Of a stretch of 56,127 bases of DNA, positions 1 through 56,127 are shown piece after piece. Position 1 is the stretch's first letter, and the number at the start of each line of letters is the position of its first letter. The DNA lies in IMG/VR virus record IMGVR_UViG_3300017956_005956, positions 1-56,127 of that record. One strand, 5' to 3'. The notes beneath the pieces are model-generated. The model was not told where the DNA came from and ran no database searches. It saw nothing but the letters and a program-made list of their open reading frames with translations. This stretch comes from a virus. Its lineage: Duplodnaviria > Caudoviricetes. Made by a program: the position numbers and the translations under genes.

Positions 1-2
1 AA

Positions 3-212
3 AAAACAGTTACAACTTGGCACGAACTTATAGTTGGAAATGTTGAAGAAAAATCTAATGCGTTTTTTGTAACCAACCCTTATCTAACTAAAATATTACA
101 CGAAGAATCATTCATTGAAGATATTCCTATTATTATTCGTGTAGATCAATGGCATAGTGCAGACAATTACTCAAAAAAAGATAGAGTGATTGCTGGCTTA
201 TTTATTAATTAG
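3..212 (+). CDS. 3' end of a gene truncated by the window edge; possible cupin/2OG-Fe(II) oxygenase-like C-terminus
   Basis: Open frame from base 3 translates KTVTTWHEL...PYIIRVDQWHSADNYSKKDRVIAGLFIN* (TAG 210-212). The H-x3-N...R pattern resembles the distal His strand of the neighbouring oxygenases. Its stop overlaps the stop of the convergent minus-strand gene. Confidence 0.5.
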   Translation, partial: KTVTTWHELIVGNVEEKSNAFFVTNPYLTKILHEESFIEDIPIIIRVDQWHSADNYSKKDRVIAGLFIN

Positions 213-898
213 CTAAAACTTGGAAATTTATATTTTAATTTTTTCCTTTCTAATAAGTTATATGCATTAACATTCAAAGCTATAAAAAATTGATACACAT
301 TGTCAAACGCATTTCCAGTATGCATTAAACTTGTATCCATTAGATATAATCTTCCAGATTCAATATTATCAATAATTTTGTAACCTTTAGTGGTATCGTT
401 ACCGTTGTAATCATAATAATGTCTTAAATCTTGTTTAGTTGCATCAGATGTTCCCCATAGTCGTAAAATTTTGCTAGGTAACCAAGTATCAACATGTGGC
501 ATAAAATATGCGTCTTTACCCCAGTATAATACACAGGATCGTATCATATATTCTTTTAATTCGTTAATGACATCAAAACAAGAACAATCTAACAATTCTG
601 TAGGAACATTAAAGTCTTGATCACTATACTTACTATTAGGATTAGCATCACACCATTGATCTAAAGGATAACAACATGGTTCTGGATTGTTTCGTAAATC
701 GCCATTTAAATTTGTTAAAGGAATACCAAACCTAGGAACGTGCATATGCTTTTCTCCCCAACGTCTAAATGCTAATCTATAATCTTGTATTTCTTTACCA
801 AACAATTCTATATCTATTTTATAATCTAAAGGAATTATAAATTTTCCTTCGTGTAAAGTATTATATTCCTCTATACTTAAACTATCTTCCTTCTCCAT
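209..898 (-). CDS. Putative 2OG-Fe(II) dioxygenase / double-stranded beta-helix enzyme
   Basis: HxD...H triad pattern: FMPHVDTW ... LYLMDTSLMHTG. ORF track starts at 919; the ATG at 898 is the more likely start. Confidence 0.6.
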   Translation of the reverse strand: MEKEDSLSIEEYNTLHEGKFIIPLDYKIDIELFGKEIQDYRLAFRRWGEKHMHVPRFGIPLTNLNGDLRNNPEPCCYPLDQWCDANPNSKYSDQDFNVPTELLDCSCFDVINELKEYMIRSCVLYWGKDAYFMPHVDTWLPSKILRLWGTSDATKQDLRHYYDYNGNDTTKGYKIIDNIESGRLYLMDTSLMHTGNAFDNVYQFFIALNVNAYNLLERKKLKYKFPSFS

Positions 899-1457
899 AC
901 TCTCTTTCTTTACAAGCACCGCACTCTTTGCAAGGTTTATTTCCTGCTACAGGTTCATCACAAGTAAATGTCAAATTATATAGCTCAACCAAATTATTTT
1001 TTTTATACAAATTCACAATGTCTTTTTTGTCTATGTTTATAAAAGGAGCATATATTGATTTATTATGCATCCACACACTCTTTTTGCCTTTGCTAGACCT
1101 AGGATCATACTTAGGACCATCCCATTGCATATGAGGAGGGTTAGCATTTACCCCAAAACAAGTTACATATCCATTTTTGTATTCATTATACATAATTTCT
1201 AAATATTTTTCATTTTCATTTTTGTCTTCGATATAATTTATAATATGGTCAATATTTAAATTACTAGTTTTGTTAATACACCATTGTATAACATTGTTAA
1301 CAGGACGTAACATATGGTAATTTGTTCTTCTTTCAACAATCGTAAAAATATGTGTCTTTGTGTTTGGTTGCTGACTTAACAAAAAATATAGCAACAAAGA
1401 ACTTTCTACTCCGCCTGAAAACCATATATTCTTTGGTTCATAAAATTTTTTTATCAT
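882..1457 (-). CDS. QueC-like PP-loop ATP pyrophosphatase
   Basis: N-terminal PP-loop WFSGGVESS (SGGxDS variant), APFINIDKKDIV, and C-terminal Zn-type motif TFTC...PCKECGACKERE as in the QueC family. Shorter than canonical QueC and the VPxRN motif is not seen. Confidence 0.7.
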   Translation of the reverse strand: MIKKFYEPKNIWFSGGVESSLLLYFLLSQQPNTKTHIFTIVERRTNYHMLRPVNNVIQWCINKTSNLNIDHIINYIEDKNENEKYLEIMYNEYKNGYVTCFGVNANPPHMQWDGPKYDPRSSKGKKSVWMHNKSIYAPFINIDKKDIVNLYKKNNLVELYNLTFTCDEPVAGNKPCKECGACKEREYGEGR

Positions 1458-1972
1458 TAATTATTTATATCTGTACAGCCTACCATATGAACCCTAGGGC
1501 TATGGTAAGCATTTACAAATGTATGTAATTTTGTTGTATCAACTAAATAAACTTTTCCTTCTTCTAAATGATAATGTTTTTTGTAGTCAGGAAAATAAAA
1601 AAAACAATTTTCATTTGTAAAAATTGGTATGTGCAGTCGTTTAGTCATATCTTTATGTAATTTGTAACAGGTTTTATACTCTAATCGCAGAATCCTTGTC
1701 CGATACAAATTAAAATGTTTTATAATACCTACAAATTCACTATTTACAAATTTTTCATGTAACTCAGCAAAATCCTTTTCACATGTATTATTATCATATT
1801 CTGTTAAAGATTCTAAACCGTCATAAAGCGCCCATGGATTGCACGTACCTTTCCTATGCTGTACAGAAAATCCTCCAAATCTGAATGAAATAGATTTATG
1901 AATATTAGCTTCAGTGAGTTTTTGCAACTCATGCAAATTTACATCAAAATCTAATTGCTCAACTAATTCCAT
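1457..1972 (-). CDS. Aspartyl/asparaginyl beta-hydroxylase-like 2OG-Fe(II) oxygenase
   Basis: RTRILRL...CYKLHKD...RLHIPIFTN...VDTTKLHTFVN...RVHMVG: HxD...H triad with the R-x-H-I-P and H-x3-N-x4-R-x-H motifs typical of this family. Confidence 0.75.
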   Translation of the reverse strand: MELVEQLDFDVNLHELQKLTEANIHKSISFRFGGFSVQHRKGTCNPWALYDGLESLTEYDNNTCEKDFAELHEKFVNSEFVGIIKHFNLYRTRILRLEYKTCYKLHKDMTKRLHIPIFTNENCFFYFPDYKKHYHLEEGKVYLVDTTKLHTFVNAYHSPRVHMVGCTDINN

Positions 1973-3080
1973 TTAGCCTCATTTTAGGAATTTTACTATC
2001 AGCACTTGAAACACAACTGTCGGTAATACAAATTCCTGGTTTATCAAATAATTTAAATCCAGTTTCAATATTTCCTAAAGGAACATCATGGCAGCTATAA
2101 CTTCTCTTTACGCTTCCGTCAGGTTCCCTAATTATTATACCTTGAAACCCTGCATTACAGCTCCATCCTTTAAACTTATTAAAATTAAAAGCATTAAATC
2201 TTTCTGCTTGATCCATATACCATTTTTTTCCATCTTTATCAGTAAATTCTACTTGCATATGCCATGGAACACCTGCATCATTCTTACCCATTATTCCAGG
2301 ATTAATATCGTATGATGGCTTTGGTCGATCTTGCCACTTACGCTTAGATTCTGTGTAGGCACGCTGCGGCATTCCATTCCATAATTTTTTTAATTGTTCA
2401 TCTGTATACCCATCAACAACACGACTAGCAGTAGGATCGCTCTGTGGTTTTAGTGTTACATTTATTCCTTGTTCATGAAAAAATAACGCATTTTCCCAAT
2501 CTCTATCAAACCATTCTGGCACCATTACTTGATTAATTGTAATTTGTACATCGTTTTCTTGACAAAGTATTAGCTTATCTGCAAATTCTTGCATTTGTTC
2601 TTTTGTGCATACATGTTCAGTATGCAAACTTGCAGTAATACTTGCCCTATGGAATGGTTTTACATATTCAACGTACTGTTTAAACCATTCCATTGATCTA
2701 GAACAATTACTAGTCATGTGTATGCTTGTATAATTTGTATTAGGCACATCATCTGCGAGATATTTTAAAATATCTAAATATCCTGGATGGAATGTAGGTT
2801 CACCACCAGACAAACTAAAATGGAAACTATTAAATCCATTATTCCTAGCCTGCTTCTTTATTTCATCTATAGTTAATAGACATAATTTTGTAGGCCTGTG
2901 ATCTTTTGTATTTGATCTTGCATATGGCCAACAATAAGAACAGCGATAATTACAATACCTACCCAATAGCCACGAAACTGTAAAAAGATCTCTATATAGT
3001 AATGTTCTTTGTCCAACTTGAACTAAGTTATTAAATGGTATTTTAGTAAAATCATAGTTGGACCATTTTAAATCATTCAT
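1959..3080 (-). CDS. Radical SAM protein with C-terminal Cys-containing extension
   Basis: CNYRCSYC (CX3CX2C), SLSGGEPT, C-terminal WSCNAG...SYSC...CITDSC. Confidence 0.9.
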   Translation of the reverse strand: MNDLKWSNYDFTKIPFNNLVQVGQRTLLYRDLFTVSWLLGRYCNYRCSYCWPYARSNTKDHRPTKLCLLTIDEIKKQARNNGFNSFHFSLSGGEPTFHPGYLDILKYLADDVPNTNYTSIHMTSNCSRSMEWFKQYVEYVKPFHRASITASLHTEHVCTKEQMQEFADKLILCQENDVQITINQVMVPEWFDRDWENALFFHEQGINVTLKPQSDPTASRVVDGYTDEQLKKLWNGMPQRAYTESKRKWQDRPKPSYDINPGIMGKNDAGVPWHMQVEFTDKDGKKWYMDQAERFNAFNFNKFKGWSCNAGFQGIIIREPDGSVKRSYSCHDVPLGNIETGFKLFDKPGICITDSCVSSADSKIPKMRLNGIS

Positions 3081-4561
3081 TCTAAGTATTTTTTAAATTT
3101 AGGCGATAAGTCTAACAAATTTGTTTCTTTAACTTTATCATAGGCTATTGTTTGCCTTTTAAAAATATCTAATAATTCTTTTCTTGTTGGCAAAGGATAA
3201 TCATCTAGTATGGGCCATTTTGTTCTATCCGTTGTTCCGGTATGTTTTATAAGTAGTTCTTTTGCTGCTGCATTTGCTGGTACTCTTGGATTATTATTAT
3301 ATCTCCAAAAACCTTCGCCTAGCGGAACATCTAACAAAACTTCAAATGGTTGTATTAATTTTTTATATGCATGTTTACTTTTCCTATTTAATTCATACCA
3401 CGGTTTTGCCTTAGGATCATGCTTATCTATTTTATAAAACTTTTTTATTTTATTTAATTCATTCCTAAACCATTCTTTATCATCGTCGTCTAGTAATGAT
3501 GGGCAAAGCCAATCTTTATTTCGTATTCGCATTACATTACACGGTCCGCTATTTCCTACATTATAATAATTATGCTGCCAGTCCTCTATAAACCAAGGTA
3601 ACCATTGATCTACAGTTAATGCATTATACATTTGAAAGACTAAATTAATGCCAATATACGATTCAGTTGGAACATTTCGTATTTGTTCTAAATTTGTTCT
3701 ACATTTTTCCCAATCGGCTGGATCTCTGATATATTCAAAAGTTTTACCAGTTCCTTCTAAAGAAATTGTTAAACTAATTTTTTTAAATTTAGATAATAAA
3801 TCAAAATATCTATCTGTAAGAGTAGCATTTGTAGTCATGTTTAATGTTACTTCTTTTGCTTTTCCGGAATCAACTAAAAATTTTAAAATTTTAACAACAC
3901 CTTTGTCGGCTAACGGTTCACCTCCTAATAATTTTATATATTTGACATGGGTTAAATCTAATCCTTCTTCTATAATTTTACTAGTCTTTTCTCCGTCGTA
4001 TGCAGGGTAGCTAGATGTTCCAAAAAATTCCATTAATTCTGGATTTTTTTCTACATCGTCATTGATTTTTGAACTGTTAACTGTTGTACACATCCTACAT
4101 GTCAAATTACATAAATTACTAGGTCGCAAATCTAAATCATATGGAGTTTCTAAATTATTGCCTTTAACTACATCTAATTCCTTATAATTATCTTTTAACC
4201 AATCATAATTCCTTTGCAGATGTGTAAATCTATCACTACGCATGCCTCTTTTTTCTCTATCTTGACATGTTTCACAACCCTTTGTAGGCCATTCATTTTT
4301 TAAAAAACTTTCTCTAATTTTTTGCCATTTATCACCCTCCCAAATTCTTTTAAGTTCTTGATTAAAATACTTAGGATTTTTAAAAAGTTCATCTTTATTT
4401 AAAGTTTCATAATCAGAAAAGACGCAGCAAGGTCTAACTTTACCATCAGAAAAATTACTGTACAAAGATGTAAACGGAACTGGACAAAAATTATATTCTT
4501 TAAGTTTTTCTGGATTTTTATCAAAATCAATCCATTCTTCTAAATCTTTAATATTTTTCAT
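3077..4561 (-). CDS. Radical SAM protein with N-terminal twitch/SPASM-like domain
   Basis: FCPVPF...VRPCC...CETC at the N-terminus, CNLTCRMC, LLGGEPL, TTNAT. Start placed at ATG 4561 (ATGA overlap with the upstream stop); ORF track start is 4600. Confidence 0.9.
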   Translation of the reverse strand: MKNIKDLEEWIDFDKNPEKLKEYNFCPVPFTSLYSNFSDGKVRPCCVFSDYETLNKDELFKNPKYFNQELKRIWEGDKWQKIRESFLKNEWPTKGCETCQDREKRGMRSDRFTHLQRNYDWLKDNYKELDVVKGNNLETPYDLDLRPSNLCNLTCRMCTTVNSSKINDDVEKNPELMEFFGTSSYPAYDGEKTSKIIEEGLDLTHVKYIKLLGGEPLADKGVVKILKFLVDSGKAKEVTLNMTTNATLTDRYFDLLSKFKKISLTISLEGTGKTFEYIRDPADWEKCRTNLEQIRNVPTESYIGINLVFQMYNALTVDQWLPWFIEDWQHNYYNVGNSGPCNVMRIRNKDWLCPSLLDDDDKEWFRNELNKIKKFYKIDKHDPKAKPWYELNRKSKHAYKKLIQPFEVLLDVPLGEGFWRYNNNPRVPANAAAKELLIKHTGTTDRTKWPILDDYPLPTRKELLDIFKRQTIAYDKVKETNLLDLSPKFKKYLE

Positions 4562-5661
4562 AGGTCTATAGTATTCCTTATTATTGTATGTTCGCCACAC
4601 CTACGTGTACATTCTTTTAATCTTTTATTTGTTTTAGATGTAAAATTATTATTAAAACTTTCTTCTAAATCATTTTTAAAAAACGGATGAGAAATAATTT
4701 CTTCTAGTGTGTAATAATTTAAATTATTCCAATTTTTATCATATCTACATCCAAATTTATCAACCCATTCATTCCATTTTTTACTATCGCCAAATTCAAC
4801 ATACGCACCCGAATGATGACAACACATATAAACTAAGCCATCAAAAGACAAATACATTTTTTGTTTTTTATACCATTCGCATTCAACTGCCCCATTGCTG
4901 TAATACTGATTAATGTCGCCATTATATTTGGTATCTACTAATTTTTCTAAATTAGACAATCCTTCTTTTGCCATATTTTCAAATACAGGAACAACTTTTT
5001 TATCTACATTTTTTTCATAAAGTTTTAATATCTCAACATTTAATCTTTTTGTTTTTATAAAAATTTTTTTAAATCCTAACTCTTTTGAAATTTCTTTAGC
5101 TTTTTCTACTAAATGATGGTTATGCTGAAAACTTAGATATTGCCAATGTGCATTTCCGCCTGCATTAATAAATGCTTTTGCATTTTCTATAACACGGTCA
5201 TAAACTACATTCTTTCTATATATTTCATGAGATTCATTATCTATTCCATCAATTCCAAATTCTACATAGCTATCCTTACGAAAATTATTTTTTAAATATG
5301 TTCCTAATTTACTCCACCAACTAATGTTTCTTATACCCCCATTAGTATGAATTTGTATTTGAATTTTTTCTTCTCTATTTACAGTACTGCTAATTAAATA
5401 ATCTAACAAATTAAAAAAATTAGGATATAAAATAGGATCTCCGAAATTTCCATTAAATTGTATTGTTTTAATTCCTTGCAAAACTTTATCATTAAAAAAT
5501 TTTTTAAAAATTTTTTCTGCCAAAATACCTTTTGGTCCTACAGGTAATAATGGATTTACTGTTTCGCCTTTATCATTTCTGGCACACTGCAAACACATAG
5601 AATTACAATTACTTGTAACTTCAACCATTACAGTGCTTAAATTAGATATATCTATTATCAT
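4558..5661 (-). CDS. Radical SAM protein with C-terminal SPASM/twitch-like domain
   Basis: CNSMCLQC, GNFGDP, HTNGG, FGIDG; C-terminal VECEW...MCCH...CTRRCG. Confidence 0.9.
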   Translation of the reverse strand: MIIDISNLSTVMVEVTSNCNSMCLQCARNDKGETVNPLLPVGPKGILAEKIFKKFFNDKVLQGIKTIQFNGNFGDPILYPNFFNLLDYLISSTVNREEKIQIQIHTNGGIRNISWWSKLGTYLKNNFRKDSYVEFGIDGIDNESHEIYRKNVVYDRVIENAKAFINAGGNAHWQYLSFQHNHHLVEKAKEISKELGFKKIFIKTKRLNVEILKLYEKNVDKKVVPVFENMAKEGLSNLEKLVDTKYNGDINQYYSNGAVECEWYKKQKMYLSFDGLVYMCCHHSGAYVEFGDSKKWNEWVDKFGCRYDKNWNNLNYYTLEEIISHPFFKNDLEESFNNNFTSKTNKRLKECTRRCGEHTIIRNTIDL

Positions 5662-7058
5662 TCTAAATATTTTACTAATTGTGGTACAAGTTTACGAATA
5701 TCGGTTCCTCTAATTTTATCAAGAAGTAAAGTCTTTTCTTTAAATTCGATTAAATTCTGATTTTTATTTTGTGATCTAAATTTTTTATTTAAATCTGTTT
5801 CAATGGGATAAGAATTATCTATCTCTACTTTAAATTCATCTTCGATACTGTTAAACGGCCATTGATGCTCGGTCGGAATGTTATTTTCATAAACAAACTC
5901 TTTCCATTGACTACGAATAAAATCTTTATCCTTGTCATCAAGCATACTAATACTCATATACCTAGGTTCAACAAGCCTATGAGGATGAGTAAAATTTGTT
6001 TTTATTTTACGTGGATCATTTTTATATTGATATGCAATATCATATGTAAACTTCATCCACTCTTTTATTTGGAATATATTATACATAGACAACACAGAAT
6101 TAAATCCAAACCCTATTGTATTATCCATTTTTATTAATCTATGGACAATATCAACAGTTTCGCTCCATTTTGTTCCATATCTCACATATTCTGCAAGATC
6201 TCCGACTGCGTCTATACTTAATCTCCATTCTATTCCTGCAAAATGTTGTAACACATCTTGCATTCTTGTAGGTAACTGACTACAATTTGTGATAATTTTT
6301 AAATATGTATCTTTAGCAGTATTACTTTCAACAAATTTTTGGAAAATTCTATAAACATTTTTATCAATTAAAGATTCGCCTCCGCTTATTTTAAGCCATT
6401 TTACTCCGCTTAAATCAAATGTTTTATATATATTATATTCATCCGAATCCCAGTCTGGCGGCTGACGTAAAACATTTCCACTACGACTTTCTTGGTCAAA
6501 ATAAGAACCTTGCAGTTCTGGATTTTGATCTATTTCTTTTTGCCACTGATTACTCCAAATGCTTGAACAAGTCATGCATTTAAAATTACAAGTATTTCCT
6601 GGTCGTAAATCTACATCAATAGGTTTTTTAAAATCCTTTGTGCCTTCATTAACATCCCAAGTAAGATTTCCTAATTCTTTATCTTTAAAATGATGTATAT
6701 ACTTATGGATGTACCCAATTCTAACACTATCAAACCAATTTTGGTTTTCTTCTGCAACTTTACAATAGTTACATGCTTTTGGCCACTTACCTTCTAAAAA
6801 ATCTTTTCTAATATCAACAAGTGTTTCACCTGTTCCTGGATAATGATTCCATGCTTCTAAATTACCATTCCAAAAATCTTGCTGTATTTCGGATAATTGC
6901 TTTCCGTCTTCTAATGGTTTTTTTAATCTACTAACTGCAGGAGTCATACAACAAGGCCGCAATGCCTTGTTATTCAAATTAATGTAGGCATTTAAAAAAG
7001 GTGCAGGGCAAAATATTTTGTTTTTCCATTCTTTTGCTACTTCTTCAATGTTAGCCAT
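5658..7058 (-). CDS. Radical SAM protein with N-terminal twitch/SPASM-like domain
   Basis: FCPAPF...RPCC...CNYC, CNFKCMTC, ISGGESL, LSIDA. Confidence 0.9.
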   Translation of the reverse strand: MANIEEVAKEWKNKIFCPAPFLNAYINLNNKALRPCCMTPAVSRLKKPLEDGKQLSEIQQDFWNGNLEAWNHYPGTGETLVDIRKDFLEGKWPKACNYCKVAEENQNWFDSVRIGYIHKYIHHFKDKELGNLTWDVNEGTKDFKKPIDVDLRPGNTCNFKCMTCSSIWSNQWQKEIDQNPELQGSYFDQESRSGNVLRQPPDWDSDEYNIYKTFDLSGVKWLKISGGESLIDKNVYRIFQKFVESNTAKDTYLKIITNCSQLPTRMQDVLQHFAGIEWRLSIDAVGDLAEYVRYGTKWSETVDIVHRLIKMDNTIGFGFNSVLSMYNIFQIKEWMKFTYDIAYQYKNDPRKIKTNFTHPHRLVEPRYMSISMLDDKDKDFIRSQWKEFVYENNIPTEHQWPFNSIEDEFKVEIDNSYPIETDLNKKFRSQNKNQNLIEFKEKTLLLDKIRGTDIRKLVPQLVKYLE

Positions 7059-8241
7059 TTATATACCTTACTATATCTTTATGTAAAACTTTATATGTTT
7101 GCTGCCGATATTTATCTAAAATTGCAGTTGATCTTTTTAGAGCTGATAACTTAGACTCGTCTGTTTCTTTACAAATATCTAAATACTTTCTAAAATCATT
7201 TACTAAACTCTTTTCTCTTGTAATTTCTTTTTCAAATTTAGAAAAAGCAGAAAATACTAAATCATATGGTAAGTATTTAATATTATATTCACTATCCAAA
7301 GGTCTAACAAAATAGTCTATAAAAAAGCTGAATTGATGCGGATTATGCCTATAATATTGTATTTTTAAATCATTACACCATTGCCATAATTCTCCTACAT
7401 TAAAAACATTGTAAACTTGTCCTAAACAACTTACACCTATATTAATATGTTCATATGAAGCACAAAACTTTACTAAATTTTGTATTCTTTTTTCTAAAAT
7501 TTTCCACTTATAAGGAAATCTTATATAATCATATGTATTACCAATTCCATCAACACTAATTCTAATTTTAACTTTTTTAAATTTAACAATTTTATCTAAT
7601 AAAGCATCATTAAATTTTGTTCCATTAGTTGTAAAATCTAAAACAATATTTTTACATTTTCCTGATTCAACAAAATAATTGACTAAATCTAACCATCTTG
7701 TCTGCATAGTAGGTTCGCCTCCTGTTGTTTTAAATTTATAAAGATCCAACAACTTTAATTGGTTGTCAATGTCAATTGGTAATCTTGCTTTATCGTCTTC
7801 CCATAAAGACATTCCTTTCCAATGATCTGGTAACTCGCTTCCTAAAGATTTTATTGTTTCATTAATTTTATTACTACTAGTTGTGCTACACATTCTACAT
7901 TCTAAATTACATTCATTAGAAAATTTTAAGTCTACACTTTTCACTCTTGGCTTGTCTACAAAATTATCTACAAAAACTTTAAATGTTTCATTATAAGCCT
8001 GACGCTGACTACGCATTCCTTTTTCTTCTGTTATTTTACAAATATTACATTGCGAAGGCCAATTTCCTTGCCTAAATTGATCTCTTATATCTTCCATTAT
8101 GCTAGACTTCATCATATCTTCCATAGATATGTCTTTTGCATCAAGATTTAAAGGCGTATCTGAATGACAACAAAGTTTATACTTATGGTTTGGATTTATT
8201 GTTAAATGCATCCAAGGTAACACACAAAAATTATTTTTCAT
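7051..8241 (-). CDS. Radical SAM protein with N-terminal twitch/SPASM-like domain
   Basis: FCVLPW...KLCC...CNIC, CNLECRMC, TGGEPT, TTNGT, ISVDG. Confidence 0.9.
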   Translation of the reverse strand: MKNNFCVLPWMHLTINPNHKYKLCCHSDTPLNLDAKDISMEDMMKSSIMEDIRDQFRQGNWPSQCNICKITEEKGMRSQRQAYNETFKVFVDNFVDKPRVKSVDLKFSNECNLECRMCSTTSSNKINETIKSLGSELPDHWKGMSLWEDDKARLPIDIDNQLKLLDLYKFKTTGGEPTMQTRWLDLVNYFVESGKCKNIVLDFTTNGTKFNDALLDKIVKFKKVKIRISVDGIGNTYDYIRFPYKWKILEKRIQNLVKFCASYEHINIGVSCLGQVYNVFNVGELWQWCNDLKIQYYRHNPHQFSFFIDYFVRPLDSEYNIKYLPYDLVFSAFSKFEKEITREKSLVNDFRKYLDICKETDESKLSALKRSTAILDKYRQQTYKVLHKDIVRYING

Positions 8242-9811
8242 TATTTTTTTCTAAAAACTCATCTAAATCTAAATTAGTTAGAAATCCACTTGATTGGGTA
8301 AATAACATTCTATTTTTCCATTTACAATACGGATCATAAAAATGCACTGAGGGAATAACTCCAAAAGTTACATGTTTTGCTTTAATAAAATCTGCATAAT
8401 TTTCTTTAAATCTTTTATATAAATTATAATCTGTGTCTTCAAATAAATTTTTACTTTCGTTTCTTAATGATGAAAAATAATTTTTTGTATTATATAATAA
8501 TCTACTTGTAAAAATATTTGAAATCCATAAAAAAACAGTATCATTCTGAGATAAAAAATTAATATTTTCTACTGCTTCTTTTGAAGAAATATCAAAATTT
8601 ATAAATTTAATCTTATTATCAAAAAACCTTTTCCTTATTTTATCATAAATTTCTTGAAAACTATCAATATTATTCCAATTTTGCAATTCCTTTTTCCATA
8701 AATTAGCCTGATCTTGCCAAAAACTATTAGAATTTAATTTATCTTTAAAATTCGTTTTATTAGATTTAATGTCTTTAGTGGGCAATATACTTTCAAAATT
8801 AGATAACATTCCTATAGAAAACTCATCTTTAAAATGAGTTTTTAAAAATTTTTCAAAAGACTCATGTTTAGGACCAGGCCATTTTGATAGCAAGAAAAAT
8901 TTGAAAAACAAAGATGTTGAATTTATATCAAAAAATATTATTTCTCCATTTTGATAACTCATTTCTTTTAATATCCAAAAAGAAAAAAAGCCAGATGAAA
9001 CTAAAAAATATTTTTGAAATGCTATTTCATTGCTAATTTGATTTAAACTTAGGTGCCTATTTATCATTTTACCATTTTTGCAATAATATCCTGATCTTTC
9101 GCCTATATCGTTAATTAAAATTTCATTATTAATATATGATTCGGTATTATAAACATATACATGCCTTCCAAAACCATTTAACCATTCGTCTCCAAATTTT
9201 GTTTTATTCCAATTTCTATATATATATGGATTTGTTTTTGCTTTATCAAAATAGGCATCTATAGATTTTGAAATACAAAAATCATTAACATTATTTTCAT
9301 AATATTTTACTTCGCATAATCTTAAAAAAGATTTTCTATCTAATCTGTCTTTAAAAAAATCAACTTTTTCTAATATCTTTTTAATATTTAATACTGCAAA
9401 ATTAAATTCATCACTATCTGCCAAAATATCAGCGTCATTATTCACTGCATCTTTTATTCTATCTTTTATAAAATTCAAACTAGGAGTTACACCAACTTTA
9501 ATATAACAAAAATATGTTTCGTCTAATATTACTCTGTGCTTATATAAACTAATTATACTATGCTTTACACTTAAATAAAATGAATTAACTAAACTATCAA
9601 TATAAAATTTATAAGTTCCTTCACGCGGTCTTATATACCAGCCTATTTTTTGTGCAAAATACTCTTTGCTTAATTCAAGTAAATCATTAAAACTATTATC
9701 ATCAAAACCATCATTTTCATATCTATTAGGATCTAAACAATAAAATGTTTTATTTTTATATATCGCATCATAATTAACTTTATTCTCCAAAATAATTAAC
9801 TCCTTTATCAA
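8231..9811 (-). CDS. Hypothetical protein, paralogue 3 of a tandem triplet (possible SAM-binding Rossmann-like C-terminal half)
   Basis: Shares YVYNTE, VSSGFF, FFDIN, WPGPK and FLWISNIF with the two upstream ORFs. True start may be TTG at 9790, after AAGGAG. Confidence 0.7.
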   Translation of the reverse strand: MIKELIILENKVNYDAIYKNKTFYCLDPNRYENDGFDDNSFNDLLELSKEYFAQKIGWYIRPREGTYKFYIDSLVNSFYLSVKHSIISLYKHRVILDETYFCYIKVGVTPSLNFIKDRIKDAVNNDADILADSDEFNFAVLNIKKILEKVDFFKDRLDRKSFLRLCEVKYYENNVNDFCISKSIDAYFDKAKTNPYIYRNWNKTKFGDEWLNGFGRHVYVYNTESYINNEILINDIGERSGYYCKNGKMINRHLSLNQISNEIAFQKYFLVSSGFFSFWILKEMSYQNGEIIFFDINSTSLFFKFFLLSKWPGPKHESFEKFLKTHFKDEFSIGMLSNFESILPTKDIKSNKTNFKDKLNSNSFWQDQANLWKKELQNWNNIDSFQEIYDKIRKRFFDNKIKFINFDISSKEAVENINFLSQNDTVFLWISNIFTSRLLYNTKNYFSSLRNESKNLFEDTDYNLYKRFKENYADFIKAKHVTFGVIPSVHFYDPYCKWKNRMLFTQSSGFLTNLDLDEFLEKNNEK

Positions 9812-11282
9812 AATATCCTGTAGTTTGAGTAAATTTTGATTTATGCTTCCAACCTAAATGCCTATCATACGATACTACTGGCAATGATCCTAAGATCATA
9901 GTTGGAAAATTTATATTTTCAATAAAATCAGAAAAAATCTTGTAAATTTTAAAATTAACATCATTAAATTGACTCAAATTTTTATCAGCCATTGTGTTAT
10001 CATAATCTGAAGTAAAATACAATAAATTAGAACTAAAAATATTTGAAATCCACAAAAATGTTTTTTCTTTTTTAGAAAAATAATTTATTTTTTCTATGCC
10101 TTGATTTGTTGTGATATCTGTCAACAAAAATTTAATCTTTTGTTGCCACAAAGATGTTTTAACTTTATCAAAAATACTTTGAAATTTATCTATATTTTTC
10201 CATTTTGTAAGCTCAGTTTGCCAAATTTCTTTTTCTCTAATCCATAAATCATTATTATCCATGATTTTTTGATACTCTAATTCATCATAATATCTAACAA
10301 ATTCCGGAGGCAAATCATGCTTAAAATTTTTTATTAAAATACTAGCAAAATAATTATTTGAAAAATTATTTTTTATAAATAAATCAAAATCTTCATACTT
10401 TGGTCCAGGCCATCTTGCCAAAACAAAAAATTTAAACATTAAAGATATTGCATTTATGTCATAAAACATTATTTCTTGATCATTATATTCAAGATTATCA
10501 AGAATCCAAAAAGAAAAGAACCCTGACGAAACAAAAACAAATTTATCAAACTTAATTTTTTCATTAATATTATTTAAATCTACTTCTTTTTCTAATATAG
10601 ATTTATTACTTGTAATGTAGTTATTATTTAAATTATTAATTATTTTTTGCTTACTTATGTAATCTTCAGTATTGTATACGTAAGCTTGTAACCCAAAACC
10701 ACTGATATAAACTTCTATTTGCTTTAACGAATGATATTTTGGCAATTCTTTCTTTATGTATGTATCAATATTTTTACAAATCCTATAATAATCATTATTT
10801 TTTTCCCAATAATGAACATTTATATTTTCAAATAATTCTTTTATATTAAGTTTTATATCCGGTAAAGATTTTAATTTCATGAAAATCTTTTCTAAATTAA
10901 AAATTGCAAAGTTTCCACCTTGACAAGTAGATGCAATCTCATAATCATTTTCAATCATATCTAATAAACTATCTTTAATTACCTTTAAACTTGGATAGAC
11001 TCCTATTTTAAAAAAAATCAAATAATTTTTTTTAATACTTAACTTTGAATCATCTGACAAAATCATACTATCATTATAGACATAATAAAATATATGAGAA
11101 AAACCAGCAATTTTAATTCTACTTGTCAAATCAACAGAGTTGACCTGCCTACATATTTCATATAAAAAATACTCATTACTTAAATGATTTAAAGCATGAT
11201 AATTTCTATCATCTAATCCTCCTTGCGAAGGATCTAACCCAAAATATACATTATTTTTCAATATTTTTTCAAAATCATTCAT
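9780..11282 (-). CDS. Hypothetical protein, paralogue 2 of a tandem triplet
   Basis: YVYNTEDY, FVSSGFFSFWIL, FYDIN, WPGPKY, TDIT, FLWISNIF. Confidence 0.75.
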   Translation of the reverse strand: MNDFEKILKNNVYFGLDPSQGGLDDRNYHALNHLSNEYFLYEICRQVNSVDLTSRIKIAGFSHIFYYVYNDSMILSDDSKLSIKKNYLIFFKIGVYPSLKVIKDSLLDMIENDYEIASTCQGGNFAIFNLEKIFMKLKSLPDIKLNIKELFENINVHYWEKNNDYYRICKNIDTYIKKELPKYHSLKQIEVYISGFGLQAYVYNTEDYISKQKIINNLNNNYITSNKSILEKEVDLNNINEKIKFDKFVFVSSGFFSFWILDNLEYNDQEIMFYDINAISLMFKFFVLARWPGPKYEDFDLFIKNNFSNNYFASILIKNFKHDLPPEFVRYYDELEYQKIMDNNDLWIREKEIWQTELTKWKNIDKFQSIFDKVKTSLWQQKIKFLLTDITTNQGIEKINYFSKKEKTFLWISNIFSSNLLYFTSDYDNTMADKNLSQFNDVNFKIYKIFSDFIENINFPTMILGSLPVVSYDRHLGWKHKSKFTQTTGYFDKGVNYFGE

Positions 11283-12823
11283 TTTTTTTCTAAATTTTTA
11301 ATATTATTATCTAAATTTATGTTTGTAACAAAGCCTCTTGTTTTATAAATCCTGGGCAAATAATTAAAATCTATATCATCTGTACACGTATAACTAAACG
11401 TTCCAAAAGACATATATTTTCCTTTAAATGATTTAATGTAATCATCCCTAAATTTTTTAAATAATGCAATATCAATATTATTTTCACAATCGTACCCTTG
11501 TCCAGATAACACATTTTGATAATTAAGATTTTCTAATAAACTTTTATAATCAAAAATATTAGAAGTCCAAATAAATGTTGTATTATCTTTTGTGTTATTA
11601 GCATAAAAATTTATTTTTTCAATGCCATCACGTGATGTTATATCACAAGTTACGTACTTTACTTTTCCTTTACCAGAAGCATACCTTACTATTTCAAAAA
11701 TTTCTTGAAAATCTTCTATACTATTCCATTTTTCTAACTCTTTCCTCCATAAAGTTGCTTGACTTTCTAAAAATTTTGTATCTAGGACATTATTTTTAAA
11801 AAAAGAATGTGAATCCTTGCCATTTTCTAAACCTAATAACGAGCTTGCAAAATAATTTTTACCTACAGAATTAAAAACAAACTGGTCAAATGGTACATAC
11901 TTAGGTCCTTTCCAATTAGCCAGCATAAAATCTCTAAAAATTACCGAAGAATTATTAATATCGTAAAATACAATTGTTTGTTTGCCTGTATACTTTAATT
12001 TTTGTAATAAATAAAAAGGATAAAAGCCAGCACTAACAAAACAAAATGAATCAAAATATAAGTCATTTTGTTTGATCATTTTTCCTAATTCTTCAAAATC
12101 AATAAAAAGATTTTTTTTGTTCCCATTAGCACATATATATTTTCCAGTGGTCAAATCATTTGTTAGATTATTTTTCGCATAATAATCTTCTGTGTTATAC
12201 AAATAGGTATTCTTACCAAATAATGACGAAAATATTTTATTAGCACCTATATAAATGCTATTAGGATCACTACTATTATACCATTCTAACCCTACTTCGT
12301 CATTGACATATTCTGTATTATGTTGAATTATATTTTTAAAAGTTAAATCATTTTCAAACAGATTTTTACTTTCTATTAATTTTTTTACATTTATTACTGC
12401 AAACCAAGGATTGTCTTTATTATCAATTAAAATAATTTTTTTACTTTTTTGTATTAATTGATAATACTTATAGATAAATTCTGTAGATGGATACGCACCT
12501 GGAAAAATAACAAATAAAAATTTTTCTTTTGCTACAATTTTATTTTTTTCTAAAACAAAAGAATTTTTAATTACACTAAGCAATGTTTTTTCAAATTGAT
12601 CATTTATATAAAAATGATTATGCATATCTCCATGATATACTAACTCATTAACTATATTATCTCTAAAAAATAATTTACTACTTTGAATTATTTCTTCTTT
12701 ATCTTCATTGTTTCCATAATTTTGTATAAAAGTAAACAAATAAAAAATTAATTTTTTATCCCGATATATACTATTAAACATTTTGATATCTCTTGATAAA
12801 ATTATTCCATGCGTTAAGTACAT
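11279..12823 (-). CDS. Hypothetical protein, paralogue 1 of a tandem triplet
   Basis: YLYNTEDY, FVSAGFYPFYLL, FYDIN, WKGPKY, CDIT, FIWTSNIF. Probable start is ATG 12781, a short overlap with the upstream gene. Confidence 0.75.
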   Translation of the reverse strand: MYLTHGIILSRDIKMFNSIYRDKKLIFYLFTFIQNYGNNEDKEEIIQSSKLFFRDNIVNELVYHGDMHNHFYINDQFEKTLLSVIKNSFVLEKNKIVAKEKFLFVIFPGAYPSTEFIYKYYQLIQKSKKIILIDNKDNPWFAVINVKKLIESKNLFENDLTFKNIIQHNTEYVNDEVGLEWYNSSDPNSIYIGANKIFSSLFGKNTYLYNTEDYYAKNNLTNDLTTGKYICANGNKKNLFIDFEELGKMIKQNDLYFDSFCFVSAGFYPFYLLQKLKYTGKQTIVFYDINNSSVIFRDFMLANWKGPKYVPFDQFVFNSVGKNYFASSLLGLENGKDSHSFFKNNVLDTKFLESQATLWRKELEKWNSIEDFQEIFEIVRYASGKGKVKYVTCDITSRDGIEKINFYANNTKDNTTFIWTSNIFDYKSLLENLNYQNVLSGQGYDCENNIDIALFKKFRDDYIKSFKGKYMSFGTFSYTCTDDIDFNYLPRIYKTRGFVTNINLDNNIKNLEKK

Positions 12824-13433
12824 GTTTTGCCCAAAAATTCATATTAATTTCTCCATGTACAATGATATGAATCCTGTCATGTTTTGAATTATTTTTTAAC
12901 TCGTGATTAAAAGCATTACAAAATAAAAAACAAGACCCGTCTTTAATAGGAATATTTCCCCAATTTTGAATATTAAAAAAACATTCTTTAGGTTGACTTA
13001 AAGAAAAATGGTAACATCCTAAATTATAATCAGACCTCAATGATCCATCTTTATTATTTGGTAAATCATTATGTAGTACAATGTGTCCTTCTGGCTTTAA
13101 TTTCATAAATCTAATCCTGTCAAAACGATTAAACAACCCAGAACTTAAAAAATTTTTTGTTACAGGACAATTTACAGCAATTTCTGTCCATTCAGGATTA
13201 GGATTATCAATGTTATATTTCGAATGATGATAAATTGATTTTTTTGCATCTCCATTGTGCCCATATAAAGAAATTACTTCCCAATTAACACAATTTCCTG
13301 TTCTATATGGCACATACTCTAACTTCTTAGCTTCGGCTAACATATCTAAATATGGAAACGTAATTGTGTCAAGCATTAACCAAGGAAGTTTAGACTCTCG
13401 TAACACCCATTGAGCTTGCTCTGCTAGGTACAT
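12774..13433 (-). CDS. Aspartyl/asparaginyl beta-hydroxylase-like 2OG-Fe(II) oxygenase
   Basis: RIRFMKLKPEGHIVLHND...FNHELKNNSKHDRIHIIVHG: HxD...H triad in a family-typical context. Confidence 0.8.
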   Translation of the reverse strand: MYLAEQAQWVLRESKLPWLMLDTITFPYLDMLAEAKKLEYVPYRTGNCVNWEVISLYGHNGDAKKSIYHHSKYNIDNPNPEWTEIAVNCPVTKNFLSSGLFNRFDRIRFMKLKPEGHIVLHNDLPNNKDGSLRSDYNLGCYHFSLSQPKECFFNIQNWGNIPIKDGSCFLFCNAFNHELKNNSKHDRIHIIVHGEINMNFWAKHVLNAWNNFIKRYQNV

Positions 13434-13435
13434 TT

Positions 13436-13747
13436 TTACTCCTTATGGAAAATATCTACAAATTTATCTCTATCTTTAATAATACAAGTTTTTTTACATT
13501 TTTCTACAGGCTCATTTGTATTCCATGATTCTTTAATTTCAGTGAATAATGCGCCATTAATAATTTCATCTATGGTCTGTTCATATAAACTATTATTATA
13601 CAATTTATTCAATTTACCAAATTTTGTTTTTGGCAGTTGACCTGCAGCCATATTTACTGCTTCTGCATTGACATAACAACAAGGAATTAATTCTCCTAAA
13701 TGATTAATAAAAAGTCTATTTTGATTACCATATTTACAATCAATCAT
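13436..13747 (-). CDS. Stand-alone SPASM/twitch-like Fe-S domain protein
   Basis: IDCKY...GELIPCCY...IKESW...CKKTC matches the C-termini of 4558..5661 and 15756..16823. GGAG RBS and ATGA overlap with the upstream gene. Confidence 0.8.
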   Translation of the reverse strand: MIDCKYGNQNRLFINHLGELIPCCYVNAEAVNMAAGQLPKTKFGKLNKLYNNSLYEQTIDEIINGALFTEIKESWNTNEPVEKCKKTCIIKDRDKFVDIFHKE

Positions 13748-14337
13748 GCCTTAATTTCTCCATTATTTTTACGATGAGAATATATTGTTCTAAATCTAGC
13801 AAATCCTTCGTTAATTGACATTTCACGTGCTTGATTTAACAAATGCTCATTATGGTTAAAAACAATAAATTGCCAGGTTGCTCTTCCACCGGCTTTGATA
13901 AATGCACGCCAATTATTTTGTACTTTTTTAAAATTTGATTTTACCCTATATTTTTGTAATGATTCTTGGTCAATACCGTCTATACCAAAAAAAACTGATA
14001 TTTGCCTATTTCCTAACTCTTTCCAAAATTCTTCGGTTTTTGTAGATCCGTTACTTGCAACATTTACACTTGTAAAATCTCTAAAATAATCTACTATCTC
14101 TATAAATTCAGGATGAGTAGTAGGTTCATCAACCGATCCACAAAAATTAATAATTTTCAGATTAGGAAGATATCCAGGATATATCCATTTTTTTAAATCA
14201 TATAATTTTATGTAAGACTTATTTAAAATATGGCTTATCTGCTTATTCATCTCTTGCCTTAAACAGCCAGGGCATGCAATATTACAATACGAAGTTAATT
14301 CAATATCAATCCATTCTATACTTTCTTTTGTCCACAT
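13744..14337 (-). CDS. Radical SAM core domain only (partner of the downstream SPASM-like ORF)
   Basis: CNIACPGC, CGSVDEPT, SNGS, FGIDG, WQFIVFNHNEH; colinear with the N-terminal ~190 aa of 15756..16823. Confidence 0.85.
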   Translation of the reverse strand: MWTKESIEWIDIELTSYCNIACPGCLRQEMNKQISHILNKSYIKLYDLKKWIYPGYLPNLKIINFCGSVDEPTTHPEFIEIVDYFRDFTSVNVASNGSTKTEEFWKELGNRQISVFFGIDGIDQESLQKYRVKSNFKKVQNNWRAFIKAGGRATWQFIVFNHNEHLLNQAREMSINEGFARFRTIYSHRKNNGEIKA

Positions 14338-15737
14338 TACAAAAAAATCTCTTTCATATCTGGAAAAATATCATTAAAATTTAATTTTCTTTGTACATCG
14401 CATTGTTTAATAAATTCTTGCATTTCAGGCAACCTAATACTCCAATCTTCTGATTCCATAAACTGTAACATTCCTTCTAGCCTACTAATTCCATAACTTG
14501 CATTTCTCCAATCAGTGTAAGAAATTTTATCTTTATGCCATCTAGGAATTCCTAACTTCCAATTATCCTCCCACCAAGGATAAAACTCTTCATATTTTTT
14601 GCGACATTTTTCTTTAAACCATTTTGGCAATATTTTAACGTTTAGATGTGGAGGATGATAAACAAAATGATAGTTTACACCTCCTGCACCAAACGGCCAC
14701 ATATTTACTTTGTTAAATTTTTGTTGTAATTTCCATTTTATAAAATCAGGTATGTAAAATATATTCAAGGCTTGGACTGCACAAGCTATTGTAACCTCTA
14801 CATTATTACTAGTTTCATTATCTAACAAATGAAATACTTCTTCAGTCCTATTCCATTGACTAGGATATCTAATATAATCATTCATTTCCTTAATACTATC
14901 AACACTATAATGAAATCTTACTAATTTAAATTCTTTCCATAGATCAAATAAATCATTTCTCCATTCTACACCATTAGAATTGTAACGTAATTCTAAATCT
15001 TTTGCATAACCCTGTTTTATACATTGTTCTAATATATCATAATGTTCTTCAATAATTAAGCTTTCGCCTCCTGCAAAATATATTTGCTGCATATTAGGAA
15101 TTTGTTCGTAAAACTGCTCCCAAAAAATAGGATTGTTTTTATGCCAATTATAACTACTTCCATTATAGCTACCTTTATCTTTCCATTGCATAGTTTCTTT
15201 TAAACTAGCATTTTCTATTTTTGGATATATTGCTTGCCAATCAGTTATCCAACCAGAGCTATCATGCGGGCTACACATTACACAAGCTAGTTGACATTTT
15301 GTTCCAAACCTTAAATCGATATATGTCAGTTTAGGAGGTACACTTCCGTCCTCATTTGTATCTACAATTAATTTATCAACATCGACTCTTTTGCTCCAAT
15401 ACCGTGTTTCCCACATTCTTTTACTGTTATGTCCTGCTGCTTCTTCCTTAAAACATTTTGTACAACTAGGTGGTATTTCTCCATTTAACATTTGTTTTCG
15501 TACATTTTTCATATATGTACTGTTCCAACTACTTACAAAATCACTGACATTTAAATTATTAGGTTTTCCGTCTTCAGTTTTTAAAATACCAACTTGTCCT
15601 CCATGTTCTCTGTCATTAGTAGGTCCTACAGAACTTGCATTTGCTGTGCAACAAACTCGCATACTTCCATCGGGTCTAGTGCTTAAATGAACCCAAGGTA
15701 AAATACAAAATGTAGATTTTTTATCGTCTAAATTCAT
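14337..15737 (-). CDS. Radical SAM protein with N-terminal twitch/SPASM-like domain
   Basis: FCILPW...RVCC...CTKC, CQLACVMC, FAGGESL, YNSNG. Confidence 0.9.
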   Translation of the reverse strand: MNLDDKKSTFCILPWVHLSTRPDGSMRVCCTANASSVGPTNDREHGGQVGILKTEDGKPNNLNVSDFVSSWNSTYMKNVRKQMLNGEIPPSCTKCFKEEAAGHNSKRMWETRYWSKRVDVDKLIVDTNEDGSVPPKLTYIDLRFGTKCQLACVMCSPHDSSGWITDWQAIYPKIENASLKETMQWKDKGSYNGSSYNWHKNNPIFWEQFYEQIPNMQQIYFAGGESLIIEEHYDILEQCIKQGYAKDLELRYNSNGVEWRNDLFDLWKEFKLVRFHYSVDSIKEMNDYIRYPSQWNRTEEVFHLLDNETSNNVEVTIACAVQALNIFYIPDFIKWKLQQKFNKVNMWPFGAGGVNYHFVYHPPHLNVKILPKWFKEKCRKKYEEFYPWWEDNWKLGIPRWHKDKISYTDWRNASYGISRLEGMLQFMESEDWSIRLPEMQEFIKQCDVQRKLNFNDIFPDMKEIFL

Positions 15738-15740
15738 ACC

Positions 15741-15748
15741 GTATTTAT
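15741..15748 (-). promoter_or_regulatory. Putative T4-type late promoter box (ATAAATAC)
   Basis: Minus strand reads AATAAATACGGT-ATG in the short intergenic gap before 15737; resembles the T4 late -10 box TATAAATA. Confidence 0.55.
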
Positions 15749-15755
15749 TGTTTAA

Positions 15756-16823
15756 TTATGTAAATTGTGCTGAATAAGGATCAAACTCTTTGCCGCATTT
15801 AATTGCACAAACTTTTAACTTTCCATCTAGACAGCTTTTTTTTGTCCAACTATTTTCTATATCTTTAAAAATATTTGATTCAAAAACTTTTTGTAAACCA
15901 TTTTTTGCATTAATTGCGGATTTGTTTTCTATAAAATTCCAAACCTGTTCTATTTTAGGATCTTTGTGCCACCATTTATACATCCTGCCAGCTGTCCAAC
16001 AACAAGGTAGTGCTAAACCTTCTGCAGTTATAAACAAACTACCTTCGTTCTTTACTTTACAATTTATTGGAACTACATCATAATAATTGTCCATAGTGCC
16101 ATAATTTTCTAATATAGTAGGTAACTTTTTTACAGCAGTATTTTGAAATTCGTCTTTAGGTTTTGCAAGCTCTGCAGTCTTTTTACCTTTTTTATTAACT
16201 GCTTGATGTGTGTCCTTTACTTCAACATTTGCCGTTACAAATCGACCAGTTTTTTTCTTAATAAATTTTTCAAAACCCCATTCTTTACTAAGACGCTCCG
16301 CTTCTTCTACTTGATGTTGATTATGATCAAAAATTAAAAAATCCCAACGTCCTCTACCACCTGCACTTGTAAAACTACGCATTGATCTTTCTACGTTTTC
16401 CCAAACTACACCTTGTCTGTAGATATGATTAGTATCTTGCAACCCATCTACACTAAAAATTACAGCACCCATCCTGCCATAAATCTTAGCAAGCTCTTGC
16501 CACCAATTCTCATCTCTAGCACCTGCATTTGTATTCATACTTAACCACATTTTAGAATTATTCCTCCTAAAATATTCAAAAACCTCTAATGTATCACGAG
16601 CAACAATTGGATCGCCTAAATTACCGCACATATACATTGTAGATAATTGCGAAATAAAATCCGGTGTGAATATATTTTTTACATCATTAATTGTTAATTC
16701 ATCTAAGTTTATGTGAGGATTTAATGCACCCCCATTTTGATTCCTATCACACATAGGACATGAAGCTTGACAATTTTGAGTTATTTCTAAATGAATTGTT
16801 TTTATATCTCTATAATTATACAT
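15756..16823 (-). CDS. Radical SAM protein with C-terminal SPASM/twitch-like domain
   Basis: CQASCPMC, CGNLGDP, NTNAG, FSVDG; C-terminal INCKV...LPCCW...CAIKCG. Confidence 0.9.
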   Translation of the reverse strand: MYNYRDIKTIHLEITQNCQASCPMCDRNQNGGALNPHINLDELTINDVKNIFTPDFISQLSTMYMCGNLGDPIVARDTLEVFEYFRRNNSKMWLSMNTNAGARDENWWQELAKIYGRMGAVIFSVDGLQDTNHIYRQGVVWENVERSMRSFTSAGGRGRWDFLIFDHNQHQVEEAERLSKEWGFEKFIKKKTGRFVTANVEVKDTHQAVNKKGKKTAELAKPKDEFQNTAVKKLPTILENYGTMDNYYDVVPINCKVKNEGSLFITAEGLALPCCWTAGRMYKWWHKDPKIEQVWNFIENKSAINAKNGLQKVFESNIFKDIENSWTKKSCLDGKLKVCAIKCGKEFDPYSAQFT

Positions 16824-17043
16824 TTTCTGTTAGTAACTTAATGTCTTTTCCTGGTCCTACTTCGCTAGGCAATCCACCATACTCTTTCATATACCATTCT
16901 ATAACAGTTTTATACCAATTTTGACTATCGTGATGTGCTTGTTTATTAAATTGATATATATTATTATTTGTTGCTTCTATTGTAGCTAACGCACGAGAAC
17001 TTTCTTTTTGTAGCTTTCTTAGACTAAAATTTTCTAAATTCAT
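16816..17043 (-). CDS. Small hypothetical protein (75 aa)
   Basis: Fills the gap between two enzyme genes, with an ATGA overlap upstream and an 8-nt overlap downstream. Confidence 0.65.
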   Translation of the reverse strand: MNLENFSLRKLQKESSRALATIEATNNNIYQFNKQAHHDSQNWYKTVIEWYMKEYGGLPSEVGPGKDIKLLTENV

Positions 17044-19586
17044 GCATACCCTATTAGCATAACACGTTTATAGCCTTTAAGTTGTAATTCTCCTTCGTAT
17101 AATATTTTTTCCATAGGAAATACTTTTTTCATATGATCAATACTATGTACACAGTTTACATGTTCAGGTATTCCGAAAAAATTATTATTTTGGATTACAA
17201 CCAAAGGTTTTTTTGTCCATTTTTTAAAACGTATTTGATTAAACCATTCGGTTGACATGTGCTCTGAACTTGTATTGATTATTAAATCTGGTAAAAATTT
17301 TTCTATATATATTTCTGCAGTTTTAAAATTTTCAATTTCCCATTCGTAGCCATTTTCATGTAAGGTAAGATTATTAATATCTGCATTTATTGCTTTAACT
17401 TTATGATCCTCTAATCTACGTAAATTAAAATTGTAATCACTTTCTAAACAACAATCTTTGTCAAGTTCTATATTTCTAAATTTTGCAAAGGTAATTTCAT
17501 TCATGCTTTGATTTCCAAATAAATCAATTAACTGTCCATACCACCCTGCTAATAAAACTATATTATCAAAATTTTTGTTAATTTTAGATAATTCATTAAC
17601 CAACCAAATTTTACTACGCATTTGACTACGACTAAGTGCATCTGATAAAATCTTTAAATTTTTTCCTTTTTTTATAAAATCTCTCACAAATCTAAAATAT
17701 CTTGTATTTTTTCCATCATTATTAGTTAAACAATCTAAAATTAAATCGTCGATCAAAATTTCTTGCTTTTCAGAATTATACTTAGCTTTAGGCAAAAAAT
17801 GACTTATAATAGCACTTACTGGATCTTGAGCATAAGCAATATTCAACACAAAATCTATATTTTCTGCAACATTTTTTTCAGACTTATATAAGCAGTACTC
17901 GTGCAAGCCATGTAAAAATTCAATATTTTTATTTTCTATTTTAGGAAAATCTATACTATCTACTTTCACATTGTTAAATTCTTGAAATTTAATTTTTAAC
18001 CAATCAAAATCATTTATTTTTGATAACTCTTCAATATCTCCAGAATTTTTAATGCCATATTCTTTACCTTGATTAGCACCTTTAATTGCATATTCTCCAA
18101 ATAGCCTATCCTTGCCATAATCACTGCACCAACGTTCTAATCTTTCATCTGTTTCTTTTTGCTTTTGTCTATCAATTACTGCACTTGCTAACTTGCAACA
18201 CTCTCTAAACGCACTCCGCCAAGTAGTAAATTCATCTGTATTGAAACGTGTATAATTACTTACAGCGTCCATTTTCTTAAAATGTCTACTTATACTTGTA
18301 GTCATATCAGGTTTTGATAAATCCATATTACGTGTCATATCTGTAGGTAATAATTTTACACCACCATACCCATATTCTAAATCATTTATAGGATTTTTGC
18401 TACGCCAGACATGTACAAACTGTTTTTCAGTATCAGGAACTACATAATCAAAACAAAAATCTTCTACTATTTCAGCATCACCATCTACTACCCACATCAT
18501 ATCAGTTTCGCATATCTCTGCGGCTGCTATATGGGCTTGATGTATACCTTTTACTTTATGAATCCTTTTTACATTTGTAAATCTGTTTTTTAATTTATTG
18601 TAATTTTCTGCACCATTTAATTCGTTATATGTGATCATTACAATATCGTAGCTTGCTGTTTCTTTATCAGTAGCTAACCAAGGATGCTTTGGTCTAACGC
18701 TATTTGTAAATGTAGTTTTATGAAATTTACTTTGATCTATGCTTAACGGCAAGCTAGAAATAGGTATATCTAAATTTTGTTTAATTTTATCTCCAACATG
18801 TTGTGCGAGATCAACAGCATTATCTTCATCTATACCTGCTAATTCGTCATTCCATAAAGAATTTAAATAAGCAAAATCTCTAACATTTATAAAATTCCAA
18901 TCGGTACACATAGTCTTGTACAAACCCTGCCTAGCACCTAATATAGCATATATTCCATTTTTTACATCTTGTCCTGTCATACACCATATGTATAATCTAT
19001 GCAAATTTTTCCAATGTATTTTATTAAATTCTTCTATAGACGGTTTAACACCTTCTAATAAACACATTTTAACACCTTCTCTAAACCCAGCTCGCCATGC
19101 TTGTTGAGGTGTAAAGTTATTTTCTACAACACTCATAGACTTTTGCATTGTAATATATTCTATATCCCAGCAAAAATCAACTTGTGCATGTATATTATCC
19201 GGATCAGCATTCTCGTGCGTTTTTATATCAAGCAAGGTTTGCTTGTCCCAACATTTAATACCGCCGTTGCCATAAATTAAGCCATTTATAATATTCCTTC
19301 CTGGCCAACTAATTACATTTTTTGTTATATCAACATTCTTTTTAAATCTAATTTGCTCATGTAAAAATTCTATATCTACAATGTTATCGCCATCAATTAT
19401 TACTAACCTATCTGTTTCACTTATTTTAGCACATTCTTTATGAGCAGAATCTGATCCATAAACGTTATGAACTCGTTTTGCCCATGGTACTTTTAATAAT
19501 AAATCTGCATAATTTTTTTCAGCATTTGGCTCATCATATGAAAGATATATAAAATCTAATTCTGATATTTTTAAAATATTATTCAT
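17040..19586 (-). CDS. Fusion of two tandem GT-A glycosyltransferase-like domains and a C-terminal class I SAM-dependent methyltransferase-like domain
   Basis: Duplicated domain with DxD motifs (IIDGD, VVDGD), YGxGGxK and WRxxFRE. C-terminal SKIWL...LLAGWYG...NIELD...ADIN...LIINTSSEHM resembles methyltransferase motifs. Confidence 0.7.
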   Translation of the reverse strand: MNNILKISELDFIYLSYDEPNAEKNYADLLLKVPWAKRVHNVYGSDSAHKECAKISETDRLVIIDGDNIVDIEFLHEQIRFKKNVDITKNVISWPGRNIINGLIYGNGGIKCWDKQTLLDIKTHENADPDNIHAQVDFCWDIEYITMQKSMSVVENNFTPQQAWRAGFREGVKMCLLEGVKPSIEEFNKIHWKNLHRLYIWCMTGQDVKNGIYAILGARQGLYKTMCTDWNFINVRDFAYLNSLWNDELAGIDEDNAVDLAQHVGDKIKQNLDIPISSLPLSIDQSKFHKTTFTNSVRPKHPWLATDKETASYDIVMITYNELNGAENYNKLKNRFTNVKRIHKVKGIHQAHIAAAEICETDMMWVVDGDAEIVEDFCFDYVVPDTEKQFVHVWRSKNPINDLEYGYGGVKLLPTDMTRNMDLSKPDMTTSISRHFKKMDAVSNYTRFNTDEFTTWRSAFRECCKLASAVIDRQKQKETDERLERWCSDYGKDRLFGEYAIKGANQGKEYGIKNSGDIEELSKINDFDWLKIKFQEFNNVKVDSIDFPKIENKNIEFLHGLHEYCLYKSEKNVAENIDFVLNIAYAQDPVSAIISHFLPKAKYNSEKQEILIDDLILDCLTNNDGKNTRYFRFVRDFIKKGKNLKILSDALSRSQMRSKIWLVNELSKINKNFDNIVLLAGWYGQLIDLFGNQSMNEITFAKFRNIELDKDCCLESDYNFNLRRLEDHKVKAINADINNLTLHENGYEWEIENFKTAEIYIEKFLPDLIINTSSEHMSTEWFNQIRFKKWTKKPLVVIQNNNFFGIPEHVNCVHSIDHMKKVFPMEKILYEGELQLKGYKRVMLIGYA

Positions 19587-20115
19587 TATAAATTACGTAA
19601 TTAAATATTTGCATTGTATTTTTTATAAAAATATTAATTAAGTTTGGGTTTTTTTCTTTATCAAATAAGAAAGGTATTTCTATTTCTTTTTGTGTCTTAA
19701 CTTTAATTAAATTTATTGAAAGCAATCTTATTAAATTATTAGGATTATCTATTTCACAAATACTTATATGAGCATCTGTTGGTAATTGTTCTAATGAGAA
19801 ATCAGCATTATATTTGATAATCCATAATTTTTTTTTAAAATTGTTAATTATTGTAAAAGTAGATTTTATATCTGTTACAGGAATTTTTTTTAATCTTATA
19901 CTAGTATCGTAAAAATTTTTTTTATTAGTATTAATTACAACGTGCCTAGATAAAATTTTATCAAATATAACTTTGTAATTGCATAAATTACCTTTTGCAT
20001 TTTCTATACCATTTAAATCTTCTTTTTCTAAAACAATATAATTATTATGAGTTGGCGGAACATTACTAAATTGTGTGACAAAAAAAGTATTCTTATTATA
20101 GGAAATATAAAACAT
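19579..20115 (-). CDS. Hypothetical protein
   Basis: 178-aa ORF translationally coupled on both sides; no recognisable motif. Confidence 0.6.
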   Translation of the reverse strand: MFYISYNKNTFFVTQFSNVPPTHNNYIVLEKEDLNGIENAKGNLCNYKVIFDKILSRHVVINTNKKNFYDTSIRLKKIPVTDIKSTFTIINNFKKKLWIIKYNADFSLEQLPTDAHISICEIDNPNNLIRLLSINLIKVKTQKEIEIPFLFDKEKNPNLINIFIKNTMQIFNYVIYNE

Positions 20116-20945
20116 TACTGCTTACTTTCAAATTTAGCAATTAAATCGTCAGATAAAAAATCATTATTAACATAATGAAAAATTCCATGTTGTTTGTAAT
20201 TTCCAACAAAAAAATTAAAATTATTATCTAAATAAAATTCTATGTTACTCAACCACGATTCTCCATTAAAATATCTCCAGCCTTGACTTTTTGTTTTCAT
20301 GTGAACAAAATGGAAAAAATTTTTATTAAAATTTTTAATATCTAACATTTGAAATACAATTGCAGTTATAACATCCATACTAGGATTTTTAGGCTGTTTT
20401 TCTTTTAAAAATATATCATAAAAATTCTTCCAATTATTTGCTACCAAGTTAATTAAACTAAAAAAATGTTCACTTTTGTCTGTTTTTTTAAAATAATAAA
20501 TTCCAGAGTAAACATTTGGCAATTTATTTGCCTTAAATGCTTTTCTGTAAACACAATTTATTATTTTTTCTCCCCTATAGTTATATACTGACATTGGATA
20601 ATAAAAATCATATGTATCGATAAAATCCCATACATTATTTAAATTATCTAAAATAAGTGTGTCACTATCTAAAACAATTGTAGCACGATATGGAGTATAA
20701 TCATATATTCTAGCCCTATTTAGAGTATGATATCTATTTTCCGGCATAGCATCTATTGTAATTACATTTTCAAACAACTTCAAAATTTTTTGGCTTATTA
20801 AATTATTTTTTGTTGTAATTAATGAAACTGGCTGTTTATTTTTATATTTTATAGTTAATGCTGCTAGATATGCTTGTTTTATATGTTCACTTCCGTCAGC
20901 ATAAATTACAAATCCCCTATCAGTTTCCACAAATACATCTTTCAA
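20115..20945 (-). CDS. Putative nucleotide-diphospho-sugar transferase (GT-A fold)
   Basis: RGFVIYA N-terminal strand, YDYTPYRATIVLDSD (DxD), late HY motif; paralogous to the upstream ORF. Start may be GTG at 20930. Confidence 0.65.
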   Translation of the reverse strand: MKDVFVETDRGFVIYADGSEHIKQAYLAALTIKYKNKQPVSLITTKNNLISQKILKLFENVITIDAMPENRYHTLNRARIYDYTPYRATIVLDSDTLILDNLNNVWDFIDTYDFYYPMSVYNYRGEKIINCVYRKAFKANKLPNVYSGIYYFKKTDKSEHFFSLINLVANNWKNFYDIFLKEKQPKNPSMDVITAIVFQMLDIKNFNKNFFHFVHMKTKSQGWRYFNGESWLSNIEFYLDNNFNFFVGNYKQHGIFHYVNNDFLSDDLIAKFESKQ

Positions 20946-21750
20946 GACTAAATTTATTCATAATATGAACATTTAAATTAGATACATTAGCAAAATAAAG
21001 ATTACTATTATTTTTTTCCTTTTCAATTAAAAATGTTGCGTAATTATCATTTAATTTAAAACAAAATTCTCTATCAGTTATGTAAAATAATTTTCCTGGC
21101 ATTTTGTTTACAAACGATCCTTGTTTATATCCATTTATAATATGTATTGCAATACTAAAAGCAAAATCATTTCTAAAAAATGTTTGACTTATACCAAATA
21201 AATTTTTATAATGATTCCAATATTCCTCTACATGAGCTACTAAATTAAAAAAAATTTCATTTTCAATACATTTTCTAAAAAAAATAACTGTTGCCCAATA
21301 AAATTTTATACCTTTATCATTTATATATTTGTAATCTTGATATTCTTTTAACCCACTCAAAGGAAAACATTCGTCATACATCAGTAAATTGTTTACATTA
21401 CTAAAACAATTCTTAAATACATCATTATACAAAACAACATCTGTATCAATTACAATAGTTTCATCATACGGAGTCAAAGCGTATGACTGCGATCTGCAAT
21501 AATTTTTAAATTCTAAAGATTCAAAACTTTCACCATCTCTATATGGTCGATTTTTTACTTTATGATTATAATCTAATTTAATTATTTTATCAAAAGAATT
21601 TTTGCAATTATCTAAATCTATACTGTTATCAGTTACAATAGATACTGGTAAATTTAGTTTGTCTTTTACATTTTTACTTAAAAATTTAGCTTGTTCAATA
21701 TAATTAATAGATTTATTATTAAAAGCAAAAACTAAAAAGCCTTTAGTCAT
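20920..21750 (-). CDS. Putative nucleotide-diphospho-sugar transferase (GT-A fold)
   Basis: KGFLVFA, YALTPYDETIVIDTD (DxD), FRNDFAFSIA, HIMNK. Confidence 0.65.
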   Translation of the reverse strand: MTKGFLVFAFNNKSINYIEQAKFLSKNVKDKLNLPVSIVTDNSIDLDNCKNSFDKIIKLDYNHKVKNRPYRDGESFESLEFKNYCRSQSYALTPYDETIVIDTDVVLYNDVFKNCFSNVNNLLMYDECFPLSGLKEYQDYKYINDKGIKFYWATVIFFRKCIENEIFFNLVAHVEEYWNHYKNLFGISQTFFRNDFAFSIAIHIINGYKQGSFVNKMPGKLFYITDREFCFKLNDNYATFLIEKEKNNSNLYFANVSNLNVHIMNKFSLERCICGN

Positions 21751-22091
21751 AGATTTATTATTGATTCAATTGTTCTAGATTTAATCAATTTGTTATAATC
21801 TTCGTAATACTGTTGTACAGAACTTCTATATATGTTTTGTATGTTGTTGTAGAAATCATTTACATTTACGCACGTAGGCATTCCATTATCATCTATTAAA
21901 ATTGCAGAAACTATCTTTTCTAAATTTAAATAATTTAAATAATTTAATAAATCTAAAGTTATTGTGAATGTCCCGCCAGAAAAATAATAGACAATGCTCT
22001 CGTCAAAACTTTTCTTTAATAAATCTTTTTGATTATTAAGGGTTTGTATATAATTTGAAAAATCTAAAGCTTTCTCAAGCCTTTCATCCAT
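21747..22091 (-). CDS. Hypothetical protein (possible tail fibre assembly/chaperone-like)
   Basis: 114-aa ORF after an AAGG RBS, between structural and GT genes. The function guess comes from position only. Confidence 0.6.
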   Translation of the reverse strand: MDERLEKALDFSNYIQTLNNQKDLLKKSFDESIVYYFSGGTFTITLDLLNYLNYLNLEKIVSAILIDDNGMPTCVNVNDFYNNIQNIYRSSVQQYYEDYNKLIKSRTIESIINL

Positions 22092-22098
22092 TTATACC

Positions 22099-23076
22099 TT
22101 ATAAAGTGTTAGGATTAGTTACTGATGGTATTGCACGAGAGACCCATGAGCCAGTTGCTGTTCTTGTAGTTATATTTACACTTATTGGTAAAGTAACCGG
22201 TTCGTCAGTCGAATAGGAAAATCCATCACTAGGAGTTGTATCGTCACCTATGTCTTTATCATTTAATCTAATGTAGTATTGTATTGTTGCGCCGTTATCT
22301 ATACATCTAACTTGAATAAATCCTTCATTTTCAGCATAATCTCCGCCAGCAGTTGATGTATCATTAGTGCTCGTAAGTAATGTTATCCAATTACCCGGGT
22401 AAAGTGCATTAGCAGTGCTTGCCGTTGCTTCCCTTGATGCATGGGTTGCTGTATAGTTCATGTTTGCAATTAAATTTTTCCAATTTTGATTTTTTTGAGC
22501 ACTTGCACCAGTTCCAATAGATCCTGTTGTCCAGGTAAAGATTATTTGCCCACCACTATTGAAAAAAAATCTTCTATTCTCGTTTGATCCGAAAGCAATT
22601 GTAAAATATGCATCTCTCCATTCAGTTGTTGATTTATTTCCGCCCCACGACGATGGTGTAGAATTATTAAAATGAGAAGTATCTGTATATTGGCCATTTG
22701 CTAAATTAAGTTTATTAGTATCAATTTGATTTACATAATAAAAATATTGATTATAGGTTGCGTCTGCTGTACTTGTACCAGCTGAAATAAAATCATCAGT
22801 AGCAACTTCTCCTAAATTAAAAGTTGCTGTTGTTTGGTGCTTCCAACATTTTTCTATATCTGCTCTTAAATTTGCCATATGTTGGGCAGAAACTAAATCT
22901 CCATCTATATCATTCAAAATATCATTACCAGTAACTTGTGTACTAACTGTAGATTGACCGTACCCGTATCTGTCTTCGCCTGTTCCTAAAATTTTTACAA
23001 CTCTATCTCTTAATAAATTATAATTGTCAGCATCAATAGATCCGCCTACCGAAACACCACTTGCAAGTGTAACCAT
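22099..23076 (-). CDS. Putative virion structural (tail/baseplate-associated) protein
   Basis: Thr/Ser/Gly/Asn-rich, beta-type composition; strong AGGAG RBS; preceded by TATAAATA; follows the tail-fibre-like genes. Confidence 0.6.
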   Translation of the reverse strand: MVTLASGVSVGGSIDADNYNLLRDRVVKILGTGEDRYGYGQSTVSTQVTGNDILNDIDGDLVSAQHMANLRADIEKCWKHQTTATFNLGEVATDDFISAGTSTADATYNQYFYYVNQIDTNKLNLANGQYTDTSHFNNSTPSSWGGNKSTTEWRDAYFTIAFGSNENRRFFFNSGGQIIFTWTTGSIGTGASAQKNQNWKNLIANMNYTATHASREATASTANALYPGNWITLLTSTNDTSTAGGDYAENEGFIQVRCIDNGATIQYYIRLNDKDIGDDTTPSDGFSYSTDEPVTLPISVNITTRTATGSWVSRAIPSVTNPNTL

Positions 23077-23094
23077 ACTTAAACTCCTATCCTT

Positions 23095-23102
23095 TATTTA
23101 TA
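23095..23102 (-). promoter_or_regulatory. T4-type late promoter box TATAAATA
   Basis: Minus strand reads GTATAAATAAAGGATAGGAGTTTAAGT-ATG: exact T4 late consensus followed by RBS and the start at 23076. Confidence 0.6.
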
Positions 23103-24636
23103 CAACAATTTCAATTAACTCAATATTATCTGAATGTTTGTTTTTTAAGACTCTTCCAATAATGCAAGCAGAATGAGGCAATGCCATTTTATCCGCAACA
23201 ACAGCAACTCCGGGTATATCTGATGTTATCAAAAAATCTCCTTTCATTGCTTTTCCTGTTACTAAACACGGAACTCTTCCCTTTACTGCTACAGGTATAC
23301 CATCTAAAACACTATTCATTAAATGAGCAGGTTGACTTGAAACTACTCCTATTACATCAACACTACAATAAGAACTACTTACTGTAACTTCTTTCTTTCC
23401 ACCAATTACCAATACTGTGCCAGGCTTATAAACTTTATCTGAAGCGTAATTTTCTGCTAAATCAGCATATTGTGCTTGGGTTGCTGTTCCACTAAAAAGA
23501 TTACCGTAGATAGTACCAGTTGCATCACGAACAACTATCGTACGAGTATTTTCAACATGATTAACATTTGCCTGTATGTATTCAACTGCTGCATCACTAT
23601 TTTCATCTATGTAAATACCTTTTAGTAAATCCGAACTATCCGCTGTACCTTTGAAATTGCTTGCAAAAACATTTACAAAACTATGGGTCGAACTACCAAT
23701 ATCAACATTTCTTGTTCCGGAAAAATTATTTAAATATCCTGGTAAAATATTTTCTGCTTCTATTCTTAATGGCATTGCAAGATTTAAATTTTGATCTTTT
23801 ACTTGAAAATACATATGAGCTCCTTGCTCATTTGCAATTACAACTTGATTTCCATTTTCTATATAAATTTTACAATCTAAATCATCCCCTATTGCAATTC
23901 CAGGATCTTTAAATCTAACCAAAGTATCAAAACTTACATCTTAAGTTAGAATAAATTTATCAAGAGTAAGTCCGCTAAATCTGTCAGTATTTGTAGCTGT
24001 TCCCCACCATCTATGCTCTGTTGATGTGACACCACTTGTTGAATTTATTGTATTTTTTAATGTCAATCCTTTATGAATTTTATCAAACCCAGGATAATTT
24101 GTTTGTTGATCAGGATGTATAAAAAAGTCAACTTGACTAATTATATGAATTACTTCATCATCAATAACACTTACAATCACAGGCTGATTAATGTAAGGCG
24201 GTGCTGCATCCTTTATAAATCTACTTTGCATTTGCGTAAGACCGTCGCCTACTCCTTGCGGTCCAACTAATATCCATTCAGTTCCATTATATGCATATCA
24301 TTGTTCGTTATTTGTATCCCACCAAAAATCTCCTGCTGTTAAACCAGCAGGTGCTTCAGATGAGACTTCTGCTCCGCTTGCGACTCTCCAAATAATACCG
24401 TCGTAAAATTTAAGTTTACTATTATTTGTATCAAACCAAATTTGTCCTCTGATAGCTTTTGGCGGTTCGTTATCTCCGGCAAAATTTTCTAACAAAAAAA
24501 CAAAATTTTCATTTTGTATTTCTCCATAACCTGCATAATTTTTGCCAACTAATTTTAAATCAGTTGTCTGATCAAGTGTTCCATCTTGAACAATGGTTAT
24601 TTGTTCATTATTGTATGTATTAATAATATACGCCAT
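23098..24636 (-). pseudogene. Tail-fibre-like gene (~512 codons) with a C-terminal peptidase G2-like/intramolecular chaperone domain, interrupted by two in-frame stops
   Basis: ORFs 24298..24636, 23941..24231 and 23098..23922 are all in one frame: ...WWDTNNEQ*YAYNGTEWILVGPQG... (TGA 24298-24300) and ...DKFILT*DVSFDTLVRF... (TAA 23941-23943). N-terminus is paralogous to the two upstream fibre genes; C-terminus reads YADLAENY...GVVS...GRVPC. Could also be sequence error. Confidence 0.7.
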
Positions 24637-24644
24637 ATTTTTTC

Positions 24645-26675
24645 CTAATTAACTGTAATTCGATTTACACCAGTGCTTACCCATGTTAAACCATTACTTT
24701 CAAATTTATATATAAATCTTTCAACCTCAATCTCTACATTAGTTGCTGCACCTTGTGCAAATGGATTAGGAACTATATCTTCAACTACCGAAACTGTTGA
24801 ACTATTATCTACATTTCTAACAGGTACAATTGATTTAAATAACACTGCTTCATAATTATCTTCATCTGCAGAAATTGTTATTCCAAAATTTGCTGTAATT
24901 AGCTTAAAACGAGTTCCTAACACTCGTACTCTTGTTCCAATTAATGCATCTTCAATTGGAAGCATATAATTTAAAACTTGTCTTACATTATCAATGCTGC
25001 CTTCATAAAATGGCGTATTATCAGGGTCCCCGTCAACAATTAAACCATTTATATCTAAAGATAACAATATTTCTTTTCCTTGAACAGCTCTATCAACATA
25101 TTCTATTGTAGCTGCATAATTACGCATATCAGGATTTGTATATGAAGCTGGCCAGACTTGCGTAGCTAGATTTGTAATATTATTTCCGCTTACATTTAAA
25201 TCACCATTAGAATTAATAGTCAATCCAGTAACATTAGAACTTATAGTTGCAGAATTAATATAGATATTATCAACTAAAAGTTCTTGTAATTGTCCTACTG
25301 TTTCTAAATTAGATTCTACAACAGAATCATATAATCGTGTAGTTGATAATATAGTAGTTCCATTTATTTTGATACTAGGATCATCGACGTCATTTACATA
25401 TCCTGAACTTATTAAATTTAAATTTTGATTTATTGTCCATGCTTTAGTTGCTAAATTCCATGTAATTTTTTTGTCACCGTCGCTGCTTTTTAATAGTATT
25501 CCTCCTCCATTTACAGCATCGTTATCATAAGATACAGTTTCACTTGATGCTAACTCGATTAGCCTATCTTCTATTTTTAAATCTTGGGAGGTAATATATG
25601 TTACCTCTCCTAAAACATTTAGAGAACCGTCAACCTCAACTGATCCTTTTACATTCAAATTTCCATACAAATCAGCAGAAGGATATGTTGATAAAATATT
25701 ATAAGGAAGTCCGGGCCATATGTTAATTTTATATAAACTTGAATCAACTTGTAAAACATCTATTGAATTATTAGGAAATTGTGAATTTTTTACTTTAATA
25801 CCAAAATCTCCATCAATTTCTAAAGTTTCAATAGATGTAGTAGTTCCTACAATTTTAAAATCAACAAATGGTTTATCTCCTTTACCAATCGTTATTCCAG
25901 CACTATTCTTAATTTTTAAACTACCTGTTGTTTCCCCATTTGCATCAGTTGGCAAAAAATTAAGACTTGTTTTTTTATTTCCTTGATCATCTATTAAATA
26001 TTTGGCATTTGCAGCAGTACCATGATACCAAAATCCTTCAATTCCTGTTTCTGTTGACTGCTTGGCCAGATTAAAACCTTTTTTTAACTTTTGTCTCTTA
26101 GGATTTTGTGAATCGTTTGGATCTGCTTCTAATCCATTTATACTATATGCAACAGGAATAGTCATTGCAGCAGGCGAATATACTCCAACTAAAACTCCAC
26201 CTAAATATAATAACAAAACTGTCCGAGATACATTATTGATATCTAATTGCGTTCGTGATTCAAATCCTGTTTTACCCTGACCTACTTCATAATTTGGTCC
26301 TACTAGAGTTAAATCAGATCCGTCAAATAGATATAATCTATTATTTTTATTATCAATCCAGATGTCTCCCTCTATAAGATCATCGGGCCTAGAACTATTT
26401 ACAACTGTTCCTGTTGCAGATCTAAAAGCAATACCATTAAAAATTTTTAATCTGCCAACTGATTTATCATACCAAAGTTGTCCAGTTAACGGATTAGAAG
26501 GTTGCGATGTAGATGCAAAATTTTCTAATAATTTTACAAAATTTTCGTTTACCCATTCACCAAAACCTTTATAATTTCTACCAATTAAGATTAAATCTGT
26601 TGCATTACTATCAATAGTTCCGTCTGTTAAATCAACTAACAGTTCTCCATCAGTCCTGTTTATCCTATAACTCAT
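24645..26675 (-). CDS. Tail fibre / baseplate-attached fibre-like protein
   Basis: N-terminal LIGRNYKGFGEWVNENFVKLLENFA...GQLWYD...GDIWID shared with its neighbours; low-complexity beta-rich shaft and AATIEYVD motif. Confidence 0.7.
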   Translation of the reverse strand: MSYRINRTDGELLVDLTDGTIDSNATDLILIGRNYKGFGEWVNENFVKLLENFASTSQPSNPLTGQLWYDKSVGRLKIFNGIAFRSATGTVVNSSRPDDLIEGDIWIDNKNNRLYLFDGSDLTLVGPNYEVGQGKTGFESRTQLDINNVSRTVLLLYLGGVLVGVYSPAAMTIPVAYSINGLEADPNDSQNPKRQKLKKGFNLAKQSTETGIEGFWYHGTAANAKYLIDDQGNKKTSLNFLPTDANGETTGSLKIKNSAGITIGKGDKPFVDFKIVGTTTSIETLEIDGDFGIKVKNSQFPNNSIDVLQVDSSLYKINIWPGLPYNILSTYPSADLYGNLNVKGSVEVDGSLNVLGEVTYITSQDLKIEDRLIELASSETVSYDNDAVNGGGILLKSSDGDKKITWNLATKAWTINQNLNLISSGYVNDVDDPSIKINGTTILSTTRLYDSVVESNLETVGQLQELLVDNIYINSATISSNVTGLTINSNGDLNVSGNNITNLATQVWPASYTNPDMRNYAATIEYVDRAVQGKEILLSLDINGLIVDGDPDNTPFYEGSIDNVRQVLNYMLPIEDALIGTRVRVLGTRFKLITANFGITISADEDNYEAVLFKSIVPVRNVDNSSTVSVVEDIVPNPFAQGAATNVEIEVERFIYKFESNGLTWVSTGVNRITVN

Positions 26676-26681
26676 TTTAAT

Positions 26682-28823
26682 TTATCCTGCATATATAATA
26701 TAATTTAACACTAAAAATGGATTCATTACATCAAAAGGCTGACTAAAAGATGTAATAGAACCTGCATCAATTCCTCCGGTTTTCTTTAGTCCATAACCCG
26801 TTTGCTCCCCAAATTGTTCATAATGCGGAAATTCATCTACGGCGTTATCCTGCAAAGAAAATTGTTGCTCATTTGTAGCATAAAATTGATGATCTTGATA
26901 CTTTAAAGTATGGCTATGATCTGGCAAATTGTCAACGTCTAATGTTTTGGTTTCTGTTCCGCTATTCTTGCCTAATTCATTTGCAATAGGATCCGAAACC
27001 CTGGTATCGGCAGGAATTTCACCTCCCATGTTGTGCATACCTAAAGGAAATCTGCCTCGCATATCAGGAAGTGCAAATCTACCTTGTTGCACAAAATCTT
27101 TTGCCAAATACAAATAACCTATCACATTATATAAATTTAAATAATCTGCAATTAAAATTTGCATTCCGTTACATAATAACCATCCAGAAGGTGCCTGGTC
27201 TCCTGCAAAAGGAACAATTGTTCCAATTGGCATTTTTGGAACTTTATTAATTATACTTTCAATTGAAACTCTATGCAATCCTATATCTTCACGATTTCTA
27301 CTTAACAAAAGATCATCATCGTCAAATACCTCTACAAGTCCAGATCCTGGAGATAATAAATCATGATTATGATCTGCACAAGAATTAGAAATAAAACTTT
27401 GAGCTATTTTAACAGGAAAAATTACAGCCTCTCCTGTTCCTGTAAAAGGAATCGTTATTTCATTATTATTATTTTCTGCATCAATTGTAATATCCCCGAT
27501 AAAAGAGAAAGCAGATGATTTTGCTAACTTACTTGCCGAACCTGCCCTTCCGCTAATTGATCCTGTAACATTACCTTCTAAATCACCATAAAATCTTTTT
27601 GCATATATTCCATTATATCTTAGAGAATCACTTCCAATAAAAGATTCTTGAGTTCCTATTAGCTCATCAGCATCTTTAGTTGGTATAAGTTTATTTGCTT
27701 CAATATAACTTGTTTCAGTGTTAGGTAGATATAAATTTGATCCAATTGTTATGCTTTTTGCAACACCTATACCTCCTAAAGTTGTAATAGAACCATGATT
27801 AGTAAATTTATCAGACTCTTTTGTACTATCTACTAATATACCGCCTTTGTTAGCATCTGATAAAGGCACAGAAACTTTAATATCTCCTACAACTTCTAAT
27901 TCATGGTCAGGATTTACTGAATTAATACCAACTTTTTTTTGTGAATTAACAGTTAATACTGTACTAAATAATCCTCCAAATCGTGTCTGCAACTCTATCT
28001 GTGATCCTGAAACATTATTTTTTATCACAGATGATGTACCTTGAATGCCTATCGAAAGCTCATTATTTATTCCATAATTTATACCACTATTAGATAAAAC
28101 ATTCATGGGATAATTTATAGAATTAACTATATCTGTCCTTAAAAGTTTTCCAGCTGGTATAACTTCATTATTAATTATAACGTTTTCTGCTTTTTCTGCT
28201 ATACCTCTATATTTTACTGCATCTTCTCCAAATAAAGATTTATTTGTTAAGTTAATTCCAGGTCCTAAAGTAGTAAATCCATCTATTTTTGACTTAGGCG
28301 TAAAAGATTTATTTGTTACAATAGCAACCGGACTAGAATTAACATCAATTTGTAAAACGTTGTATGAAAGGTTATCTGTACCAAGAACAATTCTTGGAGT
28401 TGCTCCTGTGATTAAACCTTCACTAAACTCAGGTCCAATTAACACCCATCCACTAGCATCGGTATACATATACAACTGTAAATTTTCTTTATCAATCCAC
28501 AAATCACCTTCTTGAGCAAAATCAGGTTTGTTTATAGATTTATTAACTCCATTTGCAGGAGACCAGTTTACGCCTGTGTATACAAATAATTGTTCTACAT
28601 CTTCGGTAGAATTATACCATAATTGACCTTCAACAGGTACAGATGGAGGCGTTGTCGAAGCAAAATTTTCTAATAAATGTAAAAAATTTTCGGCAATCAA
28701 GGATCCGTATGCAGTTGTATTTTTTCCTGGTAATTTTAAAGACGTCTCGTTATTAATTGTATTATCTTCTACTACAATTTGAAGTTTATTTACATAATCT
28801 GTAAATTTTATTTCATATGGCAT
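26682..28823 (-). CDS. Tail fibre protein with phage tail collar domain
   Basis: C-terminal MPIGTIVPFAG...PSGWLLCNG...FALPDMRGRFPLG...LPDHSH...NPFLVLNYII is the tail-collar/short-fibre signature. Same N-terminal domain as its neighbours. Confidence 0.85.
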   Translation of the reverse strand: MPYEIKFTDYVNKLQIVVEDNTINNETSLKLPGKNTTAYGSLIAENFLHLLENFASTTPPSVPVEGQLWYNSTEDVEQLFVYTGVNWSPANGVNKSINKPDFAQEGDLWIDKENLQLYMYTDASGWVLIGPEFSEGLITGATPRIVLGTDNLSYNVLQIDVNSSPVAIVTNKSFTPKSKIDGFTTLGPGINLTNKSLFGEDAVKYRGIAEKAENVIINNEVIPAGKLLRTDIVNSINYPMNVLSNSGINYGINNELSIGIQGTSSVIKNNVSGSQIELQTRFGGLFSTVLTVNSQKKVGINSVNPDHELEVVGDIKVSVPLSDANKGGILVDSTKESDKFTNHGSITTLGGIGVAKSITIGSNLYLPNTETSYIEANKLIPTKDADELIGTQESFIGSDSLRYNGIYAKRFYGDLEGNVTGSISGRAGSASKLAKSSAFSFIGDITIDAENNNNEITIPFTGTGEAVIFPVKIAQSFISNSCADHNHDLLSPGSGLVEVFDDDDLLLSRNREDIGLHRVSIESIINKVPKMPIGTIVPFAGDQAPSGWLLCNGMQILIADYLNLYNVIGYLYLAKDFVQQGRFALPDMRGRFPLGMHNMGGEIPADTRVSDPIANELGKNSGTETKTLDVDNLPDHSHTLKYQDHQFYATNEQQFSLQDNAVDEFPHYEQFGEQTGYGLKKTGGIDAGSITSFSQPFDVMNPFLVLNYIIYAG

Positions 28824-28824
28824 A

Positions 28825-29439
28825 CTACTCTCCTAACAACCCGGATAAGCTTTGTATTCTAACAGTATAATCAATTTGAATTAACCTATTTAGACTTTTT
28901 TGTACAGGATGAAAAATTACATGAGTTATTAACATAGAATTTCCATCAGGATCATAACTTTGTAGTCCTAATTCATCAAATACGTATAAACTATCAATAT
29001 CAGCAGCAGTATCAAACGCATCTTGTCCTTCTGGCTCTCCATAATCTAATAGACAAGAAACTAATACATCTGTATAATTAGTTCCGCTAACATGTCTTAT
29101 TTCTGTTTTATTTCTAAAAGGATCTTTATTGTTAACACTACTTTCATCAACAATTTTGCTATATGTTTGATTATATAGACTTGCATTTACACCTGTGCTA
29201 TTTGGGCTTAAATATGTAATAATTCCAGTAGGGTCGACACTGGTGCCACCGTTACCAAACGCCATATTATATATAAATCCTGTTCCAGAATTTGATAAGC
29301 TTTGAGCTAATGCAATACTCATATTTTCATAGTGTATTGCATTTCTTTTATCTACATAAACTTTTTTACTATCAGGATCAAAAATTTTAATGTATCCTTC
29401 AACTAAAATTCCGTATTTTTCTTTTAACATTTCGTTCAT
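28825..29439 (-). CDS. Putative baseplate/tail structural protein
   Basis: 204-aa ORF within the structural block (MAFGNGG...FDELGL...IQIDYTVRI); RBS and late-box-like motif upstream. Confidence 0.6.
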   Translation of the reverse strand: MNEMLKEKYGILVEGYIKIFDPDSKKVYVDKRNAIHYENMSIALAQSLSNSGTGFIYNMAFGNGGTSVDPTGIITYLSPNSTGVNASLYNQTYSKIVDESSVNNKDPFRNKTEIRHVSGTNYTDVLVSCLLDYGEPEGQDAFDTAADIDSLYVFDELGLQSYDPDGNSMLITHVIFHPVQKSLNRLIQIDYTVRIQSLSGLLGE

Positions 29440-29455
29440 ATTAAATCCTATGTAT

Positions 29456-29463
29456 GTATTTAT
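29456..29463 (-). promoter_or_regulatory. Putative late promoter box (ATAAATAC)
   Basis: GATAAATACATACATAGGATTTAAT-ATG upstream of 29439, overlapping the stop of the giant ORF. Confidence 0.5.
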
Positions 29464-32400
29464 CTAGGCAAATCAGCTTCCACTGATCTAATAATTCTTG
29501 ACAGAGGAGTATCAGTATCAACTAATCTGTCTCCAGGTTTTGTCCACTCTAACCCTATTTTGCGTATAATCAAAATTTTAACACCTTCTTTTGGTGCTTC
29601 ATGAAATACCAATGTATTATCAACAACAGTAAATTCGGGAGGTAATGTAATATCTCCTTCAGGCGAATCTTGACTAATATATTCGTTTTCGTTACTATAT
29701 ATTTCTCTATTAATGGTATCTAATTCATAAGATTGGAGCTTTGTTTTTCTCATCCTTGTACCACCTACAAAGACTTCAAACTCATTTTCGTTATTAGCTA
29801 CAAATTCTAATGCAAATTCTTTATTAATTCCATCTCCAACAGTATTTACAACAATAATTTCATCCTTATAGGGCAATATAGTATCTACAGATTGATTATA
29901 TATTTCTGTTCCGGCTACATAAACCTGTTTAACACCTGTACCTAGCGTACCTCTTCGTATATGCTGTAATACATTACCATATCTTTGTTTATACTCTATC
30001 CTTTCCCCTTGTATAAAAATTACACCAGGAAATTTTGAATTATGATCAGGATTTGGCAATTCATCTGAATTTTCAACAACTATTATTTTATCATACCAAT
30101 TTAAATTTTCTTTTAATGTAATATTTTTTTGCCCATCTAATGTATAATAATGGGTTCTATTAAGGATGTCAGTAAACTGCCTCCAACCAAATTTTTTCTG
30201 TTGTATAGAGTTACTAAAATGAATTGTCTGAATATTATCATTCTCAACCAAATAATCTACTAATTTAATATGTTGCATATCTGCAAGTAAATAGTAGTCT
30301 ACACTTGGGGTAAGTAAAAGACCATTTTTTGCCACCCATACATATTGGTCTCCTATAGCAGGATAATTTAAAGCAATTACACCATTTTTTAATTGTCTAA
30401 ACTCATTATAATTTTTAGAATCTGAATCTATAGTATATTGAGCATTTAATTCTTCTACTTTTATTACGTCACCGCTTATAACCGACAATCCTATTTCTTG
30501 AAAATTTAAAAAATAAGTTCCATTCCCAAATGGTGTTTGGATTTCAGCTGATAAATTTGTTTGAGTATTTGTGCCGTAATATAAATCATCTACTCTAAAT
30601 CCATTTTTGAAAATTGCATACTGTTTATTACTTTCTAGAACAAAAGGTACATACATTTCACTTAGACTTGTAACAATATTAATGCCGCTACCAATGATTT
30701 TTCCTGGGCTTAATAATGTTCTCTGATCAATGTCAAAACTTTGCCAATCTATTCTTTGACTATCATGATTACTAAATTGATAAACTTTTATTACATCTCC
30801 AATATTCATTTCTTTATAAATGTGTAAATTTCCTGGTGTTGGAACATATGTTTCATTATCATAATATCCGTATTTGTAATCTCCGCCTGACTCTATTAGC
30901 TCTGTATCATTAGCATAAACATATACTTTTAATGTATCACCTACTGTGCCAACACCTTGTCTTAATATTATCAAACTTCCTTCTTGCTTATCTTCAGCTA
31001 AACCTGGATTATACTGTCCTGCTGAATTAAATATCCAATGCATATTATATTCTAACTCATTATCATTTAAAAAAACTCTTATTTGTTCAAAATTTAAAGA
31101 TCTAATAGGAACTTGATACAACCTTAATTCATATTCTCTTACATCACTTACTTCAAAAATTTCAGTATAACCAGGATTTAATAATTTATTATTAACAAAT
31201 ACTAATGTAAACCATTCAGCTGGCTCTTGTTTGTAAGGAGTAATAGACAACGGAAAACTTGTAGTACTTCCGTCAAAAACAAATTCATCTATAGTAATTT
31301 CACTAAAATTAGCAATATTTGCCTGTTCTTTATTTGTGTAGATTACATATCTTATGACGTCTCCTGGATCTAAGATTTTAGCAAAAGAAATAACTATATT
31401 ATTTTCGCTATTTTGTTTTAAGACATAATTTTCTTCTTTTGCATTTACTGAGATTTGACTTTGTAAATTTTTCTCATATCTTGCATTTACTACAAAGTCA
31501 TTTGTATTACCATTTGCTACAATAGTATCTACATCCAAAACGTTATATCCACTATAATCAAAAATTATTATGTTAATTCTTGCATTTACTTCTATTGAGT
31601 TTAAAAATGTTAAGGTTTTATTGCTGTTAACTTCATAATTTGTTACAATATTATTGTTTACTTTTACAATAATATTTTTTTCTTTCAAAGGATAAGTACC
31701 TAAGTCATACGTCACAGTACTTCCATCTGATATATAATTTTTACTTATAATATTCGACGAACCTGTAATTGGTCTTTCATATACTGTGATATCAAGCGTA
31801 TCTTGCACAAGACCTGGAACATTTTCTTCGGTGCTTTTAGATGTAGTAGGAGAAACAAAATTATCTCCATCAATATTAATTTCATCTGCATTGATGCCTA
31901 TAGCATTCGAATAATTAATGTTCCCTCCATTTATTAATGTATCATAATCTAAATCAGAAGGAATAAAACTGCCATCACTTGTTGGCTTACGTAAAATAAT
32001 TATATCTCCAGTTTCAAACTCTTTAATATAAGTTTTTATAATTATTTCTGTGGTAATTCCATTTCCTATTATTGTTTGCATCACAGCATTAGGATTACTT
32101 ACTGCTGTAGAATCATCAGCGTAATTTGGATCATCTAATCTTACATTGTTTAAATAAAAATTATATTGTTGCCCATTTACAAGTGGTTGCTGCATTATTA
32201 TTTTTACATCATTAATAACTGGATTGGTTTCAGCTATTAATGCTGTTATATTGCTTAAAGACAACTGCTGAAATAATGTAATAATTTGTGTATCTATATT
32301 ATTTGCTGCAATTTCATTTAAATCAATACTATTAATTCCGTATTTTTGCATTTGTTCAACACTTCTTACAGTAATCTTAGGAATTAATTGATATTGTATG

Positions 32401-35400
32401 TTGTCTTCTGCATCTAACAGTAAATTACCGTTTTCGTCAACTAATGCTTCGTTAACAAGTTCATCTAATACATTTAAAATAGAATTTCCATTTAAAGGAT
32501 CAGGATATGAATTTCCTAATTGATCTACGTTAAAAATAGAATAAAACAATGTATGATTATCTATTTCAACACTATCTCCTATTATTAGCGCATTTACAGC
32601 TTTGGCAAAATTTATCCAATTTATTTGAATTTTATAGTCTAACACATCTGGTTGAATTAAGTTCCTTCCAACTGTGCTAATTATATCTTCAAATGATTCA
32701 TCGTATGTGTCATAATTACTAACAAAATATCCATCATTGTCCCAACCCGACTTTACGTCAAATCCAAAAGATTTTATTTCTACACCACCATAATCAACTC
32801 CTTCCATCAATTGAGAAATATCATTTCCAAATTGACCTAAATTGTTTTTATAATAATATTTTATTCTATCAACTGCTGGTAATAAATTTATATCTTTTTT
32901 AAATTGAATTTTTACAACAGAATAATTTGCAGGAGGATTAATCAAAATTACCCTACCAAAATATCTATGATAGGTTTTTGTCGTATCTAATACATTTGTA
33001 AAAGTATATTCTCCTCGTAGTAATTTTTCATTATCAACAAATACTTGAGTATCTTTTGGTAGTAAAGATATAGGCCAGGGTAAATCAAAAATATATTTTG
33101 ATCCAGATACAATTTCTTGAAATTCTTCATCAATTTTTATATTTCCATTAATATCTTTGAATGTAAGAATAGGTGAAATTCTATCAAATTTAATTTTTGT
33201 ATAAGTAGATCTTACTAATGGCTGCCCTATAATTACACTACATAACGCCGCCTTATAATCTTCTCTTGTTTCTCCGGTTATAATTAGATTAGGAGCTGAT
33301 AAATATCCAGATCCATTATCTGTAACTTCAATTGAAACAATTTTTCCATTTTCCCCTAGCTGAGCTATTGCTTTAGCACCTCTTCCTCCTCCACCTTCAA
33401 ATGATAAAGTTGGAGAATTTATATAGCCATAACCATTGTAAGAAATTTTAACTTCTAAAACAGTATATCCTACATTATCTAACCAATTTTTATTTGGATA
33501 TTGTTCTAATTCATTTGACAATCCATATAATTGCTCATTATATGCTTTTACAGAGTACGGCAAAATTTTATTACTATCAAAATTAAAAGTTGGCGGTAAA
33601 TCAAAATCAGTAATTAATTGAGGATTGTTATCTAACTTATCATATGCACTTATATACTCTCGTATATTAGCTTTATAAGGTTTAACTTCTTTTACATATT
33701 CTTCATAACTAGGTAGATTATCATTGTTAAAAGTAACATCTTGTCTTAGTTCGCCTACATTATGTTTTATTCGGATAAAACTTGATTTAAATATCCAATC
33801 TACATTTTTTTGTTCTGATAAAATATATCTTATTTGAGCAAAAAATAAATTATTATATTCTATTGCTAAATCGTCTATCAAAATATCATCTTTAATTGCA
33901 TTTGCTATTACACGAATTTCATCTGTAGGTAAAATATCATAAAAATTTATATCAAAACTTTGTAAATCAAAATTTTTGTTTTCATACAGTAAATTAGAAA
34001 AAGAGATTGTTCCATTCTCTCTACCTACGGTTTCATAGTTTATAGAATAATCTACATTTTTTTGGTTATCAACTTTGTATAAAAGTAACCATCCTCCTGC
34101 ACCTATACTTTTTATTTTGACAATGTCACCTATATTTGCATTTAAACCTGCTAATTGATATGAGAAATCTATCAAATGCGTAACAGTTGTCCTTGAACTA
34201 TAACCTTCTGCATACCAATCAATAAAATTCCAATACAACGTTGTGTTAAATCCTTGACTTTTTATTCTCGTCCAAGAATTTGCTTGGTAATTCCTTTCAT
34301 ACAATGACCATTTATTATTAAGGTTTTCATCATATTCAACTAATGCTGTAAATTTACGTATTTCAATTTTTGCAGATTGAGTATAATTTTTTCCAGATCT
34401 TATTATATTTGCAGAAATTATTGATCCAATAGAATTTAGCTCAAATTTAATTTCTGCATCTACACCTTTATCTATTATGTTATATGTTGGTACTACTTGA
34501 TAACCTCTACCAGGATTCGTTATAGTTATATTAACAATTTCTCCGTCTATTACTTCTAATACAGCCGCTGCCTGTTCCGCTTTTGCTATTCCATAATACG
34601 CTAATTCAGCATAGGTTTGTAATTTAATATCGTATTCATTTGTAACTTCTGTTGGATACTCATCTACTGTATACAAACTTTGTAAATTTTTTGAATCTAC
34701 AATTAGATTTTTTTCTAATACCCTATTAACCCTTTGAATATATTCTTTTAAGGCTTGTTGCCGATTTACAAACCATCCTTGCCTAGGTTCATTAAGCATG
34801 CCATATCTATATTTTTCCGGCAAGGTTATATCAGGCACCGGTCTAGTAGCTAAATCAAACCCAACTAAACTATCAATCCACTTTTGTTCAAGAAAATTAG
34901 GAATTTTACTTGTTTCTAACCCAACACTAACTAACTTATATTGACTATGTAAATTAGCTGTGATATTTTTATCATTATAAATTTGAAAGCTAATAGCAAC
35001 ATCGTTATCATTAAGATATTGTAAACAATTGTAAATAGCAAATTGATCTGATCCTATTAAAGCTATAAATTCATATCCTTCTTTTATCGGATCTTTTATT
35101 AAATTTTGTAATTTATGAACACTGATTGTCCTACTGTCCTTATTTGGAATTTCTTTTTTATCTTTTACCCAGAAATAATAACGCTTTTCTAATGTATTTG
35201 TAATTTTATTTAAAATTATTTCTTCTACATAAGCATTATTTCCGTACTTAGTTTTTCCAGAAATACCTAATGCAAACCCTGCTGCTGTTTCGCTTATTTC
35301 GTCCCATTGTTCTGGCAAAATAGAACTTTGCACCCACTCATACAAATCTATGGTATTATCTATAAACACCTTATGCCAACGATTAACCGAAAAAGATATA

Positions 35401-38400
35401 TCATTTAAATGCGGATAGTAAAATTTTGCATTATTTAGATCCCATAAAACCATTCCTACATACTCAGTAGTCCATGGAAGATCTGTGTTACGTATAACAT
35501 CTAAATCAGTATCATTTACTATATTATAATTTGCAGGATCAAAATATAATTTAAAATCAATGTTTTGTTCTGCAGGTCCTGGTATTTTTCCTTGTAAAAT
35601 ATCAATATAATCTAAAGTTTTAATTAAAACATTTGTTTTTCTATTATATAATGTAATTTTTTTAATTTTTGTTGTATCAATTGGTAATTTTTTACTGCGT
35701 ATAACGTTATAAAATTTACCAGTTGTATGATATGTTCGAATATAACCTAAAGAATTATTATCATTCTTATAATTCATATCAGCAACATATAATATCCTAT
35801 TATTAAATAGAATATTACTGCCATATCTAAAATTGTTAGCATACGGATTGTCATAATGTATAAAATCTGCATAAACAAAAAATCCATTTATTTTTTCAAA
35901 AACAAATATTACCCCTTTATCGTCTTTTGAATACTGAAACGTAGTAAGCTTTGAATCAAAAATTGTTGTACCATTATCAAATGTCGTGTCTGCATAAAAA
36001 TTTGCATTTGCAGAACCTATTACAAGAATTCCATTGTTTTCTTGTATTGATATTCCAAAACTTTCTTCTATTTCGTCATACGGGCTTCCTATTATTTGTT
36101 GCAGTACAAACAAATAATCTACTACTTTATAATAATAAACTTTACCTTGATTAACTTTCGCAATTGATGTAAGAGGTGCACCTATGAATAATTCGTCTCC
36201 ATTTGCAGATAAATCAAAGCTAGTCCCAAAATCTGTATTTTCATTTTCTGCTTCAATAGTTTGCATCCATCTGTAATAACCATTATCATTTCTGTAAATT
36301 CCTAATTTATTTTTTTCATTTTCGTATTGTAAAAATACAACTAATACATCTCCGTTTGCACTTACATCAAAATTAATTCCAAAATTCGTTAAATTGCTAA
36401 TATTTAAAGTGCTTACATCTGCTGAATCTAACTGAATACTTCCTATTGTATTAGGAACAAAACCTACATAATCAATTAAATTATCTGCCAATTTCCAATA
36501 GGAAGTGTTTATTCCATTCTGTAGATTAATAACTGAAGATTTTCCATTTGTAATGGCTTCAAATAAAGTTCCATCAAAAACACCCAAATTTGAATCAAAC
36601 AAATCTTCAGTTACATTTCTAGGCACAAAAACAATATCACCTGTAAAATAGGTGTAATCGGGATTGAATACTCCTTTAAACTTTTTATTAGCAGCATATT
36701 CCCAATTGTAAATTTGATCATTATAAATTCCATTATTTACAAAATAAATCCTTTTAGGGTTTTCTGCTAAAATATAACTTCTCGAAGCATTTTCATTTCC
36801 TAGCAATTTAATATTTGCTCCAAATTTATAATTATTTTGCCTATCTGGTCCTAATAATCGTTGAACTAATGTATATCCGTTTCCGACTTTCTCAAATATA
36901 TAAACTACTCCTTCGTTATCAAAGTCAGATTTTGTTCCGTTAATATCAACTTGTAGATTATAAATTCTTTGCCAATAGATAGATCCGTTTTCTGGAGTTA
37001 TTGCCGGTGTAGGTAATCCAAGTATATCACTCTGTGTAAATAACCAATACTCTACATTTGTTAAAGTATTAATTTGTGTACCTAACACAGGATCAATTTG
37101 TATAGGAATAGGATATTGATTAAATACCACTCCAAATTTTAAACCTGTATCAGTAGCAGATTTAAAATCGTGTATTACTCCAAATGGTCTATCAAAATTA
37201 TAGATATTCAATCTACCTAATATATCTACTCCAGTTGGATGAGCATCCATTTGTAATTGTACTGTATCTTGTTCAGCCGATGCAGCAATCCAACTTCCTT
37301 GAATATTGTTAAGCCAAATAATTACTCTACTATTAGCTATTCTTTGTATGAACATAACTTCTGCAGTATTATTTGTAGGTAAACCATTTTGATTTAATTC
37401 TCTAATAGTTTGTCCAACTCTTTCAGTTCCGTCTAGATCTATCGCTGTTAGTAAACTTCCATTTTCATAAAATTTTGCGTAAGGAACAAAAGGAAGACCA
37501 TTTGCATCCACTCTATTCTCATCATAAACAATAAATCCATCCCAAACATCAAAAAAGTTAATATTGTTAATTGTATTATTATTTTCGTCATATGGATCGA
37601 TCAAACCAATTTCTTCAATATGAATTAATTCTTCCTTTATTGGCAGACTAATAGGTCTAACAAACAGTTCTCCTGTTATTGAACCTACTAATTCATCTAT
37701 AGAATTAAACGATAATCCTGTAGGCCCTTCTTTTACAAATTGAATTTCTATCTCATATACAGGATTTACTGAATTTATTGTTTCTGCACTAATACTTACG
37801 TTACTTGAAAATACTGTTGCTGTTGCTCCTGTAATCTTTTGTTTTAAAATTTCACCTGCTTGTACAACAGGCAATACATTGACAAATCTTGTACTCCTTA
37901 CTTTAAAAATTTTAACTGTTTTTTCAAAATCATTGACAAATAAATTAAATGAATTATTTGTATCAATATCTTTAGGAACATTTATTACATAATATTGTAA
38001 TAATCTGTTTGTAGGAACATAATCTCCATTTGTTTGCAAATTAAAATCAACATAACTTAAACTTTTTACAATAGCTGAATTATATTCTGCCAAATTATAA
38101 TAAACATTTGCCGGAACAGGATTTTGCGTAGTTACAACATCCTGTATAAGTAACCCACGTCCGCTATCATTTCTTTTAGAAGTTATTGTATAATTAGGTG
38201 TAGGTATACTTACAAATCCGCTATACTCAGTTGTTAACTCAGTATAATCATTTTTAGATAATGTTACAGTATAATCTCCTATTACTATAATACCAATTTT
38301 TAGTGTTCCAAATTCACCAAAATTTCCTACAACATCTTTACAATATAATAAAATATCATTTGTACCTTCAAGTTGTATAACATTGACTATATTACCAATT

Positions 38401-41400
38401 GCAAATTCAGAATTTACATCATCTCCAGCAGAAGGAATAACTCTTGCTCCTACAACTTTTAAAATATCTGTAAATTTATATTGAACAATATGTAAATTGC
38501 TTATAAAATTTGCATTAATAAGATCATATTCTCCATCAAACGGATTTCGCGAAACTAAATTAAGCTGAGTTTGATTTACGTTTGATATATCATTCCATTT
38601 AAATTTAATTTGATCATTTATTTGTATTCCAGAAAAGATTTTTTGCGGTAATCTTATAATTAGATGGTCTGTTTGTATCTCTCTTTCATTATAGGATCCA
38701 GTAAACAACATTGGATATTCAAAGGAATCTTCAGTATCTAATCCATTGTCTTTAATGAATTGTCCATAATTATAAAAACTTTTGAATTCTGTTGCTGCAG
38801 AAGAACCTCTAATATCTACATTTGCCTTAAAATACATTTTAAAGTTATTGTCATCTGTATATACAATATCATTTGCAGAATAATTTTCGTTAGAATTCCA
38901 TAATCCTTTAATTTTTGTCTGCAATCTAGATGCAGACGGAGCACCTACCATTATAAAATTTCCAGAATCGTTTATTGCTACTGATTTTCCAAATTCGTAT
39001 GGTATTGCATGCGTGTTATAATTAACCAAAATAATATCATCTTGTAAAATTTGGAAAGAAAATATTATTTTATTTTCACTTTCATTTTTTGTATATAATG
39101 AAGGATCTACAACCGCGCCATTTTTAAAAATTCTACGAATATTGTTTACACTATCCTTTGTCAACAAGTATACAAACCCTTCTTGATTATCACTATTATC
39201 ATACAATAAATCTTCAGGTTCTGGCTGATCAGGTTCTAATATTTGTAAAAGCTTGTATTCTGTTGAAATTGTTGGTCGTGTATAAACATAAACTTTACCG
39301 TCATTATCAAATGGATCGCCAACTATCATTACATTATTTCTGGCATTTGTTTTTACAATATATCCAAATGACATTGATGTTCCATTTGGATTATTAATTT
39401 GACTATAATAAGTAAAACTATTTTCTAATTGAAAAACTTTCCAAGAATTTGTATTATCGTTGTCTACCCAAACTTTGTTTCCTATCTGTAATGTAGAATT
39501 AACTAGATTTGACATACTTTCTAGATCTGGAACACGAACTGAGACAAACCTTGTAATTATTCCGGTTGTATCTCCTTCTAATTGAGTTGAGCTTATTAAA
39601 TTTATAACAGAAGCATTATCAACGCTTATACCTAAAGATAAAATATCTAATTCTACTTTTACAATTTCAAATATTCCATTTAAGTCACTATCAGTTTCAA
39701 CAGAGACAACTGTAGAGTCAATTCCTACTTTAGCAAGTTTACTTACATTTTGTATACCAACAATATCACCAACTTTAAAATCTTTTTCAATTGTGACATC
39801 AAAGTATAAATCAATTTGTCTATTATCTACCACTGCTAATTGTATAAATTTATAATCATATTTTTTATATGTTAAAACTGTCCAATCTGCATTATAAGTT
39901 CCTACCCAAATTAACTCATTTTCTTTAAAATTATCTATAGGAAAATCTAGTAATTGAGAATAGTTTGAAACAATTTTATCTACATCAGTTTCACTTACAT
40001 ATCCAGCGTGCCTCAATTCAAACTTGTCTGTATAAGTAGTTGGAAAAGGTTTATGCTGATATCCATTACCTTTTACTAAAACTTCGTTTTCTTGTATTCT
40101 ATAAATTAAATCTGTTTCTTTTCCGGTAACATTATTAGTTAGAAGTATAGGCTGTGGTGATAGTTTAAAATTTTCTTCATTAAGTATAAAATCAAATTCA
40201 TCAAAGTTTTTTACCGCACCATAATTTCCTTGTTTGACTGCGTATTCTTCATAAAATTCTAAACTATCTTTTTCTGCGCTTGCTAGCACATCAAATAATT
40301 TTGTAAGAGAATTTTTTGTACCTTTTTCTTGAATATATCCTTGATAAAACTTATATTGACTAACATCATTGTTGACAATATTTTCTAAATACTTTCTTTT
40401 TTGATATCCTATTAAATGTTGTGCAAGTTTTTGTTGATTTAAATCTAAATTATCACTATCCAAATCATAAAAATCTTTAAATTGCTCAATTTTATAATCA
40501 AAATTGCTAAACAAATTAGATGATATTTTATCATCTAATAATTTCCAATTTGTATAATTAAACTCAACAGCAGGATCAATAGTCACGATAGCAACATAAT
40601 TAAATTCTTTATATTGAACAATATCTCCTACATTATACTTTTTCCACTGCTCCCATTTTACAATTTTAACATCGTCGTAAAAAAATCCCGGTATATCAAG
40701 TCCACCTTTCCAATTATTAGTACGGTAACCTAACACTCTTATTCTTTCTTGCCTATAACCTGGAGCTAAATCAAATATTACATCATTAAATTCAGTTACA
40801 TTATCAATTAAAACAACATGTTCTTTGTATACAATAGGTATTTTTATAAAATAAATTCCATCATTATTATTAGTTTGAGCATAAAAATTATTATCATTAT
40901 CTCTTATAAAATTAATATTTCTTGGTTTTATTACTGTACCATCTGCTTTAAAAATAGAATATTTAAAAGAAGTATCAATTACATTACCAACTGTTCCATA
41001 CTCAGGTGCAAAATTTACTTTATCAGCACCTGGGCTTAACGTAATTAATGATCCAGCATCCCACTTTTGTGTAGTCCAAAATAAAAATTGCTTTATCGAT
41101 AAATTCCAATCAGCTACTTCAAATTGACTTTCTACAAATCTATCAAATGTAAATCCTACAAATTCTAACCATTTTCCATAGCCTAATAAAAAATCTACAA
41201 CATCTTGTACGGTTGGTAAAGAAGTGCCATAAGATATTTCACTTATAGAGTTATAAAATTGTTTTCTTACTTTTGCATTAACTCCGCCTATAATAGGTAA
41301 TCTAGGTAGAGAAGCAAATTTTGATATATCAAAATTCTCGCCACTTACATGAGTTTGTTTACATCTATAAAAAGTATTACTTCCAACTTTGACAATCGAA

Positions 41401-44400
41401 TCTATTGCATATGTTTTACCCGACTCCCATATAAGATATTCTTTGCTTACACCTCCTACATTAATTGTTGTATCAGCATCTCTTAGAATAGGAGGAAAAT
41501 ATTTGAATTTTGTATAGCCATCATTATAGCCACTAATTGTCCAGCCAGCCAAAGTTTTTTCAATTACAACACCACTATAAACAAATTCGTCTACAGGAAA
41601 ACTTGTATGTAAAAATATAGAATAATTTTCTGCAGGTACAAAAACATTACCTTCATTTAACGGCGTTCTACTGTCTAATATTAATTTCCATTTATCTTTA
41701 TCTGTAAACCCTCCTACTTTAAAACTAATTTGATTTTTTACAGATTTTAATTTATCTATATAATTTGTGTAACGATTTTTAAATATTCCATTTTGATATT
41801 CTGCTATATAGTTAATAAAACCACTTGTATAAAAATCATTATTGTCGATGTAAGGCGCAACTATGTTTTGTAAAGTTATATGATTTTTTGTTGTTTTATA
41901 TACAATCTGATCGGCAATATTTCTATTTTGACGTAATCTGTCAAACCCAGTTGCAAAAGCATAACCAGCTTTATTGAGTATAATAGACTTCATCAAACTA
42001 AAAACAAAATCACTTGAACGTTTCCAAATAGATTCAACCGGAGATCCATCTCCAAATACAAAACTTTCTTTAATATTATTCCTCGAGTAATAGTTAATTA
42101 AACCTGCTTTAGAAGGACTTAACAAATTACCTTTATTATCAACTGGTATAATATTTTGTAAACCTGGTCTAACAAATTTTTTATCAATTTTAAACTTTGG
42201 TTGTCTAATAATACCTTTTTCTAAATCTTCCCACATGATTAGATTATCTGATGTATATGGAAACTCTCCGTATTCTTTATCCCACCATAAAGGCTTAATT
42301 GTAAATCCTAGCATTTCCCAAGGGTGTGTATGTGGTCTATCTGTCCCATAAACATATTCATATATAGCCCTCCACCAACCGGGGCTAAATTCATTATTAC
42401 TTAATCTAGATTTTGAATAATTGTAAGTAAAACTATTTGTAATATTAAAATATACATGTGCAGAATAATCTTGATTTATAAATCTTGTAAAGGAAATAAA
42501 ATCACTTATCAGTACATTATTAAAACTTTGTCTTGATACCCCATTATTTCTAAAGAAGCCTGGTACAACTTCATTAATATCAAACATAGTTGTATCATAT
42601 TTTACTTTTAGATTATTATAAATCCTTTTTTCTAATTCAAAAATTAAATTATCTTTAAAATCTTTGAATGCAGTTGTTAAACTTCCGTCGTGGCCTTGTA
42701 TAACAAGAATACCTTCTTCCCATTCTACATAATTTACATTATCTTGAACTCCAGTATTGACATCAGTCAACGGCATATAAAAAGGCCTGTTCAGACCTGC
42801 AAATCTATGTATTGAAAACTCTCCGGTACCGTTGTTTGCTATATCTGCTTCTATTGCTGCATCAGTTGTTAAATAAACTGGATAAAACCATCCTAATTTA
42901 TCATTGTCATTTGGCTCATTTTTTTCTAAAGCATAAATCTTATAAGGTCCATCATTTTCTTTACTTTTTTCTAAAAAATAAGTTGTATCTATATAGATTT
43001 CTGGTTGGTACGAAGGATACAACCCTAGTTTTGTAGGAGTAGGAGGAATAAAACAGCCATTTGTATTTTCATATTCATAAACTTCAATGAAATCGTTTAC
43101 TTTTTTAAAGCCAAAAATTTGTACAAAACCTTCGTCATTAAATACATAATCTTTTCCATAAATTAATTGCTCACCATTTCTGTAAATATTTACAGCTTTA
43201 TTAGAAGGATAATTTAAAGAAAAACTTTCACTTAACGCATAATACTCTTGATCAACATCAACAATAATATCATTATTAACTACAGAACCTGCATACGGAA
43301 CCATATCACTTAAGAAAAACGGTTGCTTATCATTTTTATCAACAACAAAATCTGCAATAATTCTATCAACATGCTCTTTAACAGGTCCATTAAATCCTAA
43401 ATTATCAGCAATCTCAATAAATCTTCTTTTAAATTTGGTATATTCTTCTTTTGAATATTGTATAGCTGACAAAATATTAGAATCTGTGTCTAGTAAATTA
43501 AATATGGTTAAATTAAAAGGACTAGAATGTTTACAAAATTTTCTTCCGTAAGGAGCTAATTTTCCAAGATCTCTCATGTTATTTTTTCCAGGAAATACTC
43601 CAGCAAAATCATTTACTTCTTCTACTATTGTAAAACCATGATCAATTAGTTCTCCTAGCGTAAATTGTAATAAATTTTCATTAAGTGGATTCCTTTCTAA
43701 ACTTGCAGGAATTTCATAATACCCAACATTATTTTTTGCTGCAGAATATCTTGTTTTTACAATAATATTGTCTCCTGCATTTATTTTAGTTATAAATTCT
43801 ACGTATAATTGCTGATTTACATCTAATAAAATTACAAAATTTTTATTTTTTTCTTGTAACATACCGTTGCGGTAAATTCTAATCCATAACAAATCAACAT
43901 CTATTATTTCATCTTCGTACCAGTCTATTGGAAACTTATTAGAAAAATCTTCTTCAAGAACAAACTGATTTATTACTGACTGTTCGCTTAATTTATTTGT
44001 CTTTATCCAACTATTTTCTGTAACATAAGTGTCAATGTCACTATATTTTCTAAGAAAAGCAATTTCAGTGCTTTTAGATTCTAACAAATTATTTGCGTTT
44101 GTAAAAGTAAATGATTCTGAAAGGAGATTACAAGTAAATAAAATGTCCCCACTATTAACTAGATTTTGATACTGTAGCCTTAACCCAAGTTCTGTATCAA
44201 CAGGACCTGTGCCCTCCTTATAGGAAAATAATTTATTCCCAGCAAATTGCGAAAATTGGTAAGTTAACCCATCTGCTAAATTAATATCATTATCATCATA
44301 AAGATCAAAAAGAGGAGCTTGGTTAACACTATTTTTTTCTTGACACAATTTCCATTCTGTGCCAGTATAAAACAAAGATTTACTTTTATATTTTTGACCA

Positions 44401-46037
44401 TTTCTAATTAGCACAGTTTCATTTAATTTTGGCTCTGTATCAGGTTCATCTACAAGAGTTATCTGTAATCTACCGTTTATTGTTAAAAATTTAACTTTAA
44501 AAATTTTTCCTTTTACAAGTATATCATTATCAGCTAAAAAAAGAACCCGCATTCCTTCTGTTAAATCAACTTCGTCAATATTATATCCTATTGCTCCTTC
44601 AATATTAGAAAACACATCTGTTGTTATATCGTCAACAAGATCGATATCTACTTTTGCTCTTGTTCCAAAATTATATAATTTTAGCCCTTTTTCAAATTCT
44701 ATAATAGGTCGCTTTGCCCTAGAATTCTGATCCACTGATATTGGTAAATTGTTTAATTCTAAAGATTTTTCTATTACATCAATATGAAACCAACGATTAT
44801 ATTTGCTCCACAAATTACCGTCAACAGCACCTCGGCTTATAGTAATATAATCTTTATCACTTGCATATCCAAGTGCTTCACTAAACGGATAATTATCAAA
44901 GCCATCGTTATCAAAAGGAATTTCTATATCATCAACAAATAAGCTAGACAACTTTAATCTATTTGTGTTTATAAGCTCTATGCTGTCTCCAACTCCTTCA
45001 ATATAATATTCTCCGTTAGCATAACTTTCAGGATACACATTACCAGCAAACTCTATTTTCATTCCATTTGATAACGCCCATCCTTCGCTAGTAATATAAG
45101 ATTTTTTACCAATTATTTCTTTTTCAACGTCAATAAAAGTATTTTCGTTAATATCAAATATTTTAATTACTCCTGACAAATTTACATCATCTTTTGAAAT
45201 ATAAAATATATTATCAGGAGCATTATCTGGCACAGTAAATTCTATTATACCATCACTTATCCATATATCGTCAATTTCAATACCTTGTCGATCAAACTTT
45301 TTTTGATTATTATCATAAATTAATGAAGTATTATATATGTCATCATCTAAATTCCTACCTGGAGTATAGGAAATCCTAGATACAAAAGCAAAAGGATAAC
45401 TTGGTGTGTTAATATCAAACCTATAAGTTTGTCCTCTGTATAATGTTATACTAGGATTGTCTGTTAACCCATCAGGAGTAAACAAGTATGTTAAATTATT
45501 ATCATTATCTTTTAATCTAACTTTGTATTCACTTTGTATATTATTACTTTGTCCTACAACAGTTACAGTTTGAGGTCCTGTTGGTAACCAGTAATATTCT
45601 CGAAAATTAATAAACTTGTCAAAATCAATATGAGGATTCCATGCATAAGTTTCTTGTTTGTTTAAAACATCATGATTTGTGTAGTTTCCATTCCTAATTT
45701 TAACAAAATTTATATAATCATTATAATTTGCATAAAATTCTATGTTGTTAAGATTATCTTTAATAACAGAAACCGGCTCTAGTTGATAATCAACACGATC
45801 TTTACTTATATCATCTACATATATATCATTTGCAGCATAAGCTTTTGCATTTTTTCTTCCATAAAAACCATTTATTTTTTCAACAACTCCAGGCTGAACC
45901 ATTTGATCTAAAGTTGCGTTTAAAAACTTTTTATTAAAATCAGTTCTAAAAAATTTAGGTAAATGATTTACAGTTTCTCTCCTAGGAAGACCATTAGCAG
46001 GTAATGCAGGTTCTTGTTGATTATTTTTATATGCCAT
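29460..46037 (-). CDS. Giant (5,525 aa) virion structural protein, probably baseplate wedge/adhesin-like
   Basis: Uninterrupted 16.6-kb ORF directly downstream of the gp6-like gene. Contains FG-GAP-like blades (FGKSVAI...VGAP, FGTSFDL...IGAP), W-x5-Y-x2-G/N-D-I-V modules, ITNPGRGY-type repeats and repeated xDGxTxxFxL units. Confidence 0.8.
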   Translation of the reverse strand: MAYKNNQQEPALPANGLPRRETVNHLPKFFRTDFNKKFLNATLDQMVQPGVVEKINGFYGRKNAKAYAANDIYVDDISKDRVDYQLEPVSVIKDNLNNIEFYANYNDYINFVKIRNGNYTNHDVLNKQETYAWNPHIDFDKFINFREYYWLPTGPQTVTVVGQSNNIQSEYKVRLKDNDNNLTYLFTPDGLTDNPSITLYRGQTYRFDINTPSYPFAFVSRISYTPGRNLDDDIYNTSLIYDNNQKKFDRQGIEIDDIWISDGIIEFTVPDNAPDNIFYISKDDVNLSGVIKIFDINENTFIDVEKEIIGKKSYITSEGWALSNGMKIEFAGNVYPESYANGEYYIEGVGDSIELINTNRLKLSSLFVDDIEIPFDNDGFDNYPFSEALGYASDKDYITISRGAVDGNLWSKYNRWFHIDVIEKSLELNNLPISVDQNSRAKRPIIEFEKGLKLYNFGTRAKVDIDLVDDITTDVFSNIEGAIGYNIDEVDLTEGMRVLFLADNDILVKGKIFKVKFLTINGRLQITLVDEPDTEPKLNETVLIRNGQKYKSKSLFYTGTEWKLCQEKNSVNQAPLFDLYDDNDINLADGLTYQFSQFAGNKLFSYKEGTGPVDTELGLRLQYQNLVNSGDILFTCNLLSESFTFTNANNLLESKSTEIAFLRKYSDIDTYVTENSWIKTNKLSEQSVINQFVLEEDFSNKFPIDWYEDEIIDVDLLWIRIYRNGMLQEKNKNFVILLDVNQQLYVEFITKINAGDNIIVKTRYSAAKNNVGYYEIPASLERNPLNENLLQFTLGELIDHGFTIVEEVNDFAGVFPGKNNMRDLGKLAPYGRKFCKHSSPFNLTIFNLLDTDSNILSAIQYSKEEYTKFKRRFIEIADNLGFNGPVKEHVDRIIADFVVDKNDKQPFFLSDMVPYAGSVVNNDIIVDVDQEYYALSESFSLNYPSNKAVNIYRNGEQLIYGKDYVFNDEGFVQIFGFKKVNDFIEVYEYENTNGCFIPPTPTKLGLYPSYQPEIYIDTTYFLEKSKENDGPYKIYALEKNEPNDNDKLGWFYPVYLTTDAAIEADIANNGTGEFSIHRFAGLNRPFYMPLTDVNTGVQDNVNYVEWEEGILVIQGHDGSLTTAFKDFKDNLIFELEKRIYNNLKVKYDTTMFDINEVVPGFFRNNGVSRQSFNNVLISDFISFTRFINQDYSAHVYFNITNSFTYNYSKSRLSNNEFSPGWWRAIYEYVYGTDRPHTHPWEMLGFTIKPLWWDKEYGEFPYTSDNLIMWEDLEKGIIRQPKFKIDKKFVRPGLQNIIPVDNKGNLLSPSKAGLINYYSRNNIKESFVFGDGSPVESIWKRSSDFVFSLMKSIILNKAGYAFATGFDRLRQNRNIADQIVYKTTKNHITLQNIVAPYIDNNDFYTSGFINYIAEYQNGIFKNRYTNYIDKLKSVKNQISFKVGGFTDKDKWKLILDSRTPLNEGNVFVPAENYSIFLHTSFPVDEFVYSGVVIEKTLAGWTISGYNDGYTKFKYFPPILRDADTTINVGGVSKEYLIWESGKTYAIDSIVKVGSNTFYRCKQTHVSGENFDISKFASLPRLPIIGGVNAKVRKQFYNSISEISYGTSLPTVQDVVDFLLGYGKWLEFVGFTFDRFVESQFEVADWNLSIKQFLFWTTQKWDAGSLITLSPGADKVNFAPEYGTVGNVIDTSFKYSIFKADGTVIKPRNINFIRDNDNNFYAQTNNNDGIYFIKIPIVYKEHVVLIDNVTEFNDVIFDLAPGYRQERIRVLGYRTNNWKGGLDIPGFFYDDVKIVKWEQWKKYNVGDIVQYKEFNYVAIVTIDPAVEFNYTNWKLLDDKISSNLFSNFDYKIEQFKDFYDLDSDNLDLNQQKLAQHLIGYQKRKYLENIVNNDVSQYKFYQGYIQEKGTKNSLTKLFDVLASAEKDSLEFYEEYAVKQGNYGAVKNFDEFDFILNEENFKLSPQPILLTNNVTGKETDLIYRIQENEVLVKGNGYQHKPFPTTYTDKFELRHAGYVSETDVDKIVSNYSQLLDFPIDNFKENELIWVGTYNADWTVLTYKKYDYKFIQLAVVDNRQIDLYFDVTIEKDFKVGDIVGIQNVSKLAKVGIDSTVVSVETDSDLNGIFEIVKVELDILSLGISVDNASVINLISSTQLEGDTTGIITRFVSVRVPDLESMSNLVNSTLQIGNKVWVDNDNTNSWKVFQLENSFTYYSQINNPNGTSMSFGYIVKTNARNNVMIVGDPFDNDGKVYVYTRPTISTEYKLLQILEPDQPEPEDLLYDNSDNQEGFVYLLTKDSVNNIRRIFKNGAVVDPSLYTKNESENKIIFSFQILQDDIILVNYNTHAIPYEFGKSVAINDSGNFIMVGAPSASRLQTKIKGLWNSNENYSANDIVYTDDNNFKMYFKANVDIRGSSAATEFKSFYNYGQFIKDNGLDTEDSFEYPMLFTGSYNEREIQTDHLIIRLPQKIFSGIQINDQIKFKWNDISNVNQTQLNLVSRNPFDGEYDLINANFISNLHIVQYKFTDILKVVGARVIPSAGDDVNSEFAIGNIVNVIQLEGTNDILLYCKDVVGNFGEFGTLKIGIIVIGDYTVTLSKNDYTELTTEYSGFVSIPTPNYTITSKRNDSGRGLLIQDVVTTQNPVPANVYYNLAEYNSAIVKSLSYVDFNLQTNGDYVPTNRLLQYYVINVPKDIDTNNSFNLFVNDFEKTVKIFKVRSTRFVNVLPVVQAGEILKQKITGATATVFSSNVSISAETINSVNPVYEIEIQFVKEGPTGLSFNSIDELVGSITGELFVRPISLPIKEELIHIEEIGLIDPYDENNNTINNINFFDVWDGFIVYDENRVDANGLPFVPYAKFYENGSLLTAIDLDGTERVGQTIRELNQNGLPTNNTAEVMFIQRIANSRVIIWLNNIQGSWIAASAEQDTVQLQMDAHPTGVDILGRLNIYNFDRPFGVIHDFKSATDTGLKFGVVFNQYPIPIQIDPVLGTQINTLTNVEYWLFTQSDILGLPTPAITPENGSIYWQRIYNLQVDINGTKSDFDNEGVVYIFEKVGNGYTLVQRLLGPDRQNNYKFGANIKLLGNENASRSYILAENPKRIYFVNNGIYNDQIYNWEYAANKKFKGVFNPDYTYFTGDIVFVPRNVTEDLFDSNLGVFDGTLFEAITNGKSSVINLQNGINTSYWKLADNLIDYVGFVPNTIGSIQLDSADVSTLNISNLTNFGINFDVSANGDVLVVFLQYENEKNKLGIYRNDNGYYRWMQTIEAENENTDFGTSFDLSANGDELFIGAPLTSIAKVNQGKVYYYKVVDYLFVLQQIIGSPYDEIEESFGISIQENNGILVIGSANANFYADTTFDNGTTIFDSKLTTFQYSKDDKGVIFVFEKINGFFVYADFIHYDNPYANNFRYGSNILFNNRILYVADMNYKNDNNSLGYIRTYHTTGKFYNVIRSKKLPIDTTKIKKITLYNRKTNVLIKTLDYIDILQGKIPGPAEQNIDFKLYFDPANYNIVNDTDLDVIRNTDLPWTTEYVGMVLWDLNNAKFYYPHLNDISFSVNRWHKVFIDNTIDLYEWVQSSILPEQWDEISETAAGFALGISGKTKYGNNAYVEEIILNKITNTLEKRYYFWVKDKKEIPNKDSRTISVHKLQNLIKDPIKEGYEFIALIGSDQFAIYNCLQYLNDNDVAISFQIYNDKNITANLHSQYKLVSVGLETSKIPNFLEQKWIDSLVGFDLATRPVPDITLPEKYRYGMLNEPRQGWFVNRQQALKEYIQRVNRVLEKNLIVDSKNLQSLYTVDEYPTEVTNEYDIKLQTYAELAYYGIAKAEQAAAVLEVIDGEIVNITITNPGRGYQVVPTYNIIDKGVDAEIKFELNSIGSIISANIIRSGKNYTQSAKIEIRKFTALVEYDENLNNKWSLYERNYQANSWTRIKSQGFNTTLYWNFIDWYAEGYSSRTTVTHLIDFSYQLAGLNANIGDIVKIKSIGAGGWLLLYKVDNQKNVDYSINYETVGRENGTISFSNLLYENKNFDLQSFDINFYDILPTDEIRVIANAIKDDILIDDLAIEYNNLFFAQIRYILSEQKNVDWIFKSSFIRIKHNVGELRQDVTFNNDNLPSYEEYVKEVKPYKANIREYISAYDKLDNNPQLITDFDLPPTFNFDSNKILPYSVKAYNEQLYGLSNELEQYPNKNWLDNVGYTVLEVKISYNGYGYINSPTLSFEGGGGRGAKAIAQLGENGKIVSIEVTDNGSGYLSAPNLIITGETREDYKAALCSVIIGQPLVRSTYTKIKFDRISPILTFKDINGNIKIDEEFQEIVSGSKYIFDLPWPISLLPKDTQVFVDNEKLLRGEYTFTNVLDTTKTYHRYFGRVILINPPANYSVVKIQFKKDINLLPAVDRIKYYYKNNLGQFGNDISQLMEGVDYGGVEIKSFGFDVKSGWDNDGYFVSNYDTYDESFEDIISTVGRNLIQPDVLDYKIQINWINFAKAVNALIIGDSVEIDNHTLFYSIFNVDQLGNSYPDPLNGNSILNVLDELVNEALVDENGNLLLDAEDNIQYQLIPKITVRSVEQMQKYGINSIDLNEIAANNIDTQIITLFQQLSLSNITALIAETNPVINDVKIIMQQPLVNGQQYNFYLNNVRLDDPNYADDSTAVSNPNAVMQTIIGNGITTEIIIKTYIKEFETGDIIILRKPTSDGSFIPSDLDYDTLINGGNINYSNAIGINADEINIDGDNFVSPTTSKSTEENVPGLVQDTLDITVYERPITGSSNIISKNYISDGSTVTYDLGTYPLKEKNIIVKVNNNIVTNYEVNSNKTLTFLNSIEVNARINIIIFDYSGYNVLDVDTIVANGNTNDFVVNARYEKNLQSQISVNAKEENYVLKQNSENNIVISFAKILDPGDVIRYVIYTNKEQANIANFSEITIDEFVFDGSTTSFPLSITPYKQEPAEWFTLVFVNNKLLNPGYTEIFEVSDVREYELRLYQVPIRSLNFEQIRVFLNDNELEYNMHWIFNSAGQYNPGLAEDKQEGSLIILRQGVGTVGDTLKVYVYANDTELIESGGDYKYGYYDNETYVPTPGNLHIYKEMNIGDVIKVYQFSNHDSQRIDWQSFDIDQRTLLSPGKIIGSGINIVTSLSEMYVPFVLESNKQYAIFKNGFRVDDLYYGTNTQTNLSAEIQTPFGNGTYFLNFQEIGLSVISGDVIKVEELNAQYTIDSDSKNYNEFRQLKNGVIALNYPAIGDQYVWVAKNGLLLTPSVDYYLLADMQHIKLVDYLVENDNIQTIHFSNSIQQKKFGWRQFTDILNRTHYYTLDGQKNITLKENLNWYDKIIVVENSDELPNPDHNSKFPGVIFIQGERIEYKQRYGNVLQHIRRGTLGTGVKQVYVAGTEIYNQSVDTILPYKDEIIVVNTVGDGINKEFALEFVANNENEFEVFVGGTRMRKTKLQSYELDTINREIYSNENEYISQDSPEGDITLPPEFTVVDNTLVFHEAPKEGVKILIIRKIGLEWTKPGDRLVDTDTPLSRIIRSVEADLPR

Positions 46038-46049
46038 TTAATATCCTTA

Positions 46050-49000
46050 TTAAGTCGATTGTATTCCTATATTTGTGTTGCTTGTGCTTATAACCACTTT
46101 ACCGTATGCTTGTAACTTTTCAGCACTAATATCATCTATTATTTCTACATCGTTTACAGTTGCTCCGCTTATTAAAATTTCGTCATCTTCGCATTTTATT
46201 TGATGTAAACTTCCAAATGTCTGATCTTGGGCAATAGGAACAATAACAAATGTAGTAATATCCGGAGCCATTTCTTTTACTACATACGCTGCTAATTCTG
46301 AAAAATAAAAAGTTTCTCCAAAATCCCAATTTTCTAATGAAAAAAATTGATTAATGAAAAAAATTATTCTTGATTTTAATTCATTATCATTTAAAACAAT
46401 ATCATCATTTTTAATAACTTTAAATACTCCCTGTAGAATAGGATCTGCTTTATTACCAAAAATAATTCTGTATTTTGCAGGATGATATATTAATTCATCT
46501 GTAATTGATTTATTTTTTTCTAAATTTTGAGAATAATTTATAAACAATTGATCAGATGATAAAGGTAACGGTTTAACTTCAGTTGTATTGTTAAGATATA
46601 ACCTAAATTTTGTATCATAGTCTGATGTAAGTAAATATACATCAATTATATTTGTCTGACTAGGATCAATCCTAGACGAACCATCTGCTGCATGACTATA
46701 ACTAAACTTTAAATTATCTCTACCTACAAAACCTTTGTAATCTGTGGTTGTAGTTAATAAATTTGTACTTTTTGAATATATTTGAAATAGATCAACATCA
46801 ACAAAGTAAAAAACCTGGTTATTTTTATATTGACTTAATGGCCCTAAATTATTTTTACTTTGCAAAGTTATAATTTCTTTACTTTGCTTATTGTCAAAAT
46901 ATGAAAACCTTTCAACACCATTTGATGCAATATATTTTTTCTGAAAAATAAAAGCAGATAACGGATTTTCCTCTGGATTAACAAGAACTTCAAAAGTACT
47001 TTCATCGTCGCTTATACCATCATCGTCACTGTCAAAAAAATCAACAGTAACTTTATCACTTGTAACATAACCTAAATCATCCCTATACTCTTCTGTAATT
47101 TCGAAACTATAGTCTACTGTAAAATTTTGCAAACTTTCTACTCCATTTACAGCAGGTAATGTATTAATTGACAGAAAAGTTATGTTATCTTTAATAATTT
47201 TTCCAGTTTGATTATCATATATTTTATCTGTTTTATCAAAATAAAAATCAACCTCATTTTTACTTTCAACTATATATCTTGCTGCTCTATATTCAACAGT
47301 ATACTTTTCCTTATTTGTTGTAAACTTTATTATCCAAGACGAGTCTAATTTTTGTCCTGATACATCACCAGTTTTTCCTTCATTGTATGGATCTACTACG
47401 TTTAAATTTTCTTCATTTATTATTTGCCAAGAGGTTTTATTTCTATCAAATCGCAATCCAAATGTTTGATATGCTACAATCAATTCTATCATTTCTTTTT
47501 TAATATCACTGGTAAGCACATTAGAAACAAATGGTCGAATTTCTGCTAAAATCGCTCCTGTTGGTAAGTAATCATTTACTATAACAGGTCCTTCGCCGTT
47601 GCTTGTTAATTCTGTTCCGTTATTTCTAGTGTTAATAATTTTTACCCATTTATAATTTACAGCACCTTTATAATTTGCATCTCCTGCAACTAAATTACCA
47701 TCAGGTCCAAAATGATAATTTGTAGGCGCTGTAAATTTTACAAGTGTATTATTTTGAATAAATTTTAACAAAGAATCTGTATATGTTCCTAATATCTGTA
47801 TGATTTCACTTTCATTTTGTAAGTACCCGGTGTAATAATTAGTATCACTATAAACCGATACCCATGAAAGGCCTTGATCAACATATGGTATTTGCTGAGT
47901 AACGTGAAAATAATAATTTTTTGTTTCAACATGCTTTAAAATTGGATCAATTTGATTTATAATAATTTTTTCAACATCTAACTCAGATTCAAATGAAAAT
48001 TGTAATTTTTTTGTAAGAATTTCTTTAAAAAGTATTCCGTCACTAGCAAATAAATTAGTTGAACTATACTTTCCTGTTGCATCTTTTAAATCTAAATATC
48101 GTGAAATTCCAGAAGAAATCCTGTTAACACTCTTAGCTTTTATTATCTCAGCATTAGCTATTAATGGTCCTATTTGATAATCTTCAGCGGTAATTAACCT
48201 GTTCTGCGTATAATAATTCATTGGTGCTTTTTGCCTAATAGAATTATTACTTTCTGATACCGATGAGTTATTAACGGTGTATTGTAATTCTAAAACTATT
48301 GAAAGAGTTTCGACTTTTCCAGACTGAGATTCATAATCAATATCAATTGCAATTCCTATCATGTCTGCTGGATCAATTACAATCTTTGCATTTCTACTTG
48401 TCCTATAATAAACTCTAAAATTCCCTTGCGGTAATTCTCCAAATACACCATCTGAAAATATTAAACTAATCCTATCATTTACTCGTGTCAACACAGAATA
48501 TATAGACCTAATATTTTTATCTACATTATTATAAATTATATTATTTCCTTCAATTGCATCAACTTTTGTCCATAATTTATCAGTTGTATCATTTGCGTTT
48601 AAACTATACAACCATACATCATCATTATTAATATTAATTGCATCAACTGATACCAACTGATTTGCACTAGGATTAGTTATATTAAAGTTACCTTGATCGA
48701 TAGATCCTTGCTTAAAAAACATAAAAAAACCGGTATTTTCACTTGCAGGACCTATTCCGTCTTCCCTGTATAAAATACTAAATTTATTTCCTGGCAACGG
48801 AGGTTCTTCATAGATTGTATCATCAAAATCAACTGGAACAATTTCAAAACGCAAAGACTGACCATCAATTACTTTAGTAAATGAAATAATAGGAATATCA
48901 TCCAAAAAAGAATTTATTTTATATTTTTCAGTAGTAATATTTGCTAAGGTTGATTTTTTATAAGCTTTTCCAAATTTGTTAGTACTGTCAAATGCTTTAT

Positions 49001-49481
49001 TCAAAACAAAAATAAATTGTTCATACCAATTTGGATTACTTGGATCATTCCAAATTATGTTTTGCCCAACAAGATTTAGATTATTTGAATCAACTAAAGC
49101 TTCAGTTGTTCTTACACTTGTTATTTTTAACAAACCGTTTGCACCAGTATTTCTTTTTGGACTATAACTTAATAATCTAGCTAATCTTAAAATGCTTTCT
49201 CTGCGTTCAGCAAGTTCAATAAAATTTTCTCTAGCGTTAAGATCAATTCTAAAAGATAAATTTTGCCCTAAAAAAGCAATTAGATCAATTAATGCAATGT
49301 ATTCGGAACTTTCGATGTAATCATTGAAATCTTCTGGATATTTTTCTCTAAGATAGTTTATCATAACTCTGCGTAAACTATCAAAATCGTAGCTTTGAAA
49401 TTCGGCGTTAGAATATGTTTGATAAATTCTTTTCCAATCTTCGGCTACTAATAATCTATTTTGTCTATCGGTTAATGCCAT
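46050..49481 (-). CDS. Baseplate wedge subunit, T4 gp6-like
   Basis: DFDSLR...YL...DFNDY...ALIDLIAF...ENFIELAERRESILRLARLLSYSPKR and QNRLITAEDY motifs typical of gp6/baseplate-J proteins; adjacent to the gp25-like gene. Confidence 0.85.
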   Translation of the reverse strand: MALTDRQNRLLVAEDWKRIYQTYSNAEFQSYDFDSLRRVMINYLREKYPEDFNDYIESSEYIALIDLIAFLGQNLSFRIDLNARENFIELAERRESILRLARLLSYSPKRNTGANGLLKITSVRTTEALVDSNNLNLVGQNIIWNDPSNPNWYEQFIFVLNKAFDSTNKFGKAYKKSTLANITTEKYKINSFLDDIPIISFTKVIDGQSLRFEIVPVDFDDTIYEEPPLPGNKFSILYREDGIGPASENTGFFMFFKQGSIDQGNFNITNPSANQLVSVDAININNDDVWLYSLNANDTTDKLWTKVDAIEGNNIIYNNVDKNIRSIYSVLTRVNDRISLIFSDGVFGELPQGNFRVYYRTSRNAKIVIDPADMIGIAIDIDYESQSGKVETLSIVLELQYTVNNSSVSESNNSIRQKAPMNYYTQNRLITAEDYQIGPLIANAEIIKAKSVNRISSGISRYLDLKDATGKYSSTNLFASDGILFKEILTKKLQFSFESELDVEKIIINQIDPILKHVETKNYYFHVTQQIPYVDQGLSWVSVYSDTNYYTGYLQNESEIIQILGTYTDSLLKFIQNNTLVKFTAPTNYHFGPDGNLVAGDANYKGAVNYKWVKIINTRNNGTELTSNGEGPVIVNDYLPTGAILAEIRPFVSNVLTSDIKKEMIELIVAYQTFGLRFDRNKTSWQIINEENLNVVDPYNEGKTGDVSGQKLDSSWIIKFTTNKEKYTVEYRAARYIVESKNEVDFYFDKTDKIYDNQTGKIIKDNITFLSINTLPAVNGVESLQNFTVDYSFEITEEYRDDLGYVTSDKVTVDFFDSDDDGISDDESTFEVLVNPEENPLSAFIFQKKYIASNGVERFSYFDNKQSKEIITLQSKNNLGPLSQYKNNQVFYFVDVDLFQIYSKSTNLLTTTTDYKGFVGRDNLKFSYSHAADGSSRIDPSQTNIIDVYLLTSDYDTKFRLYLNNTTEVKPLPLSSDQLFINYSQNLEKNKSITDELIYHPAKYRIIFGNKADPILQGVFKVIKNDDIVLNDNELKSRIIFFINQFFSLENWDFGETFYFSELAAYVVKEMAPDITTFVIVPIAQDQTFGSLHQIKCEDDEILISGATVNDVEIIDDISAEKLQAYGKVVISTSNTNIGIQST

Positions 49482-49496
49482 AACAAATCCTTTTTT

Positions 49497-49526
49497 GTAT
49501 TTATTTTCTAATAAAATGCATATATT
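49497..49526 (-). promoter_or_regulatory. Putative late promoter (ATAAATAC) with an upstream 16-nt element
   Basis: Intergenic AATATATGCATTTTAT-N5-AATAAATAC, then an AAGGA RBS and the ATG at 49481; near-identical arrangement at 55485-55515. Confidence 0.6.
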
Positions 49527-49534
49527 TTAAATTT

Positions 49535-49972
49535 TTAAGTAAGAAGCCCTGCATTTCTATCAAAACGCAAACGCATTTTATCTTGAATATTATAAGGAAG
49601 GTAAATTAATTCACATTCAACTTGTATTCCACTCTCATATTCATCTACAACAACTTTTGCTATTTTAACTCGTGTGTCACTTCTAATAATTCTATTAACG
49701 TTATCAATAATAAGATTTCTTAATTGCGCCGTCATAGGTTCAAATAATATATCCCATAAAATTGTTCCAAATGTAGGATCTGATAATTTTTCTCCTTGCC
49801 TTATATGAAAATGATTTATTATATCTTGTTTTATTAATTGTAAATCATACAATTTGTAAGTATTATTATTAGTAAATACTGTGCTAATTCCTCTATAAGT
49901 TTTTGATCCTGGTTTGAACTTTGTACTTTCATTTTTATTTTTAACAACAATTTCTTTATATAATGTACTCAT
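49535..49972 (-). CDS. Baseplate wedge protein, gp25/GPW-like
   Basis: DLQLIKQDIINHFHIRQGEKLSDPTFGTILWDILFEP...DTRV is the gp25 family signature. Confidence 0.9.
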   Translation of the reverse strand: MSTLYKEIVVKNKNESTKFKPGSKTYRGISTVFTNNNTYKLYDLQLIKQDIINHFHIRQGEKLSDPTFGTILWDILFEPMTAQLRNLIIDNVNRIIRSDTRVKIAKVVVDEYESGIQVECELIYLPYNIQDKMRLRFDRNAGLLT

Positions 49973-51975
49973 TTTCCTTTCCTAAATGTATCATCCTGAG
50001 CCCCTCCTTTAAAAATTAAAGGCGTTTTAATTTCTTCTTGTTCATACTTAATTGCAAAATCACATGAGTCATTAATAGATATTGTACTATCTGTTTTATC
50101 AGGATAAAAAGTTTCCGGTTTCAAGTTTTCATGGCTAAAATACGGTTCATGAGTTGGTATTCTAATAGGTATGAAAGCATGACGGGCACATTCTGGCAAT
50201 TTTGCATCAATTGCTGGTTGTGCATTATCTGCTGTAATACCATTAGATCCTTTAGCTGAACCACTACCAAAATATTGAATTTTGCTCATATTGTTTACAG
50301 GCGCATTATATTCATTACTTGCGCCTGCTGTTACATAATTTATATTACCAGATTTTATATGATTAGCATTCATAGCTGTGACATAATTAACTTTACTTTT
50401 TATAACCGCAGTAGTATCTGCATATAAACGTAAATTTAATCCAGCTCTTATATGCATATTTTTTCCTGTCAATTGCCTAAAATCTTCTAGTGACTTTTGA
50501 TCAAAAGTTGTATCTGCTAAATGTAACGTAGCCTTGTTAGAATGCTGATGGATATTTTCTTTTGCAAGCAAAAAGAAATCTCTATCAAATGTTGCATGTC
50601 CGTCTTGAGATACTTCTAATTTAAAATCTCCTAATTTAGGATGGGTACCTACCTTCCAATAAACATCTCTACTTACATCAATATACAAATTATCTCCCGG
50701 TTGTTCAACTGTAGGTAAATCTTCAAAGCTATTCCATTTCCATGTTCCGTCTTCGTTTTTAATACCTAATTCTGGACGTAACGCAGGATCTTTCTTAACT
50801 TCTGCTGTACCAACTTTCCAATGAGTTGCGTTACCAGATTCTAAACGCATTTGTTCTCTGGCTTTAATATTAACATTACCAGAAGCTTCTAAATTTATAT
50901 CACGATTTGCTTTTAAGTTAAAATCAGTTTCAGAATGTATGCTTACACTATCATCAGAATATATATCAATTTTACCATTACTTGTTAATTCTATCCATGT
51001 ATTACCCTGTGAATTAATTATGTAAATTAAATCCTCTGTGTTGTGCATAACAATTTGATGACCAGTTCGAGTGCGCCATCTCGTAAGTTCATTATGTGGT
51101 AAAGCAACATCTCCGTCTGTTTCTCTTTTTTCTACGTAAGCATATTCAGGCGGATCAGTGTTTGCTGGTTTTTTCCTGAGAATTTTTTCATCTCCGTCAT
51201 CCATTACAAAACTAGTTCCGCCTAGCCTGCTAAAAGGAATATTTGTTTCACCAAATTTTTCCCCATATCTTACTTTTGGCTTACCAGGACGTCTATCAAA
51301 ATGTCCAGGACTGCTTAGTCCTAACACCATACTCGGAACTTCGCGTCTGGCGCTTGACGTTGTTGTTCCTCTTGTTTGATCCACAATATTATCTTGATAT
51401 TTTAACAAACCTTGTTTTTCTAAAATTTCTACTCTATCAGTATCTACAAATTTATAATATTGAGTAGGATCGTTTCCTTTTCCTGTTTCTAAAGCCTTAT
51501 TATATTCTCCTACAGGAACTATTTTATTACTAAACTTACCACTTGGATCTTCACTATATGATGTAGATGCATTTCCAGGCATCATGAAATTCATATATTT
51601 GTCTTGTAAACATCCTATCCAAAACCCATATCCAAAATTATTTTCTGCCATTAAAACTAAAACTTTAACATCAATATCAGGAGGAACTGCCCAAAATCCA
51701 TAACTTTTCTGAGTTGCATCAAATCCATAACGTTGGTTAACTCCTTTCCTTGGTGTATTTCCTGCAAAAGGCGAAACATATGTACAAGGAATGTAATAAC
51801 CACTACTTTCTCCTGGACTTCCTGCTTCAGTTGTTTTTAAAATTTCTACTTCAATAGATCCCATAAATTCAGTATCTAAATGATTACTCACTCTGCCAAT
51901 ATAAGGTCCTACACCTGTCATCCATGTAGGTTTTGACCCTCTACTGTATTGAGTCCTTGATTCTTGAGTTGGCAT
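49969..51975 (-). CDS. Baseplate central spike/hub protein, gp5/VgrG-like
   Basis: N-terminal OB-fold-like region (YGFWAVPPDIDVKVLV...WIGC), RTRTGHQIVM, and beta-helix-like repeats (IDIYSDDSVSIHSETDFNLKANRDINLEA); lies immediately upstream of gp25. Confidence 0.75.
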   Translation of the reverse strand: MPTQESRTQYSRGSKPTWMTGVGPYIGRVSNHLDTEFMGSIEVEILKTTEAGSPGESSGYYIPCTYVSPFAGNTPRKGVNQRYGFDATQKSYGFWAVPPDIDVKVLVLMAENNFGYGFWIGCLQDKYMNFMMPGNASTSYSEDPSGKFSNKIVPVGEYNKALETGKGNDPTQYYKFVDTDRVEILEKQGLLKYQDNIVDQTRGTTTSSARREVPSMVLGLSSPGHFDRRPGKPKVRYGEKFGETNIPFSRLGGTSFVMDDGDEKILRKKPANTDPPEYAYVEKRETDGDVALPHNELTRWRTRTGHQIVMHNTEDLIYIINSQGNTWIELTSNGKIDIYSDDSVSIHSETDFNLKANRDINLEASGNVNIKAREQMRLESGNATHWKVGTAEVKKDPALRPELGIKNEDGTWKWNSFEDLPTVEQPGDNLYIDVSRDVYWKVGTHPKLGDFKLEVSQDGHATFDRDFFLLAKENIHQHSNKATLHLADTTFDQKSLEDFRQLTGKNMHIRAGLNLRLYADTTAVIKSKVNYVTAMNANHIKSGNINYVTAGASNEYNAPVNNMSKIQYFGSGSAKGSNGITADNAQPAIDAKLPECARHAFIPIRIPTHEPYFSHENLKPETFYPDKTDSTISINDSCDFAIKYEQEEIKTPLIFKGGAQDDTFRKGK

Positions 51976-54257
51976 TATATACCTCCTCCGGCATTACCTG
52001 CTGCAGTATTCAGCACATCGGCACTTATTCTTGCAACTCCTTTTTCTGGATCTGCTTTTTGTTTTGTATCAAGACCTTCTTGATTTCTAATTCTGATCAT
52101 CTTTAAAGTTTGCTTAAACACTCCTTCTGCAAAATTATTACGAACCGATATAACTTGATATATACCGCTATATGCAGTTGTATCATTTAATCCTACATTA
52201 TTAAAATCCATAAACCCATTATCTGCATTTGTATCAAACGGTGTTCTAAAATTTACTAAAACGTGTACTTCGCTGTCTTGATAATTCATAGTACCGTCCT
52301 CATTTAAATTGATAAATTCTTGACTAGGAATTGCATGATAATTACCATATCCACTATCTGCGATATAGTAAGGATCTCCCCAAATTGTCATTGTTGTGTT
52401 TACTAAATCAACCGGACTGTTCAAAAGTGCATCGTTAAAATCTCTTGCAACTCCTGTTGATATTTTATCAGGTTGTCCGCCACCTACAGATCCAGTCTGA
52501 GGTTTTGAATTTTCTTCTCCTGTTTTTGATCCACTACTTGAATCTGTTGCTGAATTACCCGGAGTAGGCGGCCTGTATTTTTGATTGCTTGCTCCAGCCC
52601 TTGCATCTTGCTCATAAGATTTAACACTTCCTTTATCTGCTCCTCCAAATGGTTGCGCTGCTAAATAGAATGCCTTATTAAAATTTATATCAAACTCTAA
52701 TACATTGTCATTGACACCAGTATAAATGTAATTGTATTCTTTAGCACACTGTTTTCTTAATTGCGCCGAAACCGCCGGTTCAGACGACGATTGATATCTA
52801 CTTATATGTGTTTTATATTCAACTACTCTGTACACATATAATCTAGGAGGTTTACCAGTGGCAACTTCTTGCGCATCATCTTTTAAATTGTACACTTCAA
52901 GATCTACTCTAAACCACGGAATCATGCCATTGATATCAGGATAAGCAGATGAGACATTCCTTCCATATGTGCTTTGAATTATAACTTCCTCTATTATTTC
53001 TTGAATTGTAGTTCCATTCTTGAAAGTAAAAACACTTATATTATCACTTACTTGTATTTTTTTTCTATCAAACACACCATCTTTATCATCTAACTCTGAA
53101 AATCGAGGTCTAGCAAAAGGTTTTTTATTTCCGTCTAAAAAACTATCAACAAGCAAAGATTTTCCAATAGCATTATCATTTTTTTTATCTTCTGCAAAAT
53201 TCCTTGCTATTTCGCCTAAATTACTTCTTTTTACCATTATTCCTAGTAAACTTTTTTCTGGATTTGTTAAATCATCTGTAAATTCACTTAATCCTGCAGT
53301 ATCTTTATCATAAATTCCTGATTGATACAATTCTGTTACATCTACTGCGCCTGTTCCTCTCCAACTTAAAGCAGAACTTTGAGTTCCAGAGTTATCAATT
53401 ACTTCGCCATTAGTAAATGTAGAATCTACCGAGGTTTTTGGAAAAGCAATAATATATTCGTTTGCTGTTGTACATTCTCCTTTTTTTCTACGAAGTTGTT
53501 CCCGACTATTTAAAATATTGTGTAAACTATACGCTCCAGTTTGCAATATTTCTTTAACATTTCTGCCATAAATTTTAATATCTGCTTTTAATGCTTGTAC
53601 TTCTTCAGTTTGTCCTTGTTCAGTCCATGGCAATGCACTCACATTGTAAATAGATCCTCCTTCTGTCACATTAAAATTTATATCTACAAGTTTTAACGGA
53701 AACATTCTACGTAAATGCTTTTTTTCTAAATACACACCGTCATTATCCCAACCTTTGAACTCAACTGTTAATAAAAAAGGTGCTTCTAAATAATTAGATT
53801 TTTCACCCCTAGCTTTTTTTGCAGCAACTCTAAGTTCTTGTAAAAATAAACCCATACTATAAGGTTCTGTAACAGTAAATCGGATTGAAGTTGCGTTAGA
53901 TTGTTTAGTTTTCCTATTATGAGTTATTAAACTATTAATTTCTACATCATCTATAAAATATTCTACTGCACCTAATGCTGTCTCTGCTGGAATATCAACC
54001 CCATCAGCTCCTCCTCCAGAACGTATCAATACAATTTGTGGATCATTTTTTTTATACGTTGATTTAGGATTAGCAGTTTCTTCATCAGTTAATGCACTTA
54101 ATGTAAAAATATAATTATAACTCGAAAAATCTTCTAATTCATTTGCAAATGGTAACAACGACGCACCATCTTCATTATCATTGCTAATATCAGTAGTTGC
54201 ACTATTGCCGCTAGAAGATTGATTGTTATTAATAACTTGAATATCACTATCTGCCAT
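51975..54257 (-). CDS. Putative baseplate hub / tail protein
   Basis: Lies between the LysM/gp53-like and gp5-like genes; C-terminal TIWGDPY...YSGIYQVISVRNNFAEGVFKQTL resembles the end of gp27/gpD-type hub proteins. Confidence 0.6.
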   Translation of the reverse strand: MADSDIQVINNNQSSSGNSATTDISNDNEDGASLLPFANELEDFSSYNYIFTLSALTDEETANPKSTYKKNDPQIVLIRSGGGADGVDIPAETALGAVEYFIDDVEINSLITHNRKTKQSNATSIRFTVTEPYSMGLFLQELRVAAKKARGEKSNYLEAPFLLTVEFKGWDNDGVYLEKKHLRRMFPLKLVDINFNVTEGGSIYNVSALPWTEQGQTEEVQALKADIKIYGRNVKEILQTGAYSLHNILNSREQLRRKKGECTTANEYIIAFPKTSVDSTFTNGEVIDNSGTQSSALSWRGTGAVDVTELYQSGIYDKDTAGLSEFTDDLTNPEKSLLGIMVKRSNLGEIARNFAEDKKNDNAIGKSLLVDSFLDGNKKPFARPRFSELDDKDGVFDRKKIQVSDNISVFTFKNGTTIQEIIEEVIIQSTYGRNVSSAYPDINGMIPWFRVDLEVYNLKDDAQEVATGKPPRLYVYRVVEYKTHISRYQSSSEPAVSAQLRKQCAKEYNYIYTGVNDNVLEFDINFNKAFYLAAQPFGGADKGSVKSYEQDARAGASNQKYRPPTPGNSATDSSSGSKTGEENSKPQTGSVGGGQPDKISTGVARDFNDALLNSPVDLVNTTMTIWGDPYYIADSGYGNYHAIPSQEFINLNEDGTMNYQDSEVHVLVNFRTPFDTNADNGFMDFNNVGLNDTTAYSGIYQVISVRNNFAEGVFKQTLKMIRIRNQEGLDTKQKADPEKGVARISADVLNTAAGNAGGGI

Positions 54258-54260
54258 ATG

Positions 54261-54560
54261 CTATCCTAAATATTTTGCTAAATTTGAAGATTTAGGCAAA
54301 ATTATTTCTACACCAGCTTCAATATCGTATACAGGATCTTGTATTATATCCATATTGCGCTGAGCAAAAACCCACCATAGCCCTTGATCTCCATACAGAT
54401 CATAAGCTAACAAATCTGGACGATGAGTATACTGGGGTTGAATAGTATATCTTACATCATTAGGTTCTGCCGGAATTGATCTAATATTTAAGATATCTAG
54501 ATAGGAATTATTTATAATTTCTGTTTTCTCCCAAGGACTATTATTTCTATATTTTGCCAT
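54261..54560 (-). CDS. Baseplate wedge protein, gp53/LysM-like
   Basis: YTHRPDLLAYDLYGDQGLWWVFAQRN...I-x-LP motif. Confidence 0.8.
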   Translation of the reverse strand: MAKYRNNSPWEKTEIINNSYLDILNIRSIPAEPNDVRYTIQPQYTHRPDLLAYDLYGDQGLWWVFAQRNMDIIQDPVYDIEAGVEIILPKSSNLAKYLG

Positions 54561-55465
54561 TATATAAATCCATAAGTACTGCGTGTTAAACTTCCGCTTA
54601 TAAAACTTTTTAGACTAAATCTTTTTATATTTCTCCTACTGTAAGAAGGAATTAAAGTAACAGACAGTGTGCTTTTTGTTGGAACATGAGTTCCTACTTT
54701 TCCAACTCTTTTTACAAAAATATAATCAACATCTGTTGGTAATTCAACTGTAAAATTACTTACAACAACCGGAACATCATGAAAAACATATTCTCCATAA
54801 CCATTTAATTTAATAACAGGAGGCGGTGCACCTACATTAGGTGTATAACCATATGCCATTTTTGTTACACTTCGTAAATAATGTACCATAGCTATCCAAT
54901 ATTTTCCATCATCCATAGTTTCTACAGAAAAATCTCCTGTAATAGTGATATTATCTACCTGCGAATTTTGATATGCATAAAAAGGATAATTACTATGTAC
55001 GGGTTTAATTGGAGTGTAAGATGCAGAATTAGATAATATAATAGACGGAGTATACGGAAAAACTAAATGATTATCAGTTAATGTAAATGGTCTCATAATC
55101 ATTGATTCGCCAAATCCAGGAGCAATACTAAGCCTTACTCTCCAATCTGATTTTTGACTATCGGTTGCACCCCATGTTGCAGAATCTTCTCCACCGTCAT
55201 CTTGCGGTTCACCTCCAATTGGAAGTCCTGCAGATCGTAAAAATTTTCCAAATGACGATTCGGAAACCGAATCAATAATACCATTTCCTATATTGGTTGC
55301 TGTGTCTGATACTGAATCATACGCAGATCCAAGTAATTCAGTTCCGGAATCAAAAGCACTTGATATTGCATCACCTGCTGCATCTGCATATGGATCTAAA
55401 TCAATTTCATAAGGATTTGACGAACTACCATTAGTAGGAACATTTTCTGCATCTAATACGCCCAT
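54560..55465 (-). CDS. Putative baseplate/tail tube initiator-like protein
   Basis: First gene of the structural block: FPYTP...GAPPPVIKLNGYG...VPVVVSNF. ATG 55465 follows an AAGGAG RBS (ORF track start 55510). Confidence 0.6.
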   Translation of the reverse strand: MGVLDAENVPTNGSSSNPYEIDLDPYADAAGDAISSAFDSGTELLGSAYDSVSDTATNIGNGIIDSVSESSFGKFLRSAGLPIGGEPQDDGGEDSATWGATDSQKSDWRVRLSIAPGFGESMIMRPFTLTDNHLVFPYTPSIILSNSASYTPIKPVHSNYPFYAYQNSQVDNITITGDFSVETMDDGKYWIAMVHYLRSVTKMAYGYTPNVGAPPPVIKLNGYGEYVFHDVPVVVSNFTVELPTDVDYIFVKRVGKVGTHVPTKSTLSVTLIPSYSRRNIKRFSLKSFISGSLTRSTYGFI

Positions 55466-55484
55466 AATTACTAACTCCTTTAAA

Positions 55485-55492
55485 GTATTTAT
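55485..55492 (-). promoter_or_regulatory. Putative late promoter box (ATAAATAC) for the structural operon
   Basis: CAATAAATACTTTAAAGGAGTTAGTAATT-ATG. Confidence 0.6.
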
Positions 55493-55520
55493 TGACTTTA
55501 TAAACTGCATATATTATAAT
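55492..55520 (+). promoter_or_regulatory. Sigma70-type promoter
   Basis: TTGACT (55492-55497), 17-nt spacer, TATAAT (55515-55520), followed by a GGAG RBS and ATG 55543. Confidence 0.75.
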
Positions 55521-55542
55521 AAAATTTAAATTTGGAGATATA

Positions 55543-56127
55543 ATGAGAAAAACAAATTATCTTAATAACAAAGATATATTACTTGAAATTCACAAAAGCA
55601 AAAATTCTTTTTGCACATATTTAGATTCCGCATATAATCAATTTGACATTATTGTTACTGACAAAAATCAAATTACAAACAATCTTATTCAAACAGCAAA
55701 AACAAATCGTTCTAAAAGATTAGGAAATGTAGATCTAGAATCAATACCTAAAACTGATCTTATTTTTAGAATTATGACATTTGATCATATACCCGACCAA
55801 CCTGGTAGGAAAAAAAATCCAAAAACTGTTGCCGATCGTAAAATCAAATTAAATTTTCCTCCTTTTCAACATTGGAAATTTAACGAAAATAATGAATTAA
55901 TTTGTATTGGAAAAAGTCATTGGACAGGAGATCTAGAGCATGGTCAATTTTCTATGTCACATGGTATTGCTACAGATAAACTTGCATTAATGTGGATGAA
56001 ATTATGCGAAAGATATGCTACACGTGGTAATGTAAGAGGATATACTTACAATGATGAAATGAGAGGGCAAGCAATATTACAACTTGCACAGATTGGTTTA
56101 CAATTTGACGAATCAAAAAGTCAAAAT
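55543..56127 (+). CDS. Late-transcription sigma factor, T4 gp55-like (runs off the window end)
   Basis: Not in the ORF track because there is no stop in the window. Translates MRKTNYLNNKDILLEIHKSK...LALMWMKLCERYATRGNVRGYTYNDEMRGQAILQLAQIGLQFDESKSQN; the NYxNNK, YTYxDEM and FDxxKSxN motifs match my recollection of gp55-family proteins. Confidence 0.7.
   Translation, partial: MRKTNYLNNKDILLEIHKSKNSFCTYLDSAYNQFDIIVTDKNQITNNLIQTAKTNRSKRLGNVDLESIPKTDLIFRIMTFDHIPDQPGRKKNPKTVADRKIKLNFPPFQHWKFNENNELICIGKSHWTGDLEHGQFSMSHGIATDKLALMWMKLCERYATRGNVRGYTYNDEMRGQAILQLAQIGLQFDESKSQN

Follow-up and report, generated by a model that had tools for sequence, protein, structure and literature searches.

A radical SAM and glycosyltransferase gene cassette behind the tail-fibre genes of a marine jumbo myovirus: a candidate virion glycan-assembly system

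Introduction

Several viruses glycosylate their own virions. The systems of Che8-type mycobacteriophages and of giant viruses, including the fibril glycosylation clusters of Megavirinae, rely on soluble virus-encoded transferases whose genes lie beside structural genes. In PBCV-1, proteins of the A064R type join two glycosyltransferase domains to a methyltransferase. To our knowledge, no radical SAM enzymes belong to the Che8 or giant-virus systems. Che8 is mentioned in PMC12619734.

A second arrangement, which resembles the present locus by description, is the 'host recognition cluster' of pelagimyophages and cyanomyophages, in which a giant structural protein and fibres are followed by transferases and radical SAM genes in a variable region. 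Zaragoza-Solas et al. (2020, PMC7029224) note radical SAM cassettes and read the pelagimyophage transferases as changing the host surface. A marine T4-like genome described by Nishimura et al. (2017, PMC5332604) contains 12 radical SAM genes.

The phages of those two papers, as described there, are T4-like and 130-190 kb in size, whereas the stretch of 56,127 nt analyzed here (IMG/VR record IMGVR_UViG_3300017956_005956; hereafter the window) covers part of the ~350-kb genome of an uncultured marine jumbo myovirus of the Rak2/Atu_ph07 type. Like the Che8 and giant-virus systems, it carries soluble transferases beside structural genes, and one of its proteins has the domain series of the A064R type. 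It differs from them in that 8 of the 21 genes of its cassette encode radical SAM enzymes, a set that changes from one relative to the next, and in that its glycan is a prediction from the genes. We propose, with a probability of about 0.4, that this cassette is a late-expressed cytoplasmic system for glycan assembly and tailoring whose acceptor is most likely a virion fibre protein; the analysis shows the gene content, folds, synteny, bacterial homologues, promoter-like boxes and absence of membrane segments, and we infer the sugar substrates, the order of steps, the timing and, most of all, the acceptor.

Results

ORF calls and translations placed 21 ORFs at 209-21750, minus strand throughout and mostly overlapping: 18 of the 20 junctions overlap, and at the other two the ORFs are 2 and 18 nt apart. 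Their products comprise eight radical SAM enzymes, two GT8-like transferases and an 848-aa protein with two GT-A domains and a methyltransferase domain (GGM). Two more, and tentatively a third, resemble Asp/Arg hydroxylases, one is a QueC-like PP-loop ATPase, and three are paralogues that are nearly orphans. The cassette directly follows the tail-fibre genes; the same strand is used from the baseplate genes down to 209, and within the fibre region neighbouring genes are at most 66 nt apart. The original prediction of about 20 co-oriented, mostly overlapping genes, joined to the fibre genes with no strand switch or gap, is therefore correct. No membrane segment was detected in any cassette protein by 19-residue Kyte-Doolittle means (maximum 1.63), and the cassette proteins are wholly soluble.

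Late-promoter-like boxes had been placed at 23095 and 15741, and both were recovered. TATAAATA occurs at 23095-23102(-) and at 1462-1469, the latter just upstream of 882-1457, while ATAAATA lies at 15742-15748(-), within the 18 nt that precede 14337-15737. Since ATAAATA is depleted 5-fold in the window (14 found versus 72 expected), surviving sites are unlikely to be there by chance. The surviving minus-strand sites just upstream of gene starts are at 49498, 29457, 23095, 15742, 7109 and 1462; another ATAAATA, at 199-205, lies just past the stop of 209-919. A gp55-like late sigma gene is found at 55543. From these T4-type boxes, at the fibres and within the cassette, we infer that expression is probably late.

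To assess synteny, 84 distinct related IMG/VR loci were compared, counts being restricted to loci whose flank reaches the position concerned. The order fibres, s114 (a small conserved protein), two GT8-like genes, GGM, s75 (another small protein) and radical SAM genes is kept. Indeed, the GT8 pair is upstream of GGM in 73/73 loci whose flank extends to 3 kb or more, fibre genes occur in 60/60 whose flank extends to 7 kb or more, and radical SAM genes come next in 32/32 with at least 4 kb downstream. The cultured Ralstonia phage RsoM2USA, a distant relative, has a mini-version with the same order behind a fibre-like gene. Both the attachment to tail genes and the position of the transferases nearest the fibres, with radical SAM genes after them, thus held. 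How many radical SAM genes there are, and of which kinds, differs among the 84 loci. In three larger relatives (102-182 kb), every Radical_SAM match falls inside the cassette block; the only such match in the complete genome of RsoM2USA is in its mini-cassette.

The fixed place behind the fibres in all 60 loci would be left unexplained if the product were a small molecule, that is, a nucleoside-, aminoglycoside- or sugar-derived compound produced during infection and directed, for instance, against host defences or competitors. The solubility of all the proteins fits such a product, as does the mix of enzymes (radical SAM enzymes, transferases, a methyltransferase, oxygenases and an amide-forming PP-loop ATPase), which together with a carbamoyltransferase in the bacterial loci described below resembles sugar-antibiotic gene clusters. 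However, genes for export, resistance or scaffold formation were not seen, and we regard this explanation as improbable.

Co-variation of fibres and transferases, which had been suggested as a check, gave no specific signal. Over 1081 pairs from 47 loci, F325, the last fibre-module protein, correlated with GT8a at rho 0.34 and with GT8b at rho 0.17, versus 0.65 for GT8b and GGM. The co-variation is no stronger than relatedness would account for. Mean pairwise identities are 0.42-0.48 for GT8a, GT8b and s114, which diverge at the pace of the fibres, and 0.68 for the GGM N-domain; this counts in favour of the virion reading.

F325 (22099-23076, minus strand, 325 aa) is phage-only, gave no Pfam or PHROG match and has the 23095-23102 box directly upstream. 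Its Ser+Thr content (21.8%) is the highest in the window; it occurs in related loci, frequently as two copies. Between the fibre module and the transferases lies s114 (21747-22091, minus strand, 114 aa), which is conserved in 79 of the 84 loci and in RsoM2USA, and for which profile searches returned no family.

The first two cassette genes encode GT8-like transferases. GT8a (20920-21750), which has no Pfam match, is a GT-A protein identified by profile, with a DxD motif that is invariant in 14/14 sequences and through which profile A4 matches glycogenin-1 (E 3e-4); GT8b (20115-20945) was identified by profile and matches phrog_1903 at 1.2e-7. They are followed by s178 (19579-20115, 178 aa), which has no family match, is poorly conserved and was found in just 2/84 loci at E<=1e-6. 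The AF2 model of GGM (17040-19586; mean pLDDT 82.9) comprises a GT-A domain at about residues 1-300, a second at about 310-540 and, after a helical linker, a class I methyltransferase at about 650-848. Foldseek matched it to the two-GT-A chondroitin polymerase K4CP (8.7e-6), to NodS and further methyltransferases (about 4e-4) and, in BFVD, to a Catovirus 'glycosyltransferase and methyltransferase domain protein' (1.5e-7) and weakly to a Che8 glycosyltransferase (1.1e-3). The Pfam GT8 and GT2 models did not match the phage transferases; the four GT-A-like domains and the methyltransferase domain proposed originally thus stand at the level of folds and profiles and not by Pfam. The GGM family has at least 1762 proteins, and one of 50,697 phage records has a member; it is therefore dispensable for this virion type.

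Homologous gene sets are present in Bdellovibrionota chromosomes (39-63% identity), which account for 25 of 28 genome_contigs loci; no description of them was found in the literature searched. The three GGM domains correspond to separate genes there (39%, 40% and 31% identity). N-terminal-twitch radical SAM genes stand in tandem there; the loci also have counterparts of three of the cassette's radical SAM types and of its QueC-like gene, and a gene in which hydroxylase and paralogue are fused. They differ in being chromosomal, beside housekeeping genes such as dnaG, and in their neighbours: four GT2 genes and one each for a PMT_2/ArnT-like protein, a carbamoyltransferase, an amine-oxidase/NAD_binding_8 flavoprotein and an SDR. 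GT8a, F325, s114 and s75 were not found in these loci, nor did F325 and GT8a have a counterpart in five Bdellovibrionota genomes. Such transferase-rich loci favour glycan chemistry over peptide or DNA chemistry. Because these neighbours include glycan genes linked to membranes (PMT_2, GT2), the ancestral use was probably in glycans of the cell surface.

These neighbours, typical of surface glycans, also suit a second explanation, in which the enzymes would make or alter nucleotide sugars and, on the cytoplasmic side of the membrane, transfer them to LPS core, O-antigen or capsule intermediates of the host. The infected-cell surface would thereby be changed, for example to block superinfection or to keep progeny from re-adsorbing to debris. 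GT8 enzymes commonly act on LPS cores. However, the cassette proteins lack membrane segments, domain searches turned up no flippase, polymerase, ligase or polyprenyl-phosphate transferase among them, the priming-type GT8-like genes are phage-only, and the boxes suggest that transcription comes late, together with that of the tail genes, a late moment for superinfection exclusion. Remodelling of the host envelope is the main rival to the virion reading but is considered rather unlikely.

The eight radical SAM enzymes predicted for the cassette are confirmed: CxxxCxxC is read in eight translations, six of which reach the Pfam PF04055 cut-off (29.5). NF033640 (N_Twi_rSAM, NCBIfam) matches eight window proteins at E<=0.001, and four belong to it by score (249-413 bits; cut-off 170). 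It is an uncharacterised subfamily with no member of known substrate, and its name and accession returned nothing specific in the literature searched. Three elements are invariant: the N-terminal Cys motif, CxxxCxxC and GGE. The conserved first gene, rS_s (15756-16823), is of the SPASM type, remains below the PF04055 cut-off (27.3 bits) and is 43% identical to a Bacteriovoracaceae gene. It is followed by an N-terminal-twitch enzyme (14337-15737; NF033640 413 bits; 55-63% identity to Bdellovibrionota genes) and by a split enzyme (13436-14337) made of a core ORF (13744-14337) and a SPASM ORF (13436-13747), an arrangement that recurs in several relatives. Further down are two N-terminal-twitch enzymes (7051-8241, 265.7 bits; 5658-7058, 249 bits and no Pfam match), a SPASM-type enzyme (4558-5661; PF04055 41.5 bits, SPASM 20.5 bits), another N-terminal-twitch enzyme whose SPASM domain is N-terminal to the core (3077-4600; 257 bits) and rS_c (1959-3080; PF04055 50.9 bits; 61% identity to a Bacteriovoracaceae gene). 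The closest solved structures are SkfB, viperin, GDGT-MAS and BlsE, with matches limited to the core; in this comparison, sequence ties none of these radical SAM enzymes to a sugar substrate.

SPASM/twitch enzymes often mature peptides. They might therefore crosslink or modify s75 or the fibres in a RiPP-like manner, with no glycan involved; indeed, s75 (16816-17043, 75 aa) always precedes the first radical SAM gene. It is present in 46/84 loci with a mean column identity of 80%. This conservation, however, is evenly spread and leaves no variable core, s75 has no Cys, and among the ORFs searched in the Bdellovibrionota loci, which do hold the radical SAM genes, neither s75 nor s114 has a homologue. 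Moreover, family searches found no RRE/PqqD-type domain, and four transferase domains would be left over. We consider peptide maturation very unlikely.

Of three predicted 2OG oxygenases, two Asp/Arg beta-hydroxylase-like proteins reach the PF05118 cut-off (12774-13433, 55.9 bits; 1457-1972, 31.8 bits), the former occurring elsewhere, in other organisms, as a fusion with a paralogue-like domain. The third, encoded by the last gene (209-919, 236 aa), is tentative, with a 31-residue motif match (pairwise E 3e-4), a language-model lead and no Pfam match. The three paralogues (8231-12823; 514, 500 and 526 aa) were found as predicted; they share 29-36% identity, are near-orphans and have the lowest GC here (0.23), and their C-terminal half is Rossmann-like and may be methyltransferase-like. 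Within the fetched flanks, hydroxylases and paralogues are absent from 84/84 related loci.

The remaining gene (882-1457) encodes a PP-loop ATPase that is QueC-like, as proposed, over its C-terminal part only (Pfam QueC, 39.7 bits). Its assignment as QueC itself was rejected (31 bits versus an equivalog cut-off of 150.3). Pathways of DNA hypermodification are known to employ phage transferases and a radical SAM isomerase, and with a QueC-like gene present the cassette might decorate phage DNA bases. PMC12619734 cites Pyle et al. 2024 on this subject. The low QueC score speaks against such a role, as do the location within a late structural operon and the glycan setting of the bacterial homologues. 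No TGT/DpdA or thymidylate-synthase/hydroxymethylase family was found in five partial relatives, a weak argument from fragments 18-51% complete. DNA hypermodification seems highly improbable.

Discussion

In the virion-glycan reading, the core, which the relatives all retain, would consist of s114, the two GT8-like transferases, GGM, s75 and one SPASM-type radical SAM enzyme. Its four glycosyl-transfer domains and methylation would suffice for a short methyl-capped oligosaccharide. The phage-specific GT8-like pair would prime, and the part common to Bdellovibrionota would elongate and tailor. A variable tail of N-terminal-twitch and other radical SAM enzymes, hydroxylase-like oxygenases, Rossmann-like paralogues and the PP-loop ATPase would diversify the glycan, or the nucleotide sugars from which it is made, through radical reactions, hydroxylation and possibly carboxylate amidation. 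The acceptor would be a virion surface protein from the same operon, the Ser/Thr-rich F325 being the best candidate. The order first suggested, hydroxylation of the protein, glycosylation and then tailoring, is conjecture: neither the hydroxylases nor the three paralogues can be an obligatory first step, because both are absent from the fetched flanks of the 84 related loci.

Some observations weigh against the virion reading, among them the lack of a specific co-variation signal, the dispensability of GGM, the failure of Pfam models to match the transferases and the membrane-linked neighbours of the bacterial homologues. Accessory genes commonly land at the end of tail operons, so position alone is weak evidence, and the four N-terminal-twitch-like radical SAM genes of Vibrio phage K566 are distant from its structural genes. 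For RsoM2USA, the accessible part of the phage's paper reports only 10 gel bands and leaves ORFs 347-354 unmentioned. The cassette is a widespread and previously unstudied system.

Genomic setting and transcription signals

The 56,127-base window, which is the entire record of this virus, was rated about 15% complete by CheckV, its GC content ranges from 23 to 34%, and a search for tRNA genes in it found none. Because a 182-kb relative was rated 51% complete, the whole genome is estimated at about 350 kb. The baseplate wedge protein (46050-49481) shares 34-38% identity with its counterparts in the jumbo phages Atu_ph07, Phosso, SCTP-2, RaK2 and those of the 121Q and PA5oct types. It matched 96 records, 79 of which cover at least 80% of the query, and a 204-aa protein (28825-29439) has matches in 93 such records.

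Every gene from 55510 down to 209 lies on the minus strand, and a gene for a gp55-like late sigma factor begins at 55543 on the plus strand. In the direction of transcription, from high to low coordinates, the baseplate genes are followed by a giant protein, the 204-aa structural protein, the fibre module, the 114-aa protein s114 (21747-22091) and the cassette. The giant protein is a single 5525-aa ORF (29460-46037, minus strand) between the wedge gene and the fibre genes. More distant IMG/VR relatives keep it at 28-40% identity, and the available text of the paper on RsoM2USA, a cultured Ralstonia phage, confirms its counterpart there, ORF361 (2541 aa), as a virion protein. The fibre module opens with a Collar-domain gene (26682-28823) and continues with 24645-26675, 24298-24636, 23941-24231, 23098-23922 and 22099-23076; the last encodes the 325-aa protein F325. 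An N-terminal domain of about 100 aa (phrog_15511/14394) is common to the proteins of 26682-28823, 24645-26675 and 24298-24636, and the last of these, a 112-aa ORF, consists solely of it. This domain is likely a common baseplate-attachment module.

The cassette had been described as co-oriented and mostly overlapping; indeed, it comprises 21 ORFs running from 21750 to 209, with overlaps at 18 of the 20 junctions. Megablast of window positions 1-22000 against the phage collection gave no match. GC falls to 0.23 at 8001-12000 and 20001-22000, versus 0.26-0.34 elsewhere, and these two stretches, which hold three paralogous genes and a GT8-like gene pair, respectively, are also the least conserved among relatives. 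Their composition and poor conservation suggest recent replacement.

The whole window contains 14 copies of ATAAATA (72 expected) and four of TATAAATA (22 expected). Both are thus depleted about 5-fold, as if counter-selected outside promoters. On the minus strand ATAAATA occurs 11 times, and at six of these sites a start codon follows within about 55 nt: 49498 (baseplate wedge), 29457 (204-aa protein), 23095 (F325), 15742 (a radical SAM enzyme of the N-twitch type), 7109 and 1462 (QueC-like protein). The late-promoter-like boxes predicted near 23095 and 15741 are therefore present, at 23095 and 15742. Together with the gp55-like sigma gene, they fit T4-type late transcription of fibres and cassette alike, a timing that we infer from these signals. 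One metatranscriptome run (X1) yielded short contigs of depth 2-3 identical to parts of fibre and cassette genes; coming from an RNA library at low depth, they prove neither transcription nor timing.

Predicted glycosyltransferases and the 848-aa protein

The first two cassette proteins, GT8a (20920-21750) and GT8b (20115-20945), are 276 aa each. A Pfam scan of both gave nothing at E≤0.01, but a profile of 14 homologues (A4) matched the GT8 enzyme glycogenin-1 with an E-value of 3e-4, over its first 100 positions only and through the DxD motif. D102 and D104 of this motif are invariant in all 14 sequences and follow an N-terminal Rossmann-like part. The family comprises at least 2570 proteins, and the best 120 of these carry no Pfam domain.

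The 848-aa protein (17040-19586) has no Pfam match, and PDB sequence searches with the protein and its profile gave nothing usable. Its AF2 model (mean pLDDT 82.9) contains two GT-A domains and a class I methyltransferase. Thus the original prediction for this protein was borne out by fold, using AF2 and Foldseek, and not by sequence search. The best PDB match to the model was the chondroitin polymerase K4CP, which also has two GT-A domains (8.7e-6). The GT-A parts matched K4CP, LH3, SunS, WrtF and ppGalNAc-T, and the C-terminus matched NodS, Coq5 and ChlM, with many methyltransferases near 4e-4. In BFVD, uncultured phage proteins were best (8.6e-21), followed by a Catovirus transferase-methyltransferase protein (1.5e-7) and, weakly, a Che8 transferase (1.1e-3). 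At least 1762 metagenome proteins belong to this family, and 323 confirmed IMG/VR stretches encode relatives.

Radical SAM enzymes

All eight ORFs proposed as radical SAM enzymes carry the CxxxCxxC motif in their translations, and six reach the PF04055 gathering score of 29.5 bits. Below it are 15756-16823, the SPASM-type enzyme rS_s (27.3 bits), and 5658-7058, which has no Pfam match but scores 249 bits against NF033640 (N_Twi_rSAM). To belong to NF033640 a protein must reach 170 bits, the curated cut-off, over its full length; enzymes of this family, here called N-twitch, have a Cys-rich twitch/SPASM-like domain N-terminal of the core. The other members are 14337-15737 (413 bits), 7051-8241 (266 bits) and 3077-4600 (257 bits); with 26-47 bits, the remaining four radical SAM ORFs fall outside the family. 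In an alignment of phage and bacterial members (A5), the N-terminal cysteines, CxxxCxxC and GGE are invariant.

One SPASM-type enzyme is split over two overlapping minus-strand ORFs, 13744-14337 (core) and 13436-13747 (SPASM). The same two-piece pattern recurs in several relatives (e.g. L068, L069, L074, L080 and L082), and the split may therefore be a genuine two-gene form and not a frameshift.

The closest solved structures, SkfB, viperin, GDGT-MAS, BlsE and MoaA, match the common core only; the radical SAM substrate is therefore not readable from sequence. Structure prediction of a complex between the first radical SAM enzyme and the 75-aa protein s75 (16816-17043) scored 0.00 and gave no verdict.

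Oxygenases, PP-loop ATPase and paralogues

Three 2OG oxygenases had been proposed. Two are members of the Asp/Arg beta-hydroxylase family PF05118 (gathering score 22.6 bits): 12774-13433, with 55.9 bits, and 1457-1972, with 31.8 bits. The third, 209-919, has no PF05118 match and stands as a tentative oxygenase only. The QueC-like call was upheld by a PP-loop SGGxxS motif and a QueC-like C-terminal tail; rather than QueC itself, the protein is a PP-loop ATPase that ends in a QueC-like Zn tail. A true QueC/7-deazaguanine pathway was ruled out, as the match amounts to 31 bits over the C-terminal 52 residues against a TIGR00364 equivalog cut-off of 150.3.

The three proteins of 514, 500 and 526 aa (8231-12823) are indeed paralogues, 29-36% identical to one another, and their family is nearly an orphan. 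A full HMMER scan of 1.84 billion representatives returned 21 matches, three of them full-length and the rest restricted to the C-terminal half. The word search found one protein only, the profile gave 151 pattern matches in viral_contigs with none confirmed, and the PDB sequence search with the profile yielded nothing usable. The structural model was poor (pLDDT 59.9) and had no Foldseek match at E≤0.001; its weak resemblance to methyltransferase/Rossmann folds may serve as a lead only. A paralogue-like domain is fused to an Asp/Arg hydroxylase elsewhere (P0141, an 808-aa Pseudobdellovibrionaceae protein, an Atlas cluster), and the first paralogue gene of the window overlaps with one for a hydroxylase.

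Conservation of the cassette in related phages

Synteny was analyzed in 84 distinct loci, after five repeats of contigs already in the set were dropped. Because all 84 come from a single lineage, the counts reflect stability inside that lineage and not independent origins. As predicted, the cassette stays with the tail genes: at least two fibre-family genes were present in 60 of the 60 loci where the flank reaches. Wherever it could be followed, gene order was identical, both for the GT8-like pair (73/73) and for the downstream radical SAM genes (32/32). The small protein s114 was found in 79 of the 84 loci, s75 in 46 and the QueC-like protein in five; the three paralogues, both hydroxylases and the 236-aa protein of 209-919 were found in none within the fetched flanks. 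Where at least 12 kb is available from the start of the 848-aa gene (22 loci), a locus contains 4-8 radical SAM genes, of which 2-5 are N-twitch. In many relatives (L018, L117, L120-L140 and L019, which is RsoM2USA) the 848-aa protein is split, and one or two radical SAM genes, N-twitch or other, lie between its GT-A domains. The 182-kb relative ends its cassette as the window does, with the radical SAM enzyme rS_c (1959-3080; 83% identity), the QueC-like gene and a hydroxylase-like gene, then a strand switch.

In three larger relatives, every radical SAM match falls inside the cassette block. For a role of the enzymes in hypermodification of DNA, a base-exchanging (DpdA/TGT) or hydroxymethylase gene was sought: PF01702 and PF00303 were found in none of five partial relatives, each 18-51% complete, the window itself representing about 15% of its genome.

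Among 50,697 phage records, only that of RsoM2USA encodes a relative of the 848-aa protein. The genes of this phage run in the order fibre-like gene, s114, two GT8-like genes, GT-A domain A, N-twitch, GT-A domain B and methyltransferase domain, and the N-twitch enzyme is its sole radical SAM protein. This phage is an independent point for cassette order. The available text of the RsoM2USA paper does not discuss the cassette ORFs, and its virion proteins are those of 10 gel bands. Vibrio phage K566 (L145, record 161548-168284) is a counter-example, with four distant N-twitch-like genes clustered among non-structural genes. PagP-like and NAMPT genes lie near this cluster.

As to the suggested co-variation of fibres and transferases, correlations of identity to the window and a pairwise comparison gave no fibre-specific signal.

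A bacterial counterpart in Bdellovibrionota

A scan of one genome per species for close relatives of the 14337-15737 enzyme returned 28 loci: 25 in Bdellovibrionota (51-63% identity), one in a Dojkabacteria MAG and two on Flavobacteriales MAG contigs (77-78%). One of the latter, L021, is in phage order (end of the 848-aa gene, s75, rS_s, N-twitch, rS_c) and is a fragment of a related phage; L020 and L021 reflect either mis-binning or a hint of the host.

Clusters of the same three radical SAM types are found in the Bdellovibrionota loci. In Bacteriovoracaceae, one chromosome encodes the three domains of the 848-aa protein in separate genes (39%, 40% and 31% identity), adjoining four GT2 genes, a PMT_2/ArnT-like gene, an amine-oxidase/NAD_binding_8 flavoprotein, an SDR and three N-twitch genes. 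The same locus has rS_c and rS_s genes, 61% and 43% identical, respectively. Further Bdellovibrionota loci add a carbamoyltransferase, a QueC-like gene and a hydroxylase-paralogue fusion. Five Bdellovibrionota genomes gave 5-33 matches each, and NF033640 scored over its cut-off in 27 of 121 sampled Bdellovibrionota genomes versus none of 14 control genomes. One Bdellovibrionia genome (G003:C1:745000-775000, L056-L058) has an unusually dense array of 14 N-twitch open frames within about 30 kb, together with hydroxylase-paralogue-like genes.

F325 and GT8a were not found in the five Bdellovibrionota genomes searched, nor were s114 and s75 among the ORFs of the fetched Bdellovibrionota loci. RiPP-like maturation, in which the radical SAM enzymes would mature a peptide, is highly improbable: the small protein s75 is evenly conserved, unlike a precursor peptide with its variable core, lacks Cys and is absent from the bacterial loci, and a search of the cassette proteins for an RRE-type recognition domain gave no match.

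In a quick tree of the 14337-15737 type, the phage copies all grouped together with an SH-aLRT of 100, their clade lying among the Bdellovibrionota rows. With very long outgroup branches and an unsafe root, we claim no donor.

A putative glycan and its acceptor

Given the bacterial context, sugar chemistry is the best reading of the shared enzymes. No membrane segment, flippase, polymerase or lipid-carrier transferase was found in the cassette proteins; both synthesis and attachment of the product would therefore take place in the cytoplasm. The lack of any membrane protein in the cassette ruled out a Gtr-like periplasmic modification system. The phage-only parts (F325, s114 and the GT8-like pair) sit at the fibre end, include the lowest-GC stretch (0.23) and diverge as fast as the fibres (mean pairwise identity 0.42-0.48). 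Together with a cytoplasmic product, these features favour a virion protein as acceptor. The GT8-like pair would prime on this protein, and the enzymes shared with Bdellovibrionota would elongate and tailor the glycan.

We give this reading a probability of about 0.4 only, because the end of a tail operon is a typical site of accessory genes, because the fibre/transferase co-variation is not specific, and because in bacteria the ancestral role seems to have been in a cell-surface glycan. The last point speaks for remodelling of the host envelope, the interpretation given for similar pelagimyophage cassettes in the available text of PMC7029224; we consider it rather unlikely. A small-molecule product is improbable and DNA hypermodification highly improbable; these two and the RiPP-like alternative are all weaker than the host-envelope one.

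If a virion protein is the acceptor, a more speculative extension, which we hold to be quite doubtful, is that a radical-SAM-tailored, strain-variable glycan decorates the distal tail fibre as part of host recognition or as a fibre shield. The same rare sugar chemistry would serve Bdellovibrionota, predators that likewise need to attach to other bacteria. Phages and bacterial predators would then have exchanged the shared set as an "attachment glycan" toolkit, and NF033640 would be a new class of carbohydrate-modifying radical SAM enzymes.

Significance

Published work has noted radical SAM cassettes next to the fibres in marine T4-like phages (PMC7029224) and a T4-like genome with 12 radical SAM genes (PMC5332604); the available text of either gives no function or mechanism. 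A literature search found no paper on the cassette of this jumbo lineage, on NF033640 or on the Bdellovibrionota loci, and one on phage virion glycosylation and on Bdellovibrio with radical SAM found no study of the cassette system. The cassette is best classed among virus-encoded glycosylation systems, as a new variant that is rich in radical SAM enzymes and has a putative target. The large 848-aa and GT8-like families in metagenomes indicate that it is not a one-off.

Whichever the target, the uncharacterised NF033640 family gains a testable substrate class, sugars, and is connected with a striking expansion among Bdellovibrionota. With the host envelope as target, the cassette would amount to an extensive and so far unstudied system of surface remodelling. 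Should a virion glycan be the product, no earlier radical-SAM-tailored glycan would be known from a phage particle, and host recognition in abundant marine jumbo phages would have a new variable layer.
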